DNA of 64,000 nucleotides, taken from the NCBI RefSeq assembly GCF_048403405.1, contig NZ_CP183129.1; one strand, given 5' to 3'. This document shows positions 1 through 64,000 of the stretch, in pieces. Both the position numbers and the translations under genes were made by a program. The number at the start of each line of letters is the position of its first letter. Positions within the stretch are counted from its first letter, which is position 1. The notes below the pieces were generated by a model. The model did not search any database and was not told the DNA's origin. It saw nothing but the letters and a program-made list of their open reading frames with translations. The stretch comes from Escherichia coli (GTDB taxonomy: Bacteria > Pseudomonadota > Gammaproteobacteria > Enterobacterales > Enterobacteriaceae).

Positions 1-570
1 CCTGGCAGTACAGGCTTCCCCTCTGACGGGATAGCCTGAAAAAATAACACAGAAAATTATTTGTTATAATTAATATAACTTACTCAAAAAAAAGCGACGA
101 GAAAATCAGCATCAACGAACAATAAGCGCCAATACGTGATAACAAATGGCAGCCATATTTATCTGCAGTATAAGCAATGGACAGGATAACCACTCCAGAA
201 ACCGTCAGCATAAAATCCATTTGAACTTCCCCGGACAAAATCGACTCATCTAAAGATTTACAGCTCTTTTTATTATCAATATGTTAAAAGTAAAATAAAC
301 AGATGTTCAATAACACGAATACAAAAACGTGCTGAAATTCAATGAATCCATTTCTGTGTCATCAATTAATAGTGATAAACATCCGGCTTCTTCCACCATC
401 GCACCGGACAGGCGACTATGAGGGGACAACGCCGCGCTCCGTTAACGCGGTAAACCCCGGTGTGTGTCGTTTTTGATTATCCCCGCACACTCGCGCAGAG
501 GAGTCTCCCTGTCGGGCTGCGGTCTCTGTTAATGCGGGGATACGGCGACAATACCGCGCATCAGCAAAAC

Positions 571-1044
571 CTATTTCAGGCACTGAGTGCGGATATAGTC
601 CTGCGCCCCTTCCAGCTGCTTCTGCATCAGCATCAACCGTTCTCTGAGAGTGAAATAATCCCGTTCAGCGGTGTCTGCCAGTTGGGGGCCGGTTGTATTA
701 TCCACGCGGGCGGTGCCGGTGGCTTCACGCACGGGACCTGGACAGGTGGCGTTGATACGCAGGCGCTTACGACCAGCGGCAACGTCAGCGCGAAGAGTTT
801 CATTTTCAGCTCTCGCATCGGCTAATTCCCTCGAGTATTTTGCATCGAGCGCAGCAACATCGCGCTGGCGCACCTGCATATCAGTAATGGTTGCGTTCGC
901 CAGCTTCAGTTCACTGGCTTTGTTATCGCGCTGCGCTTTGTAGGTAATCGCGTTATCACGGTAATGGTCTGTTGCCATCCACAGCGCTCCACAGGCCACC
1001 AGCAGAATAACGATAAACGCGGAAAGCATTCGGTTTATGTTCAC
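571..1044 (-). CDS. Rz-like i-spanin, last gene of the lysis cassette
   Basis: 157-aa ORF with N-terminal hydrophobic segment and charged/coiled-coil-like periplasmic part; fully contains an out-of-frame lipoprotein ORF (Rz1), the embedded spanin arrangement of lambdoid phages. Confidence 0.8.
633..818 (-). CDS. Rz1-like o-spanin lipoprotein, embedded in Rz in another frame
   Basis: Signal peptide ending in lipobox VSAC followed by proline-rich mature region ([14 protein letters not shown]); lies entirely inside 571..1044. Confidence 0.7.
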
Positions 1045-1172
1045 CCCAGCAGCCCCGACGAAGACAACATCATCCAGGCCATGGAAAGAAAAAGAGCAAC
1101 CAGCATTAGTGAAAATGAAATGCCGACAATTACACAGAGGATCTTCGCCAGCGTTATGAGTTTGTCTGACAT
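1041..1172 (-). CDS. small hydrophobic membrane peptide (43 aa), function unknown
   Basis: Internal ATG of the 73-aa ORF ([10 protein letters not shown]...); single TM helix; start of Rz overlaps its stop; no recognisable family. Confidence 0.35.
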
Positions 1173-1186
1173 GCTTAATCCTCCCT

Positions 1187-1369
1187 TCACGATTTCAACG
1201 CAATGACCAGTTTTGCCAGCCCATACAGCATCGGGGACACAGCAACACCGACCGCCACCCACTTAATGGCAAAAGCCAGTGCTCTGCTGATGTCATCAGT
1301 TACAGGCGCTTTCAGTTCAAGGCCGTTTTTCATAGTCAACCTCAACAGAATTCGTTTATACTTTTCCAT
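1187..1369 (-). CDS. small membrane-anchored protein (60 aa), possible lysis accessory
   Basis: ATG at 1369 preceded by AGGGAG Shine-Dalgarno; C-terminal hydrophobic helix; sits between endolysin and Rz. Confidence 0.4.
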
Positions 1370-1403
1370 GTTCTCCCTTGCCTTATCCAAGGTCAGAAAC
1401 ACA

Positions 1404-1436
1404 AAACCCCGCTTGCAGCCAACAAACGGGGTTTTT
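1404..1436. terminator. hairpin with flanking T/A runs between endolysin and downstream small gene
   Basis: aaccccg...cggggtt stem with ttttt on plus strand and T-rich tract on minus strand; large loop, so weak. Confidence 0.3.
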
Positions 1437-1525
1437 ACTTTTATTCACTTAGGTTTTGCCAGTTCTCAGGATTTCGTGTTATCCGTCCGCATTAGCCAAC
1501 GTCATTTTTCAACAAAATATTCTGC

Positions 1526-2059
1526 TTATTTGTCAATTCCCCAGCACGCCAGCGCGCTCTCCTGGTCACGCCGTGAGACCTGTCCATAGCAGTTATTTGA
1601 ACGAATACGGCAGTCTCTGCCACCGTCCTTAATCCACCAGCGAATCGCCTCACATGCTCCCCTGCGATCGCCAGCATTAATTCGTCTGTAAAACGTCGAC
1701 GGGAAACACTTACCGGGACCAATGTTGTACGGACAGAATGACGCGATCCCCGCTTTCTGGGGTTCGGTCAATGGCACTTTGATGTTTTTCTCCACCCATG
1801 CCAGCGCCTTATCACGCTCAATGGCGTTAACCCGGTCGCATTTTTCCTTCGACAACTTCATGCCCGGAACGACAGGTTTGCCATCCACCAGGATGGCACC
1901 GCGGCAGATGGTCCAGATACCCGCGCCATCACGGTATGCCGTGGTGTGGTTACCTTCCTTTTCATCCAGAAACTGGTCGAGAATGTCAGGCGCAGGCGCA
2001 CCAGCGGCAATCAGCGCCAGAACGGCAGCCGACAGGCCGTATCTGATTTTTGCGTTCAT
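1526..2059 (-). CDS. SAR-type phage endolysin (T4-lysozyme-like, GH24)
   Basis: N-terminal weakly hydrophobic Ala/Gly-rich signal-anchor-release segment (LSAAVLALIAAGAPAP) then E-x8-D-x5-T catalytic motif (EGNHTTAYRDGAGIWT); paired with a pinholin upstream. Confidence 0.85.
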   Translation of the reverse strand: MNAKIRYGLSAAVLALIAAGAPAPDILDQFLDEKEGNHTTAYRDGAGIWTICRGAILVDGKPVVPGMKLSKEKCDRVNAIERDKALAWVEKNIKVPLTEPQKAGIASFCPYNIGPGKCFPSTFYRRINAGDRRGACEAIRWWIKDGGRDCRIRSNNCYGQVSRRDQESALACWGIDK

Positions 2060-2164
2060 GGATATTTATCAGGATTTATCGGTTTCTGAGCCCTGGATAT
2101 GTTTATCAGTTCCAGCCTGTTGCCTCAGGCTGCTAACAGGTCAATACAATCATGAGGATTATTT

Positions 2165-2437
2165 ATGGACAATAACACCATTTCTCTACAGGAGTTGCTC
2201 GACAGCATTTCCAGGCTTCGGGAAGACGTGAATACCCTTACCGTCGCCTTCTCATATCTGGCATTCTCAATTCCAAGGGAACAGATGCAATCAACGCTGG
2301 CATCAATCCAGTTTGAATCATGCAATCCCAAATGGTCTCAGGAACAACAAGACTCTTTCAGGCGGCTTGCTGTATTACTGGATGAAAAATATGCTGGTAA
2401 AATTACCATTTCGGCGGACTCTTCAGAGAACCCGTAA
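2165..2437 (+). CDS. hypothetical 90-aa protein encoded antisense to the late operon
   Basis: ATG at 2165 with GAGGA Shine-Dalgarno 6 nt upstream; no TM or signal peptide; 3' end overlaps the convergent 114-aa gene by 35 bp. Confidence 0.45.
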   Translation: MDNNTISLQELLDSISRLREDVNTLTVAFSYLAFSIPREQMQSTLASIQFESCNPKWSQEQQDSFRRLAVLLDEKYAGKITISADSSENP

Positions 2438-2747
2438 TTATTCCCGGTAGTTTTCCTCTGTAGGTTATCAACACATCCTGCGCCTCTAAAATTACGGGGC
2501 GCTTTTCCGGCGACTGCTCATCCCCTTCACATAACCCGGCAGCAACATCCAGGAAGACCTGTCTGATGCTCCTTCTGGCTGCTGCCTCATAAAACTCCAG
2601 CGCGGCACCTTCAACACGGTCCAGCGAGATGTCCAGGTCAAAAATTTCACCGTCAAAGCGTTTTTTGTCCCGTAACGCTAAAGTTACCGTAACTTTATTC
2701 TCAAAATTGCGGATCCCTTTCACAATCAGTTTATAGTTTTGAGTCAT
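2403..2747 (-). CDS. hypothetical 114-aa protein between holin and endolysin
   Basis: ATG 4 nt after the holin stop with GGAGAG Shine-Dalgarno; no recognisable domain. Confidence 0.55.
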   Translation of the reverse strand: MTQNYKLIVKGIRNFENKVTVTLALRDKKRFDGEIFDLDISLDRVEGAALEFYEAAARRSIRQVFLDVAAGLCEGDEQSPEKRPVILEAQDVLITYRGKLPGIITGSLKSPPKW

Positions 2748-2751
2748 TGAA

Positions 2752-2967
2752 TTACTCTCCCCGTGCAGCCTTACGACGGTCCTCTCTGATTTTGAAATAC
2801 AGGTTAGTCAGATATGTCAGCAGCCCAAACAGCAGACTCCCCAGCACGCCTATTGCCGCCCACTGAGACGGGGAAACCCTGTCCAGCAACTGCAGGAACC
2901 AGTAGCCCGTTCCCACCGCTGACGTGGTGTATGACACACCTGTTGTGATTTTTTCCATCTGGTACAT
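2752..2967 (-). CDS. class II pinholin (phage 21 S21-like), dual-start motif
   Basis: [10 protein letters not shown]... two closely spaced Met starts; two TM segments; C-terminus ...[22 protein letters not shown] matches S21 as recalled. Confidence 0.8.
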
Positions 2968-3117
2968 ACCCCGTCTCCCGTTATCCGGAAGCTGACAACA
3001 ATAAAAAAAGCCACCAGTTAAGTACTGATGGCTCTGATAACTCATGCAGGCATCTCAGACGACCCACTGACACTACCGGTGAGTTTAACGATACCTTCCA
3101 TTTGGCTGGCTCACTTT

Positions 3118-4971
3118 TTATGATGATGCCGGTGCATTTATCTCCAGCACCAGACTTTCTATCTCAACGCCATACGCTGCATTTTTGGTAATATCCGTCA
3201 GCGTCAGCGCATTCAGCCCCAGTGTCAGACTGTCTTTTATGACCTGGAATGCCGGGCCAGCCACTCCATTCAGTTTCGGAGTAACCGTGGCACTGCCGGC
3301 GGTGAACACCAGCTCCAGCGTCTGCCAGTCGTTACTGTAATTCCCGAACTCGCCCAACTTTGTGTTTCCTGCTTTCTTGTGATGCATCAGATTCAGTTTG
3401 CCGTCTGTGGTCTGGGTGAAGAACGACATCAGGAACGGGTTACCAGTCCCGGTCATCGCCACGACGTCAGGTAACGCTACATCGGTATACAGATAAATTC
3501 CCAGACCGAACTGATTGTTGGTCAGTGCGCCTGACAGTCGAAACTTACAGCTCAGTCTGCCACCCCGTGTCAGCAGGGAGACTGCGTCATCCACCGGGCG
3601 CGTCAGGGACCAGGCTTTATTGCTCTGCTTGGTGATCTTAAATACACCATCTGACAACTGAATTCCGCCATTCTTAATGCTCCAGCCCTGCGCAGCAGCG
3701 TCTCCGGCTGTCGGCAACAGGGAGATTGTGCGTATGGATGCATCTTCAGACGGCCCCGATGGCGTGTCGCCGCCGGGCGAGAGTTTGATTTCCGGTGCCT
3801 TACCACTAATGAAGGCTAAGGTGCGACCGGCTACGTTCAGAATAGCAGTTGCCATACGATCGGGAATAATGCCACGACGCGCCCATGAGCTGAAATGCGT
3901 CGGGCGATTTGATGATACCCAGTTTTTGTTCGTTCGGGATGCCGAACCGTAATAACCAGACCCGACAATATCAGGATCTTCTGACGGGTTGTTTGTCGGT
4001 GTATTAACTCCGCTACCATCGGTCATAAAGGGAACAAAATAAATCTGCTGGGATTCTTTACCTTTATATGCACCATATACCACTTCATATTGCGTACCGT
4101 GTTCTTGTTTCCACGCGTATGTCGTGTCGCCACAAATCCAGGGGACTGATGCCGGACTTCCACCGTGACACTGCGCTGCCAGCCCGGCAAGGTCAGCACG
4201 GAACTGCTGTACCATTGCAAGAAATGCTGCTGGCTGCTGGGCGTAACTGGCATTCGTCATATCGAATTCCCCCTGCATCCAGCATATCGCCAGCAAAACG
4301 TTTTTCGGGTTTTTCTGCAATGCTGCCTTCGTGCGGAAAAGCAGATCCTGATATAACGGCTTACCCACTCCCCAGCGAGCCGAATCCTGACTGGCTCCCG
4401 TGGACTCGCTGAATGTCCCCTCCGTGCCCTGGGTGAATGCCGAACCACCACGACAGCATGGTACCAGCAGGATCCCCGCATTATTAGGGATATACGGAAG
4501 CAGTTTTTTGGCAATATGTAAGCCCTGTCCGACACAGCCGTACTGCCCTTTGCTCAGGTCAGCCCGGGGATGGTTAATCGTACTCATATCCTGAACATCA
4601 TGCAGACAATGGTCAGCAGGAATGATGTCGTTAAATACGCATACTTCACCACCGGGAGTCACTGTGTTACGACGGGCCAGTTGCTTAATGCGCGGATGGG
4701 GCGCATCGTATGAATCCGGAAGCGGAAGCCCTTCACCGTAAGCCATGGCATTGGATTGCCCGGCCAGTACGATGACGTAGTACCACTCCGGCTCAGTTGC
4801 ACCACTGACGACCACATCACCTTCTGCTGCAATCGCCTGCATCAGGGTATAAGGGGTTATGGCCACCGGACTACCAAACGGCTGCCAGCCCTCCTTCAGT
4901 TTTTGTGTCAGTCGTTTCGCAAGGTCTGACGGCGATGCCGCCCTGACCACGTCATAGTGTTTAAATGCCAT
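3118..4971 (-). CDS. nanS: prophage sialate O-acetylesterase (NanS-p-like, SGNH hydrolase)
   Basis: 617-aa protein with GQSN motif (VLAGQSNAMAYG) near N-terminus and long C-terminal beta-rich region; sits between the tRNA cluster and holin as in Stx phages. Confidence 0.75.
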   Translation of the reverse strand: MAFKHYDVVRAASPSDLAKRLTQKLKEGWQPFGSPVAITPYTLMQAIAAEGDVVVSGATEPEWYYVIVLAGQSNAMAYGEGLPLPDSYDAPHPRIKQLARRNTVTPGGEVCVFNDIIPADHCLHDVQDMSTINHPRADLSKGQYGCVGQGLHIAKKLLPYIPNNAGILLVPCCRGGSAFTQGTEGTFSESTGASQDSARWGVGKPLYQDLLFRTKAALQKNPKNVLLAICWMQGEFDMTNASYAQQPAAFLAMVQQFRADLAGLAAQCHGGSPASVPWICGDTTYAWKQEHGTQYEVVYGAYKGKESQQIYFVPFMTDGSGVNTPTNNPSEDPDIVGSGYYGSASRTNKNWVSSNRPTHFSSWARRGIIPDRMATAILNVAGRTLAFISGKAPEIKLSPGGDTPSGPSEDASIRTISLLPTAGDAAAQGWSIKNGGIQLSDGVFKITKQSNKAWSLTRPVDDAVSLLTRGGRLSCKFRLSGALTNNQFGLGIYLYTDVALPDVVAMTGTGNPFLMSFFTQTTDGKLNLMHHKKAGNTKLGEFGNYSNDWQTLELVFTAGSATVTPKLNGVAGPAFQVIKDSLTLGLNALTLTDITKNAAYGVEIESLVLEINAPASS

Positions 4972-5164
4972 GAATCCTCCCGGGCGGGATAATGTTGTGA
5001 GTCAGATAAGGAGCAGGCTGAAGTCCGGAAGTTACAGGACAATGGCAGAAGGGAGACTACAGCCCGCAATTCGAAAAAGACCGCGCAGTTGCGCAGAGTG
5101 ATTACTATGGGGTATTATTCGCCAGCTGAAATATTACTTCACGTTTTATTGTTTATTCCTTGCC

Positions 5165-5193
5165 GCCCGCGTCTCCCAGCGCGGGCTTTTTTT
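5165..5193 (+). terminator. intrinsic terminator oriented for the plus strand
   Basis: gcccgcg / cgcgggc 7-bp stem, 8-nt loop, then ttttttt. Confidence 0.6.
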
Positions 5194-5202
5194 GTCCATA
5201 AG

Positions 5203-5436
5203 AAAGCCCCTCCGGAGAGGGGCTAAAGCCGCGTATCTGTATCATCATGCACATGGTGCCGGGTGCCTCCCGGTGAGTTCAGCCCGGTGCCACTAAACCC
5301 GCGTCATTCTCGTTTTGATAATCAGAGATTATACCGTCACCAGTCGCCCCTCCGCTCAGGGGGATTCACCATGCGAAATTTTTTTAACAAATGCCCAGTC
5401 TGACAGGCAACTGTCAACTTACTGAATTGTGAGCAA
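5203..5436 (-). repeat. copy 1 of a tandem ~220-bp structured element (candidate sRNA unit)
   Basis: Direct repeat of 5690..5904 (roughly three-quarters identity by eye); shares the hairpins agcccctc-cgga-gaggggct and ggtgccgggtgcctcccggtga; on the minus strand the unit ends in hairpin plus T-tract. Confidence 0.6.
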
Positions 5437-5689
5437 CATAGCATTTAACGGGGAACCTGTTTTCTGCAGTAAAAAGGCCCACCGGAGCGGATGGGCCTGG
5501 AAGGATAGCGGTCATGTGATGCCGGTTTCCCGGTAACTCAGCACCGGTATCTGAGTCAACGTTTTCTCTACTGGGTCATTTCCGATACGCCCTGCCTGCT
5601 GACAGGCTTTCATCACATCTGAAAATATAGCACCCTGACTGATACTGTAGTACCTAAGGTTCCAGAAACTGTGATGTATCCGGCACAGA

Positions 5690-5904
5690 AAAGCCCCTCC
5701 GGAGAGGGGCTGGAGAGTGGCGCTATGTGCCATTGCATGGTGCCGGGTGCCTCCCGGTGAATTCAGTACCAGCACCTGAATCCGCGATTATCCCATATAC
5801 CTACTCGCTGATTGCCCCTCCGCACAGGGGGATTCACCATGCCAGTTTCTTTTAACAAACTCCCCGCAAACCAGACAACAGTCAACCGCCTGAATTGTGA
5901 GACA
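5690..5904 (-). repeat. copy 2 of the tandem structured element
   Basis: Same hairpin set and shared segments (gggggattcaccatgc, tgaattgtgag) as copy 1. Confidence 0.6.
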
Positions 5905-5945
5905 TTTAAAAAAAAGCCCGCAAAAGCGAGCCAGGGAAAATAAGT

Positions 5946-6022
5946 GTGGCGCGTTGTACTGGATTCGAACCAGTGACCGATTGCTTAGAAGGCAATTGCT
6001 CTGTCCGGCTGAGCTAACAACG
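5946..6022 (-). tRNA. argO: tRNA-Arg (anticodon UCU), phage argO-like
   Basis: Reverse complement folds as canonical cloverleaf: acceptor GCGTTGT/ACAACGC, anticodon loop CTTCTAA, T-loop TTCGAAT, 3' CCA. Confidence 0.85.
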
Positions 6023-6035
6023 CAGGATACAGATA

Positions 6036-6113
6036 ATGGACCGCCTTCGGGGACCCGAACTCCGCGCAACCAGCTTCGAAGGCTGGCGCTCTTTCCTGAT
6101 GAGCTAATGGCGG
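6036..6113 (-). tRNA. argN: tRNA-Arg-like (anticodon UCG inferred), phage argN-like, possibly degenerate
   Basis: Cloverleaf with anticodon stem CCAGC/GCTGG and loop CTTCGAA, but one acceptor mismatch, one T-stem mismatch and atypical T-loop TTCGGGT. Confidence 0.6.
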
Positions 6114-6120
6114 TATGTGA

Positions 6121-6196
6121 TGGTGGCCCTTGCTGGATTTGAACCAGCGACCTGGCGATTATGAGTCGCTCGCTCTCACCACTGAGCTAAAGGGCC
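6121..6196 (-). tRNA. ileZ: tRNA-Ile2-like (anticodon CAU), phage ileZ-like
   Basis: Reverse complement GGCCCTTTAGCTCAGTGGTGAGAGCG...CTCATAA...TTCAAATCCAGCAAGGGCCACCA closely resembles E. coli ileX as recalled. Confidence 0.85.
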
Positions 6197-6245
6197 GGAA
6201 GCAGAATAATAATGGTGCGTAATTAATTCTGCAATCTCATCCGTT

Positions 6246-6572
6246 TCAAACGATTAAATCCTGAACTTCCCTGACTGTCTGCTCAAAACGTCCGGTCTCC
6301 AGTTCAACGCCAATCGCACGACGCCCGAGCGCCAGTGCCGCTTTTACCGTTGAACCTGAGCCCATAAAAAAATCTGCAACCAGGTCTCCCGGACGACTGC
6401 TTGCGCTGATTATCTGCTGCAGCATTTCTGCCGGTTTTTCGCACGGATGTTTCCCGGGATAGAACTGCACCGGTTTATGCGTCCAGACATCGGTATACGG
6501 CACCTGCGCTGTCACGCCAAAATACCGCCGCAGTCGGCATTCACAACCACAAGCGTGTTTAACGTACTGCAC
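6246..6572 (-). pseudogene. 5'-truncated DNA methyltransferase remnant (C-terminal half only)
   Basis: Carries HPCEKP and FMGSGST motifs but no upstream DPPY-type catalytic motif; in-frame stop 2 codons upstream of the GTG; only ~110 bp to the next gene. Confidence 0.6.
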
Positions 6573-6585
6573 AGCTTTTCAGACA

Positions 6586-6612
6586 TAAAAAGGCCGCCTG
6601 ATAGCAGCCTTT
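6586..6612 (-). terminator. intrinsic terminator downstream of the PP2C gene
   Basis: On minus strand aggctgc-tatcag-gcggcct stem (one G-U pair) followed by ttttt. Confidence 0.5.
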
Positions 6613-6682
6613 TCACATTAAAATTAAGTTTTTCTTTACTCTGTAGTATGGGAAATTAGCATTCCCTACTGGGTTTATACAA

Positions 6683-7426
6683 CTAATCTGACGTCACACG
6701 CACCATTATACTTACTAAAGAAAAGTCATCATCAGGTCCGGCTCTCTCTATACGACGCAAAATACCATTAGAAAACTTCTGACTATTACTCATAGTATTT
6801 GATGTAAATCTGGGGCGTTTTTCCCAAACGTTATGAACTCCATCAGACATGATACACAGATGATACAACCCGTTAATACCAGGCAAATCTTTCCACGGGA
6901 TAAAATCACAGTCGTATTCCATATCAACATTTGAGGCTATGGCAGTCGTTAAGATATTTTTTCCCGGTTTATTCTTCAAATCTCTGGGTTTAAAAATATT
7001 CTGATCAATTAACATCTGATGTCTGGTATCGTCCTTCGTCAATTGATATGCTTTCTTTTCTCCAATGCAATACAAGCGACAATCACCAATATGACCAATA
7101 ATAATTCCGCTATCACAAACATAACAAAAGGTAAGTGTAGTAGCAGCTTTATCGAACTCATCATTAACTTCAGCTAACGACATAACTTTTCGCTTAACTT
7201 CAGCAAATACATTCGGAACTGCATCAAAAGATAAACTTGTCAATGCTGAAAGTTCAGCGATTGCCATGGATGAAGCATAACTGGCACCAGAGTATGAACC
7301 TACACCATCAGCTACGGCAAATAAGATGCCGTCTCCTACAATTTTTGGAGGAAGCAATGAATCTTCGTTGACCCTACCTGGTTCTTTTGGATACGAGAAT
7401 GATGAAGTCGCTATCAGCTGAATCAT
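6683..7426 (-). CDS. PP2C-family (PPM) Ser/Thr protein phosphatase
   Basis: Motifs NEDS, FAVADGVGS, GHIGDCR, MSDGV in PP2C order; ATG with AAGGAG Shine-Dalgarno; 103 bp downstream of the kinase gene. Confidence 0.8.
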   Translation of the reverse strand: MIQLIATSSFSYPKEPGRVNEDSLLPPKIVGDGILFAVADGVGSYSGASYASSMAIAELSALTSLSFDAVPNVFAEVKRKVMSLAEVNDEFDKAATTLTFCYVCDSGIIIGHIGDCRLYCIGEKKAYQLTKDDTRHQMLIDQNIFKPRDLKNKPGKNILTTAIASNVDMEYDCDFIPWKDLPGINGLYHLCIMSDGVHNVWEKRPRFTSNTMSNSQKFSNGILRRIERAGPDDDFSLVSIMVRVTSD

Positions 7427-7529
7427 GACTCACTCCTTAAAAAAGAATGCGCAAAATCAAACGCCACATCATCTATTGTCTGATATCTATCATCTTTATC
7501 CATCCTTGTGCACTTAGCTATGATAGGCT

Positions 7530-8186
7530 TTATTTTTTATCATCTAAATTTAAGTCTTCAATTAACCGTCCCACAGCATAAACATCAGTCTTAACTGAAT
7601 ACTCTGCATTATATAAAATCTCGGGAGCCATATATCTTGTACTTCCCATACGGGTACCGATCTCGGTCAATTTAGTGGTATCCCCTTCGGGATTCGTATC
7701 TTTTACCAGACCAAAATCAGACACCTTGTATGTTCCGTCGCTAAATCGCAAAACATTAAAGGGTTTTATATCTCTGTGTAAATAGCCTTTGGCATGGATG
7801 TAAGCTACACCATCTAATACCATTTTCACTATTGAAATTTTTTGATCTGTTGTAAGAAGGTTGTTCGTTATTTCGTGCTCAAGATCACATTCTGCTTTAT
7901 CCATAATGAACCATGGATTCTCAACAAACAAATCGCACAAATAAATAGGAACAATATTGCTATGTACGCAATGTGATTGATACACAACCTCCCTTTTAAA
8001 ACGCCTTCTAAACTGCTCTATTTGCGCCAAAAGCTCTGGTTTTTCGGGTGCTAAAACCTTTCTAGCATAATCCCCGCATTCACCTTTATTGAGGTTGTAA
8101 ACCTTAACGTGTTCAACAAAGCCAAATGCCCCTCTTCCAATCAACTGAATTCGTTTTATAAAGTAATTACCGTGCTGTTCTTCCAT
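7530..8186 (-). CDS. Hanks-type (eukaryotic-like) Ser/Thr protein kinase
   Basis: Gly-rich loop GRGAFGFV, catalytic loop HRDIKPFN, DFG (VSDFGLV) and APE (YMAPEIL) motifs; start taken at internal ATG 8186 because the ORF's TTG start lies inside the upstream terminator hairpin. Confidence 0.8.
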   Translation of the reverse strand: MEEQHGNYFIKRIQLIGRGAFGFVEHVKVYNLNKGECGDYARKVLAPEKPELLAQIEQFRRRFKREVVYQSHCVHSNIVPIYLCDLFVENPWFIMDKAECDLEHEITNNLLTTDQKISIVKMVLDGVAYIHAKGYLHRDIKPFNVLRFSDGTYKVSDFGLVKDTNPEGDTTKLTEIGTRMGSTRYMAPEILYNAEYSVKTDVYAVGRLIEDLNLDDKK

Positions 8187-8258
8187 TAAGCTCACCGACC
8201 TAAATTGTAACAATATCCATATATTACAACTACAGATAAAAAGGTCCACAGAGTTAAG

Positions 8259-8287
8259 CAAAAAACCCGCACATTTGAGCGGGTTTA
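8259..8287 (-). terminator. intrinsic terminator immediately after the Q-like gene (tR'-like)
   Basis: Minus strand aaacccgc-tcaaatgt-gcgggtttttt. Confidence 0.6.
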
Positions 8288-8332
8288 TACACTTTACAGC
8301 AATATATCACATTTACATAAAATATATGCTAT

Positions 8333-9028
8333 CTAATTGACTTTTGCAATATCTCGCTGCAAAAATGCCGCTTTTTGTTGAGATCTCCTTTTCACAGTGC
8401 AAATCAGAGATTCGGTATCGAGGTTCATAAAAATGTCGAGTATTTCACGCCAGTAGCTCACATAATTGTGGCTCCAGTTGTCAGGCTTAATCCCACACAG
8501 ACGGGCAAGCTCCTGTTGCTGGTAGATATCATGTCCTATAACCCATCTCCTGACATCCTGTGCAGCCAGCCAGATTAATTTTTTCAGGCGTTCCTGTGTC
8601 TTCCCTGCAATTTTCCTGGTACCAGAGTGAGTCTTAAATTCTGTCCATGCCCACTGCGTTATCGCGATCTGATACTCCCAGCAAGTATTTCCGCTGTAAC
8701 ACCACAACAACCAGGCTTTATGATGTTCTTCAAGAGACAAAACAGCCCGCCGCCATGATGATGTAGAAAAAGCAACCTGACTGACCAGAGGAATTGACGT
8801 CCCCTTCGCCAGCGATTGTTTTCCCGGGATTGGTGGATTATCCCGCGTTATCATTTTTCCGGTCACTTCATCGCGGTACCGGATTTTTTTACGCCTGTAA
8901 CGCCCTGTATCGAACATGGCATTCTCCTGCCAGGCTTCAAGCTGACCTTTTGTTGCCCCACTCAAATCAGCGGTGGCGATAATGAGCTGCTCACGCACAA
9001 ACTGTAAATACTGGTTATTCATGCGCAC
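8333..9028 (-). CDS. putative late-gene antiterminator (Q-like)
   Basis: 231-aa protein directly downstream of rusA and upstream of terminator, tRNAs and lysis genes; assignment by position, not by a recognised motif. Confidence 0.45.
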   Translation of the reverse strand: MRMNNQYLQFVREQLIIATADLSGATKGQLEAWQENAMFDTGRYRRKKIRYRDEVTGKMITRDNPPIPGKQSLAKGTSIPLVSQVAFSTSSWRRAVLSLEEHHKAWLLWCYSGNTCWEYQIAITQWAWTEFKTHSGTRKIAGKTQERLKKLIWLAAQDVRRWVIGHDIYQQQELARLCGIKPDNWSHNYVSYWREILDIFMNLDTESLICTVKRRSQQKAAFLQRDIAKVN

Positions 9029-9378
9029 TCCAGTTCTGTGATTTTTATCCCCAGCCGCCCACCAGGAACGAGCTGACCGCGCACAATATTGATTTCATCA
9101 AACTGCTCGTCGTCTATAAGTAGTCCGGCATGCGTCAGCGCATCCAGTGGTGCCTTCAGGATATTGTCCAGGTCGCGGCGGCGCTTATCCGGTGGCTCTG
9201 CAATCACCTTTATCGCCAGCCTTCCGGACAGGCTTAATTTCAGCCGCTGCTGGCGAACAATAAGCGCCACAGCCCGGCGATAACGCTTTCCCTCCTCCGA
9301 GATAAAATATGTGCTGCCACGGCGTCGCCAGTAAGTGTTCACCGTCGGCGGGTAAGGTAAAACCAAATCTATGAGCAT
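9019..9378 (-). CDS. rusA: RusA Holliday-junction resolvase
   Basis: 119 aa; conserved PDKRRRDLDN and GGRLGIKITE segments match RusA as recalled. Confidence 0.85.
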   Translation of the reverse strand: MLIDLVLPYPPTVNTYWRRRGSTYFISEEGKRYRRAVALIVRQQRLKLSLSGRLAIKVIAEPPDKRRRDLDNILKAPLDALTHAGLLIDDEQFDEINIVRGQLVPGGRLGIKITELECA

Positions 9379-9390
9379 CAGTCACCTCTT

Positions 9391-10437
9391 TTACCCAAGC
9401 ACGCCAGTTGCAAAGGCGTGATCAAGAAAACGAAAAATTAAATCAACCTGAGAACCATGCTTTTCTTCGAACGCCAGAGGATCCGCATGAAGCTCGTTGT
9501 GATGCTCCCGACACAGCGGTAGCGTGAAAATATCGTGAGATTTTGTCCCCATTCCGCCCTGACCATGACCAATCAGGTGATGGGGATCGTCGGCTGGCTT
9601 ACCACAACACGCACACGGCTGTGTCTTCACCCAGCGTGTGTATTTCTCGTTAACCCAGCGGCGACGTTTAGGTCGTTTCATGAAAGATTCCGGAGACTCA
9701 GGATCAACGGCAATGCTGACCACCGTCTCTTCCTGTGGCGGGTTTTGCTGGTGGGCGTGAGGCAGCGGCGCAAGATTTTTTGTGCGCTGCTTCAGTATGC
9801 TGGTGGCGGTCTGCTCTCCCGGTACGATGTCGCTTTCACGGTACATTGAGCGGATTTTTTCCGCACGCAACCCCAGCGAACGACGTAATACCGCTTCCGG
9901 TAGCGCGTCCGCCACCTGATTGCGGACCGCCCACCAGGATAATTCAGCCAGCGATAATTCCCGTTCCTGCGAGCCATTCATTGCATGGCGTATGACGTCA
10001 ATCATCCATGCAGACAGGTTTTGGTGAGCAAGTTGCCCGAGTGATTCGGAGGTCTGGTCGCGCAGCTGGTTGTCGCAGTGCCAGCACAACACCATTGCGC
10101 CGGTACCATAACGGTGAATGACGGTTTCACTGTGGTGATAATCGCCGTGTGGCCACTGGCAGGATTTAACATGGCGCAGTAACCAATCAGACAATGCGCC
10201 AGCGCCACCAGCAGCACGAATCACTCGTTCGTCGCTGAAAAATGGCAGTAATGATTTATCCTCCGCCAGCGGCTGGCGAACGGCAGGAACGACCCCGGAC
10301 GGCAGATTACGCATGCTTTTCGGTTCCGGCTCCACCAGTACCCGGGTATTGTGGAATACCGGCATGGATTCACGGCCCGGCTTAACGATCACCAGCCCGA
10401 GTTCCGGTACCAGAACAGGTCGAAGTAATACCCGCAC
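9391..10437 (-). CDS. YdfU-like prophage protein (DUF968 type) with C-terminal Cys/His-rich motif
   Basis: 348 aa; CACCG...HHLIGHGQGGMGTKSHD...CREHHNELH cluster; position equivalent to ydfU in Qin. Confidence 0.6.
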   Translation of the reverse strand: MRVLLRPVLVPELGLVIVKPGRESMPVFHNTRVLVEPEPKSMRNLPSGVVPAVRQPLAEDKSLLPFFSDERVIRAAGGAGALSDWLLRHVKSCQWPHGDYHHSETVIHRYGTGAMVLCWHCDNQLRDQTSESLGQLAHQNLSAWMIDVIRHAMNGSQERELSLAELSWWAVRNQVADALPEAVLRRSLGLRAEKIRSMYRESDIVPGEQTATSILKQRTKNLAPLPHAHQQNPPQEETVVSIAVDPESPESFMKRPKRRRWVNEKYTRWVKTQPCACCGKPADDPHHLIGHGQGGMGTKSHDIFTLPLCREHHNELHADPLAFEEKHGSQVDLIFRFLDHAFATGVLG

Positions 10438-10438
10438 G

Positions 10439-10723
10439 TTACCTCCAGATGCGTTGCTGGAATGTGCGGGACGGACGCGGTGGGCGTTCGGAATAAGGGA
10501 GTCTGACGTAGATTATCCAGTGACGATAATCGAGGGTGAGGGCTTTCCTAAACTCATATCCACGTCTGCGGTAGTTATGAATCAGCCATTCGGCCTGTTC
10601 TTCAGTACAGGGATCGTGCTGATACCAGTCATATTTGAATGCGTGAGAACGCCACCCGTGCCTGCTGGCAAAGGCAGAATCAGAATTGCGAAATTTGAAA
10701 TTATGCGCCATTGTCATCTCCAA
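10439..10723 (-). CDS. hypothetical nin-region protein (94 aa)
   Basis: ORF abutting the ydfU-like gene (2-nt gap); Trp/Tyr/His-rich; no recognised family. Confidence 0.4.
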   Translation of the reverse strand: MEMTMAHNFKFRNSDSAFASRHGWRSHAFKYDWYQHDPCTEEQAEWLIHNYRRRGYEFRKALTLDYRHWIIYVRLPYSERPPRPSRTFQQRIWR

Positions 10724-10770
10724 TGGCGCTGCAGGTTGCCAGTTGTTCAGGCTGGCTCACGTATTATAAC

Positions 10771-10992
10771 TTATTCCCGAACTACCTTGAAACCGAGTCT
10801 TTCCAAGTATTCAATGAATGCCTCAACAGATAACACTACATGATCATCAGGAATTAACGCTGTGTAGGTAATACCCCCATTCTCAACGCGCACAGCATAG
10901 AGGCCATCTTCACTAAAAATTTCACGTAATTCTTCGATTTTCATCAACAGAATCCTTCCAGATAAATAGCACTCCCCCTGTTCGGGGTCCAT
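10771..10992 (-). CDS. hypothetical small protein (57-73 aa, start ambiguous)
   Basis: Two candidate ATGs (10992, 10944), each with a purine-rich Shine-Dalgarno. Confidence 0.4.
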   Translation of the reverse strand: MDPEQGECYLSGRILLMKIEELREIFSEDGLYAVRVENGGITYTALIPDDHVVLSVEAFIEYLERLGFKVVRE

Positions 10993-11077
10993 CCCTCTTC
11001 TCCCTGCGCGCTACTTAAGTATTTTTGATTCTATTCTGGCACCGTCCAAAACTTCAAACACGTTGAAAATAAAAACA

Positions 11078-11100
11078 AAAAACCCGCCGAAGCGGGTATA
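11078..11100 (-). terminator. strong intrinsic terminator ending the two-gene cassette
   Basis: Minus strand acccgc-ttcg-gcgggt then ttttttgtttttatttt; same hairpin core as 12921..12938. Confidence 0.7.
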
Positions 11101-11101
11101 C

Positions 11102-12208
11102 TCAAACAATCTGGAAAATATTTCTTGGATTTGTAATAGGTCTGTTGATGGAGAACAACTCACGAATTAAATCTTGGCTCAAGCCAGTTTTCATAAGAAT
11201 TCTTAGCCAGGTTGCATCATCCAGCATTTCAATCGCCTCGGCCAGCATGCCGGGTTCTTCAGGGCGCAAAAGTTCATCACCAGGTTCAACTCTCGTATAC
11301 CCTCTGGAATTAAGATGCATATAGCCAGTTCTTGCCTGTTCCTGGGTCAATAAGCCTAATGCGCTGGCTCGATAAATACACATTTTAAGGCTGATTTTCC
11401 ATCTAAGTTTAAATTCAACCAGAGCATTCCAGTCGAATTGCTTACCTCGTATTCGTGGAAATTCTTTAATGAAAGATAACCTGGGAACTAATAAGGCGCT
11501 CGAAAAGTGATCGGCTTGTGATTCCGTAAGTTTATCACCTGTCGTTATGCCCTCATGCATTACTAAATGCCCTAATTCATGACCTAAATCAGAGCGAAAT
11601 CTACATATGCTTTTTTTAACATTGTTCCTGATGATAACAGGCCTGTTATTGTGAACAGTAAAAGCATCAACACGATCATCGACTCCCGTAACATGCGCAA
11701 CGATTACCCCTAAACTCTCCGCCAATTTAACCATTGATGATATAGGGCCAAGACCTAAATTCCAGGCACGGCGACAATCTTCTGCCACTCGCTCAATATC
11801 ATTCGGAGTAAGTAATTCAGCCCCTGGGTGCTCCGGTATGTTAACGTCAGGAAATTCGATTTCACCTTCAACAGCAGAAATTATAATATTAAGAATCTCA
11901 GCCCTGGCCAATACACTATTAGTCAGCGTTTGAGTCCTGGACTTCTTACTCCGAAAATGGCAGACATCACTTTCCAGAGCGTATTTTCGTTCAGTAAAAA
12001 GAAAACTGGACTTAATCATAAGCGCTGAAGATATTAACTCAAGACATTGCTCCGATGGCCTGCACCCCTTCTCCAGTTTGCTAACGAATTGCTTTGTCTT
12101 GCCAATTTTTTCGGCTAACTCTTCACAAGAAAGCCCAACAGCCATTCTCGCTAGTTTGAGCTTATCACCCCGATACTCAGTGAAGTTATTCACCTGATGT
12201 TCCATCAC
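11102..12208 (-). CDS. HTH (XRE-family) + ImmA/IrrE-type M78 zinc metallopeptidase fusion protein
   Basis: N-terminal helix-turn-helix (LKLARMAVGLSCEELAEKIGKTKQFVSKLEKG); C-terminal HExxH (HELGHLVMHE); start overlaps the upstream gene by 23 bp. Confidence 0.8.
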   Translation of the reverse strand: MMEHQVNNFTEYRGDKLKLARMAVGLSCEELAEKIGKTKQFVSKLEKGCRPSEQCLELISSALMIKSSFLFTERKYALESDVCHFRSKKSRTQTLTNSVLARAEILNIIISAVEGEIEFPDVNIPEHPGAELLTPNDIERVAEDCRRAWNLGLGPISSMVKLAESLGVIVAHVTGVDDRVDAFTVHNNRPVIIRNNVKKSICRFRSDLGHELGHLVMHEGITTGDKLTESQADHFSSALLVPRLSFIKEFPRIRGKQFDWNALVEFKLRWKISLKMCIYRASALGLLTQEQARTGYMHLNSRGYTRVEPGDELLRPEEPGMLAEAIEMLDDATWLRILMKTGLSQDLIRELFSINRPITNPRNIFQIV

Positions 12209-12836
12209 TGCTCACATCCAAATCTTTATCCTTCGTACGCCGACGAAGAGGCACCTTATTAATCTCCGCTTCGTCAGGGAGTGTGTTATAATCAAGAGGC
12301 ATAAGCGGCATCGATGCTGTAGATTGATGAGAAACTATACTAATCTGAGCACCATAAGTATTAAATCCAACAAGAGCTACCTCCCAACGAGGCAGTGTGG
12401 ACTCTAATTCACCATCGCCCTCTTCGGATAAAAAAGGCTCAGCTATGACTCGCCATGTAATATCTTGCTCAGCCTCAACATCACCAAACAATGAGAGCTG
12501 CTCATACTCTACTTTATTTCGACGCAGACGATGTTTCTTTTTGGGGTTATTAATGCAATCTTTGGTAAATTGTAGCGGAACTTTATTTAAAGCAACTACA
12601 TAGTCCAACCCCTTGGAAATCATCTCAAGGCCAGGAATTGCATCTTCATTTTGAATAAGATGATTTCTGACCCAATCATAAGCCCTTACACCTTCAGACC
12701 AGTTGCTGTCTAATGCGTGCTTATGATAGTACAGCTGCTCAAGTACGTTAGCGATCTCCGCCAACAAGTGGCGAACATAGTTTTCAGCAAGATAAGGTTG
12801 AAATTCCCAACAAGGAGCTAACTGATTTTCATTCAT
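12186..12836 (-). CDS. hypothetical 216-aa protein with no recognisable domain, first gene of the cassette
   Basis: ATG at 12836; basic patch NPKKKHRLRRNK, acidic C-terminus; translationally coupled to the HTH-peptidase gene. Confidence 0.6.
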   Translation of the reverse strand: MNENQLAPCWEFQPYLAENYVRHLLAEIANVLEQLYYHKHALDSNWSEGVRAYDWVRNHLIQNEDAIPGLEMISKGLDYVVALNKVPLQFTKDCINNPKKKHRLRRNKVEYEQLSLFGDVEAEQDITWRVIAEPFLSEEGDGELESTLPRWEVALVGFNTYGAQISIVSHQSTASMPLMPLDYNTLPDEAEINKVPLRRRTKDKDLDVSSDGTSGE

Positions 12837-12861
12837 TTCAAGTTTCGCTTTTTTTAGAATT

Positions 12862-12890
12862 CGTAAACCACATATTTTCGCATTTTTCTA
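12862..12890 (-). promoter_or_regulatory. candidate sigma70 promoter for the two-gene cassette
   Basis: Minus strand TTGACA, 17-bp spacer, AAATAT, about 25 bp upstream of the ATG. Confidence 0.4.
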
Positions 12891-12914
12891 TTTTTGTCAA
12901 CCAGACTAATGCAA

Positions 12915-12942
12915 AAACCCGCCGAAGCGGGTTAAGTGCGGG
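12915..12942 (-). terminator. intrinsic terminator downstream of hokD
   Basis: Minus strand aacccgc-ttcg-gcgggtt then tttgc; same hairpin core as 11081..11096. Confidence 0.55.
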
Positions 12943-13001
12943 TGCGTTGAGGATGCCTGGCACATCAGAGGTGGCGGGAGATTACTCCCCCGCCGGGTCT
13001 C

Positions 13002-13157
13002 TTACTCCTCAGGTTCGTAAGCTGTGAAGACAGCGACCTCCGTCTGGCCGGTTCGGATTCGTACCTCGCAGAGGTCTTTCCTCGTTACCAGTGCCGTCAC
13101 AATGACGGTTAAACAGATGACGATCAGGGCGATTAACATCGCCTTTTGCTGCTTCAT
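13002..13157 (-). CDS. hokD: Hok/Gef-family type I toxin (HokD/RelF-like), with overlapping mok-like leader ORF to 13214
   Basis: MKQQKAMLIALIVICLTVIVTALVTRKDLCEVRIRTGQTEVAVFTAYEPEE matches HokD as recalled. Confidence 0.85.
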   Translation of the reverse strand: MKQQKAMLIALIVICLTVIVTALVTRKDLCEVRIRTGQTEVAVFTAYEPEE

Positions 13158-13394
13158 AGCCTGCTTCCCCTTGCCTTTCGGCACGTAAGAGGCTAACCTA
13201 CATTTGTGAGACATAGATTGGGCCTCAGATTAATGTTAAGCGTCTTGCAGGACGCGAAATGTTAACTGGGGCTTTTCTCTATCTGCCTTTCAGTGTTCAT
13301 GCCTGAGACAGATAGCCTCAAGCACCCGCAGCCATTCTACTTAACTCACGTCACCTCGCCAATATGAAATCAATCAGAAAGGTGATCCATAAAA

Positions 13395-14081
13395 TCACTC
13401 CTTCTCTTCTTTTCCGTAGTGGAGTTGGCCAATTTTGATAAGAGGGCGTCCCTGAGATTTGCGGTGTAGATTGGTATCGCGCAGAGAATACACACAGCCA
13501 CAATATTCCTGCTGATAGAATTTTTCGCGCTTGCTGATTTCAATCATACGGGACGAGCCGCCCTGCTTGCGCCAGTTATAATCCCAGTACACCATACCCG
13601 GATAATGCGCAACAGCTCGCCGCCCACACTCGTTAACCTGCTGCATATTTTTCCAGCGTGAAATGCCCAGTGAACTGCTGATCACACTGAAACCATTTTC
13701 AGCAGCGTACAACGCTGTCCGCTCAAAACGCATGTCAAAACACATGGTACAACGGATCCCCCTCTCAGGCTCCCATTCCATTCCTTTGGCACGTTCAAAC
13801 CAGTTGTCGGTGTCGTAATCAGCATCGATAAACGGCACGCCGTGTTGTTCAGCAAAGCGAATATTTTCATCCTTACGAATTAAATACTCTTTCTGAGGAT
13901 GAATGTTCGGGTTGTAGAAAAAGATGGTGTAGTCGATTCCCGAGGCCTGAAGCGCCTCCATCACTTCACCGGAACATGGAGCACAGCAAGAGTGCAGTAG
14001 TAGTTTGTTTGCCCCGTTTGGGAGCTCCAATTTAGGCCGTTTGAAATCAGCAATAGTCATAAATATTTTTATTGGGGTCAT
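13395..14081 (-). CDS. QueH-like (DUF208) epoxyqueuosine reductase homologue
   Basis: HSCCAPCS motif plus additional conserved Cys; 228 aa from ATG 14081; the ORF-track start at 14123 is a TTG inside the IS150 inverted repeat and is rejected. Confidence 0.7.
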
Positions 14082-14135
14082 GAAAATAGCACAGAGTGTA
14101 GCATCAGAGTGTACTGACCCCAAAAAGTTGGACAG

Positions 14136-14987
14136 TTAAACACGAGGCATATAGGTCTGATTCCGATATTCAATTGGAGTCAGACCTTTTAATTTCAGGC
14201 TAATTCTTCTGCTGTTGTAGTATTCAATATATTCCGTAACAGCATCCTTCAGTTCGCTTATATTACTGAACTCATCAAGATAAAAACACTCCGACTTTAA
14301 GGTTCCAAAGAAACACTCCACCACAGCATTATCCAGACAATTGCCTTTTCTGGACATGCTTTGTTTAATACCATGTTCTTTAAGGATATTTTGATATCTT
14401 CTCATACGATACTGCCATCCCTGGTCAGAGTGCAGAACAGGATGCTCGTGAGGATTAAGCTTTTTGAATGCCTGATCGAGCATATTCTCAACCATGTTCA
14501 TCACTGGTCTTTCCGAAAGGCTGTAAGAAATAACTTCGTTGTTGAAGAGATCTATTACTGGAGACAAATACAGCTTGCGCCCATTGACTGCAAATTCAGT
14601 AACATCGGTAACCCACTTCTCGTTTGGCCGCGTAGCCTTGAAATCTCTTTGGAGAACATTAGGGGCGGTTTGCCCTACCTCTCCTCTGTAAGAGCGGTAT
14701 CGCTTGACCTTAATCGCTGCTTTAAGTGAGAGGGTTCCCATCAGGCGCTGAACAGCTTTATGGTTAATCTGTTTCCCTTCTCGATGAAGAGACAGCGTTA
14801 CCCTACGGTATCCGTATCGGCCTCTATTCTCGTGATAAATCTCACTAATACGCTTTTTAACGTCCGCATACTTGTCAGGCTTGCTGAGAGCCTTTAGATG
14901 ATAATAAAACGTACTGCGCGGTATCTCCGCAGCCCTGAGAAGCTCATCAAGAGGATAAAACTGCCTTAGCTCGTTGAGTACTTTCAC
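14136..14987 (-). CDS. insK: IS150 transposase OrfB (integrase/DDE domain)
   Basis: 283 aa; matches InsK as recalled; overlaps OrfA in the -1 frame. Confidence 0.9.
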
Positions 14988-15505
14988 TTTTTCGTGGGAT
15001 GAGCTAAGGCTTTCAGCTTTTTTAGATACATAAGCCGCGTTTCAAGAAATCGAACTTGCCTTTCAAGATCCTCAATGCGTCGGTCTTTTGACAGCTCCAA
15101 TGCTGATGCCGCTTTTTCTGGATCAACTGATATTGCAATGTTTCTTTTGGTGCCAATCTTGAGCGCGCGTAAACCAGCTTCTCCGCGCTCTTCATAGACC
15201 TTCAGCCACCTGGCTACAGAACCACTACCAGCAAGCATAAAGTGAGCAGCAGCCTGATTAAGGGACATGTGCTGCTCGATCACAGCTTTCACGACCTTAA
15301 TACGCAACTCTGGATCAGCACTAACGCCTTTAGGTTTGGGAATTAAACCTTTTTCTCCATGTTTTTCATAGAGGGCAACCCATGTCCTGACCTGGGTTCG
15401 GGGGACACCAAAACGTGCCGAGATGATCCTGTAACCATCATCAGTTGTGAAGTAGTGATTCACGACTTCAAGGCGCTTTTCAAAAGGGTATTTTGGCTTT
15501 GACAT
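14984..15505 (-). CDS. insJ: IS150 transposase OrfA (HTH)
   Basis: 173 aa; MSKPKYPFEKRLEVVNHYF... matches InsJ as recalled. Confidence 0.9.
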   Translation of the reverse strand: MSKPKYPFEKRLEVVNHYFTTDDGYRIISARFGVPRTQVRTWVALYEKHGEKGLIPKPKGVSADPELRIKVVKAVIEQHMSLNQAAAHFMLAGSGSVARWLKVYEERGEAGLRALKIGTKRNIAISVDPEKAASALELSKDRRIEDLERQVRFLETRLMYLKKLKALAHPTKK

Positions 15506-15680
15506 ATTAGGGGCTATTCCATTTCATCGTCCAACAAAATGGGTGCAGTACAGAGCAGGGCTATCGGGAATATATGTCTAAATCTGGTAATATCTGGTTT
15601 TGACGCAAAGCGGACAACCACGCTGGCTCTACCCTGCGCCATGAAAATGTCAATTCACATCTGAACTAATGCTCTTTAAT

Positions 15681-16121
15681 CTAGTAACGTCTAAAATACC
15701 TAACATTTCCTTGATAAAATGCCAGTACACGCTGCATAGCTTCGCTCTTCCGGCACTCGCGACAGATTATATTCAGGCGCCTGTCGTAGCGGCGTATTTC
15801 GCCGTCTGGTAACGACCAGATAAGGTCCGGATCAACCACTGCAGGTTTCTTCACCTTTGCCCTTGAGAGTTTTTTGCGAGCATTTTGCCAGTCCTTACGC
15901 GCCTGTTCAGACGGGAATAACCCGTAACCAGAGTTGTATACATCGCCACTGGCAACCAGCTCTCTGGCGAGAACACTCATCAGATATCTTGTCGCACCTG
16001 TCTTGGCTTCCAGTTGCCGCAACGTCTCGCGACCGCTCAGACGTACAAGTTCAACAACCTGCCCTTTAATTTTTTCCCGCTCTTCTTGTGTAAATACTTT
16101 TGCCATAAGCGCCTCCGGCAA
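15681..16121 (-). CDS. hypothetical prophage protein (146 aa)
   Basis: ORF abutting the 262-aa gene; Cys pair ICRECRK; no confident family. Confidence 0.45.
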   Translation of the reverse strand: MPEALMAKVFTQEEREKIKGQVVELVRLSGRETLRQLEAKTGATRYLMSVLARELVASGDVYNSGYGLFPSEQARKDWQNARKKLSRAKVKKPAVVDPDLIWSLPDGEIRRYDRRLNIICRECRKSEAMQRVLAFYQGNVRYFRRY

Positions 16122-16910
16122 TCACTTTTCCGATACAACACGGCGGGAAGAATCAGTAATCTGTCGAACAATATCCCGGTGCTTGTTCAGCTCCCGCAGC
16201 GCGGCGCAGACTCGCTCCCACTTCTGAACATCACTTTTCGCCCTGCGCAGCGCCAGGTTTGCCCTGCGAAGGGACGGAAAAATCAGCTCATCTGCTTGCG
16301 TTTCGGTAAACGATGGCAACGGCTGCACAATGTCCGCCACAGTTTCTGTTTTAATTTCTTCCTGTGTTGCGGCTTCCCGGACTGGTAACGCAGCACCTGC
16401 TGGCTGAGGAAAGGCCTTACCATCACTTTCCGTTACCAGCGCGGCTTTCGGCTCTGCTGGTAAATTATCGCCCGGCATGCAGTAACGAAATTTACCGTTC
16501 TGATTAACGCGTGCCAGCCGCCCCGTTGCGGTTACCACCGCCAGCGTGGAAGCAACCTTGCGAGTACTGACACCGAACTTACCCGCCAGTTCCTCACACG
16601 TTTTAGCCCCATCCTGACCGATAAACTCAATCATCATGTCTGCGGTAACTTTTTGTTCGACCTCCCCGGTCAGCATATCCTGTGCTTCAGATTTTACTGG
16701 CCGCTCTTCGGTTACCCGGGATTCACCTTCGCCAGCCAGAAACCAGGTGTGACCAGTTTTATCAACGACGCCTTTTCTTTTGAGTTCCCACAGCTCGTTG
16801 AGAACCTCTTCACGACTGATATCAAGTCGCGCGGCCAGTTCTACCGATGTGGCTTTTCCCATTGCTTTCAGTGCGTCAAATACGGTTTCCATTAAAATTT
16901 CCTCCGACAA
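16122..16910 (-). CDS. hypothetical replication-region protein (262 aa), possible winged-helix regions
   Basis: ORF downstream of the P-like gene; no P-loop. Confidence 0.45.
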
Positions 16911-16925
16911 AATCGTTTCTCAGAT

Positions 16926-17591
16926 TCAAATAAAACCAGCTGCCTTCCGGCGTTCGTATTCCTGTTTCAGCCGTTCAATTGGCGTTGGCCCTTGCGGGTG
17001 TTTCGCCCCTTCCAGTTGTCGTCGCACTGGCGGAACACTCATCCCGTTACCAACATGCTTTGCCCATTTCGTCAGTTGCCGTTCCGCAAGTCGTTTTAAC
17101 TCACCCTGCGTCATCTGGCGCTCAATCCCTCTGGTACGCATTTCGAGGCAGATGTGGTACAGCACAGGCTGAGGCCACGGATATTTGTCGCTTCCGTCAT
17201 ATCGCCAGGACTCATCACGCCAGCGGCGGTACTCCTCCATCACAGCATCCACCGTCAGGCCAAATGGATTGGCCCCGCTTTCTGAAATCAGCGCCACAAA
17301 CTCAGCCAGGTCCGGAGGCCATGTTTCACCCGCCCGGCAGCGGTCCATGCACTGGCGGCAGACCTGTCGGATTTGCTGCTCAGTCATCGCGCCAATCTGT
17401 GCAATCCAGAGCTTCGAAGGTGCGGCCCCGTTCTTCTGGGTCCAGCGGTTCGAATAAACCTCCCCCATGAGTTCCCACAGCTTCCAGACCGTTTCCGTCG
17501 CTGATAAATCCGTTTTCACGTTCCCACTGCTCACGTGCTGCCCGAATTTCCTGAACTGCCCGTGATGCGGTGCCACCTGGTGCTGCTGCAT
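16926..17591 (-). CDS. replication protein P-like (helicase loader)
   Basis: Segments ETWPPDLAEFVALI and YPWPQPVLYHICLEM parallel lambda P (RPFLPSPGQFVAWC, YPWKSNAHYWLV) as recalled; 5' 212 bp overlaps the O-like ORF in another frame, so start uncertain. Confidence 0.6.
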   Translation of the reverse strand: MQQHQVAPHHGQFRKFGQHVSSGNVKTDLSATETVWKLWELMGEVYSNRWTQKNGAAPSKLWIAQIGAMTEQQIRQVCRQCMDRCRAGETWPPDLAEFVALISESGANPFGLTVDAVMEEYRRWRDESWRYDGSDKYPWPQPVLYHICLEMRTRGIERQMTQGELKRLAERQLTKWAKHVGNGMSVPPVRRQLEGAKHPQGPTPIERLKQEYERRKAAGFI

Positions 17592-18426
17592 GGTTTACCC
17601 CCTTGCTGACTGGCTTAACCTGCGCCCTGACGTGATTTACGTGACGGGCGAATTTCTGCTCCCACTGAACCTGCGTGAAAACTTTCCCCTCCGCTGCCCA
17701 GTAGTCCCGGAAAGCGGCAAGTTCAGCAGGTGTAAATTCCGGCTCCGGCAAAGCCATCCCCCACAACGCAGCCCGTCGTCGAAAATCCGGCGACGGATGC
17801 CAGTCATCGACCATCGGAAATTTCCCGATGGGTTCGCTCAGTCCATCCAGGGATGCAGGTTCTGCTGCCTGCAACGGCGTACCACTCGACTCACTGGTCG
17901 GAGCACTCTCGCGCACGTGCGCGTTATGTGTGGGGTTTAATTCTTTATCTGTATCTTTATCTGTCGTGACTCGTCGTGACATGTCGTGACATATGCGTGA
18001 CTCGTCGTGACACCCCTCATTCTGTTTTCGTAATTTTTCCCTCTCGCGCTGCGCTCTCTTGCGCTCTGCCGGGGATTTCGCGGTTTGTGAAACGTTGCCA
18101 TTGTCCTCTTTCAGTACCTGGCGTTTTTCCCATCCGGTGATTAAATCTCCATCAAGTACCCGCCCCTGCATTGCCTGTAAAATTGAATCAATTACTTCTT
18201 CCGTCACATCAAGCGCACTTGCTAAATCTTCCGTCGTGACATCAATGTGACCACGTAGTGACACGCCGTGACATGTCGTGACATTTCGTGACGCGCTCAC
18301 CAGAAGGTGGATATACACTGCCATCACTGTTGCAATTGGCTGCCCTGACACCCTGGCAATTGTTCGCCACTTAGGGTCATTTGGCATGTCATGCCATAAT
18401 CTGAGCCAGGCGTTAGCCATACTCAC
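17380..18426 (-). CDS. replication initiator O-like protein containing the origin iterons
   Basis: 348-aa ORF upstream of P-like gene; two clusters of tandem ~10-bp GTCGTGAC repeats lie inside it. Confidence 0.6.
   Translation of the reverse strand: MSMANAWLRLWHDMPNDPKWRTIARVSGQPIATVMAVYIHLLVSASRNVTTCHGVSLRGHIDVTTEDLASALDVTEEVIDSILQAMQGRVLDGDLITGWEKRQVLKEDNGNVSQTAKSPAERKRAQREREKLRKQNEGCHDESRICHDMSRRVTTDKDTDKELNPTHNAHVRESAPTSESSGTPLQAAEPASLDGLSEPIGKFPMVDDWHPSPDFRRRAALWGMALPEPEFTPAELAAFRDYWAAEGKVFTQVQWEQKFARHVNHVRAQVKPVSKGVNHAAAPGGTASRAVQEIRAAREQWERENGFISDGNGLEAVGTHGGGLFEPLDPEERGRTFEALDCTDWRDD
17961..18011. repeat. iteron cluster A (5 tandem ~10-bp NNGTCGTGAC repeats), candidate ori
   Basis: Head-to-tail repeats at one helical-turn spacing, preceded by AT-rich tract 17935..17960. 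Confidence 0.65.
18231..18292. repeat. iteron cluster B (6 tandem ~10-11-bp repeats ending GTGAC)
   Basis: ccgtcgtgac, atcaatgtgac, cacgtagtgac, acgccgtgac, atgtcgtgac, atttcgtgac. Confidence 0.6.
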
Positions 18427-18491
18427 CTCTTCTGATACCGAATCTTTTTACTCACAAATTGCCGGAAGTGATCCGGTATGAATATTGCGAG

Positions 18492-18917
18492 TCAATGCAC
18501 AGCCACAATATTTCCTGCAGGGCCACCACGATTCATCTGGTTGAAACCAGCGATCGCCACTGCGACAAAATCATCAGCGTCTCTCACCAGTCGTTCCCGC
18601 GTCTCCACCAGCTCCCGAAAATAAGCTGAACTGTGGCTGCGCATTCGGGCCACCAGCAGAGGCGGCATTGCTTTTTCGATCGCTGGTAACAACGCCTGAA
18701 TTTTTTTAACCGCATCAGGAGTGTCTTTCTCCACCCAGCGGAAAATTTTCTGGGTATTGCGAGCCAGGGCTTCCGGATGGCTGTCGTCATATAATTCCGG
18801 GAACGTCATACCAAGCTCAAAATAAGCCCGGGTTATTTCAGCTGCCGGAACTTTTTCACCGTCCGGATGCGCCCAGGCATTCATCGCCATGCGGATGTGC
18901 TCATGCCTGATTTTCAT
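18492..18917 (-). CDS. YdaT-like protein (CII-position regulator)
   Basis: 141 aa; N-terminus MKIRHEHI and C-terminus ...VAVH resemble Rac YdaT as recalled; follows the YdaS-like gene. Confidence 0.55.
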   Translation of the reverse strand: MKIRHEHIRMAMNAWAHPDGEKVPAAEITRAYFELGMTFPELYDDSHPEALARNTQKIFRWVEKDTPDAVKKIQALLPAIEKAMPPLLVARMRSHSSAYFRELVETRERLVRDADDFVAVAIAGFNQMNRGGPAGNIVAVH

Positions 18918-19182
18918 GAATCAACTCCGATGCATTTGGTGTGTTAGCCTTGAATCCAACAGGTAAGCCGTCGGTTGGATTCGGGTAAATATCAGGCCGG
19001 AGTTCATGAGGTGTAACCTCGAAATTCGTTACTTCAGCAACACGTAATGCTTTTTCAGGGCTGAATCTTTCATAGCCCCCCAGCACTCGACTTACATGCA
19101 CCTGAGATAAACCCGTTAGCTTCCCAAACTGTAGCTGGGTGATATGTTTCTCTTTTAAATAGTCTCTTAAGTTCATAGCCAA
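18901..19182 (-). CDS. YdaS-like Cro-type HTH protein
   Basis: 93 aa; HTH (QLQFGKLTGLSQVHVSRVLGG) and HELRPDIYP segment; divergent from the repressor gene. Confidence 0.6.
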   Translation of the reverse strand: MAMNLRDYLKEKHITQLQFGKLTGLSQVHVSRVLGGYERFSPEKALRVAEVTNFEVTPHELRPDIYPNPTDGLPVGFKANTPNASELIHENQA

Positions 19183-19208
19183 CCTTCTACGTTATGCCTC
19201 GAGCAAAT

Positions 19209-19223
19209 ATTAGCCCCGCTAAT
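19209..19223. promoter_or_regulatory. perfect 15-bp palindrome ATTAGCcccGCTAAT in the divergent immunity promoter region (candidate operator)
   Basis: Lies between divergent YdaS-like and DicA-like genes. Confidence 0.4.
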
Positions 19224-19283
19224 TTTAAAGATCAATAGCCAGACTATCTTTGATAATATTGGTAAAACAAATAAACTCTATGT

Positions 19284-19745
19284 ATGAAAAAAACACGCGA
19301 AGTGATTGCAACTCCAGAAGCGAGCAAGAATTTAAAAGCCGCATGGAATGCAAGAAAAAAAGAGCTGAAGCTGACTCAAGAGCTGGCGGCTGAGTTGTTG
19401 GGATTCGAATCTCAAGGCACCGTTAGCCAGTATCTGAACGGCAAGATACCGGTAAATACCGACGCTGCGCTAAAATTTGCGGCTCTGTTAAAGGTAAAAC
19501 CAGAGGACATTCGAGAAGACCTTAAAGACTTAATGAATTATGTAAGATCATCAGATACTTATGATGATAACTTTTCAGGCAAAGGATGGAGGCTGGTCAA
19601 TGAAGAACAGGCAGAGTTACTTAACCTCTTCGAGATTCTACCTGCGTCAGAAAAAGCCAAACTCCTTAACCAGCTACGTGGACTAAACAAGCTCTACGAG
19701 GAAGCCTTCGAGAACATGCTGGCACTAAAGAAACGTAACCAGTAG
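19284..19745 (+). CDS. DicA-like prophage repressor (XRE HTH)
   Basis: 153 aa; HTH (LTQELAAELLGFESQGTVSQYLNG); C-terminal LLNLFEILPASEKAKLLNQL resembles DicA as recalled. Confidence 0.7.
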   Translation: MKKTREVIATPEASKNLKAAWNARKKELKLTQELAAELLGFESQGTVSQYLNGKIPVNTDAALKFAALLKVKPEDIREDLKDLMNYVRSSDTYDDNFSGKGWRLVNEEQAELLNLFEILPASEKAKLLNQLRGLNKLYEEAFENMLALKKRNQ

Positions 19746-19777
19746 CCACCGCTCACTACCCCATCCACAACAAAAAA

Positions 19778-19801
19778 ACCGACGTCTTAGTCGGTTTTTT
19801 T
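19778..19801 (+). terminator. intrinsic terminator after the repressor gene
   Basis: accgac-gtctta-gtcggt then ttttttt. Confidence 0.7.
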
Positions 19802-19998
19802 GTGCCATAACTTCTGCAAATCAGCTGTATAACTAATATTTTTCCCTTGAAAAAACATTTACATAGTTACCAAATCAAAAATATCATACGCCATACTGTT
19901 GACTTAAAATATCCGCGTTACTAATATTTCTATCAAGAACAGCACGGCGCTGTAGGTTTTAGTTCCGCCACCCGGCGTTAAGGGGAAATGAGGTCAGC

Positions 19999-20154
19999 AT
20001 GGATACTATCGAGCTTGGCAACAACGAATCTCTGGTGTACGGCGTGTTTCCCAACCAGGACGGCACATTCACCGCGATGACGTATACCAAAAGCAAAACG
20101 TTTAAAACCGAAAATGGTGCCCGTCGCTGGCTGGAAAGAAACTCAGGTGAGTGA
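19999..20154 (+). CDS. ydfA: YdfA-like small protein (51 aa)
   Basis: ATG with GAGG Shine-Dalgarno; MDTIELGNNESLVYGVFPNQDG... matches Qin YdfA as recalled. Confidence 0.6.
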   Translation: MDTIELGNNESLVYGVFPNQDGTFTAMTYTKSKTFKTENGARRWLERNSGE

Positions 20155-20155
20155 T

Positions 20156-20284
20156 ATGGATTTCGACACAATCATGGAAAAGGCTTACGAAGAATACTTC
20201 GATGGTCTTGCCGAAGGCGAAGAAGCTCTCAGCTTCAGTGAATTTAAACAGGCGCTTTCCAGTTCGGGAAAATCTAACGGCTGA
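20156..20284 (+). CDS. ydfB: YdfB-like small protein (42 aa)
   Basis: ATG 1 nt after ydfA stop with AGGTGAG Shine-Dalgarno. Confidence 0.55.
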   Translation: MDFDTIMEKAYEEYFDGLAEGEEALSFSEFKQALSSSGKSNG

Positions 20285-20313
20285 TAAGCGAAACAGCACC
20301 GCGAGGAATCAGT

Positions 20314-20532
20314 ATGCAGAAACGAGAACCCGTCATCATCGCGCCAGACTATACCGATGATGAACTTTATGAGTGGATGCGCCAGAAAATTAATGCAGTG
20401 CAGGATCTGAAATGGGCCAATGAAGCCAGGACTAAGCAGGCTGAAAATCTGTCCGCTCTGGAGCAGGATATCACCAGGCTGGAAAAAGCAGCGGCATTAA
20501 GCATTGCCAGAATGGTTACATACCCACGTTAA
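20314..20532 (+). CDS. ydfC: YdfC-like protein (72 aa)
   Basis: ORF in the dicB-operon position of ydfC. Confidence 0.55.
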   Translation: MQKREPVIIAPDYTDDELYEWMRQKINAVQDLKWANEARTKQAENLSALEQDITRLEKAAALSIARMVTYPR

Positions 20533-20554
20533 TAGCTAACCAACGAGGCTAATA

Positions 20555-20956
20555 ATGGAATTTAAAGATTTACCAATGCCATTCCAGGAAATGGCAGCGA
20601 ATGTGGTTCGCTCTCAACTGGCGACTCTTGACCTGAGTACTGTAGAAAAGGAAACCATCGATACTATATCCGGTAACGTGCGTCGTGCCTTTATAGGTCT
20701 GTATGAAGAGAAGCGCCTATTCGGCGGACAGAATTCGCCTGAAAACAAGAATCAAGCAAATGATGAGAAGCTGAAACACATTATCGCCTTACTTTTGGAA
20801 GACGCAAAACGTCTACAGCAACTGGAACCAAATGCAGGCACAGAGGCCCGCATTTGGATTGCCATGAAATCACTCAAATGTGAAAGCAGTGATTATTTCA
20901 AAACAACAATTAAAACTACTCAACTTTCGGGAGAGCTACTGAAGAAATTGCCATAA
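20555..20956 (+). CDS. hypothetical 133-aa protein, insertion between ydfC and dicF
   Basis: ATG with GAGG Shine-Dalgarno; no recognised domain. Confidence 0.5.
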   Translation: MEFKDLPMPFQEMAANVVRSQLATLDLSTVEKETIDTISGNVRRAFIGLYEEKRLFGGQNSPENKNQANDEKLKHIIALLLEDAKRLQQLEPNAGTEARIWIAMKSLKCESSDYFKTTIKTTQLSGELLKKLP

Positions 20957-21194
20957 GAGCATGGTCTTTCTCTTGTTCTGCAAGATGAGCATTAATACCT
21001 GGTATGGTTTTTTCAAATTTATCTATCTGTTGAATAACAACTTCGCGGTATACGTTTGTTTTTGTACCACCAAGCGCAGCCGTTAATGCAGAAAGCATAT
21101 TTAGTATCATATCAGTGCGATATGAAAGAATCCTGATAGCTTCATCTTGTTCTTCAATAATAGATTGCAGGGCCTCAATTTGCTTTTTATCCAT
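20916..21194 (-). CDS. hypothetical 92-aa protein antisense to the dicB operon
   Basis: ATG 21194 preceded by AGGAGG at ideal spacing; predicted helical; 3' end overlaps the 133-aa gene by 41 bp. Confidence 0.5.
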   Translation of the reverse strand: MDKKQIEALQSIIEEQDEAIRILSYRTDMILNMLSALTAALGGTKTNVYREVVIQQIDKFEKTIPGINAHLAEQEKDHALMAISSVALPKVE

Positions 21195-21529
21195 TTCACC
21201 CTCCTGAGGGTTGGTAATTAAGGAGTTCTCCACTGGTCAGGTGGAGTGCGTGCGCCGGACACGGGTGAGCATCCGGCACTGACAGTTTACTGAAAGGATA
21301 TGTCCCTGAAAAGTCAGGGCATAACGCGAAAGCGCACGGCGAAATTGGTCTCTCTGTACGGTGTCGTTAAATTTAGTTCGACCGTGCGCTTCCGGTTGTG
21401 GCACTCCGCGAAATGGCGCGGCGGTAAGTATGGCTGGGGTTTCCTCCATTGCTCCAGAAAATGCACCGGGTTGTCAGGTTGACCATACGCTTAAGTGACA
21501 ACCCCGCTACAACGCCCTCTGTTATCAAT

Positions 21530-21587
21530 TTTCTGGTGACATTTGGCGGTATCAGTTTTACTCCGTGACTGCTCTGCCGCCCTTTTT
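21530..21587 (+). ncRNA. dicF: DicF small RNA
   Basis: tttctggtgacatttggcggtatcagttttactccgtgactgctctgccgcccttttt is near-identical to K-12 DicF as recalled, including terminator hairpin. Confidence 0.85.
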
Positions 21588-21765
21588 AAAGTGAATTTTG
21601 TGATGCGGTGAATGCGGCTATGCGCACGCGGAACAGTTAAAGCAGTAAGGCGGTATTTTACGGGCGTAACGAGCATCAACTAACCCGGCGTTAATTGTTA
21701 ACTGGTTAACGTCACCTGGAGGCACCAGGCACTGCATCACAAAATTCATTGTTGAGGACGCGATA

Positions 21766-21954
21766 ATGGAAACGTTATTACCAAACGTTAATACGTCTGA
21801 AGGTTGTTTTGAAATTGGTGTCACTATCAGTAACCCTGTATTTACTGAAGATGCCATTAACAAGAGAAAACACGAACGGGAGTTATTAAATAAAATATGC
21901 ATTCTTTCAATGCTGGCCCGTTTACGTCCGATACAAAAAGGATGTGCACAATGA
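21766..21954 (+). CDS. dicB: DicB cell-division inhibitor
   Basis: 62 aa; METLLPNVNTSEGCFEIGVTISNPVFTEDAINKRK... matches DicB as recalled. Confidence 0.85.
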   Translation: METLLPNVNTSEGCFEIGVTISNPVFTEDAINKRKHERELLNKICILSMLARLRPIQKGCAQ

Positions 21955-22142
21955 ATACAGCATTTGCACTTGTTCTGACAGTTTTTCTTGTTTCCGGAGA
22001 GCCAGTTGATATTGCAGTCAGTGTTCACAGGACAATGCAGGAGTGTGTGACTGCAGCAACCGAACAGAAAATTCCCGGTAACTGTTACCCGGTCGATAAA
22101 GTTATTCACCAGGATAATAACGAAATCCCGGCAGGTCTTTAA
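21951..22142 (+). CDS. ydfD: YdfD-like small membrane protein
   Basis: 63 aa from ATG 21951 (overlaps dicB stop); N-terminal hydrophobic helix. Confidence 0.75.
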   Translation: MNTAFALVLTVFLVSGEPVDIAVSVHRTMQECVTAATEQKIPGNCYPVDKVIHQDNNEIPAGL

Positions 22143-22234
22143 AACAGTTCCGTAATAAATATCCGGTTTCATTCTTATATGCCAGCAATGGCAGGGATTT
22201 GTTCACCCTTAAATCTGTAATGAGGTAAAACAAA

Positions 22235-24706
22235 ATGAGTAAAGTCTTTATTTGCGCCGCCATTCCGGACGAACAGGCAATAAAGGAAGAAGGTGCAGTC
22301 GCTGTAGCCACTGCCATTGAAGCCGGTGATGAACGTCGCGCCCGCGCAAAATTTCACTGGCAATTCCTGGAACATTATCCGGCTGCTCAGGACTGCGCTT
22401 ATAAATTTCTTGTCTGCGAGGATAAACCCGGTATACCCCGCCCTGCCCTAGATTCCTGGGATGCTGAATATATGCAGGAAAACCGCTGGGATGAGGCGTC
22501 TGCTTCCTTTGTCCCGGTTGAGACTGAATCAGATCCGATGAACGTCACTTTTGACAAGCTGGCCCCTGAAGTACAGAACGCTGTCATGGTTAAGTTCGAC
22601 ACATGTGAAAACATCACCGTTGATATGGTGATTAGCGCGCAGGAACTGTTGCAGGAAGACATGGCAACATTCGACGGACATATCGTTGAAGCGTTGATGA
22701 AAATGCCAGAAGTTAACGCCATGTATCCGGAGCTTAAGCTGCATGCCATCGGGTGGGTTAAGCATAAATGTAAGCCTGGTGCCAAATGGCCCGAAATTCA
22801 GGCAGAGATGCGCATCTGGAAAAAACGTCGCGAAGGTGAACGCAAGGAAGCCGGAAAATACACGTCTGTTGTTGATCTCGCCCGCGCCAGAGCCAATCAA
22901 CAGCACACTGAAAATTCAACAGGAAAAATCAACCCGGTCATTGCTGCCATTCATCGCGAATACAAGCAGACATGGAAAACACTGGATGACGAACTGGCCT
23001 ACGCTCTCTGGCCTGGTGATGTGGATGCCGGAAACATTGACGGCAGCATCCATCGCTGGGCAAAAAATGAAGTTATCGACAACGACCGCGAAGACTGGAA
23101 GCGTATCTCGGCATCAATGCGCAAACAGCCTGATGCCCTTCGCTACGACCGCCAGACTATTTTTGGCCTTGTCCGTGAACGTCCGATCGACATTCACAAA
23201 GACCCTGTGGCACTGAACAAATACATTACTGAATACCTGACTACAAAGGGCGTGTTTGAAGATGAAGGAACAAATCAGAGCGCAACTGATACTCTCTCGT
23301 CGCCAGTACCAGAAACTGATGCAGTGGAAACGGCAATTCCGGACAACGAAAAAACCGAATGCAAAGTGGAAGTCGAACCATCTGTAGAACGTGAGGGGCC
23401 GTTCTACTTCCTCTTCACCGACAAGGATGGCGAAAAATACGGTCGCGCAAACAAACTTTCTGGTCTGGATAAGGCGCTGTCTGCTGGGGCTACTGAAATC
23501 ACGAAAGAAGAATATTTCGCCCGCAAAAACGGTACATACTCAGGTTCACAACAAAATACTGGTGCATCTGACACGACCGCACAACCAGGGTCAGTAAAAG
23601 TTACCGCTGACGAAGTAAACAAAATTATGCAGGCAGCCAATATCAGCCAGCCTGACGCCGATGAACTGCTTGCAGTATCACGTGGTGAATTTGTTGAAGG
23701 GATTAGCGACCCGAATGATCCGAAATGGGTTAAGGGGAACCAGACCCGCGATTCTGTGAACCAGAACCAGCAAGAAACGGAACAGAACGACCAGAAAGCG
23801 GAACAAAACAGCCCAAATGCGTTACAAAACGAGCCAGAAACGAAACAGCCTGAATCAGTGGCGCAACAGGAAGTGGAAAAAGTCTGCACCGCCTGCGGTC
23901 AGACCGGCGGCGGCAACTGCCCTGATTGTGGCGCGGTAATGGGCGACGCAACATACCAGGAAACATTCGATGAAGAGTATCAGCCTGAAGTTCAGGAAGA
24001 TGATCCGGAGGAAATGGAAGGCGCTGAACATCCACACAAGGAGAACACTGGCGGCAATCAGCATCACGATAGCGATAATGAAACTGGCGAGACGGCAGAT
24101 CACTCAATTAAGGTGAACGGTCATCAAGAAATCACATCCACCAGCAGGACGTGTGACCATCTAATGATCGACCTTGAAACCATGGGAAAAAATCCTGATG
24201 CCCCGATCATCTCAATAGGTGCAATATTTTTCGATCCGCAAACCGGAGATATGGGACCGGAATTTAGTAAGACTATCGATCTGGAAACTGCTGGCGGAGT
24301 CATTGATCGGGACACCATTAAATGGTGGCTTAAGCAATCACGCGAAGCGCAATCTGCCATTATGACCGATGAAATCCCGTTAGATGATGCACTGTTACAA
24401 TTGCGGGAATTTATCGACGAAAACTCCGGTGAATTTTTTGTTCAGGTTTGGGGAAATGGAGCCAACTTCGACAACACGATTTTGCGCCGTTCATACGAAC
24501 GGCAGGGGATCCCCTGCCCGTGGCGTTACTACAACGATCGCGATGTACGCACAATCGTTGAGCTGGGGAAAGCCATAGACTTCGATGCCAGAACGGCTAT
24601 TCCATTCGAAGGTGAGCGCCATAATGCACTTGATGACGCCCGTTACCAGGCAAAATACGTTTCAGCTATCTGGCAAAACCTGATCCCAAATCAGGCTGAT
24701 TTTTAA
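22235..24706 (+). CDS. YdfE-like prophage exonuclease, full length (C-terminal DnaQ-like DEDDh 3'-5' exonuclease domain)
   Basis: 823 aa; C-terminal MIDLETMG and HNALDDARYQ motifs; central acidic/Gln-rich linker with C-x2-C-x8-C-x2-C zinc ribbon (CTACGQTGGGNCPDCG). Confidence 0.7.
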   Translation: MSKVFICAAIPDEQAIKEEGAVAVATAIEAGDERRARAKFHWQFLEHYPAAQDCAYKFLVCEDKPGIPRPALDSWDAEYMQENRWDEASASFVPVETESDPMNVTFDKLAPEVQNAVMVKFDTCENITVDMVISAQELLQEDMATFDGHIVEALMKMPEVNAMYPELKLHAIGWVKHKCKPGAKWPEIQAEMRIWKKRREGERKEAGKYTSVVDLARARANQQHTENSTGKINPVIAAIHREYKQTWKTLDDELAYALWPGDVDAGNIDGSIHRWAKNEVIDNDREDWKRISASMRKQPDALRYDRQTIFGLVRERPIDIHKDPVALNKYITEYLTTKGVFEDEGTNQSATDTLSSPVPETDAVETAIPDNEKTECKVEVEPSVEREGPFYFLFTDKDGEKYGRANKLSGLDKALSAGATEITKEEYFARKNGTYSGSQQNTGASDTTAQPGSVKVTADEVNKIMQAANISQPDADELLAVSRGEFVEGISDPNDPKWVKGNQTRDSVNQNQQETEQNDQKAEQNSPNALQNEPETKQPESVAQQEVEKVCTACGQTGGGNCPDCGAVMGDATYQETFDEEYQPEVQEDDPEEMEGAEHPHKENTGGNQHHDSDNETGETADHSIKVNGHQEITSTSRTCDHLMIDLETMGKNPDAPIISIGAIFFDPQTGDMGPEFSKTIDLETAGGVIDRDTIKWWLKQSREAQSAIMTDEIPLDDALLQLREFIDENSGEFFVQVWGNGANFDNTILRRSYERQGIPCPWRYYNDRDVRTIVELGKAIDFDARTAIPFEGERHNALDDARYQAKYVSAIWQNLIPNQADF

Positions 24707-24770
24707 TGTTCAACCCCGGTCGTTGCCCACCAGCTATAGTGGCGGCGACCATGATTAGCGAACGACGCTC

Positions 24771-25019
24771 ATGGCAAGACTTATTCTGCTCACTGAGTGG
24801 GCAAAAGAGGAATTCAGTGAACCGGTCCCTACTCCGAGTACGTTAAGTAAATACGCTAAAGCCGGAATGATATTTCCTCTCCCCAAAAAAGTTGGAAGAC
24901 GCTGGCGAGTGGATCCGCAAGCTCGCTTTGTCGGAATGGTAAACAAGCCGGAGGTGATCGCCACAGATCACCCTGCTTTGAAGAGGATACTGGAAGATGG
25001 CGCGCCCGCGAAAATATAA
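24771..25019 (+). CDS. excisionase (Xis/AlpA-like)
   Basis: 82 aa; MIFPLPKKVGRRWRVDPQARF resembles lambda Xis; 3' end overlaps int start. Confidence 0.7.
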   Translation: MARLILLTEWAKEEFSEPVPTPSTLSKYAKAGMIFPLPKKVGRRWRVDPQARFVGMVNKPEVIATDHPALKRILEDGAPAKI

Positions 25020-26127
25020 AACCGATGTTCCGGGATTATCTCCGTATTTTGACAAAAGAAATAACAAAGTTTACTGGCGTTACAGGCATCCCATAACAGG
25101 CAAAAATCACGGTCTCGGCAGTATTGACCAGAAACTGGCAGAAACTATTGCAGCAGAAGCGAACAGCCGTCTTGCCCGGCAGCAAATGGAACAAATGCTC
25201 AGTCTGCAGGAGAAAATTATTAGTGATACCGGCGGTTCATCAACCGTTACCATTTTTCTGAATAATTACAGAAAAATTCAACAGGAAAGATATGAAAACG
25301 GCGAGATCAAACTCAACACGCTGAAACAGAAAGCGGCCCCTCTCAGGGTATTTGATGAACGTTTTGGCACCAGACCGTTAGATGCCATAACCGTAAAAGA
25401 TGTGGTATCAGTACTGGAAGAGTACAAGGCCAGAGGACATAACAGAATGGGACAAATTTTCAGGAAAGTACTGATCGATGTTTTCCGGGAAGCTCAGCAA
25501 ACGGGCGATGTCCCGCCAGGCTTTAACCCTGCAGAATCGGCAAAAAAACCGCAGGTGCGGATATCAAGACAGCGACTGACTTTTGATGAGTGGATGATGA
25601 TTTATAACGCAGCGGAAAAGAATGGTTACTTTTTACAGCGCGGTATGCTGCTGGCACTGATGACAGGCCAGCGCCTTTCAGATATTTGCAAAATGCAATT
25701 TTCGGATATCCGGGATGGTTATCTTCATGTCGAACAGCAAAAAACAGGAACCCGGATTGCCATCCCTCTGGCTCTGCGTTGCGATAAATTAAATCTCACC
25801 CTGGATGATGTAGTGTCATCCTGCCGCGATTGCGTTCTTAGTCCGTGGCTATTGCACCACCATCACGCGAAAGGGACAGCTAAGCGCGGCGGGATGGTTA
25901 AGCCAGCAACATTAACCGTTGCATTTAAAAAAGCCCGGGATTCTGTGGATTACAACTGGCGTGCTAATGGCACCCCACCCTCTTTCCATGAGCAGAGATC
26001 TTTATCAGAGCGATTGTTCAGAGAGCAGGGGGTTGATACCAAAATTTTGCTAGGCCATTCGAATCAAAAAATGACCGATATTTACAACGATGTACGCGGT
26101 AAGGAGTGGAAAAAACTGGTCATTTGA
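24997..26127 (+). CDS. phage integrase (tyrosine recombinase)
   Basis: 376 aa; C-terminal catalytic region ...LLGHSNQKMTDIYNDVRG; ends 45 bp from the ompW stop. Confidence 0.9.
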   Translation: MARPRKYKTDVPGLSPYFDKRNNKVYWRYRHPITGKNHGLGSIDQKLAETIAAEANSRLARQQMEQMLSLQEKIISDTGGSSTVTIFLNNYRKIQQERYENGEIKLNTLKQKAAPLRVFDERFGTRPLDAITVKDVVSVLEEYKARGHNRMGQIFRKVLIDVFREAQQTGDVPPGFNPAESAKKPQVRISRQRLTFDEWMMIYNAAEKNGYFLQRGMLLALMTGQRLSDICKMQFSDIRDGYLHVEQQKTGTRIAIPLALRCDKLNLTLDDVVSSCRDCVLSPWLLHHHHAKGTAKRGGMVKPATLTVAFKKARDSVDYNWRANGTPPSFHEQRSLSERLFREQGVDTKILLGHSNQKMTDIYNDVRGKEWKKLVI

Positions 26128-26133
26128 TGACCA

Positions 26134-26169
26134 GTTTTGCAGAAGAGTTTTGCAGAGGTTTTGCAGAGA
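26134..26169. repeat. three tandem ~12-bp repeats (GTTTTGCAGAG) at the prophage-chromosome junction
   Basis: gttttgcagaag / agttttgcagag / gttttgcagaga between int stop and ompW stop. Confidence 0.6.
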
Positions 26170-26172
26170 AAA

Positions 26173-26826
26173 TTAAAAACGATATCCTGCCGAGAACATA
26201 AACACCCACGGGTCAAGGCGTACATTGTCGCTATAACTGCCTTTAGCCAGTTTACGACCATCAGATTTATACTTCGCGGTGGTATCGATATCCATGTACC
26301 AGACTGACATGTTAACCAACCAGTCACGGTTAATCAGATAATCAACCCCCACCTGCCCGGCAGCTCCCCAGGAATCTTTCAGACTGAGATCGGAAAGCCC
26401 CGCCTCTTTGCCATGATCGTTAAATCCATTATCAAAGAAGGTGGTGTAGTTAATACCTGCCCCAACGTAAGGACGGAATTTGCTGCTGGCATCACCAAAA
26501 TACCACTGCGCCATCAGTGTTGGCGGCAGATGATGAACGGTTGCAATATCGCCGGTCGCCCGGGTGCCGATTTTATGGCGGAACGGCGTCGCTGCCAGCA
26601 ATTCCACACCAATGTTATCGGTCGCCATATAAGTAAACGTCAGGCCCAGTTGCGTGTTATTGGTCACGCTGAATCCACCCAGACTTCCTAACGTACCACC
26701 AGCACCTTCTGTTGGACGTACGGTTGCAGACCCTGCACGCATAAAAAATTCGCCTGCTTCATGCGCATAGGCACTGCCAGAGAGAAGAGTTGTTACTGCC
26801 AAAGCCGCCACTGTTAACTTTTTCAT
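26173..26826 (-). CDS. ompW: outer membrane protein OmpW (variant C-terminal loop)
   Basis: Signal peptide MKKLTVAALAVTTLLSGSAYA and body match OmpW; residues ~183-200 differ from the K-12 sequence as recalled. Confidence 0.9.
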   Translation of the reverse strand: MKKLTVAALAVTTLLSGSAYAHEAGEFFMRAGSATVRPTEGAGGTLGSLGGFSVTNNTQLGLTFTYMATDNIGVELLAATPFRHKIGTRATGDIATVHHLPPTLMAQWYFGDASSKFRPYVGAGINYTTFFDNGFNDHGKEAGLSDLSLKDSWGAAGQVGVDYLINRDWLVNMSVWYMDIDTTAKYKSDGRKLAKGSYSDNVRLDPWVFMFSAGYRF

Positions 26827-27182
26827 ATCCGCTCCGTCGTTATGGTTATAAAAACGTGACGAATATACCTACATTGGAGTAACAAATGATCCTACATAGG
26901 TCACATTACATATGATAATTCACCATTTATTGATCTGGATTAATTTAGAAGTTGCATTGAGAATCCTGGTTAATGTGATTTAAATCAATTTTTAAATATT
27001 TTCGCTACGCAAATATTAACTCGACCGCCACTTGCCGCGATTTGCCCACGTCTGAAGGCCAGCAATTACCTCCGCTTTACAAAGATATGCTTTTCCATAC
27101 AAGACCTGATGCTGCCACCCGAGGCTTAACCAGGGTACAATTGCCCGCTAATTAACACCTGCATAAAACTCAAGGAGAGTGC

Positions 27183-27926
27183 ATGTCTATCACGGCGCAG
27201 TCCGTATACCGTGACACCGGAAATTTCTTCCGTAATCAATTTATGACCATTCTGTTGGTATCGTTGCTATGTGCGTTTATCACAGTGGTGTTAGGGCATG
27301 TTTTCTCACCCAGTGATGCACAGCTTGCGCAGCTCAATGACGGCGTGCCCGTTAGCGGCAGTAGTGGGTTGTTCGACCTGGTTCAGAATATGTCACCGGA
27401 ACAGCAACAAATTTTGCTGCAGGCTTCAGCGGCGTCCACTTTTTCAGGATTAATCGGTAACGCCATTCTCGCCGGAGGCGTAATATTAATTATCCAGCTG
27501 GTGTCTGCGGGTCAGAGAGTCAGTGCGCTGCGAGCTATTGGTGCCAGTGCGCCGATATTGCCAAAGTTATTTATTCTGATTTTTCTGACTACCCTTTTAG
27601 TACAGATTGGCATCATGCTGGTGGTCGTTCCGGGAATTATCATGGCCATTTTACTGGCCCTGGCACCGGTGATGTTGGTACAGGACAAAATGGGCGTTTT
27701 TGCCTCGATGCGTAGCAGTATGCGGCTGACTTGGGCGAATATGCGTCTGGTGGCACCCGCAGTACTGAGCTGGTTGCTGGCAAAAACACTGTTGCTGCTT
27801 TTTGCCTCTTCTTTTGCCGCATTAACCCCGGAAATTGGTGCCGTACTGGCGAACACCTTGAGCAACCTGATTTCAGCCGTACTGCTCATCTATCTGTTCC
27901 GCCTGTATATGTTGATTCGCCAATAA
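27183..27926 (+). CDS. yciC: inner membrane protein YciC (UPF0259)
   Basis: 247-aa multi-TM protein; K-12 synteny. Confidence 0.9.
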
Positions 27927-27955
27927 CCTTAAGCATTTGATTACGGAATCGTAAA

Positions 27956-28495
27956 ATGAAGCAGTTTCTTGATTTTTTACCGCTGGTTGTCTTTTTCGCG
28001 TTTTACAAGATTTATGACATCTATGCGGCTACTGCGGCGCTGATCGTCGCCACGGCGATTGTGCTTATATATAGCTGGGTTCGCTTTCGTAAGGTTGAGA
28101 AGATGGCCCTGATCACTTTTGTTCTGGTGGTCGTCTTCGGTGGCTTGACCCTGTTCTTCCACAATGATGAGTTTATTAAATGGAAGGTTACTGTCATTTA
28201 TGCCCTGTTTGCGGGTGCCCTGTTAGTCAGCCAATGGGTGATGAAAAAGCCGCTAATTCAGCGGATGCTGGGTAAAGAACTCACGCTGCCGCAACCGGTA
28301 TGGTCGAAGCTGAATCTGGCCTGGGCTGTTTTCTTTATCCTTTGCGGTCTTGCAAACATCTACATCGCATTCTGGCTGCCGCAAAATATTTGGGTCAACT
28401 TTAAAGTCTTTGGCCTGACCGCCCTTACCTTAATCTTCACATTGTTAAGCGGTATCTATATCTACCGCCACATGCCGCAGGAAGATAAATCCTAA
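27956..28495 (+). CDS. yciB: intracellular septation protein YciB
   Basis: 179-aa membrane protein; K-12 synteny. Confidence 0.9.
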
Positions 28496-28599
28496 CCAGA
28501 CTGCCAGTCCTTCGGGGCTGGCGCTGTATCTCCTCTGTTCTCCTCAGGAAAATCATAGTAGCATCGCGCCTGTGATTTTCCTTTTAAGTCGGTTTTACC

Positions 28600-28998
28600 A
28601 TGTCTACAACACATAACGTCCCTCAGGGCGATCTTGTTTTACGTACTTTAGCCATGCCCGCCGATACCAATGCCAATGGTGACATCTTTGGTGGTTGGTT
28701 AATGTCACAAATGGATATTGGCGGCGCTATTCTGGCGAAAGAAATTGCCCACGGTCGCGTAGTGACTGTGCGGGTTGAAGGAATGACTTTCTTACGGCCG
28801 GTTGCGGTCGGCGATGTGGTGTGCTGCTATGCACGCTGTGTCCAGAAAGGGACGACATCGGTCAGCATTAATATTGAAGTGTGGGTGAAAAAAGTAGCGT
28901 CTGAACCCATCGGGCAACGCTATAAAGCGACAGAAGCATTATTTAAGTATGTCGCGGTTGATCCTGAAGGAAAACCTCGCGCCTTACCTGTTGAGTAA
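28600..28998 (+). CDS. yciA: acyl-CoA thioesterase YciA
   Basis: 132 aa hotdog-fold thioesterase; K-12 synteny. Confidence 0.9.
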   Translation: MSTTHNVPQGDLVLRTLAMPADTNANGDIFGGWLMSQMDIGGAILAKEIAHGRVVTVRVEGMTFLRPVAVGDVVCCYARCVQKGTTSVSINIEVWVKKVASEPIGQRYKATEALFKYVAVDPEGKPRALPVE

Positions 28999-29037
28999 TA
29001 ATCAAAAGCCTCCGGTCGGAGGCTTTTGACTTTCTGC

Positions 29038-29757
29038 TTACTGAATTTCGGTGGTGCCGTTAATTTTAAACAGGATATTCACCACAATCCCACTGCCTGG
29101 CTTACCCGGCTCATAACGCCATCTGCGCATCGCATTTTTCACCTCACGCTCAAACATATTCGCAGGCTTGGCTGAGAGGATTTGTACGTTATCCACGCGA
29201 CCATCCGGCGTGACGTCAAATTTAACTTTAACCTGCCCTTCAATGCGCAATGCCTGTGCTCGTGCCGGATACTGCGGCTGATTACGGCTTAATGCGCGTG
29301 GTCCTGAAGCCACACTGGTAACCGGCTTGCTGGTTGCAGCCGTCGCCGTACTTGATGTCGGGCGTGCCGGTGCCGTATTTTCAAACGGTGATGCCGGACG
29401 CGACTCTACGGGTTTGACATCGCGTTTTGGCTGTTCCTGTACCTTTTTCACCGGCTTCGGTTTTGGCTTAGGTTTCGGCTTCGGCTTTTCAATGACCACC
29501 GGTGCTTCTTTTGGCGGTTCGGGGATCGGCTCAGGTTCCGGTTCTGGCTCTACCACCGGCTCCGGTGGCGGCTGAACGGCTTGTGGCGGTTCGAGATCCG
29601 CAGGCGCAACCATCGTGACAGAAATTGGCTGCGCAGGCGCAGGTAGTTCAATAACCTGATGTACCGAGGTATAGAGCAGACCCGCCACAACAGCACCATG
29701 AATGCAGACCGAAAGTAACGTCGGCCAGGGGAAGCGGCGAGGTAAATCAAGGGTCAT
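29038..29757 (-). CDS. tonB: TonB energy transducer
   Basis: Start at MTLDLPRR; Pro-Glu and Pro-Lys repeats ([16 protein letters not shown]). Confidence 0.95.
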
Positions 29758-29980
29758 TGAAGTCATAATCATTTCAGTAGAAAAACCAGGCCTCGATTTT
29801 AAATGCAAATAGCAATCATATTCAATAAGGCAAGACGATCAGGATCAGTGAAAATGTCATTTTTGGCGTAATTGACCTTACTTTATGCATGGTCTTAACA
29901 AAGACATCATCTTTCCGTTGCAGATCTTCGCCCTTTCAAATAACGTACTTTACAACTTTCCCGAACAAGGAGTTGTGCCC

Positions 29981-30277
29981 GTGTTGTATGTTATTTACGC
30001 TCAAGACAAAGCTGATAGCCTCGAAAAACGCCTTTCCGTTCGTCCGGCACATTTAGCACGTTTACAGTTACTGCATGATGAAGGTCGTTTGTTGACAGCT
30101 GGTCCAATGCCAGCGGTAGACAGTAACGATCCAGGGGCTGCGGGATTTACTGGCTCAACCGTTATTGCTGAATTTGAATCGCTGGAAGCAGCTCAGGCCT
30201 GGGCCGATGCTGACCCGTACGTAGCGGCAGGAGTCTATGAACACGTTTCAGTGAAACCATTTAAGAAAGTGTTCTGA
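29981..30277 (+). CDS. yciI: YciI-like protein
   Basis: GTG start at 29981 with AAGGAG Shine-Dalgarno; 98 aa. Confidence 0.85.
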
Positions 30278-30577
30278 ATAGAGATTCAATATTTAAGGGC
30301 ACGGTTTTTGCAACCGTGTTCTTGTTTGGCCTTTCCTTATAGGTCGGTCAGTGCATTCCCCCCCACAAGCAGATAATAACTTTATCTGTATTTCTTTATA
30401 TGATGTGAGCATATTCAGGAAAAATGCCCTTTCCTGACGCAGAGTTGCTCACTCAAAACCTTTGATTACTGCGGATAAAGTCATCTACTATTGTTTAACA
30501 CATTCACGCGCTGCATGTATGTTCAGAAAATGTGCACGCTAAGATAATTAAACAAAATTGTGGTTACAGAGGTATCA

Positions 30578-31831
30578 GTGAGTCACTGGGCTACATTCAA
30601 ACAAACAGCAACTAATTTATGGGTGACCCTACGGCACGACATTCTCGCGCTGGCCGTCTTTTTAAATGGATTGCTTATTTTTAAAACAATCTATGGTATG
30701 TCGGTCAATTTGCTAGATATTTTCCATATCAAAGCATTTTCAGAGTTGGATCTCTCATTGCTGGCAAACGCCCCACTCTTTATGCTCGGCGTCTTTCTTG
30801 TCCTGAACTCCATTGGCTTACTGTTCCGGGCAAAGCTCGCATGGGCAATCAGTATCATTTTGTTGTTGATAGCGCTAATTTACACCCTGCATTTTTATCC
30901 CTGGCTGAAATTTAGTATTGGATTTTGCATTTTTACGCTGGTGTTTTTGCTGATACTGCGCAAAGACTTCTCCCACAGTAGCGCCGCAGCCGGGACAATT
31001 TTCGCATTTATTAGTTTCACGACGTTACTGTTTTACTCCACCTACGGTGCGCTTTATTTAAGCGAAGGTTTTAATCCGCGAATAGAAAGTTTGATGACCG
31101 CGTTCTATTTTTCGATAGAAACCATGTCAACCGTCGGCTATGGCGATATTGTCCCTGTTTCTGAATCAGCACGATTGTTCACTATTTCGGTCATTATTTC
31201 CGGCATTACCGTTTTTGCCACCTCCATGACTTCAATTTTTGGTCCGCTTATCCGCGGGGGATTCAACAAACTTGTAAAAGGAAACAATCATACAATGCAT
31301 CGTAAAGATCATTTTATTGTTTGCGGACATTCGATTCTCGCCATCAATACGATTCTGCAACTGAATCAACGCGGACAAAACGTAACGGTTATCAGCAATT
31401 TGCCTGAAGATGATATCAAGCAACTTGAGCAACGCTTAGGTGATAACGCTGATGTTATCCCCGGTGACAGTAATGACAGTTCAGTATTAAAGAAAGCAGG
31501 AATCGATCGATGCCGGGCCATTCTGGCGCTGAGTGATAACGATGCAGATAACGCGTTTGTTGTACTCTCGGCAAAAGATATGAGCAGTGATGTCAAAACA
31601 GTTCTCGCCGTCAGTGATAGCAAAAACCTGAATAAGATTAAGATGGTACATCCGGATATCATTCTCTCACCGCAACTGTTTGGCAGCGAAATTCTGGCGC
31701 GAGTTTTAAATGGTGAAGAGATTAATAATGATATGCTCGTTTCAATGTTGTTGAACTCCGGTCATGGTATTTTCAGCGATAACGATGAACAAAAAACGAA
31801 AGCTGACAATAAAGAATTGGCGCAAAAATAG
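30578..31831 (+). CDS. kch: voltage-gated potassium channel Kch
   Basis: Selectivity filter TVGYGD; C-terminal RCK/TrkA domain; start at MSHWATFK (GTG). Confidence 0.9.
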   Translation: MSHWATFKQTATNLWVTLRHDILALAVFLNGLLIFKTIYGMSVNLLDIFHIKAFSELDLSLLANAPLFMLGVFLVLNSIGLLFRAKLAWAISIILLLIALIYTLHFYPWLKFSIGFCIFTLVFLLILRKDFSHSSAAAGTIFAFISFTTLLFYSTYGALYLSEGFNPRIESLMTAFYFSIETMSTVGYGDIVPVSESARLFTISVIISGITVFATSMTSIFGPLIRGGFNKLVKGNNHTMHRKDHFIVCGHSILAINTILQLNQRGQNVTVISNLPEDDIKQLEQRLGDNADVIPGDSNDSSVLKKAGIDRCRAILALSDNDADNAFVVLSAKDMSSDVKTVLAVSDSKNLNKIKMVHPDIILSPQLFGSEILARVLNGEEINNDMLVSMLLNSGHGIFSDNDEQKTKADNKELAQK

Positions 31832-31885
31832 ACTTTAAAGACGGAAGAGTAAACTTATTGGGCACCGCAATGGTGCCCAGTACAT

Positions 31886-32059
31886 TTAGATATTGTAGAT
31901 CGCAAACAATAACGAGTTACGCTGTTTGTTTAGAATGCACTTCCTGATGCTGTGGATACGCATATTTCGGCGCGACTGCCCCTCAAGCCAACGCGATTTA
32001 CGTCGGCTAGCCTGACGCTGCATGCGCCAGCGCCCCACTTCCGTTCTACTCCGCTTCAT
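31886..32059 (-). CDS. yciY: small protein YciY
   Basis: 57-aa Arg-rich ORF between kch and clsA. Confidence 0.5.
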   Translation of the reverse strand: MKRSRTEVGRWRMQRQASRRKSRWLEGQSRRNMRIHSIRKCILNKQRNSLLFAIYNI

Positions 32060-32201
32060 GTTAACTACTCTATGCAATAACAGAATGGTCATTATACCCC
32101 CGCCCCCGACGCTGACCAGTGCTTTTCCCGCGTTTTTATTTGCCAGATGAATCCATATGCGTAAACTCATAACAATGCGCTTTCAAAAGGATTTCTAATC
32201 T

Positions 32202-34026
<1,825 letters not shown>

Positions 34027-34077
34027 ATAATCGCTTTCGGCGTAATAAATATCCTCCGGCATAGCCGGAGGTTTTTC

Positions 34078-34762
34078 AAATGCGCCTATAAGGCTCTCTT
34101 ACCAGCCGCGCCCTAACAGGCGCACACGATCTGACATTTGCATCCAACTTCGTTACTTACGGCCCGTAAACGGGCTGCCCGGATAGGGAATCGATAACTG
34201 CTCTCCCATTTTATCCTCTTCAAGCTGGTGCTTTATGTAATCCTGTATCTTCGCCGTGTTCTTACCCACCGTATCGACGTAGTACCCTCTGCACCAGAAC
34301 TCCCTGTTCCTGTATTTGAATTTCAAATCACCAAACTGCTCGTAAAGCATCAGACTGCTTTTCCCTTTCAGATATCCCATAAAGCCGGATACGCTCATTT
34401 TGGGCGGGATCTCCACAAGCATATGGATATGATCTGCACAGCATTCAGCTTCCAGAATCCGTACACTTTTCCACTCACACAGCTTTCTCAAAATACTGCC
34501 TATTGCTCTACGCTTCTCTCTGTAGAACACCTGTCTTCGGTATTTTGGCGCAAAAACTATGTGATATTTACAGTTCCATCGGGTGTGCGCTAAGCTCTTT
34601 TCGTTCCCCATTGGGACCCCCTTTTGATTTCTTGTTTGACACTTGCAGTTGCCAGACCGCAAGGTGTTTTAACAAATCAAAAGGGGTTTTAATAACTGGC
34701 TTAAAGCTGAAAGCTTTCCGGAACCCCCAGCCTAGCTGGGGGTTTTCTGTGCACAAAAAAGG
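34078..34762 (-). mobile_element. IS200-like insertion sequence (IS200/IS605 family), boundaries approximate
   Basis: Single Y1 transposase ORF; hairpin ccccagc-cta-gctgggg near the tnpA-upstream end; occupies a short intergenic in K-12. Confidence 0.65.
34153..34611 (-). CDS. tnpA: IS200-type TnpA (HUH/Y1 transposase)
   Basis: 152 aa from MGNEKSLAHTRW; HxH motif (ADHIHMLVEIPP) and conserved Tyr region. Confidence 0.85.
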   Translation of the reverse strand: MGNEKSLAHTRWNCKYHIVFAPKYRRQVFYREKRRAIGSILRKLCEWKSVRILEAECCADHIHMLVEIPPKMSVSGFMGYLKGKSSLMLYEQFGDLKFKYRNREFWCRGYYVDTVGKNTAKIQDYIKHQLEEDKMGEQLSIPYPGSPFTGRK

Positions 34763-34789
34763 GCTGACAACTGTCAGCCCTTATTTTGT

Positions 34790-35794
34790 TTAAAGCGGAT
34801 CGACTTTCAGGCAAGAAACGGCGTGTCTGAAACTCCCCTCCAGCACAGGACGTGTTTTGGCACACTCCGGACCGGCAATCGGACAACGGGTACGGAAAAC
34901 ACAACCGGAAGGCGGGTTGATCGGCGACGGTAATTCCCCTTCCAGTAACTGGATGGTTTTGTTCTTCTCCAGATCCGGATCAGGTATGGGAACTGCCGAC
35001 ATCAATGCCCGGGTGTAAGGATGTAGTGGATTGTGGTAGACCTCATCATAGGTCCCCAGTTCTACCGCATGGCCGAGATACATCACCAGCACACGATCGG
35101 AAATGTGTTTTACCACGGCCAGGTCGTGAGCGATAAAAATTAATGACAATCCCATCTCGCGTTGCAGCTGCTGGAGCAAGTTGACCACCTGCGCCTGAAT
35201 TGACACGTCCAGCGCCGACACCGGCTCATCACAGATAATCAGCTTCGGTTCAAGAATAAGAGCACGAGCAATCCCGATACGCTGGCACTGCCCACCAGAG
35301 AACTCATGCGGATAGCGGTTAATCAGGTTAGGCAATAACCCGACTTTCAGCATCATCGCCTTCACGCGCTCGCGAACTTCCTGGCGTGACATTTTCGGAT
35401 GATAAGTACGCAGTGGTTCAGCGATGATCTCGCCGATGGTCATACGCGGGTTAAGCGATGCCAACGGATCCTGGAAAATCATCTGAATATCACTGCGAAC
35501 GGCACGCCATTCATCGGGCTTCATGCCCAGCAACTCTTTACCTAACCAGGCAACATGACCGTCGGTCGCCTTGACCAAACCGATGATGGCGCGAGCAAAG
35601 GTGGACTTACCGCATCCCGATTCCCCTACCACACCTAATGTTTCCCCTTCATACAGACGAAGAGTGACACCATCGACGGCTTTGAGCGTTTTCGGCGGTT
35701 GCCAGAACCACTGTTTGCCATCTTTGATTTCAAAGTGCACTTTCAGATCGGCGATTTCAAGGAGGACTTTTCTTCCTTCAGTTACAGCATTCAT
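34790..35794 (-). CDS. oppF: oligopeptide ABC transporter ATPase OppF
   Basis: Walker A GESGCGKST, ABC signature LSGGQ. Confidence 0.95.
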   Translation of the reverse strand: MNAVTEGRKVLLEIADLKVHFEIKDGKQWFWQPPKTLKAVDGVTLRLYEGETLGVVGESGCGKSTFARAIIGLVKATDGHVAWLGKELLGMKPDEWRAVRSDIQMIFQDPLASLNPRMTIGEIIAEPLRTYHPKMSRQEVRERVKAMMLKVGLLPNLINRYPHEFSGGQCQRIGIARALILEPKLIICDEPVSALDVSIQAQVVNLLQQLQREMGLSLIFIAHDLAVVKHISDRVLVMYLGHAVELGTYDEVYHNPLHPYTRALMSAVPIPDPDLEKNKTIQLLEGELPSPINPPSGCVFRTRCPIAGPECAKTRPVLEGSFRHAVSCLKVDPL

Positions 35795-36804
35795 AACAGT
35801 TCCTCCACCGGTTTAAAGCAAGCACGCAGACGGCCAGGCGTAAACTCTTCCAGCGGCGGTGCGCTACTACAAATTTCCATCGCATGTGGACAACGTGGCT
35901 GGAACGGGCAACCTTTCGGTAATCGCAGCAAGTTTGGCGGATTACCCGGGATGGTCAACATTGTTTCACCTTCCGCATCAAGACGCGGCACCGCGTTGAG
36001 CAAACCGATAGAATAAGGATGAACGGGTTGATAAAAGACATCGCGCGCATTGCCATATTCCATCGTGCGCCCGGCGTACATTACCAGCACTTTGTCGCAG
36101 ATCCCTGCCACCACGCCAAGATCGTGGGTGATCATAATGATGGCGGTATTAAATTCCCGCTTCAGTTCATTTAATAGCGTCATGATCTGTGCCTGTACGG
36201 TGACGTCCAGCGCAGTAGTGGGTTCATCCGCAATCAGCAGCTTAGGTCGACATAGCAATGCCATCGCAATCATGACTCGCTGACGCATGCCGCCAGAAAA
36301 TTCGTGCGGGTACATTTTCATGCGTTTACGCGCTTCCGGCATTTTTACCGCATCGAGCATCCGCACCGACTCTTCAAACGCCTCAGCTTTGCTCATGTTC
36401 TTATGCAGCATCAGCACTTCCATCAACTGCTCACCGACACGCATATAGGGATTCAACGAAGTCATTGGGTCCTGAAAAATCATTGAGATTTGTTCAGCGC
36501 GCAGTTTATTGAGTTCACGCTCTGGCAAATTGAGGATTTCACGCCCATTGAAGGTTGCCGATCCGCCAATACGTCCGTTGGCAGCCAACAGGCCCATCAA
36601 CGCAAATGCAGTTTGCGATTTACCCGAACCAGACTCACCTACAATGCCCAGCGTTTCTCCGGCACGTAGGGAAAAATTCAAATCATTGACCGCCGTGACG
36701 TCGCCGTCCGGGGTACTAAAGGTGACACGCAAATCTTTCACGTTCAGCAGTGCGTCAGCCTGTTGTTGTGCGAGCGGCACAGTTGCAGTTTCAATTACGC
36801 TCAT
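35791..36804 (-). CDS. oppD: oligopeptide ABC transporter ATPase OppD
   Basis: Walker A GESGSGKSQ; ABC signature. Confidence 0.95.
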   Translation of the reverse strand: MSVIETATVPLAQQQADALLNVKDLRVTFSTPDGDVTAVNDLNFSLRAGETLGIVGESGSGKSQTAFALMGLLAANGRIGGSATFNGREILNLPERELNKLRAEQISMIFQDPMTSLNPYMRVGEQLMEVLMLHKNMSKAEAFEESVRMLDAVKMPEARKRMKMYPHEFSGGMRQRVMIAMALLCRPKLLIADEPTTALDVTVQAQIMTLLNELKREFNTAIIMITHDLGVVAGICDKVLVMYAGRTMEYGNARDVFYQPVHPYSIGLLNAVPRLDAEGETMLTIPGNPPNLLRLPKGCPFQPRCPHAMEICSSAPPLEEFTPGRLRACFKPVEELL

Positions 36805-36815
36805 GGCTGCACTCC

Positions 36816-37724
36816 TTAACGATCTTTCGGGTCGAGGGCATCACGCAAGCCATCGCCGATAAAGTTGAAACAAAACAGCGTCACCACGAGGAATCCCGCT
36901 GGGAACAACAGTAACCATGGAGAGACTTCCATCGAGTTCGCGCCATCACTCAGCAATGCACCCCAGCTGCTTAACGGCTCTTGCGTACCCAACCCCAGGA
37001 AGCTAAGGAAAGATTCAAAGAGGATCATGCTGGGCACCAGAAGTGATGCGTAGACCACCACCACACCGAGTACATTCGGCACAATGTGGCGAATAACAAT
37101 GCCCGACGTCGATACACCGCCAACTTGTGCCGCCTCAATAAACTCCTTGCGCTTCAGACTCAGGGTTTGCCCACGCACAATACGAGCCATATCCAGCCAG
37201 GAAACCATGCCTATCGCCACGAAAATCAGCAGGATGTTTTGACCGAAAAAGGTCACCAGCAAAATGACGAAGAACATGAATGGGAAGGAGTTGAGGATTT
37301 CCAGCAGACGCATCATTACCGAATCCACTTTACCGCCCAGATAACCGGAAAGCGAACCATAAAGTGTCCCGACGACCACAGCCACCAGTGCCGCAGCAAC
37401 ACCGACCATGAGTGAGATACGCCCGCCAATCGCAACGCGTACAAGCAGGTCGCGACCGGATGAGTCAGTACCAAAGTAGTGACCGGACTCCATATCCGGG
37501 GCGCTGGACATCATCGCCCAGTCAGTATCGTCATAGGCAAACTGCGAAAGCATCGGTGCCAGGATTACAAATAACGCGATCAGCACCAGCACTATCAGAC
37601 TGGCAACCGCCGCACGGTTATGCATAAAACGTCGACGTGCGTCCTGCCACAAGCTGCGCCCTTCGACCTCCAGCTTTTCACTGAAATTTTCCAGCGTCTC
37701 GCTGTTTTTCTTACTTAACATCAT
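36816..37724 (-). CDS. oppC: oligopeptide ABC transporter permease OppC
   Basis: 302-aa multi-TM permease; synteny. Confidence 0.95.
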   Translation of the reverse strand: MMLSKKNSETLENFSEKLEVEGRSLWQDARRRFMHNRAAVASLIVLVLIALFVILAPMLSQFAYDDTDWAMMSSAPDMESGHYFGTDSSGRDLLVRVAIGGRISLMVGVAAALVAVVVGTLYGSLSGYLGGKVDSVMMRLLEILNSFPFMFFVILLVTFFGQNILLIFVAIGMVSWLDMARIVRGQTLSLKRKEFIEAAQVGGVSTSGIVIRHIVPNVLGVVVVYASLLVPSMILFESFLSFLGLGTQEPLSSWGALLSDGANSMEVSPWLLLFPAGFLVVTLFCFNFIGDGLRDALDPKDR

Positions 37725-37738
37725 CGCGAGCTCCAGTA

Positions 37739-38659
37739 TCAGTAACGGATTTTCGGGTCGATAACCGCATATAGCACATCGACAATGGCATTAAACAAAA
37801 TGGTTAACGCACCAACCAGAATGGTCAGACTTAACACTAAGGAATAGTCACGGTTCAATGCGCCATTAACGAACAATTGCCCAATCCCCGGTAAACCATA
37901 AATGGTTTCGATGACCATAGAACCGGTAATAATGCCGACAAATGCAGGGCCCATATAGGAGAGCACGGGTAACAGAGCTGGTTTTAATGCGTGGCGTAAA
38001 ATGATCCGCCGCATAGGTAACCCTTTCGCCCGGGCAGTACGAATAAAGTTGGAGTGTAAAACCTCAATCATAGAGCCACGGGTAATACGCGCAATACTGG
38101 CGATATAGGCGAGTGACAACGCCACCATCGGCAATATCATGAATTTAAGCGCCCCACCATTCCAGCCACCGCCCGGCAGCCAATGCAAAATGATCGCAAA
38201 TATCATGACTAATAATGGCGCAACCACAAAACTGGGGATAACAACCCCGGTCATTGCCAGCCCCATCACGGTATAGTCCCATTTGGTGTTTTGTTTTAAT
38301 GCGGCAATAACGCCAGCACTAACACCCAGTATTACCGCAAGGAAAAATGCTGCGGCTCCCAGTTTGGCAGAAACGGGAAAACTGGATGCAACCAGGTCGT
38401 TGACCGAATAATCTTTATATTTAAACGATGGACCGAAATCGCCATGCGCCAGTTGTTTCAGGTAGCTGAAATACTGTGTCATGATCGGATCATTTAGATG
38501 ATATTTCGCTTCGATATTGGCCATCACTTCTGGCGGTAAAGTACGTTCGCCGGTAAAAGGGCTTCCCGGCGCGAGGCGCATCATGAAGAACGAAATAGTA
38601 ATAAGAATAAATAGCGTCGGAATCGCTTCCAGACAGCGACGTAGAATAAATTTTAACAT
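37739..38659 (-). CDS. oppB: oligopeptide ABC transporter permease OppB
   Basis: 306-aa multi-TM permease; synteny. Confidence 0.95.
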   Translation of the reverse strand: MLKFILRRCLEAIPTLFILITISFFMMRLAPGSPFTGERTLPPEVMANIEAKYHLNDPIMTQYFSYLKQLAHGDFGPSFKYKDYSVNDLVASSFPVSAKLGAAAFFLAVILGVSAGVIAALKQNTKWDYTVMGLAMTGVVIPSFVVAPLLVMIFAIILHWLPGGGWNGGALKFMILPMVALSLAYIASIARITRGSMIEVLHSNFIRTARAKGLPMRRIILRHALKPALLPVLSYMGPAFVGIITGSMVIETIYGLPGIGQLFVNGALNRDYSLVLSLTILVGALTILFNAIVDVLYAVIDPKIRY

Positions 38660-38744
38660 TGCCCTACCTTCTGGCCTGTGCCTTCTGTAATGCGATAAAA
38701 ATCAGACACCGTGGAGCAGGACACGCCTGCCCCACGTATTGCCA

Positions 38745-40376
38745 TTAGTGCTTCACAATGTACATATTCCGGGTGTAGGTATTATCCAGCGGATCTTTGC
38801 CGGTATAGCCACCAACCCACGGTTTCACCAGACGCGCATTCACGTAGTAATAAACAGGAACAATGGCCGAATCCTTATCCAGCTGTTGTTCTGCTTTAGT
38901 GTACAGAGCTGTGCGCTGCGCCTCGTCAGTCGCTTTCAGCGTTTCCGCCATAATGCTGTCAAAGGCCGGGCTCTTATAATGCGCGGTATTCATCGAGCTG
39001 TTCGACAGCATGGTGTTCAGGAAGGAAGTTGGTTCGTTGTAGTCTGCACACCAGCCTGCACGGGCCACATCAAAAGTGCCCTGGTGACGGGTGTCGAGGA
39101 ATGTTTTCCACTCCTGGTTAACCAGTTTGACGTTTACACCAATGTTTTTCTTCCACAATGAAGAGGCAGCAATCGCCAGCTTTTTATGCAGATCGGAGGT
39201 GTTATACAACAGGTTGATGGTTAACGGTTTGTCTGCGGTATAACCCGCTTCAGCCAGCAGTTTTTTCGCTTCTTCGTTACGTTTTTCCTGGCTCCAGCCA
39301 AACCATTCCGGCTGAGTCAATTTTGCGCCATCAGTATACGGTGGAGTGTAACTATAGGCGGGCATGTCGCCCTGCGCTTTCACTTTATTAACAATGATAT
39401 CGCGGTCCATACCCAGTTTCAGTGCGGTACGCACACGTACATCGTTAAATGGCGGTTTCTGGTTGTTAATTTCGTAATAATAAGTGCACAGGTATGGATC
39501 AACGTGAACTTCGTCCGGGATCTCTTTTTTCAGCTTCTGGAACAATTCGATCGGCATGTTGTTATAAGTCATGTCGATTTCACCACTACGGTAGCGATTG
39601 ACATCGGTAACTTCAGAAGCAATAGGCAAATAGGTTACCTGGTTAATAACGGTTTTCGCGTTGTTCCAGTAGGTCGGGCTGCGTTCAAGAACGATTCGTT
39701 CGTTTACGACCCAATCTTTTAAGGTATAGGCACCGTTGGTGACGATATTACCAGGCTGGGTCCATTTTTCGCCGAATTTCTCGATAGCGGCTTTTGGCAC
39801 CGGTGAAGTTGACGGGTGAACAAGTAATTTATAGAAGTACGGAACGGGTTCACTTAAGGTGACTTCTAATGTGTGATCATCAATAGCTTTCACGCCGAGA
39901 TCGGTAATCGGTTTTTTCCCTTCAAGAATTTCATCAATACCGGCGATATGCCCATATTGCAGATAACTGGCATACGGAGAAGCGGTGTTCGGATCAACAG
40001 AACGTTGCCAGCTATACACAAAGTCTTGGGCTGTGACTGGCGTGCCATCAGACCATTTCGCATCTTTACGCAAATGGAAGGTCCAGACTTTCGCGTCTTT
40101 ATTATCCCAGGATTCAGCGACGCCAGGTGCCGGATGGCCGTCAAGATCGCTGACCAGTAAGCCTTCAAACAGGTCTCGGCTGATATTAGACTCCGGAACA
40201 CCTTCAATTTTGTGCGGATCTAATGACTGAACTTCTGAACCATTGTTACGTACCAGCGTTTGTTTTTCCGCCAGTGTGACGCCTGCGGGTACATCAGCTG
40301 CCAGCGCGACATTCCCTGCCATAAGCGCAGCCAGAACGCCAGCTGCTACTAAACTTCTCTTGGTGATGTTGGTCAT
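38745..40376 (-). CDS. oppA: periplasmic oligopeptide-binding protein OppA
   Basis: 543 aa from MTNITKRS with signal peptide. Confidence 0.95.
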   Translation of the reverse strand: MTNITKRSLVAAGVLAALMAGNVALAADVPAGVTLAEKQTLVRNNGSEVQSLDPHKIEGVPESNISRDLFEGLLVSDLDGHPAPGVAESWDNKDAKVWTFHLRKDAKWSDGTPVTAQDFVYSWQRSVDPNTASPYASYLQYGHIAGIDEILEGKKPITDLGVKAIDDHTLEVTLSEPVPYFYKLLVHPSTSPVPKAAIEKFGEKWTQPGNIVTNGAYTLKDWVVNERIVLERSPTYWNNAKTVINQVTYLPIASEVTDVNRYRSGEIDMTYNNMPIELFQKLKKEIPDEVHVDPYLCTYYYEINNQKPPFNDVRVRTALKLGMDRDIIVNKVKAQGDMPAYSYTPPYTDGAKLTQPEWFGWSQEKRNEEAKKLLAEAGYTADKPLTINLLYNTSDLHKKLAIAASSLWKKNIGVNVKLVNQEWKTFLDTRHQGTFDVARAGWCADYNEPTSFLNTMLSNSSMNTAHYKSPAFDSIMAETLKATDEAQRTALYTKAEQQLDKDSAIVPVYYYVNARLVKPWVGGYTGKDPLDNTYTRNMYIVKH

Positions 40377-41113
40377 TGTTTTTTGGACTCCCTCATTATA
40401 ATTACTGGTATTAACCAGCATGTGTAATCCCGGATTGGGACCCTGCACAGGCTCGGAGACTTTCTGCTGTCAGGTTACTTTATCGTTACGTATTACTATC
40501 ACCGACTTTATTTATTCTGGTGATTCAGACGATCACCTTATGTCGATTCGTACTGTGTCTCCCCTGTCGAGACACATTATTCTTTCGCGACGCTCTTTAA
40601 TTGTTAATTATTCTCATTACCAATAAAGAATCGTCTGGCGGTTGCCCGGAAAGTACCAAATGCGCTTCTTACTCGCCAATACATTTTGCAAAATTGTTAA
40701 GCAATTCTCTTTTATTGACCGTATCAGAATCTATAGCTTGCATCCATGTCTTAACAAACATCTTTTAATTCAATCAAATAGAGATTGGTTAAGCATGTCT
40801 CTCTTTTCTGATTACAGTTCCAGTAGTGAAATGCACAATAATTTAACAATTGATTATTATTTAGCACTTTCCTCTACCAAAGGCAGTGGAATTACTAATA
40901 TCATTTCAATTATTCTTCAGCAAGCCCAGGATTATGATGTGGCGAAAATAACATGATGGTGAGGAGAAGCAGTTACGGAAATCCTTATAACTAACTGTAA
41001 TTTGAGAAGAATATTTTTACCTATTCCTTTTGCTTTTGATAACTGCACCGGAACAAAGTAAAAATAATGACGAAGTAAACGGAGCATGGCAGCTCCGTTT
41101 CATTTGAAAGGAA

Positions 41114-41761
41114 TTAATTAAGCAGGCCGGGGAAAATCCCCTTAATACCAGTAACGATAAATTCAATCCCCAATGCCATCAGCAATAGCCCCATAATACG
41201 CGTGATCACGTTGATGCCGGTTTGGCGTAAAACCCGTACCAGCCACGGTGCCATGCGGAACAATCCCCAGCAACATAAAGCGAACAATGCAATAGCCACA
41301 AAGAAACCAAACAGATAGCTAATGCTGTGATAACGCGTACCCCAGACGATGGTAGAACTGATCGCCCCTGGCCCCGCCATCAACGGCAACGCCAGTGGCA
41401 CCACACCAATGCTTTCACGTACCGCGGTTTCTGATTTTTCTTGCTTGTTCTGTTTATCCTCGCCAAGCTTGCCGCTGATCATCGACATCGCTATCGTCAC
41501 CACCAGGATGCCCCCGGCGATACGGAACGAATCAATTGATATACCAAAAAGTTGCAGAATCGTGTCGCCGAGAAAAAGCGAGATCCACAAGATAATGGCC
41601 ACAGACAGGTTGGCTGTAAGGTTAGTTTTGTTTCGCGCTGCCGCTGTCTGATAACTGGTCATGCTGATAAAGACGGGAATAATCCCTACCGGGTTGACCA
41701 GCGCAAATAACCCGATGAAAAATTTGAAGTAAACGGGAAAATCAAAAAGGGTCTGAATCAC
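41114..41761 (-). CDS. ychE: MarC-family inner membrane protein YchE
   Basis: 215-aa multi-TM protein; synteny. Confidence 0.9.
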   Translation of the reverse strand: MIQTLFDFPVYFKFFIGLFALVNPVGIIPVFISMTSYQTAAARNKTNLTANLSVAIILWISLFLGDTILQLFGISIDSFRIAGGILVVTIAMSMISGKLGEDKQNKQEKSETAVRESIGVVPLALPLMAGPGAISSTIVWGTRYHSISYLFGFFVAIALFALCCWGLFRMAPWLVRVLRQTGINVITRIMGLLLMALGIEFIVTGIKGIFPGLLN

Positions 41762-42237
41762 GGTTAGCTCCGAAGCAAAAGCCGGATAATGTTAGCCATA
41801 AATAAGGTTAAAAAGACGCGCTGACAATACGCCTTTTGACAGCATTTTTCACCTCCTAACTACTTAAAATTGCTATCATTCGTTATTGTTATCTGGTTGT
41901 GCAAAACATGATAATGTAGCCAACAAATCATACTACAATTTATTAACTGTTAGCTATAATGGCGAAAAGCGATGCTGAAAGGTGTCAGCTTTGCAAAAAT
42001 TTGATTTGGATCACGTAATCAGTACCCAGAAGTGAGTAATCTTGCTTACGCCACCTGGAAGTGACGCATTAGAGATAATAACTCTAATGTTTAAACTCTT
42101 TTAGTAAATCACAGTGAGTGTGAGCGCGAGTAAGCTTTTGATTTTCATCGGTTAAGCAAATCATCACCGCACTGACTATACTCTCGTATTCGAGCAGATG
42201 ATTTACTAAAAAAGTTTAACATTATCAGGAGAGCATT

Positions 42238-44913
42238 ATGGCTGTTACTAATGTCGCTGAACTTAACGCACTCGTAGAGCGTGTAAAAAAAGCCCAGCGT
42301 GAATATGCCAGTTTCACTCAAGAGCAAGTAGACAAAATCTTCCGCGCCGCCGCTCTGGCTGCTGCAGATGCTCGAATCCCACTCGCGAAAATGGCCGTTG
42401 CCGAATCCGGCATGGGTATCGTCGAAGATAAAGTGATCAAAAACCACTTTGCTTCTGAATATATCTACAACGCCTATAAAGATGAAAAAACCTGTGGTGT
42501 TCTGTCTGAAGACGACACTTTTGGTACCATCACTATCGCTGAACCAATCGGTATTATTTGCGGTATCGTTCCGACCACTAACCCGACTTCAACTGCTATC
42601 TTCAAATCGCTGATCAGCCTGAAGACCCGTAACGCCATTATCTTCTCCCCGCACCCGCGTGCAAAAGATGCAACCAACAAAGCAGCTGATATCGTTCTGC
42701 AGGCTGCTATCGCTGCCGGTGCTCCGAAAGATCTGATCGGCTGGATCGATCAACCTTCTGTTGAACTGTCTAACGCACTGATGCACCACCCAGACATCAA
42801 CCTGATCCTCGCGACTGGTGGTCCGGGCATGGTTAAAGCCGCATACAGCTCCGGTAAACCAGCTATCGGCGTAGGCGCGGGCAACACTCCAGTTGTTATC
42901 GATGAAACTGCTGATATCAAACGTGCAGTTGCATCTGTACTGATGTCCAAAACCTTCGACAACGGCGTAATCTGTGCTTCTGAACAGTCTGTTGTTGTTG
43001 TTGACTCTGTTTATGACGCAGTACGTGAACGTTTCGCAACCCACGGCGGCTATCTGTTGCAGGGTAAAGAGCTGAAAGCTGTTCAGGACGTTATCCTGAA
43101 AAACGGTGAGCTGAACGCGGCTATCGTTGGTCAGCCAGCCTATAAAATTGCTGAACTGGCAGGCTTCTCTGTACCAGAAAACACCAAGATTCTGATCGGT
43201 GAAGTGACCGTTGTTGATGAAAGCGAACCGTTCGCACATGAAAAACTGTCCCCGACTCTGGCAATGTACCGCGCTAAAGATTTCGAAGACGCGGTAGAAA
43301 AAGCAGAGAAACTGGTTGCTATGGGCGGTATCGGTCATACCTCTTGCCTGTACACTGACCAGGATAACCAACCGGCTCGCGTTTCTTACTTCGGTCAGAA
43401 AATGAAAACGGCTCGTATCCTGATTAACACCCCGGCTTCTCAGGGTGGTATCGGTGACCTGTATAACTTCAAACTCGCACCTTCCCTGACTCTGGGTTGT
43501 GGTTCCTGGGGTGGTAACTCCATCTCTGAAAACGTTGGTCCGAAACACCTGATCAACAAGAAAACCGTTGCTAAGCGAGCTGAAAACATGTTGTGGCACA
43601 AACTTCCGAAATCTATCTACTTCCGCCGTGGCTCCCTGCCAATCGCGCTGGATGAAGTGATTACTGATGGCCACAAACGTGCGCTCATCGTGACTGACCG
43701 CTTCCTGTTCAACAATGGTTATGCTGATCAGATCACTTCCGTACTGAAAGCAGCAGGCGTTGAAACTGAAGTCTTCTTCGAAGTAGAAGCTGACCCGACC
43801 CTGAGCATCGTTCGTAAAGGTGCAGAACTGGCAAACTCCTTCAAACCAGACGTGATTATCGCGCTGGGTGGTGGTTCCCCGATGGACGCCGCGAAGATCA
43901 TGTGGGTCATGTACGAACATCCGGAAACTCACTTCGAAGAACTGGCGCTGCGCTTTATGGATATCCGTAAACGTATCTACAAGTTCCCGAAAATGGGCGT
44001 GAAAGCGAAAATGATCGCTGTCACCACCACTTCTGGTACAGGTTCTGAAGTCACTCCGTTTGCGGTTGTAACTGACGACGCTACTGGTCAGAAATATCCG
44101 CTGGCAGACTATGCGCTGACCCCGGATATGGCGATTGTCGATGCCAACCTGGTTATGGACATGCCGAAGTCCCTGTGTGCTTTCGGTGGTCTGGACGCAG
44201 TAACTCACGCCATGGAAGCTTATGTTTCTGTACTGGCATCTGAGTTCTCTGATGGTCAGGCTCTGCAGGCGCTGAAACTGCTGAAAGAATATCTGCCAGC
44301 GTCCTACCACGAAGGATCTAAAAATCCGGTAGCGCGTGAACGTGTTCACAGTGCAGCAACTATCGCGGGTATCGCGTTTGCGAACGCCTTCCTGGGTGTA
44401 TGTCACTCAATGGCGCACAAACTGGGTTCCCAGTTCCATATTCCGCACGGTCTGGCAAACGCCCTGCTGATTTGTAACGTTATTCGCTACAACGCGAACG
44501 ACAACCCGACCAAGCAGACTGCATTCAGCCAGTATGACCGTCCGCAAGCTCGCCGTCGTTATGCTGAAATTGCTGACCACCTGGGTCTGAGCGCACCGGG
44601 CGACCGTACTGCTGCTAAGATCGAGAAACTGCTGGCATGGCTGGAAACGCTGAAAGCTGAACTGGGTATTCCGAAATCTATCCGTGAAGCTGGCGTTCAG
44701 GAAGCAGACTTCCTGGCGAATGTGGATAAACTGTCTGAAGATGCATTCGATGACCAGTGCACCGGCGCTAACCCGCGTTACCCACTGATCTCCGAGCTGA
44801 AACAGATTCTGCTGGATACCTACTACGGTCGTGATTATGTAGAAGGTGAAACTGCAGCGAAAAAAGAAGCCGCTCCGGCTAAAGCTGAGAAAAAAGCGAA
44901 GAAATCCGCTTAA
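42238..44913 (+). CDS. adhE: bifunctional aldehyde/alcohol dehydrogenase AdhE
   Basis: 891 aa; N-terminal aldehyde DH and C-terminal iron-type alcohol DH domains. Confidence 0.97.
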
Positions 44914-45215
44914 TCAGTAGCGCTGTCTGGCAACATAAACGGTCCCTTCTGGGGCCGTTTTTTTGTTTTACCCAAAGCAACTTTCCCATAAACCGACAGC
45001 ATTTGCCTTCATCATATTTACGGCGATGTATAACGCCTACACACAGCGATATTGTACTTTACAGGTCACAAGTCAACGTCACTGTAAAAGCGCTCTGTGA
45101 GGGGTATAGTGGCGTTAAAGAACTGTCGAGAAGGGTATATACACCGGATGAAGTGAGTAAAACGAACTGACAGGATAAAAGCGCCCTGCTCACCCTGTCA
45201 GTAAAGAAATTCTTA

Positions 45216-45833
45216 TTAATCGTGGCGATGCCTTTCCTGAATAGCCGTTAATGAACCGACTTCTAACGCCTCTTTATAGTGTTTACGGCATACAGAAACG
45301 TAGCGTTCATTACCACCAATAACCACCTGCTCACCTTCGTTATAAGGTCTGCCTGCTTGATCAAGACGCAGCACCATGCTTGCTTTGCGGCCACAAAAAC
45401 AGATGGTTTTTAATTCAACCAGTTTGTCGGACCATGCCAGTAAGTATTGGCTGCCAATAAATAACTCACCTCGAAAATCGGTACGTAAACCATAACAAAG
45501 TACGGGTATATCGAGTTGATCGACAACCTCCGATAATTCATATACTTGTTGTCTGGTTAAAAACTGGCATTCATCAACCAGTACGCAATGAATTGCCTGC
45601 TGTTCATGTTCCGCACGAATCTCATCAAATAATGATGAATTTTGGTTAAATAATTTTGCAGGCGATGACAAACCTATACGCGAGCTGACTTTCCCGGCAC
45701 CAAAGCGATCATCAATTTCTGCCGTATATACGACAGTGCGCATGCCGCGTTCCTGGTAATTGTATGAAGATTGCAACAATGCTGTAGACTTACCCGCATT
45801 CATTGCGGAATAGTAGAAATATAGCTGTGCCAT
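45216..45833 (-). CDS. tdk: thymidine kinase
   Basis: 205 aa; P-loop MNAGKST. Confidence 0.95.
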
Positions 45834-46436
45834 CAGCCACAGGCCCTCAATGATATGAATTAAAGTTGGCTGGAGTTTATCATAATTCGTCAGTTTTTCA
45901 GCTCAACAGTATGCACAGAAGTGGTATATGCGTTCTCCCTTACGAAGCCTTGCATAATCCTTCTGAGCTATCATTACAACTGCCTCGCTTGTTATAAGCG
46001 GGTAAATGACTGCTGGTAACTATTCACAATCTTTAACCTGTTGCGCAAGTAATAGCCCTCTGTTGACCTCCAGGAGATAGTGCAATACTAAGTCCCTGCT
46101 CTTATTGCGACTGTTCTACTTTTCATCATTCGCTTAATAGGGAATTCTCGTAAACACGACTAATACAGAAGACTGAAAGGTCGTCAGCCTACGATAATCT
46201 CCCCATAAAATGTGACATGAATCAGGAAGTTTTAACCTCACGTGCTGCGAAATCATCGGCGCAAATAGGGCTATATGCCGCGTCTTTTCTGGCTAATTTT
46301 ATGAAAAGATATTTATTGGCGGCACAAAATAAAGAACAATTTTGAATTCCTTACATTCCTGGCTATTGCACAACTGAATTTAAGGCTCTATTATTACCTC
46401 AACAAACCACCCCAATATAAGTTTGAGATTACTACA

Positions 46437-46850
46437 ATGAGCGAAGCACTTAAAATTCTGAACAACATCCGTACTCTTCGTGCGCAGGCAAGAGAATGTA
46501 CACTTGAAACGCTGGAAGAAATGCTGGAAAAATTAGAAGTTGTTGTTAACGAACGTCGCGAAGAAGAAAGCGCGGCTGCTGCTGAAGTTGAAGAGCGCAC
46601 TCGTAAACTGCAGCAATATCGCGAAATGCTGATCGCTGACGGTATTGACCCGAACGAACTGCTGAATAGCCTTGCTGCCGTTAAATCTGGCACCAAAGCT
46701 AAACGTGCTCAGCGTCCGGCAAAATATAGCTACGTTGACGAAAACGGCGAAACTAAAACCTGGACTGGTCAGGGCCGTACTCCAGCTGTAATCAAAAAAG
46801 CAATGGATGAGCAAGGTAAATCCCTCGACGATTTCCTGATCAAGCAATAA
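46437..46850 (+). CDS. hns: nucleoid protein H-NS
   Basis: 137 aa; [20 protein letters not shown]...TWTGQGRTP. Confidence 0.97.
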
Positions 46851-46994
46851 TCTTTTGTAGATTGCACTTGCTTAAAAATCCCGCCATCGGCGGGATTTTT
46901 TATTGTCCGGTTTAAGACAATTTAATAAGAATAAGCTATAAAAAAACGGCGTCGATTGCTCAACGCCGTTTCGTGGATAACACCGATACGGATG

Positions 46995-47903
46995 TTACTT
47001 CTTAATGCCCATCTCTTCTTCAAGCCAGGCTTTAAATTCCGTGCCAAGGGTGTTATGACGAATACCGTATTCAACGAAGGCCTGCATGTAACCTAATTTA
47101 TTACCGCAGTCATGGCTCTTCCCTTTCATATGATAGGCTTCCACCGTTTCTTTTTCGATCAGCATATCAATTGCGTCGGTGAGCTGAATTTCATCACCAG
47201 CTCCCGGAGGAGTTTTTGCCAGCAACGGCCAAATATCCGCGCTAAGTACGTAACGACCCACAATAGCGAGATTAGACGGCGCAACATCCGCTTTCGGTTT
47301 TTCTACCACACCAACCATCGGTACGCTTTCACCCGGCGCTAATTCAACGCCTTTGCAATCCACAACGCCATATGCGGTAACATCAGCAACCGGTTCAACC
47401 ATGATCTGGCTATGACCCGTTTCATCAAAGCAGCGGATCATCTCTGCCAGGTTATCCTGTGACAAATCGGATTCATATTCATCCAGAATAACGTCAGGCA
47501 AAATAACAGCCACAGGTTCATCACCCACTACCGGGTGAGCACACAATACCGCATGTCCCAGGCCTTTCGCCAGCCCCTGACGAACTTGCATAATAGTCAC
47601 GTGCGGCGGACAAATAGACTGCACTTCATCAAGCAGTTGACGTTTTACACGTTTTTCCAGCATTGCTTCCAGTTCAAAACTGGTATCAAAGTGGTTTTCA
47701 ATCGAGTTTTTAGATGAGTGAGTAACCAGCACAATTTCAGTAATGCCAGCCGCAATACATTCATTCACGACGTATTGAATTAATGGCTTATCGACAAGTG
47801 GCAGCATCTCTTTCGGGATGGCTTTCGTCGCCGGCAACATCCTGGTTCCTAATCCCGCAACGGGGATAACGGCTTTTTTGACTTTCGTATTAATGGCAGC
47901 CAT
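46995..47903 (-). CDS. galU: UTP-glucose-1-phosphate uridylyltransferase GalU
   Basis: 302 aa; nucleotidyltransferase motif [16 protein letters not shown]. Confidence 0.95.
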
Positions 47904-48104
47904 TTAAATTCTCCTGGACTGTTCGTGTTTTGAACGTGTTCATATTTCTGTATCGCATCCCAGTATATCAGCACCCCGAAGGGGCTAAGTTCTGAAAAGG
48001 AGGCGAGTTAGCATAATTAAGACAATTACTTATACGAATGGCGACGATAGTAACACCAGCCGACATTAGCAGGTAATGCAAATTTAGCCCGCGTTATCGT
48101 TTGC

Positions 48105-49118
48105 TCATTCTGCAGACAACATCAAGCGAAGCCGACCACCGGTTCCCCATATTTGGCATTGCCAGGCATCGCATCGCTGGCTCAATTGATTCAAATAAGC
48201 GTTACCTAAAGTGCCTAACGGAACACCATTACTGATTTGCACCTGGTGTTCGCCAGTATTTAATGTCGCATTCAGACCCGCAGAAACCAGAATGAGATTT
48301 TTCAGTTCGCGATGATAATAGCCAACTAATAGCGGAAACTGCCCCGGTAGATTGGCCTGACGGAGTAAATGGTTTACCTGCTTCAATAACGCGCCCAACT
48401 CTGGCAACCGTTGATTTTGATGTGCAAGCTGTTCCTGTAATAATCCGTTAAACAATGCGCGTAATAACAAGGCAGCAAGTACGCCATTATGTCCAGCTCG
48501 GGTGACATCAAGGCAATAAAATGCCAGATCGTTTTCCGAAAGTGCGGCAATATCAAGCACCAGGCCGGGTTTGTCCGCGGCAACCAATTGACGATAATTA
48601 ACCCGGCAATGGGAAATCACCTGCTGAACCGGCGGTTGCAATTCCTGTAATAATTTCGCCGCTGCGGCAGGGTTATCAACCATTGCATCCCAGTCGCGAA
48701 AAAGCCTCTCCTCTTCCTCAACGCGGGAATTAAACATGCTGGGATAGAGACAGGCAAAAACCATCTCGCGCAAGCGATTCAGATCTTTAACTGGTTTCAG
48801 CAAAACATCTTCAACGCCCAGACGTAACGCTTTGGCAATATCTGCCATATTTTCAGTGGCAGATATCACCAGAACAGGTGTCTGGTCGCCTCTGTTACGT
48901 ATATGCTCCAGCAGTTTAAGCCCGTTCATTCGTGGCATCGCGATATCACATATCATCAGGTCTGGAGTGAAACCTCCCAGCAACTCAAGGGCATCCACCC
49001 CATCAGCCGCCAGTACCGTTGTCGCTCCCAATGAGGAAAACCACGAATCCAGAAGCGAGCGAAATACCTGCTCATCTTCAACAATGAGAATCTGTTTTCC
49101 GACCAATGGCTGCGTCAT
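48105..49118 (-). CDS. rssB: RpoS proteolysis adaptor RssB (response regulator)
   Basis: 337 aa; receiver domain N-terminus. Confidence 0.95.
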   Translation of the reverse strand: MTQPLVGKQILIVEDEQVFRSLLDSWFSSLGATTVLAADGVDALELLGGFTPDLMICDIAMPRMNGLKLLEHIRNRGDQTPVLVISATENMADIAKALRLGVEDVLLKPVKDLNRLREMVFACLYPSMFNSRVEEEERLFRDWDAMVDNPAAAAKLLQELQPPVQQVISHCRVNYRQLVAADKPGLVLDIAALSENDLAFYCLDVTRAGHNGVLAALLLRALFNGLLQEQLAHQNQRLPELGALLKQVNHLLRQANLPGQFPLLVGYYHRELKNLILVSAGLNATLNTGEHQVQISNGVPLGTLGNAYLNQLSQRCDAWQCQIWGTGGRLRLMLSAE

Positions 49119-49209
49119 GTTCTCTCCCCTGACTGGCTTTACTCAATAGTGGCATGCTATTGCCACCTGCGCCTGTCAGAATTAACTTAAGTGTAGATAA
49201 AAATTCTGG

Positions 49210-50115
49210 TCAAATGTTGGTGCGTACCAACGGCAAAAGTTCATCCATTTTCTTTTCCACTGCCAGCTGCCCAGCCGCAATGGCAGCGTGCGCGCGATGG
49301 AAATCAAGCGTAGATATTTGCGGGCAAACAGGTTGAATCAGAATATCGGGCGGATCACCTGCCATGCGGTTCCTTTTAAGGCGGTTCTCCAGCACCTGGA
49401 TAGAAGTGGTCATAATCTCTGTTGCCGTTGGCGCTGTCACCGCCCGACGTGTCGTTATGCTGCCCAACCTTTCTTTCAGACGCGCATGCCACGGCAGAGA
49501 ATCACCATTCTCGCTATTTTCTTCACTAACATTAAAGGAGAGCAGATCTTGTTGCATCAAATGAGCATCGTGCTGCAGGTCGACCGCTATCACAATATCA
49601 GCACCCAATGCACGCGTGAGCGAAATAGGAATTGGGTTAACTACAGCGCCATCAACCAGCCAGTAGCCGTTATGCGCAACGGGTGCCATTAGTCCTGGAA
49701 TACTGCATGATGCACGAATAGCAAGATGGAGATCGCCTTCAGTAAACCATAATTCGCGCCCAGTACTTAAATTGGTGGCAACAGCCGCGAAGCGACGGGA
49801 ACAATTTTCGATCTCTGTTTCCGGCATTATTTCGCGATATTGATTGAAGACACGCTCGCCGCGCAGTAACCCACCGCGCTGCCAGGAGAGATCCATCAGG
49901 CGTAAAACATCCCAATAACTGAAAGAGGTCACCCAATCTTCCAGCGCAGATAGTCGATCGCATGCATAGGCAGCGCCCACCAGCGAACCAATTGAACATC
50001 CTGCAACGATATCAATTTCAATACCCACTTTTTTTAGCGCATTAATAACGCCAATATGCGACCAACCTCTCGCCGCGCCAGATCCCAGCGCCAGCCCTAT
50101 TTTTATCTTTCTCAT
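49210..50115 (-). CDS. rssA: patatin-like phospholipase RssA
   Basis: GxSxG (GCSIGS) and oxyanion motif. Confidence 0.9.
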   Translation of the reverse strand: MRKIKIGLALGSGAARGWSHIGVINALKKVGIEIDIVAGCSIGSLVGAAYACDRLSALEDWVTSFSYWDVLRLMDLSWQRGGLLRGERVFNQYREIMPETEIENCSRRFAAVATNLSTGRELWFTEGDLHLAIRASCSIPGLMAPVAHNGYWLVDGAVVNPIPISLTRALGADIVIAVDLQHDAHLMQQDLLSFNVSEENSENGDSLPWHARLKERLGSITTRRAVTAPTATEIMTTSIQVLENRLKRNRMAGDPPDILIQPVCPQISTLDFHRAHAAIAAGQLAVEKKMDELLPLVRTNI

Positions 50116-50227
50116 TATTCCCGCAAGATTCCCCTGGAATGCAATCGTAGCAACATCGCTACTGCTCGGTTAACATAGTGCTACTCAGGCGGTTAATACG
50201 CCGTTATTGTTTCCAGGGAGATTATTT

Positions 50228-50686
50228 GTGTCTCAGCTTTGTCCCTGTGGTAGTGCTGTCGAGTATAGCCTATGTTGCCACCCTTATGTGTCTGGTGAAA
50301 AGGTTGCACCTGATCCAGAACATCTCATGCGTTCGCGTTACTGCGCTTTTGTGATGAAAGACGCAGATTATTTAATAAAGACCTGGCATCCATCTTGTGG
50401 AGCGGCGGCGTTACGTGCCGAATTGATTGCCGGATTTGCGCATACTGAATGGTTAGGATTGACCGTATTTGAACATTGTTGGCAGGACGTCGACAATATC
50501 GGATTTGTCAGTTTTGTTGCGCGATATACCGAAGGTGGCAAAACAGGTGCAATCATTGAACGTTCGCGATTTTTGAAAGAAAACGGTCAATGGTACTATA
50601 TTGACGGTACACGTCCGCAGTTTGGCCGCAACGATCCCTGCCCTTGTGGTTCAGGTAAAAAATTTAAAAAGTGCTGCGGCCAATAA
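50228..50686 (+). CDS. ychJ: YchJ (SEC-C motif protein)
   Basis: GTG start; CPCGS motifs at both termini. Confidence 0.85.
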
Positions 50687-50735
50687 TGGTTGACGGTACG
50701 GTTTAGCAAACACTCTCAACAAGGTTTTTCCAGCA

Positions 50736-51578
50736 ATGCATTCACTCCAACGTAAAGTTCTGCGTACTATTTGTCCGGACCAAAAAGGTCTGATCGCACG
50801 TATTACCAATATTTGCTACAAGCACGAGTTAAATATCGTGCAGAACAATGAATTTGTTGATCACCGTACCGGGCGCTTTTTTATGCGCACGGAACTGGAA
50901 GGAATTTTTAATGATTCCACCCTGCTGGCGGATCTCGATAGCGCATTGCCAGAAGGCTCCGTACGTGAGCTGAATCCTGCCGGTCGTCGCCGGATAGTGA
51001 TTCTGGTCACTAAAGAGGCGCATTGCCTCGGCGATTTGTTGATGAAAGCCAATTATGGCGGCCTGGATGTCGAAATCGCGGCAGTTATTGGTAACCACGA
51101 TACTTTACGTTCTCTGGTTGAGCGTTTTGATATTCCATTTGAGCTGGTAAGCCATGAAGGGTTAAGCCGCAACGAGCACGATCAAAAGATGGCGGATGCC
51201 ATTGATGCTTATCAACCTGACTATGTGGTACTGGCGAAGTATATGCGGGTATTAACGCCGGAATTTGTGGCACGCTTCCCGAATAAGATCATCAATATTC
51301 ACCATTCATTCCTGCCAGCGTTTATCGGCGCACGTCCTTATCACCAGGCCTATGAACGTGGCGTGAAGATTATTGGCGCAACCGCTCACTATGTGAATGA
51401 CAATCTGGACGAAGGTCCAATCATCATGCAGGACGTTATTCATGTCGATCATACCTACACAGCTGAAGATATGATGCGCGCAGGTCGTGACGTCGAGAAA
51501 AACGTCTTAAGTCGCGCACTCTACAAAGTACTGGCGCAGCGCGTCTTTGTTTACGGTAATCGGACGATTATTCTTTAA
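50736..51578 (+). CDS. purU: formyltetrahydrofolate deformylase PurU
   Basis: 280 aa; ACT domain then formyltransferase domain. Confidence 0.95.
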   Translation: MHSLQRKVLRTICPDQKGLIARITNICYKHELNIVQNNEFVDHRTGRFFMRTELEGIFNDSTLLADLDSALPEGSVRELNPAGRRRIVILVTKEAHCLGDLLMKANYGGLDVEIAAVIGNHDTLRSLVERFDIPFELVSHEGLSRNEHDQKMADAIDAYQPDYVVLAKYMRVLTPEFVARFPNKIINIHHSFLPAFIGARPYHQAYERGVKIIGATAHYVNDNLDEGPIIMQDVIHVDHTYTAEDMMRAGRDVEKNVLSRALYKVLAQRVFVYGNRTIIL

Positions 51579-51737
51579 TCGCCAGCAAAAATAACTGGTT
51601 ACCTTTAATCCGTTACGGATGAAAATTACGCAACCAGTTCATTTTTCTCAACGTAACACTTTACAGCGGCGCGTCATTTGATATGATGCGCCCCGCTTCC
51701 CGATAAGGGAGCAGGCCAGTAAAAAGCATTACCCCGT

Positions 51738-51822
<85 letters not shown>

Positions 51823-51856
51823 TCTCAAGCATTACCTCAAAATTTGAATTACCCTT

Positions 51857-51941
<85 letters not shown>

Positions 51942-52007
51942 TCACTTTCAAAAGTCCCTGAACTCTCAAACGAATCCGTAATTAAATATTCTGCCCAAGC
52001 GGGGAAG

Positions 52008-52097
52008 GATGAGAAGCTTCGACCAAGGTTCGACTCGAGCGCCAGCGAGAGAGCGTTGCCGCAGGCAACGACCCGAAGGGCGAAGCGCGCAGCGCTG
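52008..52097 (+). CDS. tpr: protamine-like protein Tpr in the tyrT operon 3' region
   Basis: 29-aa [32 protein letters not shown] followed by partial tRNA 3'-end repeat. Confidence 0.6.
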
Positions 52098-52303
52098 AGT
52101 AATCCTTCCCCCACCACCATCACTTCCTGTAAATACTCAAAACCTGTTACTCCGAGCTAATTCTGCCCAATGGCACCGCGTTTACCGGACCTACAATATC
52201 CTCCCCTGAAGTTCGGATAAGCGAAGCGCATCCGACAACTCACCCCGTACCGTGCCCATAAAAAAACCCCGCCGAAGCGGGGTCTATGCAAACTAAAATT
52301 CGC

Positions 52304-52981
52304 TTAGTGACGAGCGCGCACCAGCTGATACTTACGTGTCAAATACTCCACCGGTACGCTCCAGATGTGCACCAGACGTGAGAACGGGAACAGCAAGAAT
52401 AACGTCATCCCCAGCACCAGGTGCAGACGGAAGATAAACGCCACACCATCAAGGTGTTGAGAAGCGCCACCGTGGAAGGTCACTACCGACTGCGCCCAGC
52501 CAACCAGTTTCATCATCTCGCTACCGTCCATATGCTGGGCTGAGAACGGAATGGTCAGCAAGCCCAGCGCGCACTGGATAACGAGCAGCGACAGGATCAG
52601 GATATCCGCTCCGGTAGTCGTTGCACGCACGCGTGGGCTGAACAGACGACGTTTCAGCAACAGCACGCCGCCAATCAGACACAGCACGCCGCTGGCACCA
52701 CCAGCAAACATCGCCATTTTTTGTTTCACTTCAATCGGCAGCCAGGCTTCATACATCCAGTGCGGCGTCAGCATACCGAAGAAGTGACCGACAAAAATCC
52801 CCAGAATACCGATATGGAACAGGTTCGACGCCAGGTTCATCCCTTTGCGATCCAGCATCTGGCTGGACGCCGCGCGCCAGGTGTACTGCCCGTAGTCATA
52901 ACGCAGCCAGCTACCAATCAGGAAGACCGCCCCGGCTATGTACGGGTAGATATCAAAGAAGAACATATTCAGGAATTGCAT
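52304..52981 (-). CDS. narI: nitrate reductase A gamma subunit NarI
   Basis: 225-aa haem b membrane subunit; synteny. Confidence 0.95.
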
Positions 52982-53691
52982 TAGTGCTGTCCTCCGGTGG
53001 TGATATTCAGATATTGCGGCGCGACGGCACCAGCAAAGCGACGCTGATGAGCAGTGATTGCTGAATCACCGCAGCCTTTGTCAGCAAAAAACTTAACCTG
53101 CTCTTCTTCCCAGACGGCATCCAGCGCCTGCGGCGTATCGTCGCGCGCTTCGTCGGCAATTTTTTCCGCCACTTTGTCGCTGTCGATTGCGGTATTCGCC
53201 AGTTTCAGCAGCAGATCAAACAGCACGGCATAACGGCTTTCACGCTGTTGCAGACGCGCACTCAGCAATGCCAGAATCGGCGCAATATCTTTCAAACCCT
53301 CCACGGCTTCGATTTGCGGCAGCTGCGCCAGGTACTCCAGATACAGCGGCAGATGGTCGGGCAATTCGCGGCTGTTTAACTGCAAGCCGTGCTGCTCGTA
53401 CTGTGCCAGCAGGTCAACCATTGCCTGACCACGGTCGCGGGATTCCCCGTGAACATGTTCAAACAGCAACAGCGACGTGGCACGACCACGGTCGAACAGT
53501 TCGCTGTACTGCGCCTGAGCATCGAGCGGATCCATCGCCGTTAAATCGCGCAGGAAAATGCCCAGCGCATGGGCATCTTCTTTCGACAGATTTTTCGACG
53601 CGGCAATCGCCTCAAACATCTCTTGTTGATGCTGCCATAAGGCAGCATCCGGATATTCAAGGAGACGCGATACAATCACGAGTTCGATCAT
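52981..53691 (-). CDS. narJ: nitrate reductase chaperone NarJ
   Basis: 236 aa; synteny. Confidence 0.95.
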
Positions 53692-55226
53692 GGGTGCGGC
53701 TCCGTTTTGCTCGTTACGTCAATGGCATCGATACGGCGGCTGTTGAACAGATTGAATTTGGTATCTGAACCGTGGCAGCCATCACCAAAGGTAAAGCCGC
53801 AGCCATTTTTCTCCGGGAAGGCTTCCCGCGCCAATTCACGATGACTGCTCGGGACCACAAAGCGATCTTCGTAGTTAGCAATCGCCAGATAACGGTACAT
53901 CTCCTGTGCCTGGGCTTCGGTCAGACCGACCTCTTCCAGCGCACGGGTATCGACTTTACCGTCAACGGTTTCAGCACGTTTGTAATGACGCATCGCCAGC
54001 ATACGTTTCAGCGCGCGCAGTACTGGTTTGGTATCACCGGCGGTCAGCAGATTCGCCAGATACTGTACCGGAATACGCAGACTTTCGACGTCTGGCAGAA
54101 TGCCATTGCTGCCCAGTTCACCCGCATCTGCCGCAGACTGAATCGGCGACAGAGGCGGCACGTACCAGACCATCGGCAGTGTGCGATATTCCGGATGCAG
54201 CGGCAGCGCCAGTTTCCATTCCATCGCCATTTTATAAACCGGCGACTGCTGTGCGGCTTCAATAACGCTCAGCGGAATACCGTCTTTAATTGCCTGCTCG
54301 ATGACTTTCGGATCGTTCGGATCGAGGAACACCTCCAGCTGACGCTGGTAGAGATCTTTCTCGTTCTCGGTGCTGGCTGCACGTTCAATGGCGTCCGCAT
54401 CGTACAGCAGCACGCCGAGATAACGGATACGACCGACACAGGTTTCAGAGCACACCGTCGGCTGACCGGCTTCAATACGCGGATAGCAGAAGATGCACTT
54501 CTCAGACTTACCGCTCTTCCAGTTGAAGTAGATTTTTTTGTACGGGCATCCGGTGATGCACATACGCCAGCCACGGCATTTATCCTGGTCGATCAGGACG
54601 ATGCCATCTTCTTCACGCTTGTAAATCGCACCGCTCGGGCAGGTCGCCACACATGCCGGGTTCAGGCAGTGTTCGCACAGGCGCGGCAAATACATCATGA
54701 AGGTGTTTTCGAACTGGCTATACATCGCCTTCTGGATGTTGTCGAAGTTCTTGTCTTTCGCCAGCTTGTCAAACTCACCGCCCAGGTCATCTTCCCAGTT
54801 CGGCCCTTTTTCGATTTTCGCCATCCGTTCGCCGGTAATCAGCGAACGCGGACGGGCAATCGGCTGCGATTTGCTGCCTTCCGGCGCGGTATGCAGGTTC
54901 TGATAATCAAAATCGAACGGCTCGTAATAATCGTCGATACCCGGCAGATGCGGGTTAGCAAAGATTTTACCCAGCAGCATGGCGCGGTTACCCATGCGCG
55001 GCTGCAGTTTGCCGTTGATTTTACGAATCCAGCCGCCTTTGTATTTTTCCTGGTTTTCCCAGTCAGTCGGGAAGCCCTGGCCCGGCTTGGTTTCCACGTT
55101 GTTGAACCACGCGTATTCCACGCCTTCGCGGCTGGTCCAGACGTTTTTACAGGTAACTGAACAGGTGTGGCAGCCGATGCACTTATCGAGATTCAGCACC
55201 ATGCCGACTTGTGAACGAATTTTCAT
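53688..55226 (-). CDS. narH: nitrate reductase A beta subunit NarH
   Basis: 512 aa; multiple Cys ferredoxin-like clusters. Confidence 0.95.
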   Translation of the reverse strand: MKIRSQVGMVLNLDKCIGCHTCSVTCKNVWTSREGVEYAWFNNVETKPGQGFPTDWENQEKYKGGWIRKINGKLQPRMGNRAMLLGKIFANPHLPGIDDYYEPFDFDYQNLHTAPEGSKSQPIARPRSLITGERMAKIEKGPNWEDDLGGEFDKLAKDKNFDNIQKAMYSQFENTFMMYLPRLCEHCLNPACVATCPSGAIYKREEDGIVLIDQDKCRGWRMCITGCPYKKIYFNWKSGKSEKCIFCYPRIEAGQPTVCSETCVGRIRYLGVLLYDADAIERAASTENEKDLYQRQLEVFLDPNDPKVIEQAIKDGIPLSVIEAAQQSPVYKMAMEWKLALPLHPEYRTLPMVWYVPPLSPIQSAADAGELGSNGILPDVESLRIPVQYLANLLTAGDTKPVLRALKRMLAMRHYKRAETVDGKVDTRALEEVGLTEAQAQEMYRYLAIANYEDRFVVPSSHRELAREAFPEKNGCGFTFGDGCHGSDTKFNLFNSRRIDAIDVTSKTEPHP

Positions 55227-58200
55227 TTTACGCTCTCCTGTACCTGGTCATTGCCTTCGCCATCTAACCAGTCAATGTTCTTCATCTTACGCACTACAAC
55301 AAACTCATCGCGGTTAGAACCTACGGTGCCGTAGTAGTTAAAGCCGTATGCCAGATGGGCATAGCCGCCAATCATATGCGTCGGTTTCGGCGTGATACGG
55401 GTGACCGAGTTATGGATACCACCACGCTGTTGGGTAATTTCCGAACCCGGCAGGTTAACGATACGTTCCTGCGCGTGGTACATCATGGTCATCCCTGCCG
55501 GAACACGCTGGCTGACAACCGCACGGGCAGTCAGAGCACCGTTGCTGTTGAAGACTTCAATCCAGTCGTTATCGGCAATGCCCAGATCTTTGGCATCGGC
55601 TTCACTCAGCCAGACCACCGGACCACCGCGACCTAAAGTCAGCATCAGCAGGTTGTCGCTGTAGGTGGAGTGGATACCCCACTTCTGGTGCGGCGTCAGG
55701 AAGTTGAGCGCTTTTTCCGGGTTGCCGTTGGATTTCTGGCCTATCACTTCTTTCACCGAACGGGTGTCGATCGGCGGACGATAAACCAGCAGGCTTTCAC
55801 CGAAATCACGCATCCACTGGTGATCCTGATACAGCTGCTGACGGCCAGAGAGCGTACGCCACGGGATCAGCTCGTGAACGTTGGTGTAACCGGCGTTGTA
55901 AGAAACGTGTTCATCTTCAAGGCCAGACCAGGTCGGGCTGGAGATGATTTTGCGCGGCTGTGCCTGAATATCGCGGAAGCGAATCTTCTCGTCTTCTTTA
56001 TTCAGCGCCAGATGCGTATGGTCACGACCGGTAAACTCGCTCAGGGCAGCCCAGGCTTTCACGGCTACCTGACCGTTGGTTTCCGGTGCCAGCGTCAGGA
56101 TCATCTCTGCCGCATCAATGGCGGTGTTCAGCATCGGCTGACCTTTCGCCGGACCTTCCGCTTTGGTGTAGTTGAGCTTACGCAGCAGATCCATCTCGCT
56201 CTGGGTGTTCCAGGCAATCCCTTTACCGCCATTACCGATTTTCTCCATCAGCGGGCCGATAGAGGTAAAGCGTTCGTAAGTTGCCGGATAATCGCGCTCT
56301 ACGACCATAATGTGCGGTGCAGTTTTACCTGGGATCAGGTCGCATTCGCCTTTTTTCCAGTCTTTCACATCCAGCGGCTGCGCCAGTTCAGCGGCAGAGT
56401 CGTGCTGGATAGGCAGCGTGACGATGTCAGTTTCTTTACCCAGATGACCAACGCACACTTCGGAGAATTTCTTCGCGATGGCTTTGTAGATTTCCCAGTC
56501 GCTTTTCGCTTCCCAGGCCGGATCGACCGCCGCAGACAGCGGGTGAATAAACGGATGCATATCCGAAGTATTCATGTCGTCTTTTTCGTACCAGGTCGCC
56601 GTCGGCAAAATGATGTCGGAATAGAGACAGGTGCTCGACAGACGGAAGTCCAGCGTCACCACCAGATCCAGCTTGCCTTCCAGACCGTTGTCCTGCCAGT
56701 CCACTTCTTCCGGCTTCACGCCGCCCTGCTGCCCCAGGTCTTTGCCCTGGATACCGTGCTCCGTCCCCAGCAGGTACTTGAGCATAAACTCATGACCTTT
56801 ACCGGAAGAACCGAGCAGGTTAGAACGCCAGATGAACAGGTTACGCGGGTGGTTTTTACCGTTTTCCGGCTGTTCTGCCGCAAAACGGATAGAACCCTCT
56901 TTCAGGGATTTCACGGTGTAATCCACCGGATTCATGCCCGCTTTTTCCGCTTCGCGAGCGATAGTTAGCGGGTTAGTGCCTAACTGCGGCGCAGACGGCA
57001 GCCAGCCCATACGTTCTGCACGGACGTTAAAGTCGATCAGATGTCCGGTATAACGGGATTTATCCGCCATCGGCGACAACAACTCTTCTGCGGTCACGGT
57101 TTCATAACGCCACTGGCTGGAGTGGTTATAGAAGTACGAGGTGCTGTTCATGTGACGCGCCGGACGCTGCCAGTCAAGAGCAAACGCCAGCGGCTGCCAG
57201 CCAGTTTGCGGACGCAGTTTTTCCTGACCTACATAGTGCGCCCAGCCACCACCGCTCTGACCGACACAGCCGCAGAAAATCAGCATGTTGATCAGACCAC
57301 GATAGTTCATATCGAGGTGATACCAGTGGTTCAGCCCCGCACCGACGATAATCATCGAACGACCGTGCGTTTTATCCGCGTTATCGGCAAATTCACGGGC
57401 GATGCGAATAATCTGGCTGCGAGAAACGCCGGTAATCTGCTCGGCCCACGCAGGGGTGTAAGCTTTCACGTCGTCATAACTGGTTGCACAATTAACGTCG
57501 TTCAGGCCACGTTCCAGACCGTAGTTTGCCAGCGTCAGATCATAAACGGTGGTCACCAGGGCGGTGCTGCCATCAGCCAGTTGCAGGCGTTTCACCGGCA
57601 GCTTGTGCAGCAGCACGTTTTCCAGTTCCACTTTGTTGAAGTGTTCCGTGCCGTCGCCACCAAAGTACGGGAAGCCCACCTCAGCGATCTCATCCTGGCT
57701 ACCCAGCAGACTCAGTTGCAGCTCGGTTTCTTCGCCAGTTTTGCCGTCGCGCTGCTCAAGATTCCATTTGCCCTTCTCGCCCCAGCGGAAGCCAATAGAA
57801 CCGTTCGGCGCAACCATTTCGCCATTGGTATTAAAGGCGACAGTTTTCCATTCCGGATTGTTTTCCTGGCCCAGCGCATCCACCAGATCGGCAGCGCGCA
57901 GCATACGACCTGCGGCGTAGTAACCGTCGCGTTCTTCCAGCATCACCAGCATCGGCATGTCGGTGTAGCGACGCACATAGTCGGTGAAATACTGGCTTGG
58001 GTTGTCGAGGTGGAATTCACGCAGCATTACGTGGCCCATCGCCAGCGCCATTGCCGCATCGGTGCCCTGTTTCGGTGCCAGCCACAGATCGCACAGTTTG
58101 GCGATTTCAGCGTAGTCTGGTGTGACGGCAACAGTTTTGGTGCCTTTGTAACGCACTTCAGTAAAGAAGTGAGCATCCGGGGTACGCGTCTGCGGCACGT

Positions 58201-58966
58201 TTGAACCCCAGGCGATGATGTAGCTGGAGTTGTACCAGTCAGCAGATTCCGGTACGTCAGTTTGCTCGCCCCAGGTTTGCGGAGACGCAGGAGGCAGGTC
58301 GCAGTACCAGTCGTAGAAGCTTAAGCAAGTACCGCCAAGCAGCGAGAGATAGCGCGCCCCCGATGCGTAAGAAACCATCGACATTGCCGGAATTGGCGAG
58401 AAACCAGCGACACGGTCCGGGCCGTAGTTTTTGATGGTGTAAACGTTAGATGCGGCGATCAGTTCGTTCACTTCCTGCCAGGAAGAACGAACAAAACCAC
58501 CGCGTCCACGCGCCTGCTTAAAGCTTTTCGCTTTATCGGCGTCTTCAATGATAGAAGCCCATGCCTCAACCGGATCGCTATGCAGCGCCTTCGCTTCACG
58601 CCACATTTTCATCAGGCGTTTGCGCATCATCGGGTATTTCAGGCGGTTGGCACTGTAAAGATACCAGGAGTAGCTGGCACCGCGCGGGCAGCCGCGAGGT
58701 TCATGGTTTGGCAGATCCGGACGGGTACGCGGATAGTCAGTCTGCTGGGTTTCCCAGGTGACCAGACCGTTTTTGACGTAGATTTTCCAGCTGCAGGAGC
58801 CGGTGCAGTTTACCCCGTGGGTAGAGCGGACGATTTTGTCATGCTGCCAACGCTGGCGATATCCATCCTCCCAGTCGCGGTTGGTATTGAGAAGCTGGCC
58901 ATGCCCATCGGCAAAGGTTTCACCCTTCTGTTTGAAGTAGCGAAACCGGTCCAGGAATTTACTCAT
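55223..58966 (-). CDS. narG: nitrate reductase A alpha subunit NarG
   Basis: 1247-aa molybdopterin enzyme. Confidence 0.97.
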   Translation of the reverse strand: MSKFLDRFRYFKQKGETFADGHGQLLNTNRDWEDGYRQRWQHDKIVRSTHGVNCTGSCSWKIYVKNGLVTWETQQTDYPRTRPDLPNHEPRGCPRGASYSWYLYSANRLKYPMMRKRLMKMWREAKALHSDPVEAWASIIEDADKAKSFKQARGRGGFVRSSWQEVNELIAASNVYTIKNYGPDRVAGFSPIPAMSMVSYASGARYLSLLGGTCLSFYDWYCDLPPASPQTWGEQTDVPESADWYNSSYIIAWGSNVPQTRTPDAHFFTEVRYKGTKTVAVTPDYAEIAKLCDLWLAPKQGTDAAMALAMGHVMLREFHLDNPSQYFTDYVRRYTDMPMLVMLEERDGYYAAGRMLRAADLVDALGQENNPEWKTVAFNTNGEMVAPNGSIGFRWGEKGKWNLEQRDGKTGEETELQLSLLGSQDEIAEVGFPYFGGDGTEHFNKVELENVLLHKLPVKRLQLADGSTALVTTVYDLTLANYGLERGLNDVNCATSYDDVKAYTPAWAEQITGVSRSQIIRIAREFADNADKTHGRSMIIVGAGLNHWYHLDMNYRGLINMLIFCGCVGQSGGGWAHYVGQEKLRPQTGWQPLAFALDWQRPARHMNSTSYFYNHSSQWRYETVTAEELLSPMADKSRYTGHLIDFNVRAERMGWLPSAPQLGTNPLTIAREAEKAGMNPVDYTVKSLKEGSIRFAAEQPENGKNHPRNLFIWRSNLLGSSGKGHEFMLKYLLGTEHGIQGKDLGQQGGVKPEEVDWQDNGLEGKLDLVVTLDFRLSSTCLYSDIILPTATWYEKDDMNTSDMHPFIHPLSAAVDPAWEAKSDWEIYKAIAKKFSEVCVGHLGKETDIVTLPIQHDSAAELAQPLDVKDWKKGECDLIPGKTAPHIMVVERDYPATYERFTSIGPLMEKIGNGGKGIAWNTQSEMDLLRKLNYTKAEGPAKGQPMLNTAIDAAEMILTLAPETNGQVAVKAWAALSEFTGRDHTHLALNKEDEKIRFRDIQAQPRKIISSPTWSGLEDEHVSYNAGYTNVHELIPWRTLSGRQQLYQDHQWMRDFGESLLVYRPPIDTRSVKEVIGQKSNGNPEKALNFLTPHQKWGIHSTYSDNLLMLTLGRGGPVVWLSEADAKDLGIADNDWIEVFNSNGALTARAVVSQRVPAGMTMMYHAQERIVNLPGSEITQQRGGIHNSVTRITPKPTHMIGGYAHLAYGFNYYGTVGSNRDEFVVVRKMKNIDWLDGEGNDQVQESVK

Positions 58967-59057
58967 CGGTTTTCTCCTGTGGGAGCCTGTCGGCCCTCTG
59001 ATAAATCGACATTGCTAATGTTTAAGGGCAAGGTAACGCTCTGAAACAGCGTGGGAA

Positions 59058-59071
59058 TTGATAACGATCAA
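59058..59071 (-). promoter_or_regulatory. FNR-box-like palindrome TTGATaacgATCAA upstream of narG
   Basis: Perfect TTGAT-N4-ATCAA about 95 bp upstream of the narG start; narG is FNR-activated. Confidence 0.55.
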
Positions 59072-59359
59072 GAGTGATGGGGATGAAAAATAAAGTAAAT
59101 TCCTAAGATACCCCTTTAGGATAATTAACAGCCACCACATAACAGACTGTAAATTAAGACGTTTTATACCTGTAGTTATTTAAACTATTAAGATTTTTAT
59201 GCAGATGGGTATTAAGGAGTATTCCCCATGGGTAACATATTAATGGCTCTTAATGAAATCCGGCGAAATAAGCCACTCACACATAAGTATGTTGTAACTA
59301 AAAGACAGATAAAAAAAGCGCGACATCATGCCGCGCAAAGGATAATCAAATATTAAGAT

Positions 59360-60751
59360 TTATTTTTTAGAATGCCGACCATATACCGCCCAGGTAATCA
59401 CTACGCAGGCGATATAGAAAATCAAAAATACTTTCATTGCGCCGACTGGAGAACCCGTTAATGCCAGCGAGCTACCGAACGCTTTCGGGATAAAGAAGCC
59501 ACCAATCGCGCCAATCGCAGAGATGAAACCCAGCGCCGCCGCCGTGTCGGTTGCCGCTTCACGCATCGCACGTTCGTCAGAACCCCCTTCTGCTTTCACG
59601 CGATCCATTGTCAGTTTACGGAAGATCACGGAAATCATCTGGAAAGTGGAACCACTACCCAGCCCAGCTGTCAGGAACAGCGCCAGGAAGACTGCGAAGA
59701 ACGCCATGAAGCTTCCGCCCTGCCCGTCAGTCGGTAAGGTCAGGAACAGCAGGCCGCTGAAAATCGCCATCAGGATAAAGTTCACCAGTGTAACACGAGT
59801 TCCGCCCAGACGGTCAGATAATGCACCACCTGCAGAACGCGCCAGCGCACCAATAAACGGCCCGAAGAAAGCGTATTGCAGAATCTGAACATCCGGGAAC
59901 TGCGTTTTTGACAGCATCGCAAAGCCCGCGGAGAAGCCGATGAAGGAGCCGAAGGTTGCCAGATACAGCAGGCTCATAATCCACAGATGACCCCGTTTGA
60001 GTACCGGCAACTGCTCCTTGATGGAGGCTTTCGAGGTAGCAAGATCGTTCATGCCAAACCACGCCGCAATGGTGAAGATGGCAAGGAACGGCACCCATAC
60101 CCAGGACGCATTCGCCAGATACAGCTCACTCCCATCCGGCTGTTTGACACCCTGGCTACCAAATACTGCGAAAATCGACAGTGATACCACCAGCGGAGCA
60201 ACCAACTGCATGACGCTGACGCCCATGTTGCCCAGACCACCATTCAGGCCCAGCGCGCCACCCTGCTTCTGTTTCGGAAAGAAGAAGCTGATGTTTGCCA
60301 TACTGGATGCGAAGTTCGCGCCAGCAAAGCCGCACAGCAGAGAGATGATGATGAAGACGCTATAAGGCGTGGAGGTATCCTGCACGGCAAAACCCAGCCA
60401 GACGCAAGGAATAATCAGAATACCGGTGCTGAACGCCGTCCAGCGACGACCACCGAAGATAGGAACCATAAAGGAGTATGGAACACGTAATAACGCGCCA
60501 GAAACCGAAGGCAGCGCAGTCAACATAAATAGCTGATCTGTCGTAAAATTAAAACCAACTTTTGGTAAGTTCACCGCAACAGCGCTGAACAACATCCATA
60601 CGCAAAACGCCAGCAGCAGACAGGGAACGGAAATCCACAGGTTGCGGCTGGCAATACGTTGACCGCGTTGTTGCCAGAACGCAGGATCTTCCGGTCGCCA
60701 ATCTGTAATGACAGCTCCAGTAGCCCTTTCGGGGGCGGATGAGTGACTCAT
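59360..60751 (-). CDS. narK: nitrate/nitrite transporter NarK (MFS)
   Basis: 463 aa from MSHSSAPERATG; 12-TM MFS. Confidence 0.95.
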   Translation of the reverse strand: MSHSSAPERATGAVITDWRPEDPAFWQQRGQRIASRNLWISVPCLLLAFCVWMLFSAVAVNLPKVGFNFTTDQLFMLTALPSVSGALLRVPYSFMVPIFGGRRWTAFSTGILIIPCVWLGFAVQDTSTPYSVFIIISLLCGFAGANFASSMANISFFFPKQKQGGALGLNGGLGNMGVSVMQLVAPLVVSLSIFAVFGSQGVKQPDGSELYLANASWVWVPFLAIFTIAAWFGMNDLATSKASIKEQLPVLKRGHLWIMSLLYLATFGSFIGFSAGFAMLSKTQFPDVQILQYAFFGPFIGALARSAGGALSDRLGGTRVTLVNFILMAIFSGLLFLTLPTDGQGGSFMAFFAVFLALFLTAGLGSGSTFQMISVIFRKLTMDRVKAEGGSDERAMREAATDTAAALGFISAIGAIGGFFIPKAFGSSLALTGSPVGAMKVFLIFYIACVVITWAVYGRHSKK

Positions 60752-61089
60752 AGACACCTCTGATACTCGTTTCGATGTCTGCCACCTTAGTGTCTGTAGC
60801 TAAAGGCAATTTGATGTAAATCAAACGATAAGATAACTTTATCTATCATTGATATTTATCATTACCCATAGTGAGTACAGTGATTTCATAAAAATTATGA
60901 GATTTTTCACGGTGCTGTAGAATCCCTACCCTTACCGATGTAAAGCGACTAACCACACGGCAAATAAGGAGTAACTCTTTCCGGGTATGGGTATACTTCA
61001 GCCAATAGCCGAGAATACTGCCATTCCAGAATGTATCGTCACATTCATTAAGGTTATTGCTCATTTAAAGCCTGAAGGAAGAGGTTTAC

Positions 61090-62886
61090 ATGCTTAAACG
61101 TTGTCTCTCTCCGCTCACCCTGGTTAATCAGGTTGCGCTTATTGTGTTGCTTTCTACTGCTATTGGACTGGCAGGGATGGCAGTTTCTGGCTGGCTGGTG
61201 CAAGGCGTTCAGGGCAGCGCCCATGCGATCAACAAAGCGGGATCGCTGCGCATGCAAAGTTACCGTCTGTTGGCAGCAGTGCCATTAAGCGAGAAAGACA
61301 AGCCCTTAATTAAAGAAATGGAACAAACGGCATTTAGCGCCGAGTTAACCCGAGCAGCAGAACGAGACGGACAACTGGCGCAATTACAGGGTTTACAAGA
61401 TTACTGGCGTAATGAACTGATCCCTACGCTGATGCGTGCACAAAACCGCGAAACGGTGTCAGCGGATGTCAGCCAGTTTGTTGCCGGGCTTGATCAGCTG
61501 GTGTCTGGTTTTGACCGCACCACGGAAATGCGTATTGAGACAGTGGTGCTGGTCCATCGGGTAATGGCGGTATTTATGGCACTTTTACTGGTGTTCACTA
61601 TTATCTGGTTGCGGGCGCGATTGCTACAACCGTGGCGGCAACTGCTGGCAATGGCGAGTGCCGTCAGCCATCGCGATTTTACCCAACGCGCGAACATCAG
61701 CGGGCGCAACGAAATGGCGATGCTTGGAACTGCGTTGAACAATATGTCTGCAGAACTGGCCGAAAGTTATGCCATACTTGAGCAGCGGGTTCAGGAGAAA
61801 ACCGCCGGGCTGGAGCATAAAAATCAGATCCTCTCTTTTTTATGGCAGGCCAACCGCCGATTGCATTCCCGCGCCCCGCTGTGTGAACGCCTGTCACCTG
61901 TACTCAACGGCTTACAGAATTTGACCCTGCTACGTGATATTGAACTGCGGGTGTATGACACTGATGATGAAGAGAATCATCAGGAGTTTACCTGCCAGCC
62001 AGATATGACTTGTGATGATAAAGGCTGCCAGCTCTGCCCGCGCGGCGTATTACCCGTTGGCGATCGCGGCACAACCCTGAAGTGGCGGCTGGCTGACTCT
62101 CATACGCAGTACGGTATTTTGCTGGCGACCCTGCCGCAGGGGCGTCATCTTAGCCATGATCAACAACAACTGGTGGATACCCTGGTTGAACAACTCACCG
62201 CCACGCTGGCGTTGGATCGCCATCAGGAACGTCAGCAACAGTTGATCGTGATGGAAGAGCGTGCCACCATTGCGCGCGAACTGCATGATTCTATTGCCCA
62301 ATCTCTCTCTTGCATGAAGATGCAGGTGAGTTGTTTACAGATGCAGGGCGATGCGCTGCCAGAAAGCAGTCGCGAACTGTTAAGTCAGATCCGTAACGAA
62401 CTGAATGCATCCTGGGCGCAGTTGCGTGAATTGCTCACCACATTCCGTTTGCAGCTCACCGAGCCTGGATTACGTCCGGCGCTGGAGGCGAGTTGCGAAG
62501 AGTACAGCGCCAAATTTGGCTTCCCGGTGAAGCTGAATTATCAATTGCCGCCTCGTCTGGTGCCTTCGCATCAGGCAATCCACTTGTTGCAAATTGCCCG
62601 TGAGGCATTAAGTAACGCCCTCAAACATTCGCAAGCGAGTGAAGTCGTGGTGACGGTGGCGCAAAACGATAATCAGGTCAAACTGACCGTCCAGGATAAC
62701 GGCTGCGGCGTGCCTGAAAATGCCATCCGCAGCAATCACTACGGCATGATAATAATGCGCGACCGTGCGCAAAGTTTACGAGGCGATTGCCGCGTCCGCC
62801 GTCGTGAATCAGGTGGCACCGAAGTGGTGGTCACCTTTATTCCCGAAAAAACTTTCACAGACGTCCAAGGAGATACCCATGAGTAA
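61090..62886 (+). CDS. narX: nitrate sensor histidine kinase NarX
   Basis: 598 aa; two TM segments, HAMP, H-box ([10 protein letters not shown]) and ATPase domain. Confidence 0.95.
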
Positions 62887-63529
62887 TCAGGAACCGGCTA
62901 CTATCCTGCTGATCGACGATCACCCGATGCTGCGAACTGGCGTAAAACAGCTTATCAGTATGGCACCAGATATCACCGTGGTTGGCGAAGCGAGTAATGG
63001 CGAACAGGGTATTGAACTGGCGGAATCTCTTGATCCCGATTTGATCCTGTTAGATCTCAATATGCCCGGCATGAACGGTCTGGAAACGCTGGATAAACTG
63101 CGCGAAAAGTCCCTCTCCGGGCGCATTGTGGTATTCAGCGTTTCTAACCATGAAGAAGATGTGGTCACCGCACTGAAACGCGGCGCGGATGGCTATCTGT
63201 TAAAAGATATGGAACCGGAAGATCTGCTGAAAGCGTTACATCAGGCAGCTGCTGGCGAAATGGTATTAAGCGAAGCATTAACGCCTGTTCTGGCCGCCAG
63301 CTTGCGTGCTAACCGTGCCACTACTGAGCGCGATGTTAACCAGTTAACCCCACGCGAGCGCGATATTCTCAAGCTGATTGCCCAGGGTTTGCCGAACAAG
63401 ATGATTGCCCGCCGCCTGGACATCACCGAAAGCACAGTAAAAGTGCACGTCAAGCACATGCTGAAGAAAATGAAGCTCAAGTCTCGCGTGGAAGCAGCGG
63501 TATGGGTGCATCAGGAGCGCATTTTCTGA
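62879..63529 (+). CDS. narL: nitrate response regulator NarL
   Basis: 216 aa from [19 protein letters not shown]; receiver plus LuxR-type HTH. Confidence 0.95.
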
Positions 63530-64000
63530 TTACGGTTCCCAGCGCAGTTCGTCGTTTGACAATGCATCGAACGGTTCGACAAGCGTTAGCGTGATCTCAT
63601 TGGAGGAGACACGCTGCCCCTGGTTATCTTCCACCACCACCGACAATCGCCAGTGATTGCTCGCCCCTTCCCCGTTCTGCCAGTCAGGCATGATCAGCGT
63701 CCAGCCCTCCACGCTGTTGGCTTGTGCGCCCGGCGTCAAACTTAATATCTGCGTATCGCCCTGCCAAATCAGTTGCCGAATACCGTAACGACTGCGGATT
63801 TGTAATTTCAGCGGCACTGTTTCGCCAGGTTTTAGATCCCACGGAGGTGTCGCCAGAAACACCGTTAACGTTTTTCGCTGTCGGTACTCAAGAGTCGGTA
63901 GATTATTTCGCTGCGGATTGTCATAGCGACTACCACGTAACGACTGACTTTCGGCAACCTCGCCCGCAGAAAGTTGTTTTTTGAGCGGTACACCAAAGCG
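63530..64000 (-). CDS. ychO: ychO-like invasin-family protein, 3' portion only (gene continues beyond window)
   Basis: Open frame running off the window end, convergent with narL; K-12 synteny. Confidence 0.5.
   Translation of the reverse strand, partial: RFGVPLKKQLSAGEVAESQSLRGSRYDNPQRNNLPTLEYRQRKTLTVFLATPPWDLKPGETVPLKLQIRSRYGIRQLIWQGDTQILSLTPGAQANSVEGWTLIMPDWQNGEGASNHWRLSVVVEDNQGQRVSSNEITLTLVEPFDALSNDELRWEP

Follow-up and report, generated by a model that had tools for sequence, protein, structure and literature searches.

A PPompW-family lambdoid prophage inside the 3' end of ompW in Escherichia coli

Results

A PPompW prophage at its usual site

The first 26,306 nucleotides of the 64,000-nucleotide stretch of Escherichia coli DNA analysed here (contig NZ_CP183129.1, hereafter the window) very probably constitute the right half of a PPompW-family prophage, temperate and lambda-like, that lies inside the 3' end of ompW. 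Prophages of this type have already been described (Nakamura et al. 2021, PLoS Pathog, PMC8112680; PPompW_EH1846, GenBank LC567839), and the present one occupies the usual site and is not new. The initial annotation had proposed a mosaic lambdoid prophage beside ompW, and would have counted it as a refutation if the element proved to be one already known and named, at the site usual for it, which is the case. Its mosaic and lambdoid character and the phage genes listed (seen as open reading frames, in the RefSeq annotation of an identical copy and in Pfam) were confirmed, while the exact place is within ompW, not merely next to it. K-12 carries yciE after ompW; here, ompW directly follows the prophage.

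1-26306: visible part of the prophage, with lysis, late-regulatory, nin-like, replication, immunity, recombination and integration modules

In PMC8112680, PPompWs are recognized by an integrase gene of >90% identity over >90% of its length, and the window integrase gene is 99.47% identical in nucleotides over 1131 of 1131 nt to intE of PPompW_EH1846, which served as proxy for strain 112648 in this comparison. Of 5,426 complete E. coli genomes, 1,714 (32%) carry the int-ompW junction, and near-identical copies of the window variant are found in 23 complete genomes, all public and annotated.

Among these is the prophage of strain MSB1_7C, identical at all 24,834 compared positions, which measures 50,888 bp from core to core and gives a full length of about 50.9 kb. 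The head and tail genes fall outside the window, before its first position; in the MSB1_7C copy they are present and of lambda type (Nu1/A, portal, protease, D, E, FI, FII, Z, U, V, G, T, H, M, L, K, I, J, stf and tfa). In that copy the genes for head, tail, terminase and lysis are complete, and lom and small fragments are the only pseudogenes annotated. The element is lambdoid in that int and xis adjoin the att junction (Pfam Arm-DNA-bind_1, Phage_integrase and Exc; att core), a divergent repressor/Cro region is followed by replication genes, Q and lysis genes (Pfam and gene order), and lambda-type head and tail genes are supplied, outside the window, by the 100%-identical MSB1_7C copy.

The genome plan is a standard lambdoid layout, in which int-xis-exo and a Qin-type dicB/DicF/ydfABC block are followed by a putatively non-cleavable XRE repressor opposite an operon of YdaS (Cro-like) and YdaT (CII-like). 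Next come replication genes of O/P type, a nin-like region that contains the cargo, and a late region in the order Q, tRNAs, sRNAs, nanS, holin, SAR endolysin and Rz/Rz1.

The att core and a hybrid ompW

26276-26306: att core (crossover region) GCGGTGGTATCGATATCCATGTACCAGACTG, 31 bp, inside ompW
26173-26826, minus strand: hybrid ompW, 217 aa, with phage-derived codons at 26173-26275 and in the core
26135-26168, plus strand: three direct repeats GTTTTGCAGA, candidate arm-type Int-binding sites, between the stop codons of int and ompW

The core was defined by aligning the window junction with the far junction and with the unoccupied site; it occurs once in the window, and the switch from prophage-level to core-level identity coincides with it exactly. 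A boundary at 26172, as first drawn, has therefore to be moved: the true border between phage and chromosome is the 31-bp core at 26276-26306, within the ompW reading frame, and ompW owes its final ~130 bp to the phage. The duplication of an ompW-like att sequence (~121 bp in described PPompWs) around a split ompW is likewise present, the far side being seen only in the identical MSB1_7C copy, where yciE adjoins a 126-bp ompW 3' fragment and ompW stands on the other side.

The phage-borne end carries a 15-nt insertion and confines its changes to the stretch linking the last two beta-strands, adding five amino acids, whereas the amino acids of the last strand are unchanged (three differences over 16 codons, all synonymous). 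At least two distinct phage alleles exist: besides the native NYKLGGAQQHDS there are the phage form KYKSGVTTVKDS and the phage form with five additional amino acids, KYKSDGRKLAKGSYSDN, which is that of the window. From general barrel topology, the altered stretch would be expected to form extracellular loop 4.

These data indicate that a lambda-type tyrosine integrase put the phage into the ompW 3' end by crossover in the 31-bp core, set within an ompW-like attP of ~130 bp. Because the core lies within this ompW-like attP, the last ~42 codons are swapped for the phage version and ompW stays intact, if slightly altered; the displaced native 3' end remains beside yciE at the far junction, as seen in the MSB1_7C copy. 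The GTTTTGCAGA repeats may be arm-type Int sites: the 8-mer TTTGCAGA has four copies in the 64 kb, three of them within 26135-26168, and the opposite arm of the MSB1_7C prophage has one more.

Phage 21 and e14 integrate in the 3' end of icd and bring a substitute 3' end that leaves the gene intact with few amino acid changes. Insertion within the 3' end of a protein gene with a phage-supplied replacement is common to both cases; target gene and integrase differ, and here it is an outer-membrane barrel that is changed, in the stretch linking its last two beta-strands.

Integration, recombination and a Qin-like left arm

24997-26127, plus strand: lambda-type tyrosine integrase with Arm-DNA-binding domain (Pfam PF09003, PF00589)
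24771-25019, plus strand: excisionase (Pfam PF07825)
22235-24706, plus strand: 823-aa exonuclease, full-length form of the K-12 ydfE pseudogene
21951-22142, plus strand: ydfD
21766-21954, plus strand: dicB
21531-21582, plus strand: DicF sRNA (Rfam RF00039, 77 bits)
19999-20532, plus strand: ydfA, ydfB and ydfC homologues (annotation of the identical copy)

Integrase and excisionase are nearly those of PPompW_EH1846 (99.5% aa to IntE, 99.47% nt; 100% aa to XisE), while no blastp match links the window integrase to IntQ. The exonuclease ends in an Rv2179c-like 3'-5' exonuclease domain. The proposal of a Qin-like left arm held for the block from ydfABC through DicF, dicB and ydfD to ydfE, which is 90-98% identical to Qin in amino acids and 92.7-96.3% in nucleotides (YdfA 98%, YdfC 94%, DicB 90%, YdfD 94% and the YdfE N-terminus 96% aa; ydfABC DNA 96%), and failed for dicA. 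Qin shares this block in the same order and orientation, together with hokD (100%), ydfU (85%) and essQ-ydfR-rrrQ (79-89%), but it sits at ydfJ, has a different (pseudo)integrase and dicA/dicC immunity, and has no modules for replication or morphogenesis, no nanS and no tRNAs; in the present element ydfE, at 823 aa, is full length. Having the ydfABC-to-ydfE block but neither IntQ at ydfJ nor dicA/dicC, the prophage is not a Qin.

Immunity and replication

19284-19745, plus strand: XRE-type HTH repressor, 153 aa, putative CI/DicA analogue (Pfam HTH_3 only)
18901-19176, minus strand: YdaS-family protein, putative Cro analogue
18492-18917, minus strand: YdaT-family protein, putative CII analogue
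17380-18420, minus strand: DnaT-domain "O" protein
16926-17387, minus strand: lambda-P-family "P" protein

The protein at the position taken for dicA is just 38% identical to DicA over only 42 aa and is rejected as its orthologue; Pfam finds neither an S24 peptidase nor another recognizable autocleavage domain in it, and nothing in the window matches DicC. The regulatory roles given to these genes are those that their families and arrangement suggest.

A Rac-like origin had been proposed for YdaS/YdaT and O/P. For the former it stands at the family level (Pfam PF15943 and PF06254), each protein being 32% identical to its Rac counterpart, and for O and P (PF17948 and PF06992) it does not: they show no detectable similarity to Rac YdaU/YdaV and are 89-90% identical in amino acids to the PPompW O and P. 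At the DNA level the window resembles Rac in short stretches only (77-87%). With neither YdaS/YdaT orthologues nor YdaU/YdaV, the element is not a member of the Rac group.

The nin-like region: cargo genes and an IS150

16122-16892, minus strand: DUF1627 protein
15681-16106, minus strand: DUF977 protein
14110-15552, minus strand: IS150, 1,443 bp, orfA and orfB, intergenic between DUF977 and queH
13395-14060, minus strand: QueH-family epoxyqueuosine reductase, cargo (Pfam PF02677, E 1e-65; phrog_3217)
13002-13327, minus strand: hokD/sok type I toxin-antitoxin (Rfam sok, 120 bits)
12186-12836, minus strand: RmrT-like protein (PADLOC RmrT, E 4.6e-25, positions 5-195 of 198)
11102-12205, minus strand: RmrA-like HTH and M78 peptidase protein (PADLOC RmrA, E 6e-105, positions 2-342 of 370)
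9391-10437, minus strand: DUF968/YdfU HNH-like protein
9019-9378, minus strand: RusA
8333-9022, minus strand: antiterminator Q
7530-8186, minus strand: eukaryotic-type Ser/Thr kinase (Pfam)
6683-7426, minus strand: PP2C phosphatase (Pfam)

The IS150, overlooked in the initial annotation, is a typical IS3-family element in its length, terminal inverted repeats (TGTACTG...CAGTACA), orfA and orfB (173 and 283 aa) and 3-bp target duplication (GAG), and it is 99.6-99.9% identical to annotated IS150 copies. It is missing from all near-identical copies of the prophage, and its junction is found in no complete genome, consistent with an entry between the replication genes and Q after the prophage had been acquired. 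It breaks the rightward early operon upstream of Q and probably impairs late-gene activation in this copy, by a polar effect that its position suggests.

The RmrT- and RmrA-like genes adjoin one another, as in RosmerTA, with an overlap of 20 nt, and the RmrA-like protein combines Pfam HTH_3 and Peptidase_M78 domains. HokD is 100% identical in amino acids to that of Qin. The kinase and PP2C genes downstream of Q form a pair of low GC content (37%), the kinase matching the PADLOC mad6 and PD-T4-6 kinase models (E 1e-40 to 1e-32); compared with VR50, loss of one nucleotide from a T-run at 7539 cuts it from 254 to 218 aa. Judged from sequence, the RosmerTA-like pair, the kinase/PP2C pair and hok/sok may have roles in defence.

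The late region and its likeness to Stx phages

6246-6533, minus strand: DNA methyltransferase remnant, N-terminus missing
5947-6196, minus strand: cluster of three tRNAs, CAU, UCG (Arg) and UCU (Arg)
5681-5871 and 5194-5403, minus strand: two STnc100-family prophage sRNA units (Rfam 136 and 165 bits, respectively)
3118-4971, minus strand: NanS-p-type sialate O-acetylesterase (Pfam DUF1737, SASA and DUF6645)
2752-2967, minus strand: P21-family holin, 71 aa, dual start MYQM (PF04971, E 9e-33)
2403-2747, minus strand: YdfR
1526-2059, minus strand: SAR-type endolysin (predicted)
633-818, minus strand: Rz1 lipoprotein, embedded in Rz
571-1029, minus strand: Rz

Holin and endolysin fall in the phage-21 families, in agreement with the pinholin/SAR-endolysin cassette first proposed. 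The holin, of class II and the P21 S family, begins MYQMEK, with a dual start at Met1 and Met4. The endolysin, homologous to the structures of R21 (3HDE/3HDF) and RrrD (4ZPU; E ~1e-16), has a weakly hydrophobic, Gly/Ala-rich, SAR-like N-terminus (RYGLSAAVLALIAAGAPAP) and the catalytic triad E-x8-D-x5-T (motif EGNHTTAYRDGAGIWT), and is accordingly classed as a SAR endolysin with predicted release from the membrane. The lysis proteins are 79-89% identical in amino acids to EssQ, YdfR and RrrQ of Qin.

The expected likeness to Stx phages (933W, Stx2 phage 86, Stx1a) was also borne out: they share Q, the tRNA trio (CAU, UCG, UCU; the CAU tRNA is called Ile by PGAP and Met by ARAGORN), nanS-p, the P21-type holin, the 177-aa endolysin and Rz/Rz1, with 85-91% nucleotide identity over nanS and the lysis genes. 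They differ in stx genes, integrase and integration site, and in the kinase/PP2C pair between Q and the tRNAs here. This likeness, and the two STnc100 units, each ending in a terminator hairpin and located where Stx phages have stxAB, would suit a former Stx-converting phage that has since lost stxAB, which we nonetheless consider very unlikely. The prophage is not of the Stx-converting type as it stands, and neither an stx reading frame nor a remnant is found, with no ORF longer than 93 aa between 4972 and 6245; homology to Stx phages ends at about 5392-5432. Many stx-negative lambdoid prophages have the same late layout, PPompW_EH1846 likewise has tRNAs and no stx, and exchange of modules accounts for the similarity without any loss of stx.

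Differences from described PPompWs

With other PPompWs the prophage shares integration in ompW, an att of ompW-like sequence (about 121-136 bp), the left-arm order int-xis-exo-ydfD-dicB (92% nt over the 5.2-kb int-to-DicF region) and the order YdfU-RusA-Q. PPompW_EH1846 differs in having dicA/dicC immunity, in place of the 153-aa repressor and YdaS/YdaT, and paa as cargo, in place of the RosmerTA-like pair, QueH and kinase/PP2C. In the O145 copies the lysis cassette has been removed by an IS, whereas here it is intact. Lambda-type head genes (in the MSB1_7C copy) and the 15-nt insertion in the ompW end are further differences, as is the lack of the attB-in-PP and effector loci: the 21-bp GTCATGCAGTTAAAGTGGCGG (attB-in-PP_1) is absent from the window (≤3 mismatches allowed) and from the MSB1_7C prophage loci, and the annotation of the MSB1_7C prophage shows no T3SS effector genes at its far end. 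The window prophage is thus excluded from the STEC/EPEC PPompW subgroup that carries attB-in-PP_1 and an effector locus.

Apparent recent acquisition

In strains 4621 and MS 69-1, the two closest chromosomal relatives, the ompW-yciE site is empty; both have the IS200C marker, and the 4621 core is 100% identical over 7.7 kb. The prophage, by contrast, shares 99.94-100% identity with its copies in MSB1_7C, VR50 and BEN2908, hosts whose adjacent core is 99.26%, 98.66% and 98.10% identical, respectively (0.7-1.9% apart). Because the nearest relatives have an empty site and prophage identity exceeds that of the flanking core, the element appears to be a recent horizontal acquisition by the host lineage and to have passed between E. 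coli lineages not long ago. It is a mosaic of modules related to those of Qin, PPompW and Stx phages.

Long-standing vertical inheritance of a cryptic remnant like Qin would explain the many genes with Qin homologues and would fit the decay of this copy (the IS150 insertion, the frameshifted kinase and the methyltransferase pseudogene), and the PPompWs studied closely in PMC8112680 (O145:H28 copies and carriers of the 21-bp attB) all looked defective. The empty site in the closest relatives, the 99.9-100% identity across diverged hosts, the full head, tail, terminase and lysis set of the identical MSB1_7C copy and an integrase unlike that of Qin, with no match to intQ, nevertheless make it highly improbable. 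Among free sequenced phages, none matches more than 63% of either prophage arm, so that activity as a phage is suggested only by near-identity across hosts.

Orientation of the adjacent chromosomal block

The block from ompW to narL had been described as inverted relative to K-12. Positions 26171-64000 are collinear with K-12 1,274,709-1,314,660 on the opposite strand at ~98% identity, and alignment to K-12 reveals no inversion breakpoint in the 64-kb window. Strain 4621, the closest relative, and MSB1_7C have the same orientation as the window, and their records start at dnaA on the plus strand, whereas dnaA is on the minus strand of the K-12 record and records written like that of K-12, VR50 among them, match on the minus strand (1.37-1.39 Mb). 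Because the matching records start at dnaA on the plus strand, the orientation of ompW relative to dnaA is unchanged. GC skew (-0.038 here, +0.029 in the K-12 block) has the sign of a plain reverse complement with unchanged replication direction.

The "inversion" is therefore an artefact of record orientation, a dnaA-first record being written on the other strand. A true inversion of the block, for example by recombination between prophages, has scarcely any probability left. It would account for the opposite strand, and prophage-driven inversions between PPompW and ydfJ prophages are on record in some O145:H28 strains (PMC8112680), but those would turn the terminus-side segment past the prophage and not ompW-narL, and the 64 kb are free of breakpoints, while the block is completely collinear with K-12, agrees with dnaA-first records in which the whole chromosome is on the other strand, and has the skew of a simple reverse complement. 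A rearrangement beyond the window start is possible, because the prophage's own far junction lies outside the window.

Discussion

For the most part these results amount to correct annotation of a named and widely distributed prophage family at its normal site, with a precisely defined att core as a by-product, and they show that dnaA-first record orientation is a trap when windows are compared with K-12. The prophage also carries defence-type cargo, with putative roles for the RosmerTA-like pair, the kinase/PP2C pair and hok/sok. Beyond this, it is conceivable, although we think it unlikely, that PPompW integration is a lysogenic conversion of the OmpW surface and, separately, that this variant is an intact PPompW now spreading. 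In the former case, altered recognition of OmpW by OmpW-dependent phages or colicin S4 could protect the lysogen, and the phage-coded swap of an OmpW surface segment offers a small, testable idea.

Integration within ompW

The prophage is integrated in the 3′ end of ompW, as defined by an alignment of three sites: the unoccupied site of strain 4621 (the closest strain in core sequence), in which yciE is followed by a 639-bp ompW; the window junction; and the far, yciE-side junction of MSB1_7C, a strain with an identical copy of the prophage. All three have in common a 31-bp crossover segment, GCGGTGGTATCGATATCCATGTACCA(C/G)ACTG, which constitutes the att core and occurs once in the window, at 26276-26306. 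This places the phage boundary some 130 bp into the ompW ORF, rather than at 26172 as proposed in the initial annotation. The ompW 3′ end that the phage brings is its own and has diverged (79% identity, including an insertion of 15 nt); as a result, the lysogen's OmpW has 217 aa versus 212 aa. In MSB1_7C, the native 126-bp end of ompW has been displaced and adjoins yciE. Core to core, the MSB1_7C prophage measures 50,888 bp and has a complete set of head and tail genes of the lambda type. The interval from the stop codon of int to that of ompW holds three direct GTTTTGCAGA repeats, and the opposite arm of the MSB1_7C prophage has one further copy; within the 64-kb window, there are only four occurrences of the 8-mer. 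By analogy with lambda, we infer that they are putative arm-type Int-binding sites.

The int gene is 99.47% identical in nucleotides and 99.5% in amino acids to that of PPompW_EH1846 (LC567839), a published PPompW prophage, while Xis shows 100% and the 5.2-kb int-to-DicF stretch 92% identity. The integration module is that of the published PPompW prophages—a family named by Nakamura et al., with a 121-bp att in ompW (PMC8112680). A scan for attB-in-PP_1, a 21-bp prophage-in-prophage attB of the same study, found it absent. A short YkgJ-family pseudogene fragment (~27066-27155; L001 38620-38709) is present between ompW and yciC in the window strain and its relatives; another intra-prophage attB has been described as resembling the ykgJ-ecpE region (PMC8112680).

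A rewritten, probable surface segment of OmpW

The phage-supplied end (26173-26306) changes OmpW only in the stretch that separates its last two beta-strands. The last strand, VRLDPWVFMFSAGYRF, is unaltered and shows synonymous differences only; the segment before it is NYKLGGAQQHDS in the native protein, KYKSGVTTVKDS in most PPompW lysogens, and KYKSDGRKLAKGSYSDN in the window. E. coli has at least three ompW 3′ alleles: that of the native gene, the one common in PPompW, and the form with five additional residues carried by the window, which is found at 99% identity or higher in 105 records. An AlphaFold2 model of the hybrid protein from a 5-sequence alignment was unusable for loop placement (mean pLDDT 32), and the assignment was therefore based on general barrel topology together with the sequence match of OmpW to structures 2F1T and 2MHL (PDB), according to which the rewritten segment should be the last extracellular loop. 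OmpW is the receptor of colicin S4. It has also very recently been reported as a receptor of an E. coli phage, RB68 (bioRxiv 10.64898/2026.04.02.716166).

Gene content and mosaicism

An unbroken run of phage genes extends from window position 1 to ~26.3 kb, as judged from the ORF list and Pfam, and all of these genes carry RefSeq annotation in the identical MSB1_7C copy; by these three sources, the gene inventory of the initial annotation was essentially right. The order from the ompW side is:

24997-26127, lambda-type integrase with an Arm-DNA-binding domain, the first gene
excisionase, second, beside the integrase
823-aa exonuclease, the full-length form of K-12 ydfE
ydfD, dicB and the DicF sRNA (DicF at 21531-21582; Rfam, 77 bits)
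two small ORFs without assigned function, then ydfC, ydfB and ydfA
153-aa XRE repressor, facing YdaS-family and YdaT-family genes
DnaT-domain 'O' protein, lambda-P-family 'P' protein, DUF1627 and DUF977
14110-15552, IS150, between DUF977 and queH
QueH, hokD/sok, RmrT/RmrA-like pair, DUF968/YdfU, RusA and Q
kinase/PP2C pair, then what remains of a methyltransferase gene
three tRNAs and two STnc100 sRNA units (Rfam)
NanS-type esterase
P21-family holin (MYQM dual start), YdfR, 177-aa endolysin, and Rz with an embedded Rz1 lipoprotein, the last block

The modules have different affinities. The proposed Qin-like left arm is borne out by amino acid identities to the K-12 cryptic prophage Qin of 98% for YdfA, 94% for YdfC, 90% for DicB, 94% for YdfD and 96% for the YdfE N-terminus. 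Qin HokD is 100% and YdfU 85% identical to their window counterparts, and the Qin lysis proteins RrrQ, EssQ and YdfR are 89%, 79% and 80% identical, whereas IntQ has no match to the window integrase, whose nearest relative is that of PPompW (99.5% aa). Similarly, the attribution of the tRNAs and nanS to an Stx-phage-like source agrees with the 85-91% nucleotide identity of nanS and the lysis region to Stx1a/Stx2 phages; no stx gene is present, with no ORF longer than 93 aa from nanS to the methyltransferase remnant. The phage-21-family assignment of holin and endolysin likewise stands. The holin has an MYQM dual start; the endolysin carries an N-terminal segment rich in Gly and Ala, together with the motif E-x8-D-x5-T.

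The assignments made for immunity and replication have to be revised. The repressor, previously named dicA, is not a DicA orthologue (38% identity over 42 aa). Rac-like replication and immunity are rejected at the orthologue level: YdaS and YdaT of the Rac prophage are only 32% identical to the window proteins, and O and P have no match to Rac YdaU/YdaV, being instead 89-90% identical in amino acids to those of PPompW. In the 107 bp between the repressor and YdaS genes, a search for operator repeats retrieved a single weak, uninformative 13-nt inverted repeat.

Cargo genes and small RNAs

A pair of genes in the nin-like region (11102-12836) matches the PADLOC models RmrA (E 6e-105, over almost the full length) and RmrT (E 5e-25), and is predicted from sequence to be of the RosmerTA-like defence toxin-antitoxin type. 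The PGAP labels of these genes are only 'hypothetical' and 'helix-turn-helix domain-containing protein'. Downstream of Q, a low-GC (37%) module encodes a eukaryotic-type Ser/Thr kinase, which matches the PD-T4-6 and mad6 models (PADLOC), and a PP2C phosphatase. The kinase (7530-8261) has 218 aa versus 254 aa in VR50 and BEN2908, two strains with near-identical prophage copies, its last 36 aa being missing because one nucleotide is deleted in a T-run at 7539. Since MSB1_7C also has this deletion, it is either real or a homopolymer sequencing error shared by both. The intact form of the kinase gene overlaps the PP2C start codon.

The cargo further includes hok/sok and a QueH-family epoxyqueuosine reductase (13395-14060); E. 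coli's own epoxyqueuosine reductase is QueG. Tandem STnc100-family sRNA units (5194-5403 and 5681-5871), each with a strong terminator hairpin, and a third, weaker match (5469-5642) are also present; the units lie between the tRNA cluster and nanS, the position of stxAB in Stx phages. STnc100 sRNAs form a family already known from prophages, with a link to the esterase genes of phages and a relationship to PasD (bioRxiv 10.64898/2026.05.13.724894).

Orientation of the adjacent core

The initial annotation described the block from ompW to narL as inverted relative to K-12. The core (26171-64000) is collinear with K-12 1,274,709-1,314,660 on the opposite strand at ~98% identity, with insertion sequences as the sole differences, and no inversion breakpoint is found within the window in this comparison. 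The records of 4621 and MSB1_7C have the window's orientation, at ~2.8-2.9 Mb, and start with dnaA on the + strand, while MG1655 has dnaA on the - strand; in all three, ompW lies on the strand opposite to dnaA, which leaves their relative orientation unchanged. In K-12-style records such as VR50, the window matches the - strand at 1.37-1.39 Mb. GC skew is -0.038 in the window core and +0.029 in the K-12 block, the change of sign that simple reverse complementation predicts. Inversions between PPompW and ydfJ do occur in some STEC (PMC8112680), but would leave ompW-narL uninverted. The apparent inversion is thus an artefact of reading direction, accounted for by collinearity without a breakpoint, record strand and the sign of the GC skew, the one caveat being that the far junction of the window lies outside view.

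Within the core, the two tRNA-Tyr genes tyrT/tyrV (51738-51941) are spaced by 34 nt versus ~209 nt in K-12, which suggests that the number of repeat units in the tyrT spacer/RtT region differs from K-12.

Recent history of the prophage copy

Strains 4621 and MS 69-1 have the window's IS200C insertion between yciU and oppF, and the adjacent core of 4621 is 100% identical to the window over 7.7 kb; the ompW site is empty in both.

Identity of prophage and adjacent core to the window
MSB1_7C: prophage 100%, adjacent core 99.26%
VR50: prophage 99.98%, adjacent core 98.66%
BEN2908: prophage 99.94-99.98%, adjacent core 98.10%

The switch from prophage-level to core-level identity is located at the att core, which is the signature that recent horizontal acquisition of a mobile phage would leave. 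The copies differ in IS load: an IS66-family element lies in the BEN2908 endolysin gene, IS3 and ISEc23 elements are present in other copies, and the MSB1_7C and VR50 copies are free of IS. In the window copy, the DUF977/queH intergenic region of the early operon holds an IS150 of 1,443 bp, flanked by a GAG target duplication and not noted in the initial annotation, at a junction absent from all 5,426 complete genomes searched. As its position in the rightward operon falls after the replication genes and before Q, IS150 is likely polar on late-gene activation.

The IS200C copy (34044-34755; Rfam STnc490 match at 34621-34744) is missing from K-12 and MSB1_7C. An IS200-family element is present at yciU-oppF in only 7 complete genomes, 4 of which match at 100% identity, including 4621, MS 69-1 and TUM1226, making it a useful lineage marker.

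Prevalence and significance

Of the 5,426 complete genomes, 1,714 have the int-ompW junction and 23 the prophage variant of the window at a query coverage of at least 80%; PPompW was previously found in 44% of 767 complete genomes (PMC8112680). No sequenced free phage identical to the prophage was found, the best record matching the early arm over 63% of its length at 94% identity. The element is thus an already named prophage in its customary location, the outcome that the initial annotation gave as refuting its reading. It was correctly spotted but is ordinary, combining standard lambdoid mechanics with typical mosaicism, and represents a further member of a prophage family already known at the ompW site.

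What the first reader, a model, noticed from the sequence alone, without database searches (positions are those of the whole stretch)
1..570. AT-rich non-coding tract with a long-range inverted repeat downstream of Rz
The first ~460 bp are AT-rich with no ORF of 60 aa or more on either strand, followed by a long-range inverted repeat (tccccgca at about 479..488 pairing with tgcgggga at about 533..542) just past the Rz stop. It may be a late-operon terminator or a boundary with the packaging region, or may hide small genes.
Basis: seen in the sequence. Interest (0 to 1): 0.2.

Follow-up and report, generated by a model that had tools for sequence, protein, structure and literature searches.

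The report
Conserved folded RNA after phage lysis genes
The inverted repeat just after the Rz lysis gene is the central helix of a ~180-base folded RNA element, apparently undescribed, that sits between the lysis and DNA-packaging genes of hundreds of lambda-like phages (phage lambda included); the AT-rich stretch beside it is an inserted mini-gene for a 46-residue membrane peptide.

Summary
Window 1-400 is 33-38% GC with no ORF of 60 aa or more, and a perfect 10-nt inverted repeat lies at 478-487/533-542, 29 nt past the Rz stop.

The tract is two unrelated modules.

(1) Window 1-380 is an AT-rich insert found in 733 E. coli genomes. It carries a PGAP-annotated 46-aa two-helix membrane peptide gene (80-220, minus).

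(2) Window 381-560 is a sharply bounded block, present in about 400 phage records, 4144 of 5426 complete E. coli genomes, K-12 DLP12 and phage lambda (46865-47038).
- It always points the same way as the late operon, with at least 10 upstream and 11 downstream neighbour types.
- It is not coding and has no Rfam match.
- In 75-78 distinct copies it keeps a multi-helix fold. 97-98% of cells are paired, against 34-64% in slid controls, with 12-14 compensatory pairs.
- G·U pairs outnumber A·C about 8 to 1 on the late-transcript strand, which points to an RNA.

It is not an intrinsic terminator. Function is inferred only. My best guess is a cis-acting processing or stability element of the late mRNA; a released non-coding RNA is the main rival.

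The parts
1..380 (.). AT-rich inserted module (moron-like) between the conserved RNA block and ynfO/cos/Nu1. It continues left of the window.
   Evidence: GC is 0.33-0.38. It is present at 95% identity or more in 732 complete E. coli genomes but in only 2 phage records. It is absent from most phages that carry the neighbouring block. The mosaic breakpoint lies at about 376-381.
80..220 (-). 46-aa ORF (MDFMLTVSGVVILSIAYTADKYGCHLLSRIGAYCSLMLIFSSLFFE): a predicted small membrane protein with two hydrophobic helices. It is an E. coli-only orphan.
   Evidence: Annotated as WP_000347013.1, hypothetical protein. No Pfam, NCBIfam or PHROG match. Only E. coli relatives were found in 5.8 billion proteins. 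An 81%-identical copy in strain SHP24 keeps the frame and the hydropathy, with 9 synonymous and 13 non-synonymous codon changes.
271..300 (-). Promoter-like TTGAAC-N18-TAACAT upstream of the 46-aa ORF.
   Evidence: Read from the sequence. It lies in a ~45-nt stretch that is 100% identical between the window and the 81%-diverged SHP24 copy. It was not called by the consensus scan.
257..285 (+). Promoter-like TTTACA-N17-TATGTT on the opposite strand, pointing towards the RNA block.
   Evidence: 9 of 12 matches. The number of such sites is within shuffle expectation, so this is weak.
39..67 (-). AT-rich hairpin AUAACA/UGUUAU followed by U6, 13 nt after the ORF stop. Possible weak terminator of the small gene.
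   Evidence: Seen in the sequence only. It is not called by the terminator scan because it has too few G-C pairs, and it is not conserved in SHP24.
381..560 (-). Conserved structured RNA element of the late transcript. The covariance-model match covers 376-563.
   Evidence: Model R1 scores 216.8 bits, E 5e-63, and this is the only copy in the window. The block has sharp edges and unrelated flanks in 17 and 75 aligned copies.
464..554 (-). Domain 1, a long irregular hairpin. P1 is 548-554 with 464-470. A 2-bp extension is 528-529 with 489-490. P3 is 517-521 with 494-498. P3b is 514-516 with 507-509.
   Evidence: Percent of cells paired: P1 99%, P2 98%, P3 99%. P2 variants CCCC/GGGG, UCCC/GGGA, UUCC/GGAA and CAUC/GAUG are all compensated. 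Alone, domain 1 folds with z -2.4 in the window copy and -3.5 in lambda.
422..458 (-). Domain 2a. P4 is 456-458 with 422-424 and encloses hairpin P5, which is 446-450 with 432-436.
   Evidence: On the model-fitted alignment P5 has 4 of 5 pairs with changes on both sides. A paired G and C are lost together in other variants (GGGG/CCCC versus GGG/CCC).
381..409 (-). Domain 2b. Hairpin P6 is 403-409 with 381-387. Its 15-nt loop is nearly invariant: GCGAUGGUGGAAGAA (388-402).
   Evidence: 5 of 7 pairs show changes on both sides (CCGG/CCGG, CCUG/CAGG, UCGA/UCGA). A possible pseudoknot between CACC (459-462) and GGUG (394-397) is 94% paired with only one covarying pair, which is inconclusive.
571..1044 (-). 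Context: Rz (i-spanin) with embedded Rz1 (633-818). The stop codon is 10 nt upstream of the element.

Best explanation
The tract is two independent modules.

Module A (window 381-560, read on the minus strand, which is the sense of the late transcript) is a discrete, gene-like unit. It encodes a ~180-nt RNA domain with a conserved fold.

Shown:
- The element is conserved with sharp edges while everything around it is swapped.
- It always points the same way as the late operon.
- It is not coding.
- Its helices are maintained by compensatory and G·U-tolerant substitutions on the late-sense strand only.
- It lacks terminator features.

Inferred: it acts at the RNA level within the Q-antiterminated late transcript. 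Most likely it is a cis-acting processing or stability punctuation between the lysis/moron mRNA and the packaging/head mRNA. In that model the roughly 25 bp of interrupted duplex in domain 1 would be an RNase III-type or other endonuclease target, or a barrier to 3' exonucleases. I put about 0.3-0.35 on this particular mechanism and about 0.8 on 'a selected RNA structure on the late-sense strand'.

Module B (window 1-380) is an AT-rich moron-like insert carrying a 46-aa two-helix membrane peptide gene (80-220, minus). It has its own promoter-like site and is unrelated to module A.
For: Conservation and modularity:
- About 400 phage records match 375-572 at 75-96% identity, whereas 1-380 matches only 2.
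- In 145 loci there are at least 10 upstream and at least 11 downstream neighbour types in more than 25 combinations, always co-oriented with Rz and the terminase genes.
- One phage has two copies flanking a moron.
- The block occurs in 4144 of 5426 complete E. coli genomes, with a median of 2 and up to 11 copies. It is also in K-12 DLP12 (121 bits) and in phage lambda at 46865-47038 (115 bits).

Structure:
- RNAalifold on 75 distinct copies recovers the helices.
- The named structure on the plain MAFFT alignment has 97.1% of cells paired, against 35-59% when partners are slid. It has 12 pairs with changes on both sides, against 5.3 in shuffles (0 of 500 reach it).
- On the model-fitted alignment of 78 copies it has 98.0% paired and 14 such pairs, with 0 of 500 shuffles reaching the observed value on all five measures.

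Strand:
- There are 303 G·U cells at 23 positions (15 positions in 4 or more sequences), against 36 A·C cells (3 such positions). This gives 97.1% paired on the late-sense strand against 89.5% on the other.
- Unpaired columns show no C/T versus G/A bias (9 versus 7), so mutation bias does not explain the asymmetry.

Not coding: column entropy by codon phase is 0.39/0.38/0.39. Every frame has stops in some variants, and indels of 1, 10, 13 and 17 nt occur.

Not a terminator.

Module B.
Against: - There is no experimental evidence for the RNA, its ends or any cleavage.
- The whole element does not fold more stably than shuffles (z -0.7). Its consensus fold is 6-15 kcal/mol above the MFE of the window copy.
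- The sequences are closely related. There are a handful of major types, and the effective sequence number of the model is 1.41. The number of independent compensatory events is therefore far smaller than the cell counts suggest.
- Unpaired segments are as conserved as paired ones. A DNA-level constraint, an antisense function, or conservation by frequent recombination is not excluded.
- A simple stabiliser would not need invariant loops.
- For module B, 9 synonymous versus 13 non-synonymous changes is only weak evidence of purifying selection. The promoter and terminator are read by eye.
Confidence: 0.6

Rival explanations
1. Trans-acting non-coding RNA. The ~180-nt domain is cut out of the late transcript and acts as a stable RNA that binds a protein or another RNA through its invariant loops (AUAAUCAAAAACGAU, GGUGGAAGAA). 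It would be a late-phase regulator, a decoy or an assembly cofactor.
For: It behaves like a gene: sharp edges, and morons inserted on either side. Single-stranded segments are invariant, which a mere stabiliser does not need. A multi-helix architecture with a possible loop pseudoknot is present. In Sakai Sp10 the neighbouring moron's terminator ends exactly at the element's edge.
Against: There is no own promoter or terminator. There is no Hfq-type 3' end. No such species is reported in the lambda RIL-seq/Northern study (10.1101/2024.10.31.621285) or among the Sakai Hfq sites I could map.
Confidence: 0.22
2. DNA-level junction. The block is a conserved 'linker' kept alike by frequent homologous recombination between lambdoid phages at the lysis/packaging boundary, and the apparent fold is incidental.
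For: The flanks are strikingly combinatorial. One phage has a duplicate copy. Paired and unpaired parts are equally conserved. Truncated relics travel with bor/iss onto plasmids.
Against: Recombination alone does not predict changes on both sides that preserve pairing (12-14 pairs, 0 of 500 shuffles). It does not predict the one-strand G·U excess or the fixed orientation.
Confidence: 0.1
3. Function on the opposite strand. The block would serve the reverse-oriented morons (ynfO, ybcV, lambdap78, bor), which are expressed in lysogens, as their 3' UTR, attenuator or leader.
For: A reverse-oriented gene abuts the element in 42 of 145 loci. In lambda, DLP12 and ev203 the order on that strand is p78/ybcV/ynfO, then the block, then bor. 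A U-run (CGUUUUUGAUUAU) exists on that strand, and the scan calls a weak terminator there in lambda.
Against: On that strand 8.7% of helix cells become A·C mismatches. These include positions mismatched in about half of all copies. Many carriers, including 933W-type phages and this window, have no reverse-oriented gene next to the element. In Sakai Sp10 the reverse transcript has its own strong terminator just outside the block.
Confidence: 0.08
4. Small protein gene. The ORF over the block (416-583 minus in the window; 81 aa in 933W-type phages) is real. It is grouped as PHROG 6954 and annotated 'Rz-like spanin'.
For: PHROG 6954 matches at E 1.4e-14. The region is annotated as a CDS in several phage records.
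Against: Stops interrupt that frame in the ev203, L021, S135, PV11-77 and L037 types. There is no codon periodicity. Frame-breaking indels occur. The start lies in whatever gene happens to be upstream, which differs between phages.
Confidence: 0.02
5. Intrinsic terminator of the late or lysis operon.
For: It is an inverted repeat just after the last lysis gene.
Against: The loop is 45 nt and no U-tract follows on either strand. The scan does not call it. Packaging and head genes downstream need the same transcript, and the element is present in viable phages.
Confidence: 0.02

Closest known systems
RNase III processing hairpins of phage polycistronic mRNAs (T7 R1.1 and related sites; lambda sib and the N-leader site)
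   Same: A long, interrupted duplex lies in an untranslated gap of a phage operon, read through by the polymerase. Domain 1 offers about 25 bp in coaxial helices separated by internal loops.
   Different: There is no sequence relation. The element has two further hairpins and invariant loops that those sites lack. Cleavage is untested. This comparison rests on my own knowledge of those sites, not on a tool result.
HK022 put RNAs (cis-acting folded RNAs in lambdoid transcripts that modify RNA polymerase)
   Same: A conserved multi-stem RNA embedded in a lambdoid operon, acting as RNA rather than as DNA or protein.
   Different: put sites lie just downstream of the early promoters and comprise about 70 nt in two stems. 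This element is about 180 nt, lies 5 kb into the late operon, and occurs in phages that already use Q antitermination. No put sequence or model was compared; the comparison is from memory.
EcOnc10/11/12, orphan Hfq-binding sites in E. coli O157 Sakai prophages Sp12, Sp10 and Sp9 (Tree et al. 2014, PMC4104026, Table S2)
   Same: They lie in the same intergenic zone between Rz and the packaging genes of lambdoid prophages, within about 20-70 nt of the element in Sp10.
   Different: They are on the opposite strand. After correcting a shift of about +140 nt between genome versions, the Sp10 site coincides with a canonical terminator (8-bp stem, then U7) that ends at the element's edge. It is therefore a neighbouring ynfO-side transcript end, not the element. 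That flank type is absent from the window.
Morons of lambdoid phages (bor, lom and similar inserted genes)
   Same: Module B (1-380) is an extra small gene of deviant base composition. It has its own promoter-like site, sits between conserved units, and is present in some relatives and absent in others.
   Different: The product is an orphan 46-aa peptide with no family. The promoter and terminator are weak, unverified reads.
PHROG 6954 / 'Rz-like spanin' ORF annotations over this block
   Same: The same DNA.
   Different: The ORF is not conserved and shows no coding signature. The name looks like annotation carry-over from the adjacent Rz.

Membership tests
Intrinsic (Rho-independent) terminator | G+C-rich hairpin with a short loop | tested here: not met
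   The 10-bp stem encloses 45 nt. No site is called in 1-1100 on the late strand.
Intrinsic (Rho-independent) terminator | A U-tract immediately 3' of the stem | tested here: not met
   The sequence after the stem is AUCAAAAACG on the late strand and CGGCGACAAU on the other.
Any Rfam 15 RNA family | Covariance-model match at or near the gathering score | tested here: not met
   cmscan of window 1-3000 at E up to 1 gives only a chance rimP-leader hit at 1371-1445 and nothing in 1-570. Sakai loci carrying the block gave no Rfam hit on it.
Protein-coding gene (PHROG 6954, 'Rz-like spanin') | Open frame conserved across relatives | tested here: not met
   Stops occur in that frame in several variant types, together with frame-breaking indels.
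Protein-coding gene (PHROG 6954, 'Rz-like spanin') | Three-base periodicity of substitutions | tested here: not met
   Entropy by phase is 0.393, 0.377 and 0.388.
Conserved structured RNA (generic criteria) | Helices kept by compensatory changes beyond controls | tested here: met
   12-14 pairs with changes on both sides, 0 of 500 shuffles reaching this. 97-98% paired against 34-64% for slid partners.
Conserved structured RNA (generic criteria) | Strand asymmetry of G·U versus A·C | tested here: met
   303 versus 36 cells; 15 versus 3 positions. The control in unpaired columns is balanced.
Conserved structured RNA (generic criteria) | Thermodynamic stability above shuffles | tested here: inconclusive
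   Whole element z is -0.7. Domain 1 alone gives z -2.4 (window), -3.5 (lambda) and about -0.5 in two other variants.
RNase III-type processing site | About two turns of duplex RNA, possibly interrupted by internal loops | tested here: met
   P1 (7 bp), P2 (11+2 bp) and P3 (5+3 bp) are stacked in one arm.
RNase III-type processing site | Cleavage by RNase III in vivo or in vitro | not testable with these tools
   Needs rnc mutant transcript mapping or an in vitro cleavage assay.
Hfq-dependent sRNA gene | Own promoter, and a terminator hairpin with a U-tail | tested here: not met
   No conserved promoter lies upstream, because the flanks differ. There is no terminator at the 3' end. The mapped Sakai Hfq sites lie outside the block.
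Moron (module B, 1-380) | Deviant base composition, and presence/absence among otherwise related phages | tested here: met
   GC is 0.33-0.38 against 0.55-0.60. It occurs in 2 phage records against about 400 for the adjacent block.
Moron (module B, 1-380) | Own promoter and terminator flanking the gene | tested here: inconclusive
   TTGAAC-N18-TAACAT lies in a perfectly conserved stretch, but the scan does not call it. The hairpin plus U6 after the stop is AT-rich and not conserved.
Type I toxin-antitoxin (considered for the 46-aa ORF) | Small hydrophobic toxin ORF | tested here: met
   Two hydrophobic segments, with Kyte-Doolittle values above 2.
Type I toxin-antitoxin (considered for the 46-aa ORF) | Overlapping or adjacent antisense RNA, and similarity to a known toxin family | tested here: not met
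   No Pfam, NCBIfam or PHROG match. No Rfam antitoxin RNA. The only opposite-strand promoter-like site points away from the ORF.

The most novel reading that the evidence does not exclude
The block is an unrecognised RNA gene of lambdoid phages, phage lambda included. It would be a late-expressed, self-contained functional RNA rather than a passive mRNA structure. Examples are a new self-processing (ribozyme-like) element that splits the late transcript, or a protein-binding RNA used in late gene expression, packaging or host takeover. Its invariant internal loop and hairpin loop would be the active or binding sites.
Probability: 0.2. Interest if true: 0.8.

Novelty: new variant of a known kind. 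Interest (0 to 1): 0.55.

Why it matters
Lambdoid phages are the best-studied temperate phages and carry the Shiga toxin genes. The element is an unannotated unit of about 180 nt that sits in the late operon of phage lambda, K-12 DLP12 and most Stx phages, and in three quarters of complete E. coli genomes, often in several copies.

If it is a selected RNA structure, then late-operon expression has a post-transcriptional control point that has not been described. It would lie exactly where the lysis genes (and, in Stx phages, the toxin-release genes) meet the packaging genes. Because lambda has a copy, this is directly testable with standard genetics.

There are practical gains as well. The ORF and 'Rz-like spanin' annotations over this block (PHROG 6954) are probably wrong. 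The block is also a useful landmark for the lysis/packaging junction, and for tracing phage relics such as the iss region of ColV plasmids.

Tried and rejected
- Rfam scan of 1-3000 at E up to 1 found nothing relevant.
- Pfam, NCBIfam and PHROG scans of the three small ORFs gave only the PHROG 6954 artefact.
- A pattern scan of 100,044 species genomes gave only Escherichia, contaminant contigs and chance hits. The element appears confined to Escherichia/Shigella/Salmonella phages, but the exact pattern misses diverged copies such as ES18.
- Literature: the lambda sRNAs LPR1/PreS, LPR2 and 6S lie elsewhere. AgvB/AsxR and the Pas sRNAs lie in the moron site after PR' or have terminators. A search for borD/ybcV was wasted on 'Bordetella', and the repeat found nothing useful. 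Searching for the invariant sequence strings gave only unrelated primer matches. No paper on RNase III processing near bor and terminase was found.
- EcOnc08/21/42 turned out to lie between the tRNAs and the esterase gene.
- EcOnc10-12 at first appeared to fall inside the block on the opposite strand. Comparing the AgvB position in the old table with the Rfam hit in the current record showed a shift of about +140 nt, which moves them just outside the block.
- An alternative helix, CACCGGG with UCCGGUG, competes with P4 and P6 but is not supported by covariation, because changes in P6 are compensated within P6.
- The inner helix CAGAG/CUCUG predicted for the window copy is not conserved in other types. 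CGCAG/CUGCG is.
- I considered resemblances to Chi (GATGGTGG against GCTGGTGG) and to boxA (GCAUUAACA) by eye. I dropped them because the matching bases are not the conserved ones, or the match is partial.
- The whole-element folding z-score gave no signal.
Full report
**Setting.** The window is an E. coli chromosome segment carrying a lambdoid prophage. Positions 1-700 are 100% identical to several clinical strains. The late genes run on the minus strand: holin, lysozyme (1526-2059), then Rz (571-1044) with embedded Rz1 (633-818).

Extending leftward in the identical strain 118UI (locus L001, where the coordinate equals the window coordinate plus 8000) shows what follows Rz in the direction of late transcription. 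In order, these are the tract in question, a reverse-oriented ynfO, a lambda-type cos site (GGGCGGCGACCT), and Nu1 and the large terminase subunit. The finding therefore sits at the junction between the lysis module and the packaging module.

**The observation.**
- GC is 0.33-0.38 across 1-400 and 0.55-0.60 beyond.
- No ORF of 60 aa or more lies within the first ~460 nt.
- The inverted repeat is TATCCCCGCA (478-487) and TGCGGGGATA (533-542), perfect over 10 nt with 45 nt between the arms.

On the single sequence the repeat is not impressive. A perfect 10-nt repeat within 100 nt turns up in 4.7% of dinucleotide shuffles, and the window holds 32 of them. The 196-nt stretch folds no better than shuffles on either strand. 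Its significance comes only from comparison with relatives.

**Two modules.** BLAST against phage records splits the tract at about 376-381.
- Positions 1-380 match only two phage records, although they occur in 733 complete E. coli genomes, almost all at 95% identity or more.
- Positions 375-572 match about 400 phage records at 75-96% identity. These include Stx1, Stx2, lambda-like, Ravinvirus-like and Salmonella ES18-type phages.

**Module B (1-380).** It contains the PGAP-annotated 46-aa ORF at 80-220 on the minus strand (WP_000347013.1).
- The protein has two hydrophobic stretches separated by ADKYGCHLLSR.
- It has no Pfam, NCBIfam or PHROG family and only E. coli relatives in a 5.8-billion-protein search.
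- One 81%-identical copy, in strain SHP24, keeps the frame and the hydropathy. It has 9 synonymous and 13 non-synonymous codon differences, so the ORF is plausible but not proven.
- Upstream, a stretch of about 45 nt containing TTGAAC-N18-TAACAT is perfectly conserved between these two diverged copies.
- The composition, the patchy distribution and the self-contained layout fit a moron. I found no support for a type I toxin-antitoxin reading beyond the hydrophobic peptide.

**Module A (381-560): a unit with sharp edges.** Alignment of 17 and then 75 distinct copies shows that identity starts and stops abruptly, with unrelated sequence on both sides. The extra copies came from an IMG/VR pattern scan.

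In 145 loci the element always has the same orientation relative to Rz and the terminase genes. Its neighbours vary widely.
- Upstream neighbours are Rz, reverse-oriented bor, rha or any of several small ORFs.
- Downstream neighbours are reverse-oriented ynfO or ybcV, the 46-aa ORF, a TonB-like fragment, other small ORFs, or one of at least three terminase small-subunit types.
- These occur in more than 25 combinations.

Phage YDC107_1 has two copies bracketing an inserted gene.

A covariance model built from the alignment (R1) gave these results.
- A single copy in the window, at 376-563 on the minus strand (216.8 bits).
- A full-length diverged copy in K-12 DLP12 between borD and ybcV (NC_000913.3 579006-579180; 121 bits).
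- A decayed remnant in Qin.
- A copy in phage lambda itself between bor and lambdap78 (NC_001416 46865-47038; 115 bits).

BLAST finds the block in 4144 of 5426 complete E. coli genomes, with a median of two and up to eleven copies, almost always with nothing annotated over it. About 560 IncF/ColV plasmids carry a truncated copy about 170 bp from iss, the plasmid homologue of bor. This is a relic of the bor-block arrangement.

**Not a protein gene.** Some records annotate ORFs over the block, and PHROG 6954 ('Rz-like spanin', 81 aa) matches the window's 55-aa ORF at 416-583.
- That frame contains stops in several variant types.
- The two other sense frames are closed by near-universal stops.
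- Substitutions show no three-base periodicity (entropy 0.39/0.38/0.39).
- Variants differ by indels of 1, 10, 13 and 17 nt.
- The ORF's start lies in whatever happens to be upstream.

I regard these ORF calls as artefacts.

**A conserved fold on the late-transcript strand.** RNAalifold on the 75 copies, read in the late sense, predicts three features:
- an outer helix P1;
- a 3' hairpin P6.

By eye, a further hairpin P5 enclosed by a short helix P4 is present in every variant type, with different sequences: CCGCG/CGCGG, CUGUG/CGCAG, CAGC/GCUG and UCUCAU/AUGGGA.

Counting pairs for this named structure on the plain MAFFT alignment gives 97.1% of cells paired, against 35-59% when the 3' partners are slid by 1-3 columns. 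There are 12 pairs with changes on both sides, against 5.3 in shuffles, and no shuffle of 500 reaches this. On the model-fitted alignment of 78 copies, which leans towards the structure, the figures are 98.0% and 14 pairs, with 0 of 500 shuffles on all five measures.

P2 itself varies as CCCC/GGGG, UCCC/GGGA, UUCC/GGAA and CAUC/GAUG. P6 varies as CCGG/CCGG, CCUG/CAGG and UCGA/UCGA.

**Which strand.** On the late-sense strand there are 303 G·U cells at 23 positions, 15 of them in four or more sequences. Three positions sit at 40-50% G·U, flanked by the corresponding A-U and G-C states. Only 36 cells are A·C, with 3 positions in four or more sequences. The late-sense strand is therefore 97.1% paired and the opposite strand 89.5%.

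Unpaired columns show balanced C/T and G/A polymorphism (9 versus 7), so a mutational strand bias does not explain this. The structure is selected in a single strand of late-sense polarity. Because that strand is the late mRNA, RNA is the economical reading. Single-stranded DNA of the same polarity cannot be formally excluded.

**Caveats on the structure evidence.**
- The copies fall into a handful of related types, and the effective sequence number of the model is 1.41. Independent events are therefore far fewer than the cell counts suggest.
- The tool's own documentation warns that related sequences can beat column shuffles without any structure. The slid-partner control and the strand asymmetry are the stronger arguments.
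- The consensus fold is not the minimum-free-energy fold of the window copy (-52 to -61 against -67 kcal/mol).
- Only domain 1 in some variants is more stable than shuffles (z -2.4 in the window, -3.5 in lambda, about -0.5 in two others).

**What it is not.**
- It is not an intrinsic terminator. The stem encloses 45 nt, no U-run follows on either strand, the scans call nothing, and viable phages need read-through to express their packaging and head genes.
- It matches no Rfam 15 family.
- It is not any lambda or EHEC sRNA I could check.

The nearest published feature is the trio of orphan Hfq sites EcOnc10/11/12 of Tree et al. 2014 (PMC4104026, Table S2). Taken at face value, the Sp10 site falls inside the block on the opposite strand. 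However, AgvB in the same table is offset by about 140 nt from its Rfam position in the current Sakai record. After correction, the site lies 20-70 nt beyond the block, on a textbook terminator (CUGCUGUG-ACUCCAA-CACGGCAG-U7) that ends at the block's edge. The corrected Sp12 site agrees. That is a neighbouring transcript end on the ynfO side, in a flank type that the window does not have.

**How it most likely works (inferred).** The element behaves like a gene between which morons are inserted, yet it has no promoter or terminator of its own. It is therefore made as part of the Q-antiterminated late transcript. Its largest part is a long interrupted duplex of the kind that RNase III and other endonucleases recognise in phage polycistronic mRNAs. 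It sits in the only long untranslated gap of the late operon.

My best guess, at about one in three, is a cis-acting processing or stability punctuation that uncouples the fate of the lysis/moron mRNA from that of the packaging/head mRNA.

The invariant internal loop (UCGCCG opposite AAUCAAAA) and the invariant P6 loop (GCGAUGGUGGAAGAA) are more than such a role needs. They keep alive the rival that the domain is released and acts in trans, or has an activity of its own. The CACC/GGUG pseudoknot is 94% paired with one covarying pair and remains inconclusive.

Two weaker rivals are disfavoured by the covariation and the strand asymmetry, but not excluded: a purely DNA-level recombination linker, and a function on the opposite strand for the reverse-oriented morons.

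**Verdict.** Its terminator idea is wrong. Its 'boundary' and 'small gene' ideas are right in part.

The repeat belongs to a widespread, unannotated and apparently undescribed structured RNA element of lambdoid late operons. 'Undescribed' holds only within the limits of Rfam 15 and the searchable open literature. The element is present in phage lambda and E. coli K-12, which makes it readily testable. Its function is unknown, and the mechanism proposed here is inference.

Noticed in passing
window 1403-1435 (both strands): There is a strong hairpin, AAAACCCCG...CGGGGTTTT, with U-runs on both sides, so it looks like a bidirectional intrinsic terminator. It lies inside the lysis cassette, between the lysozyme gene (1526-2059) and two small ORFs that precede Rz. 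The scan calls it on the minus strand (14 pairs). The weak Rfam rimP-leader hit at 1371-1445 (E 0.32) is this hairpin and is a chance match.
   Followed up: partly
L153 2366-2539 (phage lambda NC_001416 46865-47038, + strand): Phage lambda carries a full-length copy of the element (115 bits) between bor and lambdap78. Domain 1 and P6 are intact and the middle hairpin has diverged. In lambda the P6 region also reads as a promoter-like CTGACA-N17-TATGAT (10 of 12) in the late sense, and a bor-directed promoter-like site overlaps the element's 5' edge.
   Followed up: partly
L017 5007-5181 (K-12 MG1655 NC_000913.3 579006-579180, +) and L018 5462-5617 (-): DLP12 has a diverged full-length copy between borD and ybcV (121 bits). 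Qin has a decayed AT-rich remnant next to ydfO (17.6 bits). ybcV and ydfO are paralogues, so the element and a DUF1398 gene travel together in both cryptic prophages. Neither copy is annotated in RefSeq.
   Followed up: partly
L155 6441-6510 (Sakai Sp10; NC_002695.2 about 1946940-1947009, minus strand): A canonical terminator (8-bp stem, 7-nt loop, then U7) on the strand opposite to the late genes ends exactly at the element's 3' edge. After coordinate correction it coincides with the orphan Hfq site EcOnc11 (homologues EcOnc10 and EcOnc12). It is probably the 3' end of the ynfO-like ECs_1967 transcript, or an sRNA derived from it.
   Followed up: partly
L152 2447-2604 (plasmid pH2332-166) and about 560 other IncF/ColV plasmids: A truncated copy of the element (domain 1 only, 81% identity) lies about 170 bp from the serum-resistance gene iss, the bor homologue. 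It marks the phage origin of the iss region.
   Followed up: partly
L010 1502-1689 and 2453-2639 (phage YDC107_1): Two copies of the element in one phage flank a 198-aa hypothetical gene, as if a moron had been captured by recombination between two element-bearing phages.
   Followed up: no
window 257-285 (+ strand): A promoter-like TTTACA-N17-TATGTT lies back-to-back with the 46-aa ORF's promoter-like site and points towards the RNA element. If active, it would make an RNA antisense to the element in this particular phage.
   Followed up: no
L003 and L004 flanks (1720a-02 and VT1-Sakai type), just downstream of the element in the late sense: Many Stx-phage copies are followed by AAAATGATAATGGTTATCATTT, an inverted repeat that resembles a Fur box (GATAATGATAATCATTATC, recalled from memory). 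A similar GATGATAATAATTATCATTT lies just before cos in the window's phage (L001, about 7590-7610).
   Followed up: no
window 571-1044: PGAP annotates Rz ('lysis protein') as 459 nt (L001 8571-9029), starting 15 nt downstream of the longest ORF's GTG. Rz1 is annotated in only some of the identical genomes.
   Followed up: no

Follow-up and report, generated by a model that had tools for sequence, protein, structure and literature searches.

Gene content of the locus

The window, that is, the whole stretch of 64,000 nucleotides of Escherichia coli DNA (GCF_048403405.1 NZ_CP183129.1) that was analysed, opens with a lambdoid late region, which was recognised by gene calls, family searches, and the PGAP annotation and which takes up the first 5 kb on the minus strand. 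A gene for a Q antiterminator lies about 8 kb upstream on the same strand, and a separate hokD gene is present in the same prophage. The features are listed below in late-region order, with those predicted for the plus strand placed beside the genes they face.

3118 to 4971, minus strand: SASA/NanS-p-type esterase, the most upstream gene in late-region order
2752 to 2967, minus strand: phage-21-type class II holin (pinholin family), which heads the lysis cassette
2403 to 2747, minus strand: DUF1327/YdfR gene, between holin and endolysin
1526 to 2059, minus strand: endolysin (GH24, Pfam Phage_lysozyme) with a SAR-like, Gly/Ala-rich N-terminal hydrophobic segment
1448 to 1525, minus strand: conserved non-coding block from the endolysin stop to the hairpin, also present in cassettes without ORF-A and ORF-B
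1393 to 1447 (stem 1403 to 1435), both strands: bidirectional intrinsic-terminator-like hairpin with T-runs on both strands
1372 to 1392, minus strand: Shine-Dalgarno site AAGGGAGA and mini-hairpin (1376 to 1392; 5 bp, 7-nt loop), the 3' arm of which overlaps the Shine-Dalgarno site
1369 to 1447, plus strand: hypothetical antisense RNA (predicted length about 79 nt), in which a 5' stem-loop complementary to the ORF-A ribosome-binding site is followed by the terminator and a U-tail
1333 to 1362, plus strand: sigma70-like promoter match (TAGTCA-18-TATACT) that lies opposite ORF-A codons 3 to 13 in antisense orientation
1187 to 1369, minus strand: ORF-A, 60 aa, putative tail-anchored small membrane protein (PHROG 1115/4493; WP_021566721.1)
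1041 to 1172, minus strand: ORF-B, 43 aa, one predicted N-terminal transmembrane segment (PHROG 4906; WP_001280932.1)
571 to 1044 from a GTG (PGAP start: 1029), minus strand: Rz i-spanin
633 to 818, minus strand: Rz1 o-spanin, embedded in Rz

The original prediction had placed two small ORFs between a SAR-type endolysin and Rz/Rz1, preceded by a hairpin. Both ORFs were located there on the minus strand, and the hairpin was found as a 14-pair stem at 1403 to 1435, followed by UUUUGUGUUU. The non-coding block was defined by a genome DNA search in which many genomes matched only query positions 327 to 481. At the downstream end of the pair, the GTG start of Rz overlaps the ORF-B stop codon as GTGA, and use of this start extends Rz to MNINR.... 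Both ORFs are annotated by PGAP, as hypothetical proteins, in the 100% identical locus of E. coli 118UI.

The ORF-A and ORF-B proteins

The site AAGGGAGA, which lies 5 nt ahead of the ORF-A ATG, is a strong Shine-Dalgarno site. A longer ORF-A of 71 aa, starting from the GTG at 1402, was considered and rejected: this codon stands at the foot of the hairpin and has no ribosome-binding site, and the homologs begin at the ATG or GTG of the KYKR motif. The N-terminus of ORF-A is basic and rich in lysine and arginine, and it is followed by a single long C-terminal helix, which AlphaFold2 placed at residues 25 to 59 (mean pLDDT 68.7, with low confidence at the N-terminus). The hydrophobic stretch is moderate, with a mean Kyte-Doolittle value of 1.88 for the best 19-mer, and contains two lysines; the chain ends 2 to 4 residues past the helix. 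By the positive-inside rule, ORF-A is probably a tail-anchored protein whose N-terminus faces the cytoplasm. For ORF-B, the sequence AGGGAGG, likewise a strong Shine-Dalgarno site, begins directly after the ORF-A TGA, and the ATG is located 7 nt past it. The ORF-B segment is strongly hydrophobic (mean Kyte-Doolittle 2.89, best 19-mer) and has an uncharged tail of 12 to 14 residues, so that the same rule would put the N-terminus inside and the short tail in the periplasm. The topology originally proposed, a C-terminal hydrophobic helix in one protein and a single transmembrane segment in the other, agrees with the AlphaFold2 and hydropathy results for ORF-A and with the hydropathy of ORF-B.

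An exhaustive profile search widened the ORF-A family to proteins of 38 to 65 aa that share the motif [KR]Y.R....[LM]...MK[ND]G.E..AP......A.AFAI[KR], and many of these end in RWW. Several database entries for the family are mis-started; for example, the '37-aa' ECs_1094 of O157 Sakai is really a 50-aa A-type protein with a GTG start. PHROG profiles matched over the full length of both proteins (ORF-A with 1115/4493, ORF-B with 4906; E values of 1.4e-42, 2.6e-30, and 2.1e-23), but these families have no function assigned, and the databases hold ORF-A and ORF-B only as 'hypothetical proteins'.

Neither protein had a match in Pfam, NCBIfam, PADLOC, or the PDB sequences. In particular, there was no Hok/Gef domain (Pfam, NCBIfam), no holin family (Pfam, PHROG lysis category), no DUF2730 domain of the Mu releasin type (Pfam), and no known anti-phage defence system (PADLOC). 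The C-terminal tails, which comprise 2 to 14 residues and carry at most one charge, are not holin-like. A spanin is likewise not indicated, as about 12 residues follow the transmembrane segment in ORF-B and 2 to 4 in ORF-A, and neither protein has a lipobox. Searching the literature by peptide sequence and by Sakai and EDL933 locus tags returned nothing relevant to ORF-A or ORF-B.

Conservation, selection, and prevalence

The most diverged pairs of homologs gave in-frame dN/dS values of 0.13 to 0.25 at dS 0.9 to 1.4 for ORF-A and ORF-B (Nei-Gojobori), whereas the two shifted frames of the same DNA, used as a control, gave 0.7 to 5.6. A value of 0.47 was obtained for ORF-B against its homolog in phage 933W. 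Homologs of both are numerous in Escherichia, with ORF-A found in E. marmotae and Salmonella as well, and conservation extends beyond E. coli as far as Salmonella and metagenomes. Both genes are carried by the plaque-forming phages PhiR12_1-5 and PhiR5_2. Among 5426 complete E. coli genomes, ORF-A was present in 1043 (~19%) and ORF-B in 1695 (~31%), the latter at up to 11 places per genome, when counted by DNA similarity at a coverage of at least 80%. Homologs of ORF-B adjoin Rz in 276 phage records. In phage 933W the homolog MGWLMISDKLITLVK... is unannotated between ant and Rz, its ATG overlapping the ant stop codon; in the newer Sakai annotation it is listed as ECs_1966 and ECs_5730, and at the O157 locus 7 nt separate ORF-B from Rz.

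Judged by these substitution patterns and by their spread, ORF-A and ORF-B are genuine, conserved genes for small inner-membrane proteins and are under purifying selection. The original prediction had named a lack of conservation in related phages as an argument against it; this argument fails, both ORFs being conserved and under purifying selection. That they are chance ORFs in an intergenic spacer is next to inconceivable. Short ORFs of this size are common anywhere, and 53 ORFs were counted in 3.5 kb, but the purifying selection is specific to the frame, and the dN/dS values refute that reading; strong ribosome-binding sites, membership in PHROG families, and the presence of homologs outside E. 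coli, in Salmonella and metagenomes, also stand against it.

The conserved leader of ORF-A

The original prediction mentioned the hairpin, but it overlooked both the conserved leader of which the hairpin is a part and the possible antisense promoter. A GC-rich hairpin is located 30 to 60 nt upstream of every A-family gene examined that has an intact native 5' end. It is preceded by an A-run and followed by a U-run, which makes it an intrinsic terminator on both strands. The stem sequences vary between lineages; at one locus (L097), hairpin units that are nearly identical stand ahead of successive small membrane genes. Most units have, in addition, a stem of 5 bp with a loop of 7 nt between the terminator and the start codon, with the 3' arm overlapping the Shine-Dalgarno site. 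The arms of this mini-hairpin covary (CCTTG/CAAGG, CCTAT/ATAGG, CTCTG/CAGA-G, and CCGTG/CACG-). In the alignment 95% of cells were paired, a fraction inflated by the pairing filter with which the hairpins were located, compensatory changes were seen in four of five pairs, a count biased by the same filter, and none of 500 shuffles scored as high; in controls slid along the sequence, 30 to 62% were paired. The leader had no match among Rfam families.

The promoter scan detected no sense-strand sigma70-like promoter between the endolysin and ORF-A, and the same scan detected no terminator between ORF-B and Rz. Polymerase modified by Q ignores terminators. Given this lambdoid biology, the terminator, and the lack of a sense promoter, ORF-A and ORF-B are probably transcribed efficiently by Q-modified polymerase only.

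A candidate antisense promoter and RNA

The only promoter-scan match near ORF-A is the plus-strand TAGTCA-18-TATACT, for which the predicted start, at about 1369, coincides with the ORF-A start codon. The RNA predicted from it crosses the ribosome-binding site and the mini-hairpin and ends at the plus-strand U-run of the terminator, GGGGUUUUUACUUUUAUU; when folded, it forms two stem-loops and a tail (-20.2 kcal/mol, z -2.9). A match of at least 8/12, with its predicted start no more than 3 nt from the start codon, was found in 12 of the 12 leader-bearing units. Six of the 12 score at least 9 and two score 10, as in TAGTCA-18-TATAAT at L108. At random ATG or GTG sites (1965 trials) the background was 5.3% for scores of at least 8 and 0.9% for at least 9, and the starts of ORF-B, R, and S21 score 4 to 6.

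Under random synonymous recoding of the A peptide, an equally good promoter match arose in 7 to 70% of trials, which is not significant; within the A family the match is for the most part dictated by the conserved peptide motif, and codon choice alone is therefore no proof of an antisense promoter. The -10 hexamer, at 1357 to 1362, spans the Lys-Tyr codons AAG-TAT, for which there are few synonymous alternatives. The 12 units also cover two N-terminal types that are unrelated to A. In three units (L097c, L098b, and L007) the sequence coding for the N-terminus bears no relation to the A motif, so the signal is not solely a by-product of one peptide. When A alleles of E. coli and Salmonella were compared (overall dS about 0.9), codons 3 to 18 showed no synonymous differences at 16 conserved codons, against 15 of 30 elsewhere (Fisher p = 3e-4). 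The flanks have diverged on both sides, which argues for constraint at the nucleotide level in codons 3 to 18 rather than recent exchange.

In the Hfq-CRAC list for Sakai, the corresponding site in Sp4 has no entry; binding to Hfq is not a requirement for antitoxin RNAs of type I systems. Known small RNAs were considered as the antisense RNA and rejected: the Hfq-bound EcOnc22, EcOnc23, and EcOnc24 come from a gap between tail genes that contains an unrelated ORF, and the position of EcOnc11 is downstream of Rz rather than in the leader of A. We give the antisense RNA a roughly even chance of existing.

Genomic contexts of the cassette

The original prediction had set the two genes outside the minimal lambdoid cassette, and this was upheld by Qin of E. 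coli K-12, in which rrrQ overlaps rzpQ and the slot between endolysin and Rz is absent. The order R-A-B-Rz was found in about 80 loci, and elsewhere the slot is filled in other ways. In L006 and GER2 it holds a 50-aa A-type gene alone, and in L007 an unannotated FDFSKL...RWW mini-protein lies in a gap annotated as empty. An O25b:H4 strain (L004) has ORF-B, then a truncated A, then a 28-aa RWW peptide, and three further loci (L039, L043, and L044) have A followed by a 28-aa RWW peptide. In Stx phages, 933W included, the slot consists of ant and then ORF-B, followed by Rz.

The pair is not confined to one lysis system. In the lambda-like prophage of BCE049, A and B follow a soluble GH108 endolysin and two unrelated holins. 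This prophage has no Rz/Rz1, and a 60-aa lipoprotein (PHROG 7528) is encoded downstream of A and B instead; a lipoprotein of this family replaces Rz/Rz1 in two Rz-less cassettes. The combination of ORF-B with the 60-aa lipoprotein was considered as a minimal spanin and rejected, the periplasmic parts of about 12 and about 30 residues being too short. In Salmonella, one identical A protein is encoded in three contexts, each time with Rz or a truncated remnant of it immediately downstream. In the first, the A gene comes right after ant, which is itself downstream of a P21-type holin and lysozyme; in the second, it follows a GH19 endolysin and a holin of the lambda-S type; and in the third, it follows an HP1-type holin and lysozyme.

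More distant relatives of A lie elsewhere in late operons. They follow tail-fibre genes (L092 to L096), adjoin the portal gene (L098), precede baseplate genes (L105 to L107), lie in a siphovirus tail cluster (L108), and stand at the end of an M15-endolysin cassette (L109 to L111). At L097, A-like genes stand just upstream of a holin and SAR endolysin, with the major capsid gene on their other side, and in a prophage remnant (L102 to L104) A and Rz are the only genes kept. The mosaic boundaries fall at the cassette edges, and the insertion separates genes that are adjacent in related phages, as a moron does.

In the loci compared, the cassette is optional and mosaic. The GH108 endolysin and unrelated holins of BCE049, the three Salmonella lysis sets, and the relatives in head and tail clusters argue against A and B being partners of SAR endolysins or pinholins, and the evidence leans towards a portable cassette over a dedicated partner of either kind. 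ORF-A and ORF-B are late-operon cargo, located in Escherichia and Salmonella mostly right ahead of the spanin genes.

Proposed role and alternative explanations

Our preferred reading, held tentatively and with slightly less than an even chance of being right, is that A and B form a portable accessory cassette within a phage-21-type lysis operon and modulate the membrane at lysis. In a lysogen, ORF-A would be silent, with the terminator stopping read-in and the mini-hairpin damping translation, and its ribosome-binding site may be blocked by the predicted antisense RNA (about 79 nt); early in infection ORF-A would also be kept off. After induction, Q-modified polymerase would pass the terminator, late mRNA would exceed the antisense RNA, and A and B would be made alongside holin, endolysin, and spanins. 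Once in the cytoplasmic membrane, they would disturb either the membrane itself or the lysis proteins located there and so tune the timing or efficiency of envelope breakdown, for which they would be non-essential. A role as lysis modulators is favoured by the order R-A-B-Rz in about 80 loci, by the position of A directly upstream of Rz in Salmonella, by the order ant-B-Rz in Stx phages, and by the A-like genes near the holin and endolysin of L097. It is disfavoured by cassettes that do without A and B (K-12 Qin), by a slot that accepts ant, plainly no lysis gene, and by the indifference of the pair to holin and endolysin type.

The main rival explanation is generic, moron-like passenger cargo that acts in the membrane but has nothing to do with lysis. 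It might, for example, block the entry of other phages' DNA or interfere with membrane-bound host defence, and it would sit at the R-Rz junction only because insertions are tolerated there. The highly variable content of the slot, with ant among it, the occurrence of A-family genes at many late-operon junctions outside lysis cassettes, and mosaic boundaries at cassette edges all speak for such cargo, and the relatives after capsid, portal-side, baseplate, and tail-fibre genes fit it better than a role specific to lysis. Exclusion usually acts in the lysogen, however, where expression is improbable with a terminator upstream and no sense promoter; in addition, PADLOC gave no match, and the Escherichia and Salmonella copies overwhelmingly adjoin Rz, in many cases so closely that stop and start codons overlap or nearly abut. 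We consider passenger cargo somewhat unlikely. Still less likely is a self-contained type I toxin-antitoxin locus made up of ORF-A and the antisense RNA, which would serve its own retention and spread (addiction, duplication) with no benefit to the lytic cycle and with ORF-B as an unrelated neighbour. The small hydrophobic protein with its structured leader, the antisense promoter-like element with the bidirectional terminator, the near-identical hairpin units before successive small genes in L097, and the persistence of the cassette in prophage remnants with little else would all be accounted for, but no promoter for a toxin mRNA was found, so no toxin would be made once the antitoxin was lost. 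The protein also has no similarity to Hok/Gef or other known toxin families, and the genes point in the late-operon direction at all loci examined.

It is very improbable that the ORFs are mainly translated spacers that use translational coupling to bring ribosomes from the terminator to the start of Rz and whose peptides have no function. Coupling of this kind would suit the overlap of the ORF-B stop codon with the Rz GTG and the RWW-type relatives, which end in CGN-TGG-TGG-TGA at 1 to 3 nt before the next ATG and thereby make the SD-like GGTGGTGA. Against it, the amino-acid sequences are under purifying selection and keep their transmembrane character, ORF-B and Rz are 7 nt apart in the O157 locus, and family members also occur where no downstream gene is coupled. 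A bolder version of the lysis-modulating cassette, which we regard as unlikely, would make the loci an undescribed large family of type I toxin-like phage cassettes, each made up of a bidirectional terminator, a cis-antisense RNA started within the first codons of the gene, and a tail-anchored membrane peptide. The balance between antisense RNA and late mRNA would act as a threshold timer for membrane failure, with ORF-B and the RWW mini-proteins as partner peptides beside the spanin. Such cassettes would be portable, would duplicate within late operons, and would be read only by antiterminated late transcription.

ORF-A and ORF-B occur in about one fifth to one third of complete E. coli genomes, and ORF-B in most Shiga-toxin phages, yet they are unnamed, unstudied, and often unannotated, as in the reference record of 933W. 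Lysis timing sets the burst size of a phage and, in Stx phages, the release of toxin, so an added membrane component of the lysis operon could affect both. Of all that was found, the combined layout of leader and antisense element holds the most interest and lends itself best to testing. The leader model, if true, would add a family to the short list of phage membrane peptides under antisense control and would explain the intrinsic terminators ahead of many small late genes.

Comparison with known systems

The ORF-A layout resembles those of P22 sar/ant, SymR/SymE, and type I loci, with the difference that the antisense RNA is here predicted only. In P22 sar/ant and SymR/SymE, the promoter lies on the opposite strand within the 5' end of the target gene. 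The short antisense RNA forms two stem-loops and extends over the ribosome-binding site as far as a terminator immediately upstream of the gene; the targets are soluble, namely an antirepressor and an SOS-induced toxin. The existence and role of the P22 sar RNA are cited in PMC2629481. In size and hydrophobicity both proteins are like type I toxins, ORF-A having 60 aa and a single C-terminal helix and ORF-B 43 aa and a single transmembrane segment, but unlike such a toxin ORF-A lacks a promoter of its own, having no sense-strand site between it and the endolysin and a terminator upstream, and would depend on antiterminated late transcription. HokW-SokW of the Stx2 prophage Sp5 combines a small membrane-active peptide with a cis-antisense RNA and is made after induction, aiding phage release together with S and R; hokW lies outside the lysis cassette and has its own mRNA promoter, and HokW appears about 1 h before R (PMC8621323). 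ORF-A shares no sequence similarity with it and, by contrast, is located inside the late operon without a sense promoter.

Small membrane proteins that are encoded in lysis cassettes, are dispensable, and shift lysis timing include S21-71, P1 LydB, P2 LysA, and T4 RI. ORF-A and ORF-B are not homologous to these antiholins and timing accessories and are not tied to one holin type; the cassette described here already has an S21-type holin. Lcc6, a 65-aa membrane protein of the Shewanella phage LambdaSo, is required for pinholin/SAR lysis, and phage Mu uses the releasin gp25 (DUF2730); both are small single-pass membrane proteins that act with pinholin or SAR-endolysin systems in addition to the holin-endolysin-spanin trio (bioRxiv 10.1101/2024.01.23.576932). 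Lcc6 has an N-terminal transmembrane segment and a cytoplasmic tail of 43 aa, and its gene is distant from the lysis genes (bioRxiv 10.1101/2024.01.23.576932). Its layout is the opposite of that of ORF-A, and ORF-B is nearly without a tail. HokW, Lcc6, and releasin serve as precedents for helpers of this sort. None of the three is homologous to ORF-A or ORF-B, and Lcc6 and releasin are essential for lysis, whereas ORF-A and ORF-B are optional.

The moron concept of Hendrix and Juhala covers extra genes at late-operon junctions with a mosaic distribution, and classic morons have their own promoter and a downstream terminator, which leads to expression in the prophage. ORF-A and ORF-B are like morons in insertion and mosaicism and differ in that the terminator is upstream and a sense promoter is lacking. 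An 'ant moron' of lambdoid phages has been described (PMC2629481). We class ORF-A and ORF-B as new families of a known sort, namely the morons and optional small membrane proteins of lambdoid late operons.

Homologs and variants of the two small membrane proteins

Homologs of ORF-B, the 43-aa single-transmembrane peptide encoded directly before Rz, were found in 276 phage records, in most of which annotation of the gene is absent. The related elements located in other lysis regions were as follows.

Phage 933W (L112, NC_000924.1), record 27423-27570: ORF-B homolog of 44-48 aa between ant and Rz, without annotation
E. coli O25b:H4 (L004), locus 1502-1752: ORF-B first, overlapping an N-terminally truncated ORF-A
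E. coli ARS-C301 (L007), locus 1659-1956: tail-anchored peptide of 32-45 aa in the rrrQ-Rz gap, which is annotated as empty
E. coli BCE049 (L005/L008), locus 11911-12093: lipoprotein of 51-60 aa with lipobox LVGC, PHROG 7528
Locus L110, about 3190-3370: lipoprotein of the same description

In 933W, the reference Stx2 phage, the ATG of the ORF-B homolog overlaps the stop codon of ant, and a homolog is likewise present in phage Min27 (L100). The order seen in L004, one widespread variant, places ORF-B ahead of the truncated form of ORF-A (the 60-aa tail-anchored protein of the window), and in one metagenomic ORF the two are fused into an 83-aa protein with two helices. Decay may account for both arrangements; alternatively, they may point to a joint action of the two helices.

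The tail-anchored peptide of L007, the sequence of which includes …MAEKLSTWKFILIWLVFVIMASGYFIGQIRWW, ends 3 nt upstream of the Rz ATG and has the same terminator upstream of it, as well as a mini-hairpin. Mini-proteins of this kind, ending in RWW, were found upstream of a SAR endolysin (L097) and upstream of a portal gene (L098). The PHROG 7528 lipoprotein, which lies directly downstream of ORF-B or of an RWW peptide, occupies exactly the spanin position in two lysis cassettes without any Rz/Rz1; it is too short for a conventional spanin.

Other elements of the lysis region and prophage

Further features of the window are listed below; those marked with a dagger (†) are based on the annotation of E. 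coli 118UI (L118).

2165-2437 (+): 90-aa ORF between holin and endolysin, PHROG 2411, annotated as hypothetical
2403-2747 (-): DUF1327/YdfR gene between holin and endolysin
5105-5193 (+): weak, sub-threshold Rfam match to OmrA-B (25 bits, E 0.13)
about 5800-7000: IS3-family element†
about 14315-14470: hokD type I toxin gene, early region of the same prophage†

The start of Rz (571-1044) is ambiguous. PGAP calls an ATG at 1029 (MLSAF...); the alternative GTG at 1044 overlaps the ORF-B stop, and a protein begun there, MNINR..., regains the basic residue that precedes the transmembrane segment of other Rz proteins (MNRVL...). The 90-aa ORF and the YdfR gene, which overlap at their 3' ends, constitute another optional insertion within the lysis cassette. 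The IS3-family element separates the tRNA cluster downstream of Q from the esterase and lysis genes, and in this particular prophage late transcription may be altered by the insertion.

The OmrA-B-like match lies upstream of the esterase gene and ends in a strong terminator; it is probably a mere terminator resemblance. EcOnc11, a very abundant Hfq-bound RNA peak in Sakai (NC_002695.2, 1946819-1946867; Tree et al. 2014), is positioned just 3' of Rz and runs opposite in orientation to the late genes; homologs occur in Sp9 and Sp12, and the equivalent part of the window is about 480-570.

Mini-ORF and second hairpin ahead of A-type genes

Leaders of the 50-aa and Salmonella relatives of ORF-A (Salmonella L089-L091, together with L006 and L101) contain an extra mini-ORF of 8 codons (e.g. 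MCREVCSL). The stop codon of this mini-ORF shares bases with the GTG at which the A-type gene begins (GTGA). These leaders also carry a second hairpin, AGGGA-N7-TCCCT, by which a second Shine-Dalgarno site is covered. This combination of mini-ORF and second hairpin looks like leader-peptide coupling.

Follow-up and report, generated by a model that had tools for sequence, protein, structure and literature searches.

Small, independently transcribed genes situated among phage late genes and expressed in the prophage are exemplified by HK97 gp15 and the lambdoid morons Cor, Bor, and Lom (PMC3594210); morons as a class were treated by Juhala et al. 2000 and are reviewed in PMC3594210. In phage HK022 (NC_002166/AF069308), the pair gp22/gp23 is located between the tail genes I and J, with a small backwards gene converging on and overlapping a small gene of the late strand. 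Stx2-converting phage 86 carries gp06 between gp05, a gene of the ydfR family, and the endolysin gene R, and the Qin prophage of E. coli K-12 contains essQ, ydfR, and rrrQ in the order S-ydfR-R. An antisense gene with its own promoter, nested in and overlapping an operon, is found in Tha/Ith of the S. aureus phage 80alpha; here, a noncontiguous operon with reciprocal regulation of a defense/inhibitor pair was demonstrated, leading to mutually exclusive expression in lysogeny and lysis (PMC11087260). The K-12 YdfR protein was reported in 2026 to bind the catalytic N-terminal domain of RNase E (residues 1-597) in two-hybrid and co-purification experiments, with YdfR residues 1-72 being sufficient for binding, and to co-purify with DNase-resistant nucleic acid, namely RNA. 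Its overexpression altered few transcripts, and a genetic screen tying ydfR to envelope integrity is cited in the same study (PMC13232886).

We analyzed a convergent gene pair within a 64,000-nucleotide stretch of Escherichia coli DNA (contig NZ_CP183129.1 of assembly GCF_048403405.1), which is referred to as the window in its full length. A lysis cassette is encoded on its minus strand, comprising in the order of late transcription an esterase gene, a terminator-like hairpin, the holin gene, a 114-aa ORF, the endolysin gene, two small ORFs, and Rz/Rz1. The features considered are as follows.

3118-4971, minus strand: esterase of the SASA family (NanS-p-like)
3035-3007: terminator-like hairpin between esterase and holin in late order
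2752-2967, minus strand: class II (S21-like) holin, with which the lysis cassette opens (ORF list; phrog_9876, phrog_20)
2403-2747, minus strand: late gene of the ydfR family, 114 aa (Pfam DUF1327, phrog_406)
2526-2747, minus strand: codons 1-74 of ydfR, predicted beta-beta-beta-alpha domain (AlphaFold2)
2403-2525, minus strand: codons 75-114 of ydfR, tail ending in ITGSLKSPPKW and predicted to be disordered (at 76-114 in the AlphaFold2 model)
2480-2506, plus strand: candidate intrinsic terminator, located within ydfR, for the cargo transcript (stem 2480-2486/2496-2502, TTTT 2503-2506)
2165-2437, plus strand: 90-aa cargo gene (Ybl58 family, phrog_2411)
2154-2158, plus strand: Shine-Dalgarno sequence GAGGA of the cargo gene with a 6-nt spacer, as read from the sequence
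about 2122-2396: insertion/deletion of about 275 bp relative to cargo-less S-ydfR-R cassettes (alignment with phage PhiR49_2)
2112-2137, plus strand: putative 5' leader hairpin (stem 2113-2119/2126-2132) followed by CTAAC, aligning with TTCAGCC of Stx2 phage 86 and HK022
2066-2104, plus strand: candidate sigma-70 promoter of the cargo gene (-35 TTTATC 2076-2081; -10 TATGTT 2099-2104; TATCAGG box)
1526-2059, minus strand: endolysin R, next late gene (phrog_7; 'lysozyme' in PGAP)
571-1044 and 633-818: Rz/Rz1 of the lysis cassette

The locus resembles HK022 gp22/gp23 not only in the convergent, overlapping arrangement. Positions 2066-2112 are colinear with the promoter region of HK022 gp23 and have the identical presumed transcript start TTCAGCC, and both the HK022 moron and the cargo gene of the window represent extra DNA in comparison to related phages. 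In contrast, HK022 possesses a full leader of about 80 nt while the window shows only a 5' hairpin, the HK022 moron belongs to the tail module instead of the lysis module, and its partner is not a YdfR-domain protein. Comparison of the 90-aa family with the HK022 Srb family by hhalign gave only a weak result (E 0.007, probability 5%), which is why a common 'Srb superfamily' is not claimed. In Stx2 phage 86, the corresponding gene occupies exactly the same site, with the same promoter region and leader start. However, its cargo (gp06, 104 aa, phrog_1853) is unrelated to that of the window, the leader is complete, and the YdfR protein of 268 aa has a long C-terminal extension without 3' overlap of the genes. 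K-12 Qin shares the S-ydfR-R order and an 80% identical N-terminal domain, but lacks a backwards cargo gene; its ydfR directly overlaps rrrQ and encodes an unrelated C-terminus. With respect to the genes only, the window shows the arrangement of a noncontiguous operon, i.e., an opposite-strand gene inside an operon. The likeness to Tha/Ith extends to a promoter of the nested gene, which is a candidate in the window, whereas the polarity is reversed (the operon being the lysogenic part there), the proteins are unrelated, and it is for Tha/Ith that a function is demonstrated. Finally, HK97 gp15, Cor, Bor, and Lom are membrane or lipoproteins with roles in exclusion or virulence, unlike the predicted soluble 90-aa protein.

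The convergent gene pair of the lysis cassette

Identical copies of the holin are labeled 'class II holin family protein' by PGAP. The combination of this approximately 71-aa holin and a following lysozyme, whose N-terminus (MNAKIRYGLSAAVLALIAAGAPAP, taken from the ORF translation) is hydrophobic and signal-anchor-like, points to a pinholin/SAR endolysin system of the phage 21 type. A preliminary description of the locus had placed a 114-aa gene with a ribosome-binding site 4 nt behind the holin gene and a 90-aa gene with its own site on the opposite strand, overlapping by 35 bp, all of which was confirmed. The 114-aa ORF starts with ATG, separated from the holin stop codon by positions 2748-2751 and preceded by GGAG. 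The 90-aa ORF follows the GAGGA sequence, which is unchanged in four alleles, and both ORFs converge with their 3' ends overlapping at 2403-2437. The arrangement as such is no isolated case, since convergent, 3'-overlapping pairs of this kind recur at many unrelated phage positions.

The same description stated that neither protein has a recognizable domain. This holds for the 90-aa protein (no match in Pfam, NCBIfam, or PADLOC) but not for the 114-aa protein, which belongs to the YdfR family/DUF1327 as judged from sequence matches to Pfam DUF1327 (PF07041; E 4.9e-42, residues 1-111 on model positions 1-91 of 93) and phrog_406 (E 1.9e-67); identical proteins carry the PGAP label 'YdfR family protein'. 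The function of the DUF1327 domain is largely obscure. AlphaFold2 modeled three beta-strands and a long helix at residues 5-74 (pLDDT ~75-91), and over residues 1-74 the protein shares 80% identity and 96% similarity with K-12 YdfR, being unrelated beyond. In the family in general, a common N-terminal domain is combined with highly variable C-termini (103-268 aa), some of them continuing into a coiled coil. The predicted fold has a weak likeness to double-stranded-RNA-binding domains. RNase E and RNA binding would apply to the YdfR protein of the window by inference from its K-12 counterpart. No membrane segment or signal peptide was found in its sequence, and no PADLOC match at E values up to 1. 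Of 5426 complete E. coli genomes, 4255 contain the N-terminal coding region of ydfR. The gene can be regarded as a late-strand accessory gene of low G+C content.

The 90-aa protein matched phrog_2411, a family of 'unknown function', over its entire length (E 1.1e-58, residues 1-90), with cluster names being 'Ybl58' or 'hypothetical protein'. A profile search against 1.84 billion representative proteins revealed only 21 relatives. As the ORF shows pairwise dN/dS values of 0.07-0.35 and remains open in homologs down to ~58% identity, sequence comparison identifies it as a real gene under purifying selection. The structure model predicts a soluble three-helix protein (helices 8-35, 38-52, and 59-77) with the last ~11-12 residues disordered. 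Its sequence contains no transmembrane or hydrophobic segment and no signal peptide; searches for Pfam, NCBIfam, PDB-sequence, and PDB-fold matches as well as for PADLOC defense models (E up to 1) were negative. The homology and structure search suggested in the preliminary description thus assigned the 114-aa protein to the YdfR family, while a fold search of the AlphaFold database returned only uncharacterized family members from Enterobacterales for the 90-aa protein. A transmembrane or lysis-effector role was dropped for either protein due to the missing hydrophobic segment.

At a coverage of >=80%, the 90-aa gene was detected in 1117 of 5426 E. coli genomes, adjoined by ydfR in every one of the matches listed. 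The early assumption of moron-like behavior is supported by the following properties. In comparison to PhiR49_2, which has the same gene order, the window contains about 275 bp of extra DNA, and the G+C content of the cargo gene (0.45) and of its promoter and leader (0.41) is below that of S (0.53) and of R and Rz (0.55), with ydfR at 0.475. On its right, the insertion is bounded by the stop codon of ydfR, and on its left the boundary is blurred (about 2090-2121); the last ~12 codons of the 90-aa ORF are antisense to ydfR 3' sequence that is present also in cargo-less phages. Most related phage records covered 63% of the query, split into two pieces. Between the window and Chlobot/CFT073, dS amounts to 0 for the N-terminal part of ydfR but to 0.33 for the cargo gene, a pattern expected of mosaic exchange, and in phiSTEC1575-Stx2k, another lysis module comes after S-ydfR-orf90. 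From these comparisons, the view that the 90-aa gene behaves as a moron missing from close relatives is supported. The idea of an inserted gene pair did not stand: ydfR is a very common late-strand gene and often occurs without the 90-aa gene, so that the pair does not represent one obligate insertion. Overall, the early observation was confirmed and its interpretation proved partly right.

Candidate promoter, 5' hairpin, and candidate terminator of the cargo gene

The candidate promoter is weak with respect to the consensus (3/6 and 4/6 matching positions) and was left uncalled by a generic consensus promoter scan of the window. It harbors an inverted repeat (CAGGAT 2071-2076/CCCTGG 2092-2097). 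Positions 2057-2112 are colinear with the promoter regions of Stx2 phage 86 gp06, HK022 gp23, SPN3UB gp29, and others, the common pattern being TATCAGG(R)T ... CCCTGG(W)TATGTT ... TTC(C)AGCC; in the cargo-less PhiR49_2, the -10 position reads CAGGTT. Among the matches listed, 31 of 48 distinct cassettes show a -10-like hexamer ending 6-8 nt upstream of TCAGCC, and for this reason the leader probably begins at the transcription start. By the same reading of the sequence, we infer a start of the cargo transcript near position 2111.

A hairpin in a putative divergent promoter region had been noted before, and it is present with a 7-bp stem (2113-2119/2126-2132) and a 6-nt loop. The assignment of the region was correct insofar as it is colinear with the segments holding promoter and leader start in HK022 gp23 and Stx2 phage 86 gp06. 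Owing to this colinearity, the presumed mRNA would have the hairpin as its initial 20 nt, and interpreting the hairpin as the 5' end of a transcript is preferable to interpreting it as a promoter element. Folding of the region 2111-2167 gave -13.5 kcal/mol (z = -1.4), which is unremarkable; the significance of the hairpin arises from comparison with related loci and not from its stability. In the allele of the window, the hairpin arms equal the P1 halves CAGCC/GGCUG of the conserved leader described below and are followed by CTAAC, and the pattern CAGCC-N(5-35)-GGCTGNTAAC occurs once within the 64-kb window vs 0.02 times expected. The covariance model of the full leader (R1) had no match at 2100-2165 of the window at E up to 10 with filters switched off, and the hairpin was consequently not filed in the full leader family. 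Since other E. coli alleles keep the hairpin but not the GGCTG-TAAC motif, we graded it as a remnant and not as a family member: the conserved leader of the cassettes (UCAGCC ... GGCUGAUUAAC) probably survives here in reduced form.

A terminator role of the 2113-2132 hairpin was ruled out, given the lack of a T-run on either strand. The element at 2480-2506 (RNAfold -12.9 kcal/mol), whose hairpin is kept in other alleles, could terminate the cargo transcript inside ydfR; it is missed by the consensus terminator scan, the limit of which is exceeded by the 9-nt loop.

Leader RNA and partner genes of the wider cassette class

Extension of the analysis toward homologs of the 90-aa gene showed that they are located backwards between the tail genes M and L (L011-L013, L020), backwards near terminase genes (L018/L019), or on short contigs (L007, L008, L016/L017). 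Each phage-borne homolog converges on a small late-strand ORF with an overlap of 7-20 bp, and all of them are preceded by a leader in which 5'-UCAGCC(C) is followed by a P2 hairpin, a P3 stem with the loop GGAUGGCUGAUUAA, and finally the Shine-Dalgarno sequence with the start codon. According to the covariance model, the full leader is carried by the homologs in L007, L008, L011, L016, L018, and L020. A few chromosomal, non-phage homologs have neither leader nor partner.

Further leader instances were collected by exact 14-/15-mer scans of viral contigs; these yield many chance matches, and all counts refer to the matches listed. Escherichia, Salmonella, Serratia, Xenorhabdus, and Providencia were confirmed as organisms by record name. 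Clustering of the cargo proteins, restricted to instances with a downstream ORF of 55-180 aa, resulted in at least 14 BLASTP clusters from at least 46 scan instances plus the gene of the window and Stx2 phage 86 gp06. Representative clusters submitted to PHROGs matched only 'unknown function' families or nothing. Since unrelated small cargo swaps freely behind one leader, the analysis suggests an arms-race function of the cargo, such as exclusion or defense.

In an alignment of 28 long-form leaders, 93.6% of the cells are standard pairs compared with 21-41% if the partners are slid. Compensatory changes affect 7 of 8 pairs in P2, 5 of 6 in P3, and 12 of 20 leader pairs overall. RNAalifold independently pairs UCAGCC with GGCUGA (P1), pseudoknotted with P3. 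Reading the cargo strand, 41 G-U pairs stand against 13 A-C cells, which therefore favors an RNA transcribed from this strand. On these sequence data, the shared leader is a covarying, probably pseudoknotted RNA. The covariance model R1 detected it upstream of HK022 gp23, annotated as 'srb protein; moron gene product' (76.7 bits), Salmonella SPN3UB gp29 (72.7 bits), and Stx2 phage 86 gp06 (E 7e-7). Neither the leader loci nor the respective window region matched any family of Rfam 15. Literature searches retrieved no description of the leader (full text, core sequence) or of such a cassette (keyword), and nothing relevant on Ybl58 or on srb with HK022.

A convergent ORF was called in 53 cassettes among the matches listed; it overlaps the 3' end of the cargo in 39 of them and lies within 35 nt in 13 more. 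An LE(E/Q)RV-type coiled-coil motif appears in 22 of these 53 partner-bearing cassettes. The profile of the YdfR N-terminal domain matched several partners of cassettes found only through the leader (L193/L194 ~1e-18, L101 2e-12, L070 6e-11, L036 5e-9, L096 1e-8), and PHROGs confirmed a YdfR-type partner for both submitted examples, L193 and L036. The association of YdfR with the cassette therefore extends beyond lysis modules. At the same time it is not obligatory, with most ydfR copies occurring without cargo and many partners lacking the domain, and functional coupling of the ydfR/cargo pair is not required because ydfR often lacks the cargo, as in K-12 Qin and PhiR49_2. Homology of the partner tails was not retained: BLASTP of the YdfR tail against the L008 partner was not significant, the likeness being visible by eye only.

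Proposed mechanism and alternative explanations

We consider it somewhat better than an even chance (roughly 55%) that the locus is a reduced moron cassette of the HK022 gp22/gp23 type, placed backwards at the ydfR stop codon of an S21-type lysis cassette and containing a prophage-expressed accessory gene that is switched off by late antisense transcription. Promoter use, transcript start and end, timing, and protein function would then be as follows. Transcription of ydfR would take place together with the holin and endolysin genes from the Q-dependent late promoter, whereas the cargo gene would depend on the weak sigma-70 promoter (-35 2076-2081, -10 2099-2104). Its transcript would start at ~2111, fold its first 20 nt into the hairpin, provide the Shine-Dalgarno sequence for synthesis of the 90-aa protein, and end within the 3' part of ydfR. 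Transcription in the lysogen would be confined to the cassette, with the 90-aa protein made as a prophage accessory factor. After induction, Q-antiterminated late transcription would run antisense through the whole cassette and silence it by polymerase collision as well as sense/antisense pairing, while YdfR is being made. The evidence against this explanation comprises the weak promoter, the ordinary hairpin energy, the absent covariance match, and the loss of the motif in other alleles. The same applies to the absence of a defense-model match and of an informative structural relative, and to the chromosomal homologs without leader or partner.

Among the alternatives, a defense/self-immunity or effector/neutralizer module comparable to Tha/Ith is unlikely. 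Here, the cargo would act in the lysogen and YdfR would, perhaps by its conserved C-terminal tail or its RNase E/RNA-binding domain, neutralize it or send the cargo leader to RNase E in lytic growth. The recurrence of the convergent partner at differing genome positions, the YdfR-domain partners found through the leader alone, and the recurrence of tail motifs among partners of orf90 homologs would be consistent with such a module, as would the binding of K-12 YdfR to the RNase E N-terminal domain and its co-purification with RNA (PMC13232886), the weak fold likeness to double-stranded-RNA-binding domains, and the Tha/Ith precedent (PMC11087260). It is weakened by ydfR usually occurring without cargo, by the many partners without a YdfR domain, and by partner-tail similarity lacking statistical support; moreover, PADLOC matched neither protein and YdfR overexpression altered few transcripts in K-12 (PMC13232886). 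Very unlikely is a role of both genes as lysis accessory factors of the lytic cycle, tuning holin triggering or endolysin release and making the S-R position functional. Against it, both proteins lack membrane segments and signal peptides, the 90-aa gene is encoded opposite to the lysis genes, the cargo family and YdfR-like partners recur at a distance from lysis genes in modules for tail and packaging, and many S-R cassettes function without either gene. In its favor are the position inside the lysis cassette with the tight coupling of ydfR to the holin gene (4-nt gap), the cohesion of S-ydfR despite a replaced endolysin module in phiSTEC1575, and the screen linking ydfR to envelope integrity cited in PMC13232886.

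Highly improbable is the view of the 90-aa ORF as incidental, the actual product being an RNA antisense to the junction of ydfR and R, or the leader being a DNA recombination linker for cargo swapping. The mosaic junctions at the leader start and the ydfR stop codon, the identity of the ydfR N-terminal part between alleles at a cargo dS of 0.33, and the at least 14 cargo families behind one leader would suit this view. However, dN/dS values of 0.07-0.35 with an ORF open down to 58% identity and a conserved Shine-Dalgarno sequence argue for a translated gene, and the compensatory changes with 41 G-U vs 13 A-C on the cargo strand indicate RNA folding; a linker role would also be compatible with the main explanation instead of replacing it. 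Returning to the moron cassette, a far-reaching version regards the window as holding a degenerate representative of a phage cassette system that is widespread and so far undescribed. Such a system would be characterized by a conserved promoter whose inverted repeat resembles an operator, a pseudoknotted leader that Rfam lacks, at least 14 swappable families of small cargo proteins, and a convergent late-strand partner of the YdfR or coiled-coil type. In its boldest form, YdfR would act RapZ-like by recognizing the leader RNA or the 3' sense/antisense duplex and delivering it to RNase E. We consider this version distinctly unlikely, and an action of YdfR on cassette RNA via RNase E is speculative. 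If true, the prophage's own lysogeny-phase factor would be destroyed once the late genes turn on.

The locus as such is frequent and carries annotation already; what makes it interesting is that it belongs to a conserved class of cassettes characterized by a structured leader and a recurrent YdfR-type partner. About one in five complete E. coli genomes contains the gene pair, among them those of uropathogenic strains like CFT073, and some Stx phages carry it as well. Placement in the HK022 moron class would turn an anonymous 'hypothetical protein' into a member of a recognizable cassette class, and the recurrent YdfR-type partner offers a concrete genomic context for the reported YdfR-RNase E interaction. 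The conserved leader could serve for the systematic finding of prophage-expressed accessory genes. Structured leader RNAs common to mobile phage cassettes are rare.

Promoter repeats and possible tandem copies of the cassette

In cassettes of the HK022 gp23 type, a small cargo gene with its own promoter and structured RNA leader runs backwards within a phage late module. The promoters of these cassettes contain an inverted repeat that resembles an operator (CAGGGT ... ACCCTG); in HK022 the region concerned is 2415-2455 of L333. The window has its own version, together with a second repeated motif in the candidate promoter region (2066-2110):

2071-2076 / 2092-2097: operator-like inverted repeat, CAGGAT / CCCTGG
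2066-2073, 2076-2083 and 2103-2110: TTTATC(A/G)G, three times

On one viral contig (L209), two copies of the structured leader were detected on the same strand, at 2311-2394 and 3129-3212 (57 and 72 bits), pointing to a serial arrangement of two cassettes.

Homologues of the 90-aa protein and variation of YdfR

Distant homologues of the 90-aa cargo product are also found in chromosomal, apparently non-phage contexts (L014/L015, L021 and L010), being located between dinI and bssS in L014/L015 and adjoining an AIDA-type autotransporter in L021. At these loci, the homologues have neither leader nor convergent partner.

The convergent late-strand protein YdfR occurs in several length variants (among P0109, P0143, P0069, P0096 and P0063), and in some of them the N-terminal domain is duplicated internally. 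The reading frame of the 176/183-aa forms runs on beyond the PP tail to encode a coiled coil, and some gene calls are fusions with a holin domain (PF04971 + PF07041). One cluster of cargo proteins encoded downstream of the leader (L072, L080 and relatives) shows a weak similarity to the N-terminal domain of YdfR (E 0.005), which, if real, would place the domain on both sides of such cassettes.

Surroundings of the lysis genes in the window

Downstream of the endolysin gene R, a terminator-like hairpin is followed by two small ORFs and then by the spanin gene Rz:

1435-1403, minus: strong terminator-like hairpin, directly after the endolysin
1187-1402: 71-aa ORF, phrog_1115
1041-1172: 43-aa hydrophobic ORF, phrog_4906

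This interval (1041-1435) appears to be a second insertion within the lysis cassette. On the other side, the holin gene is preceded by an esterase gene, as in Stx phages, and by three sRNA copies:

3118-4971, minus: SASA-family carbohydrate esterase, NanS-p-like, 617 aa, directly upstream of the holin
5194-5403, minus: STnc100 sRNA (RF02076), 165 bits
5469-5642, minus: STnc100 sRNA (RF02076), 30 bits
5681-5871, minus: STnc100 sRNA (RF02076), 136 bits

The STnc100 copies lie upstream of the esterase gene and adjoin a tRNA cluster (from about 5950), this stretch being the interval that separates the antiterminator gene from the lysis genes.
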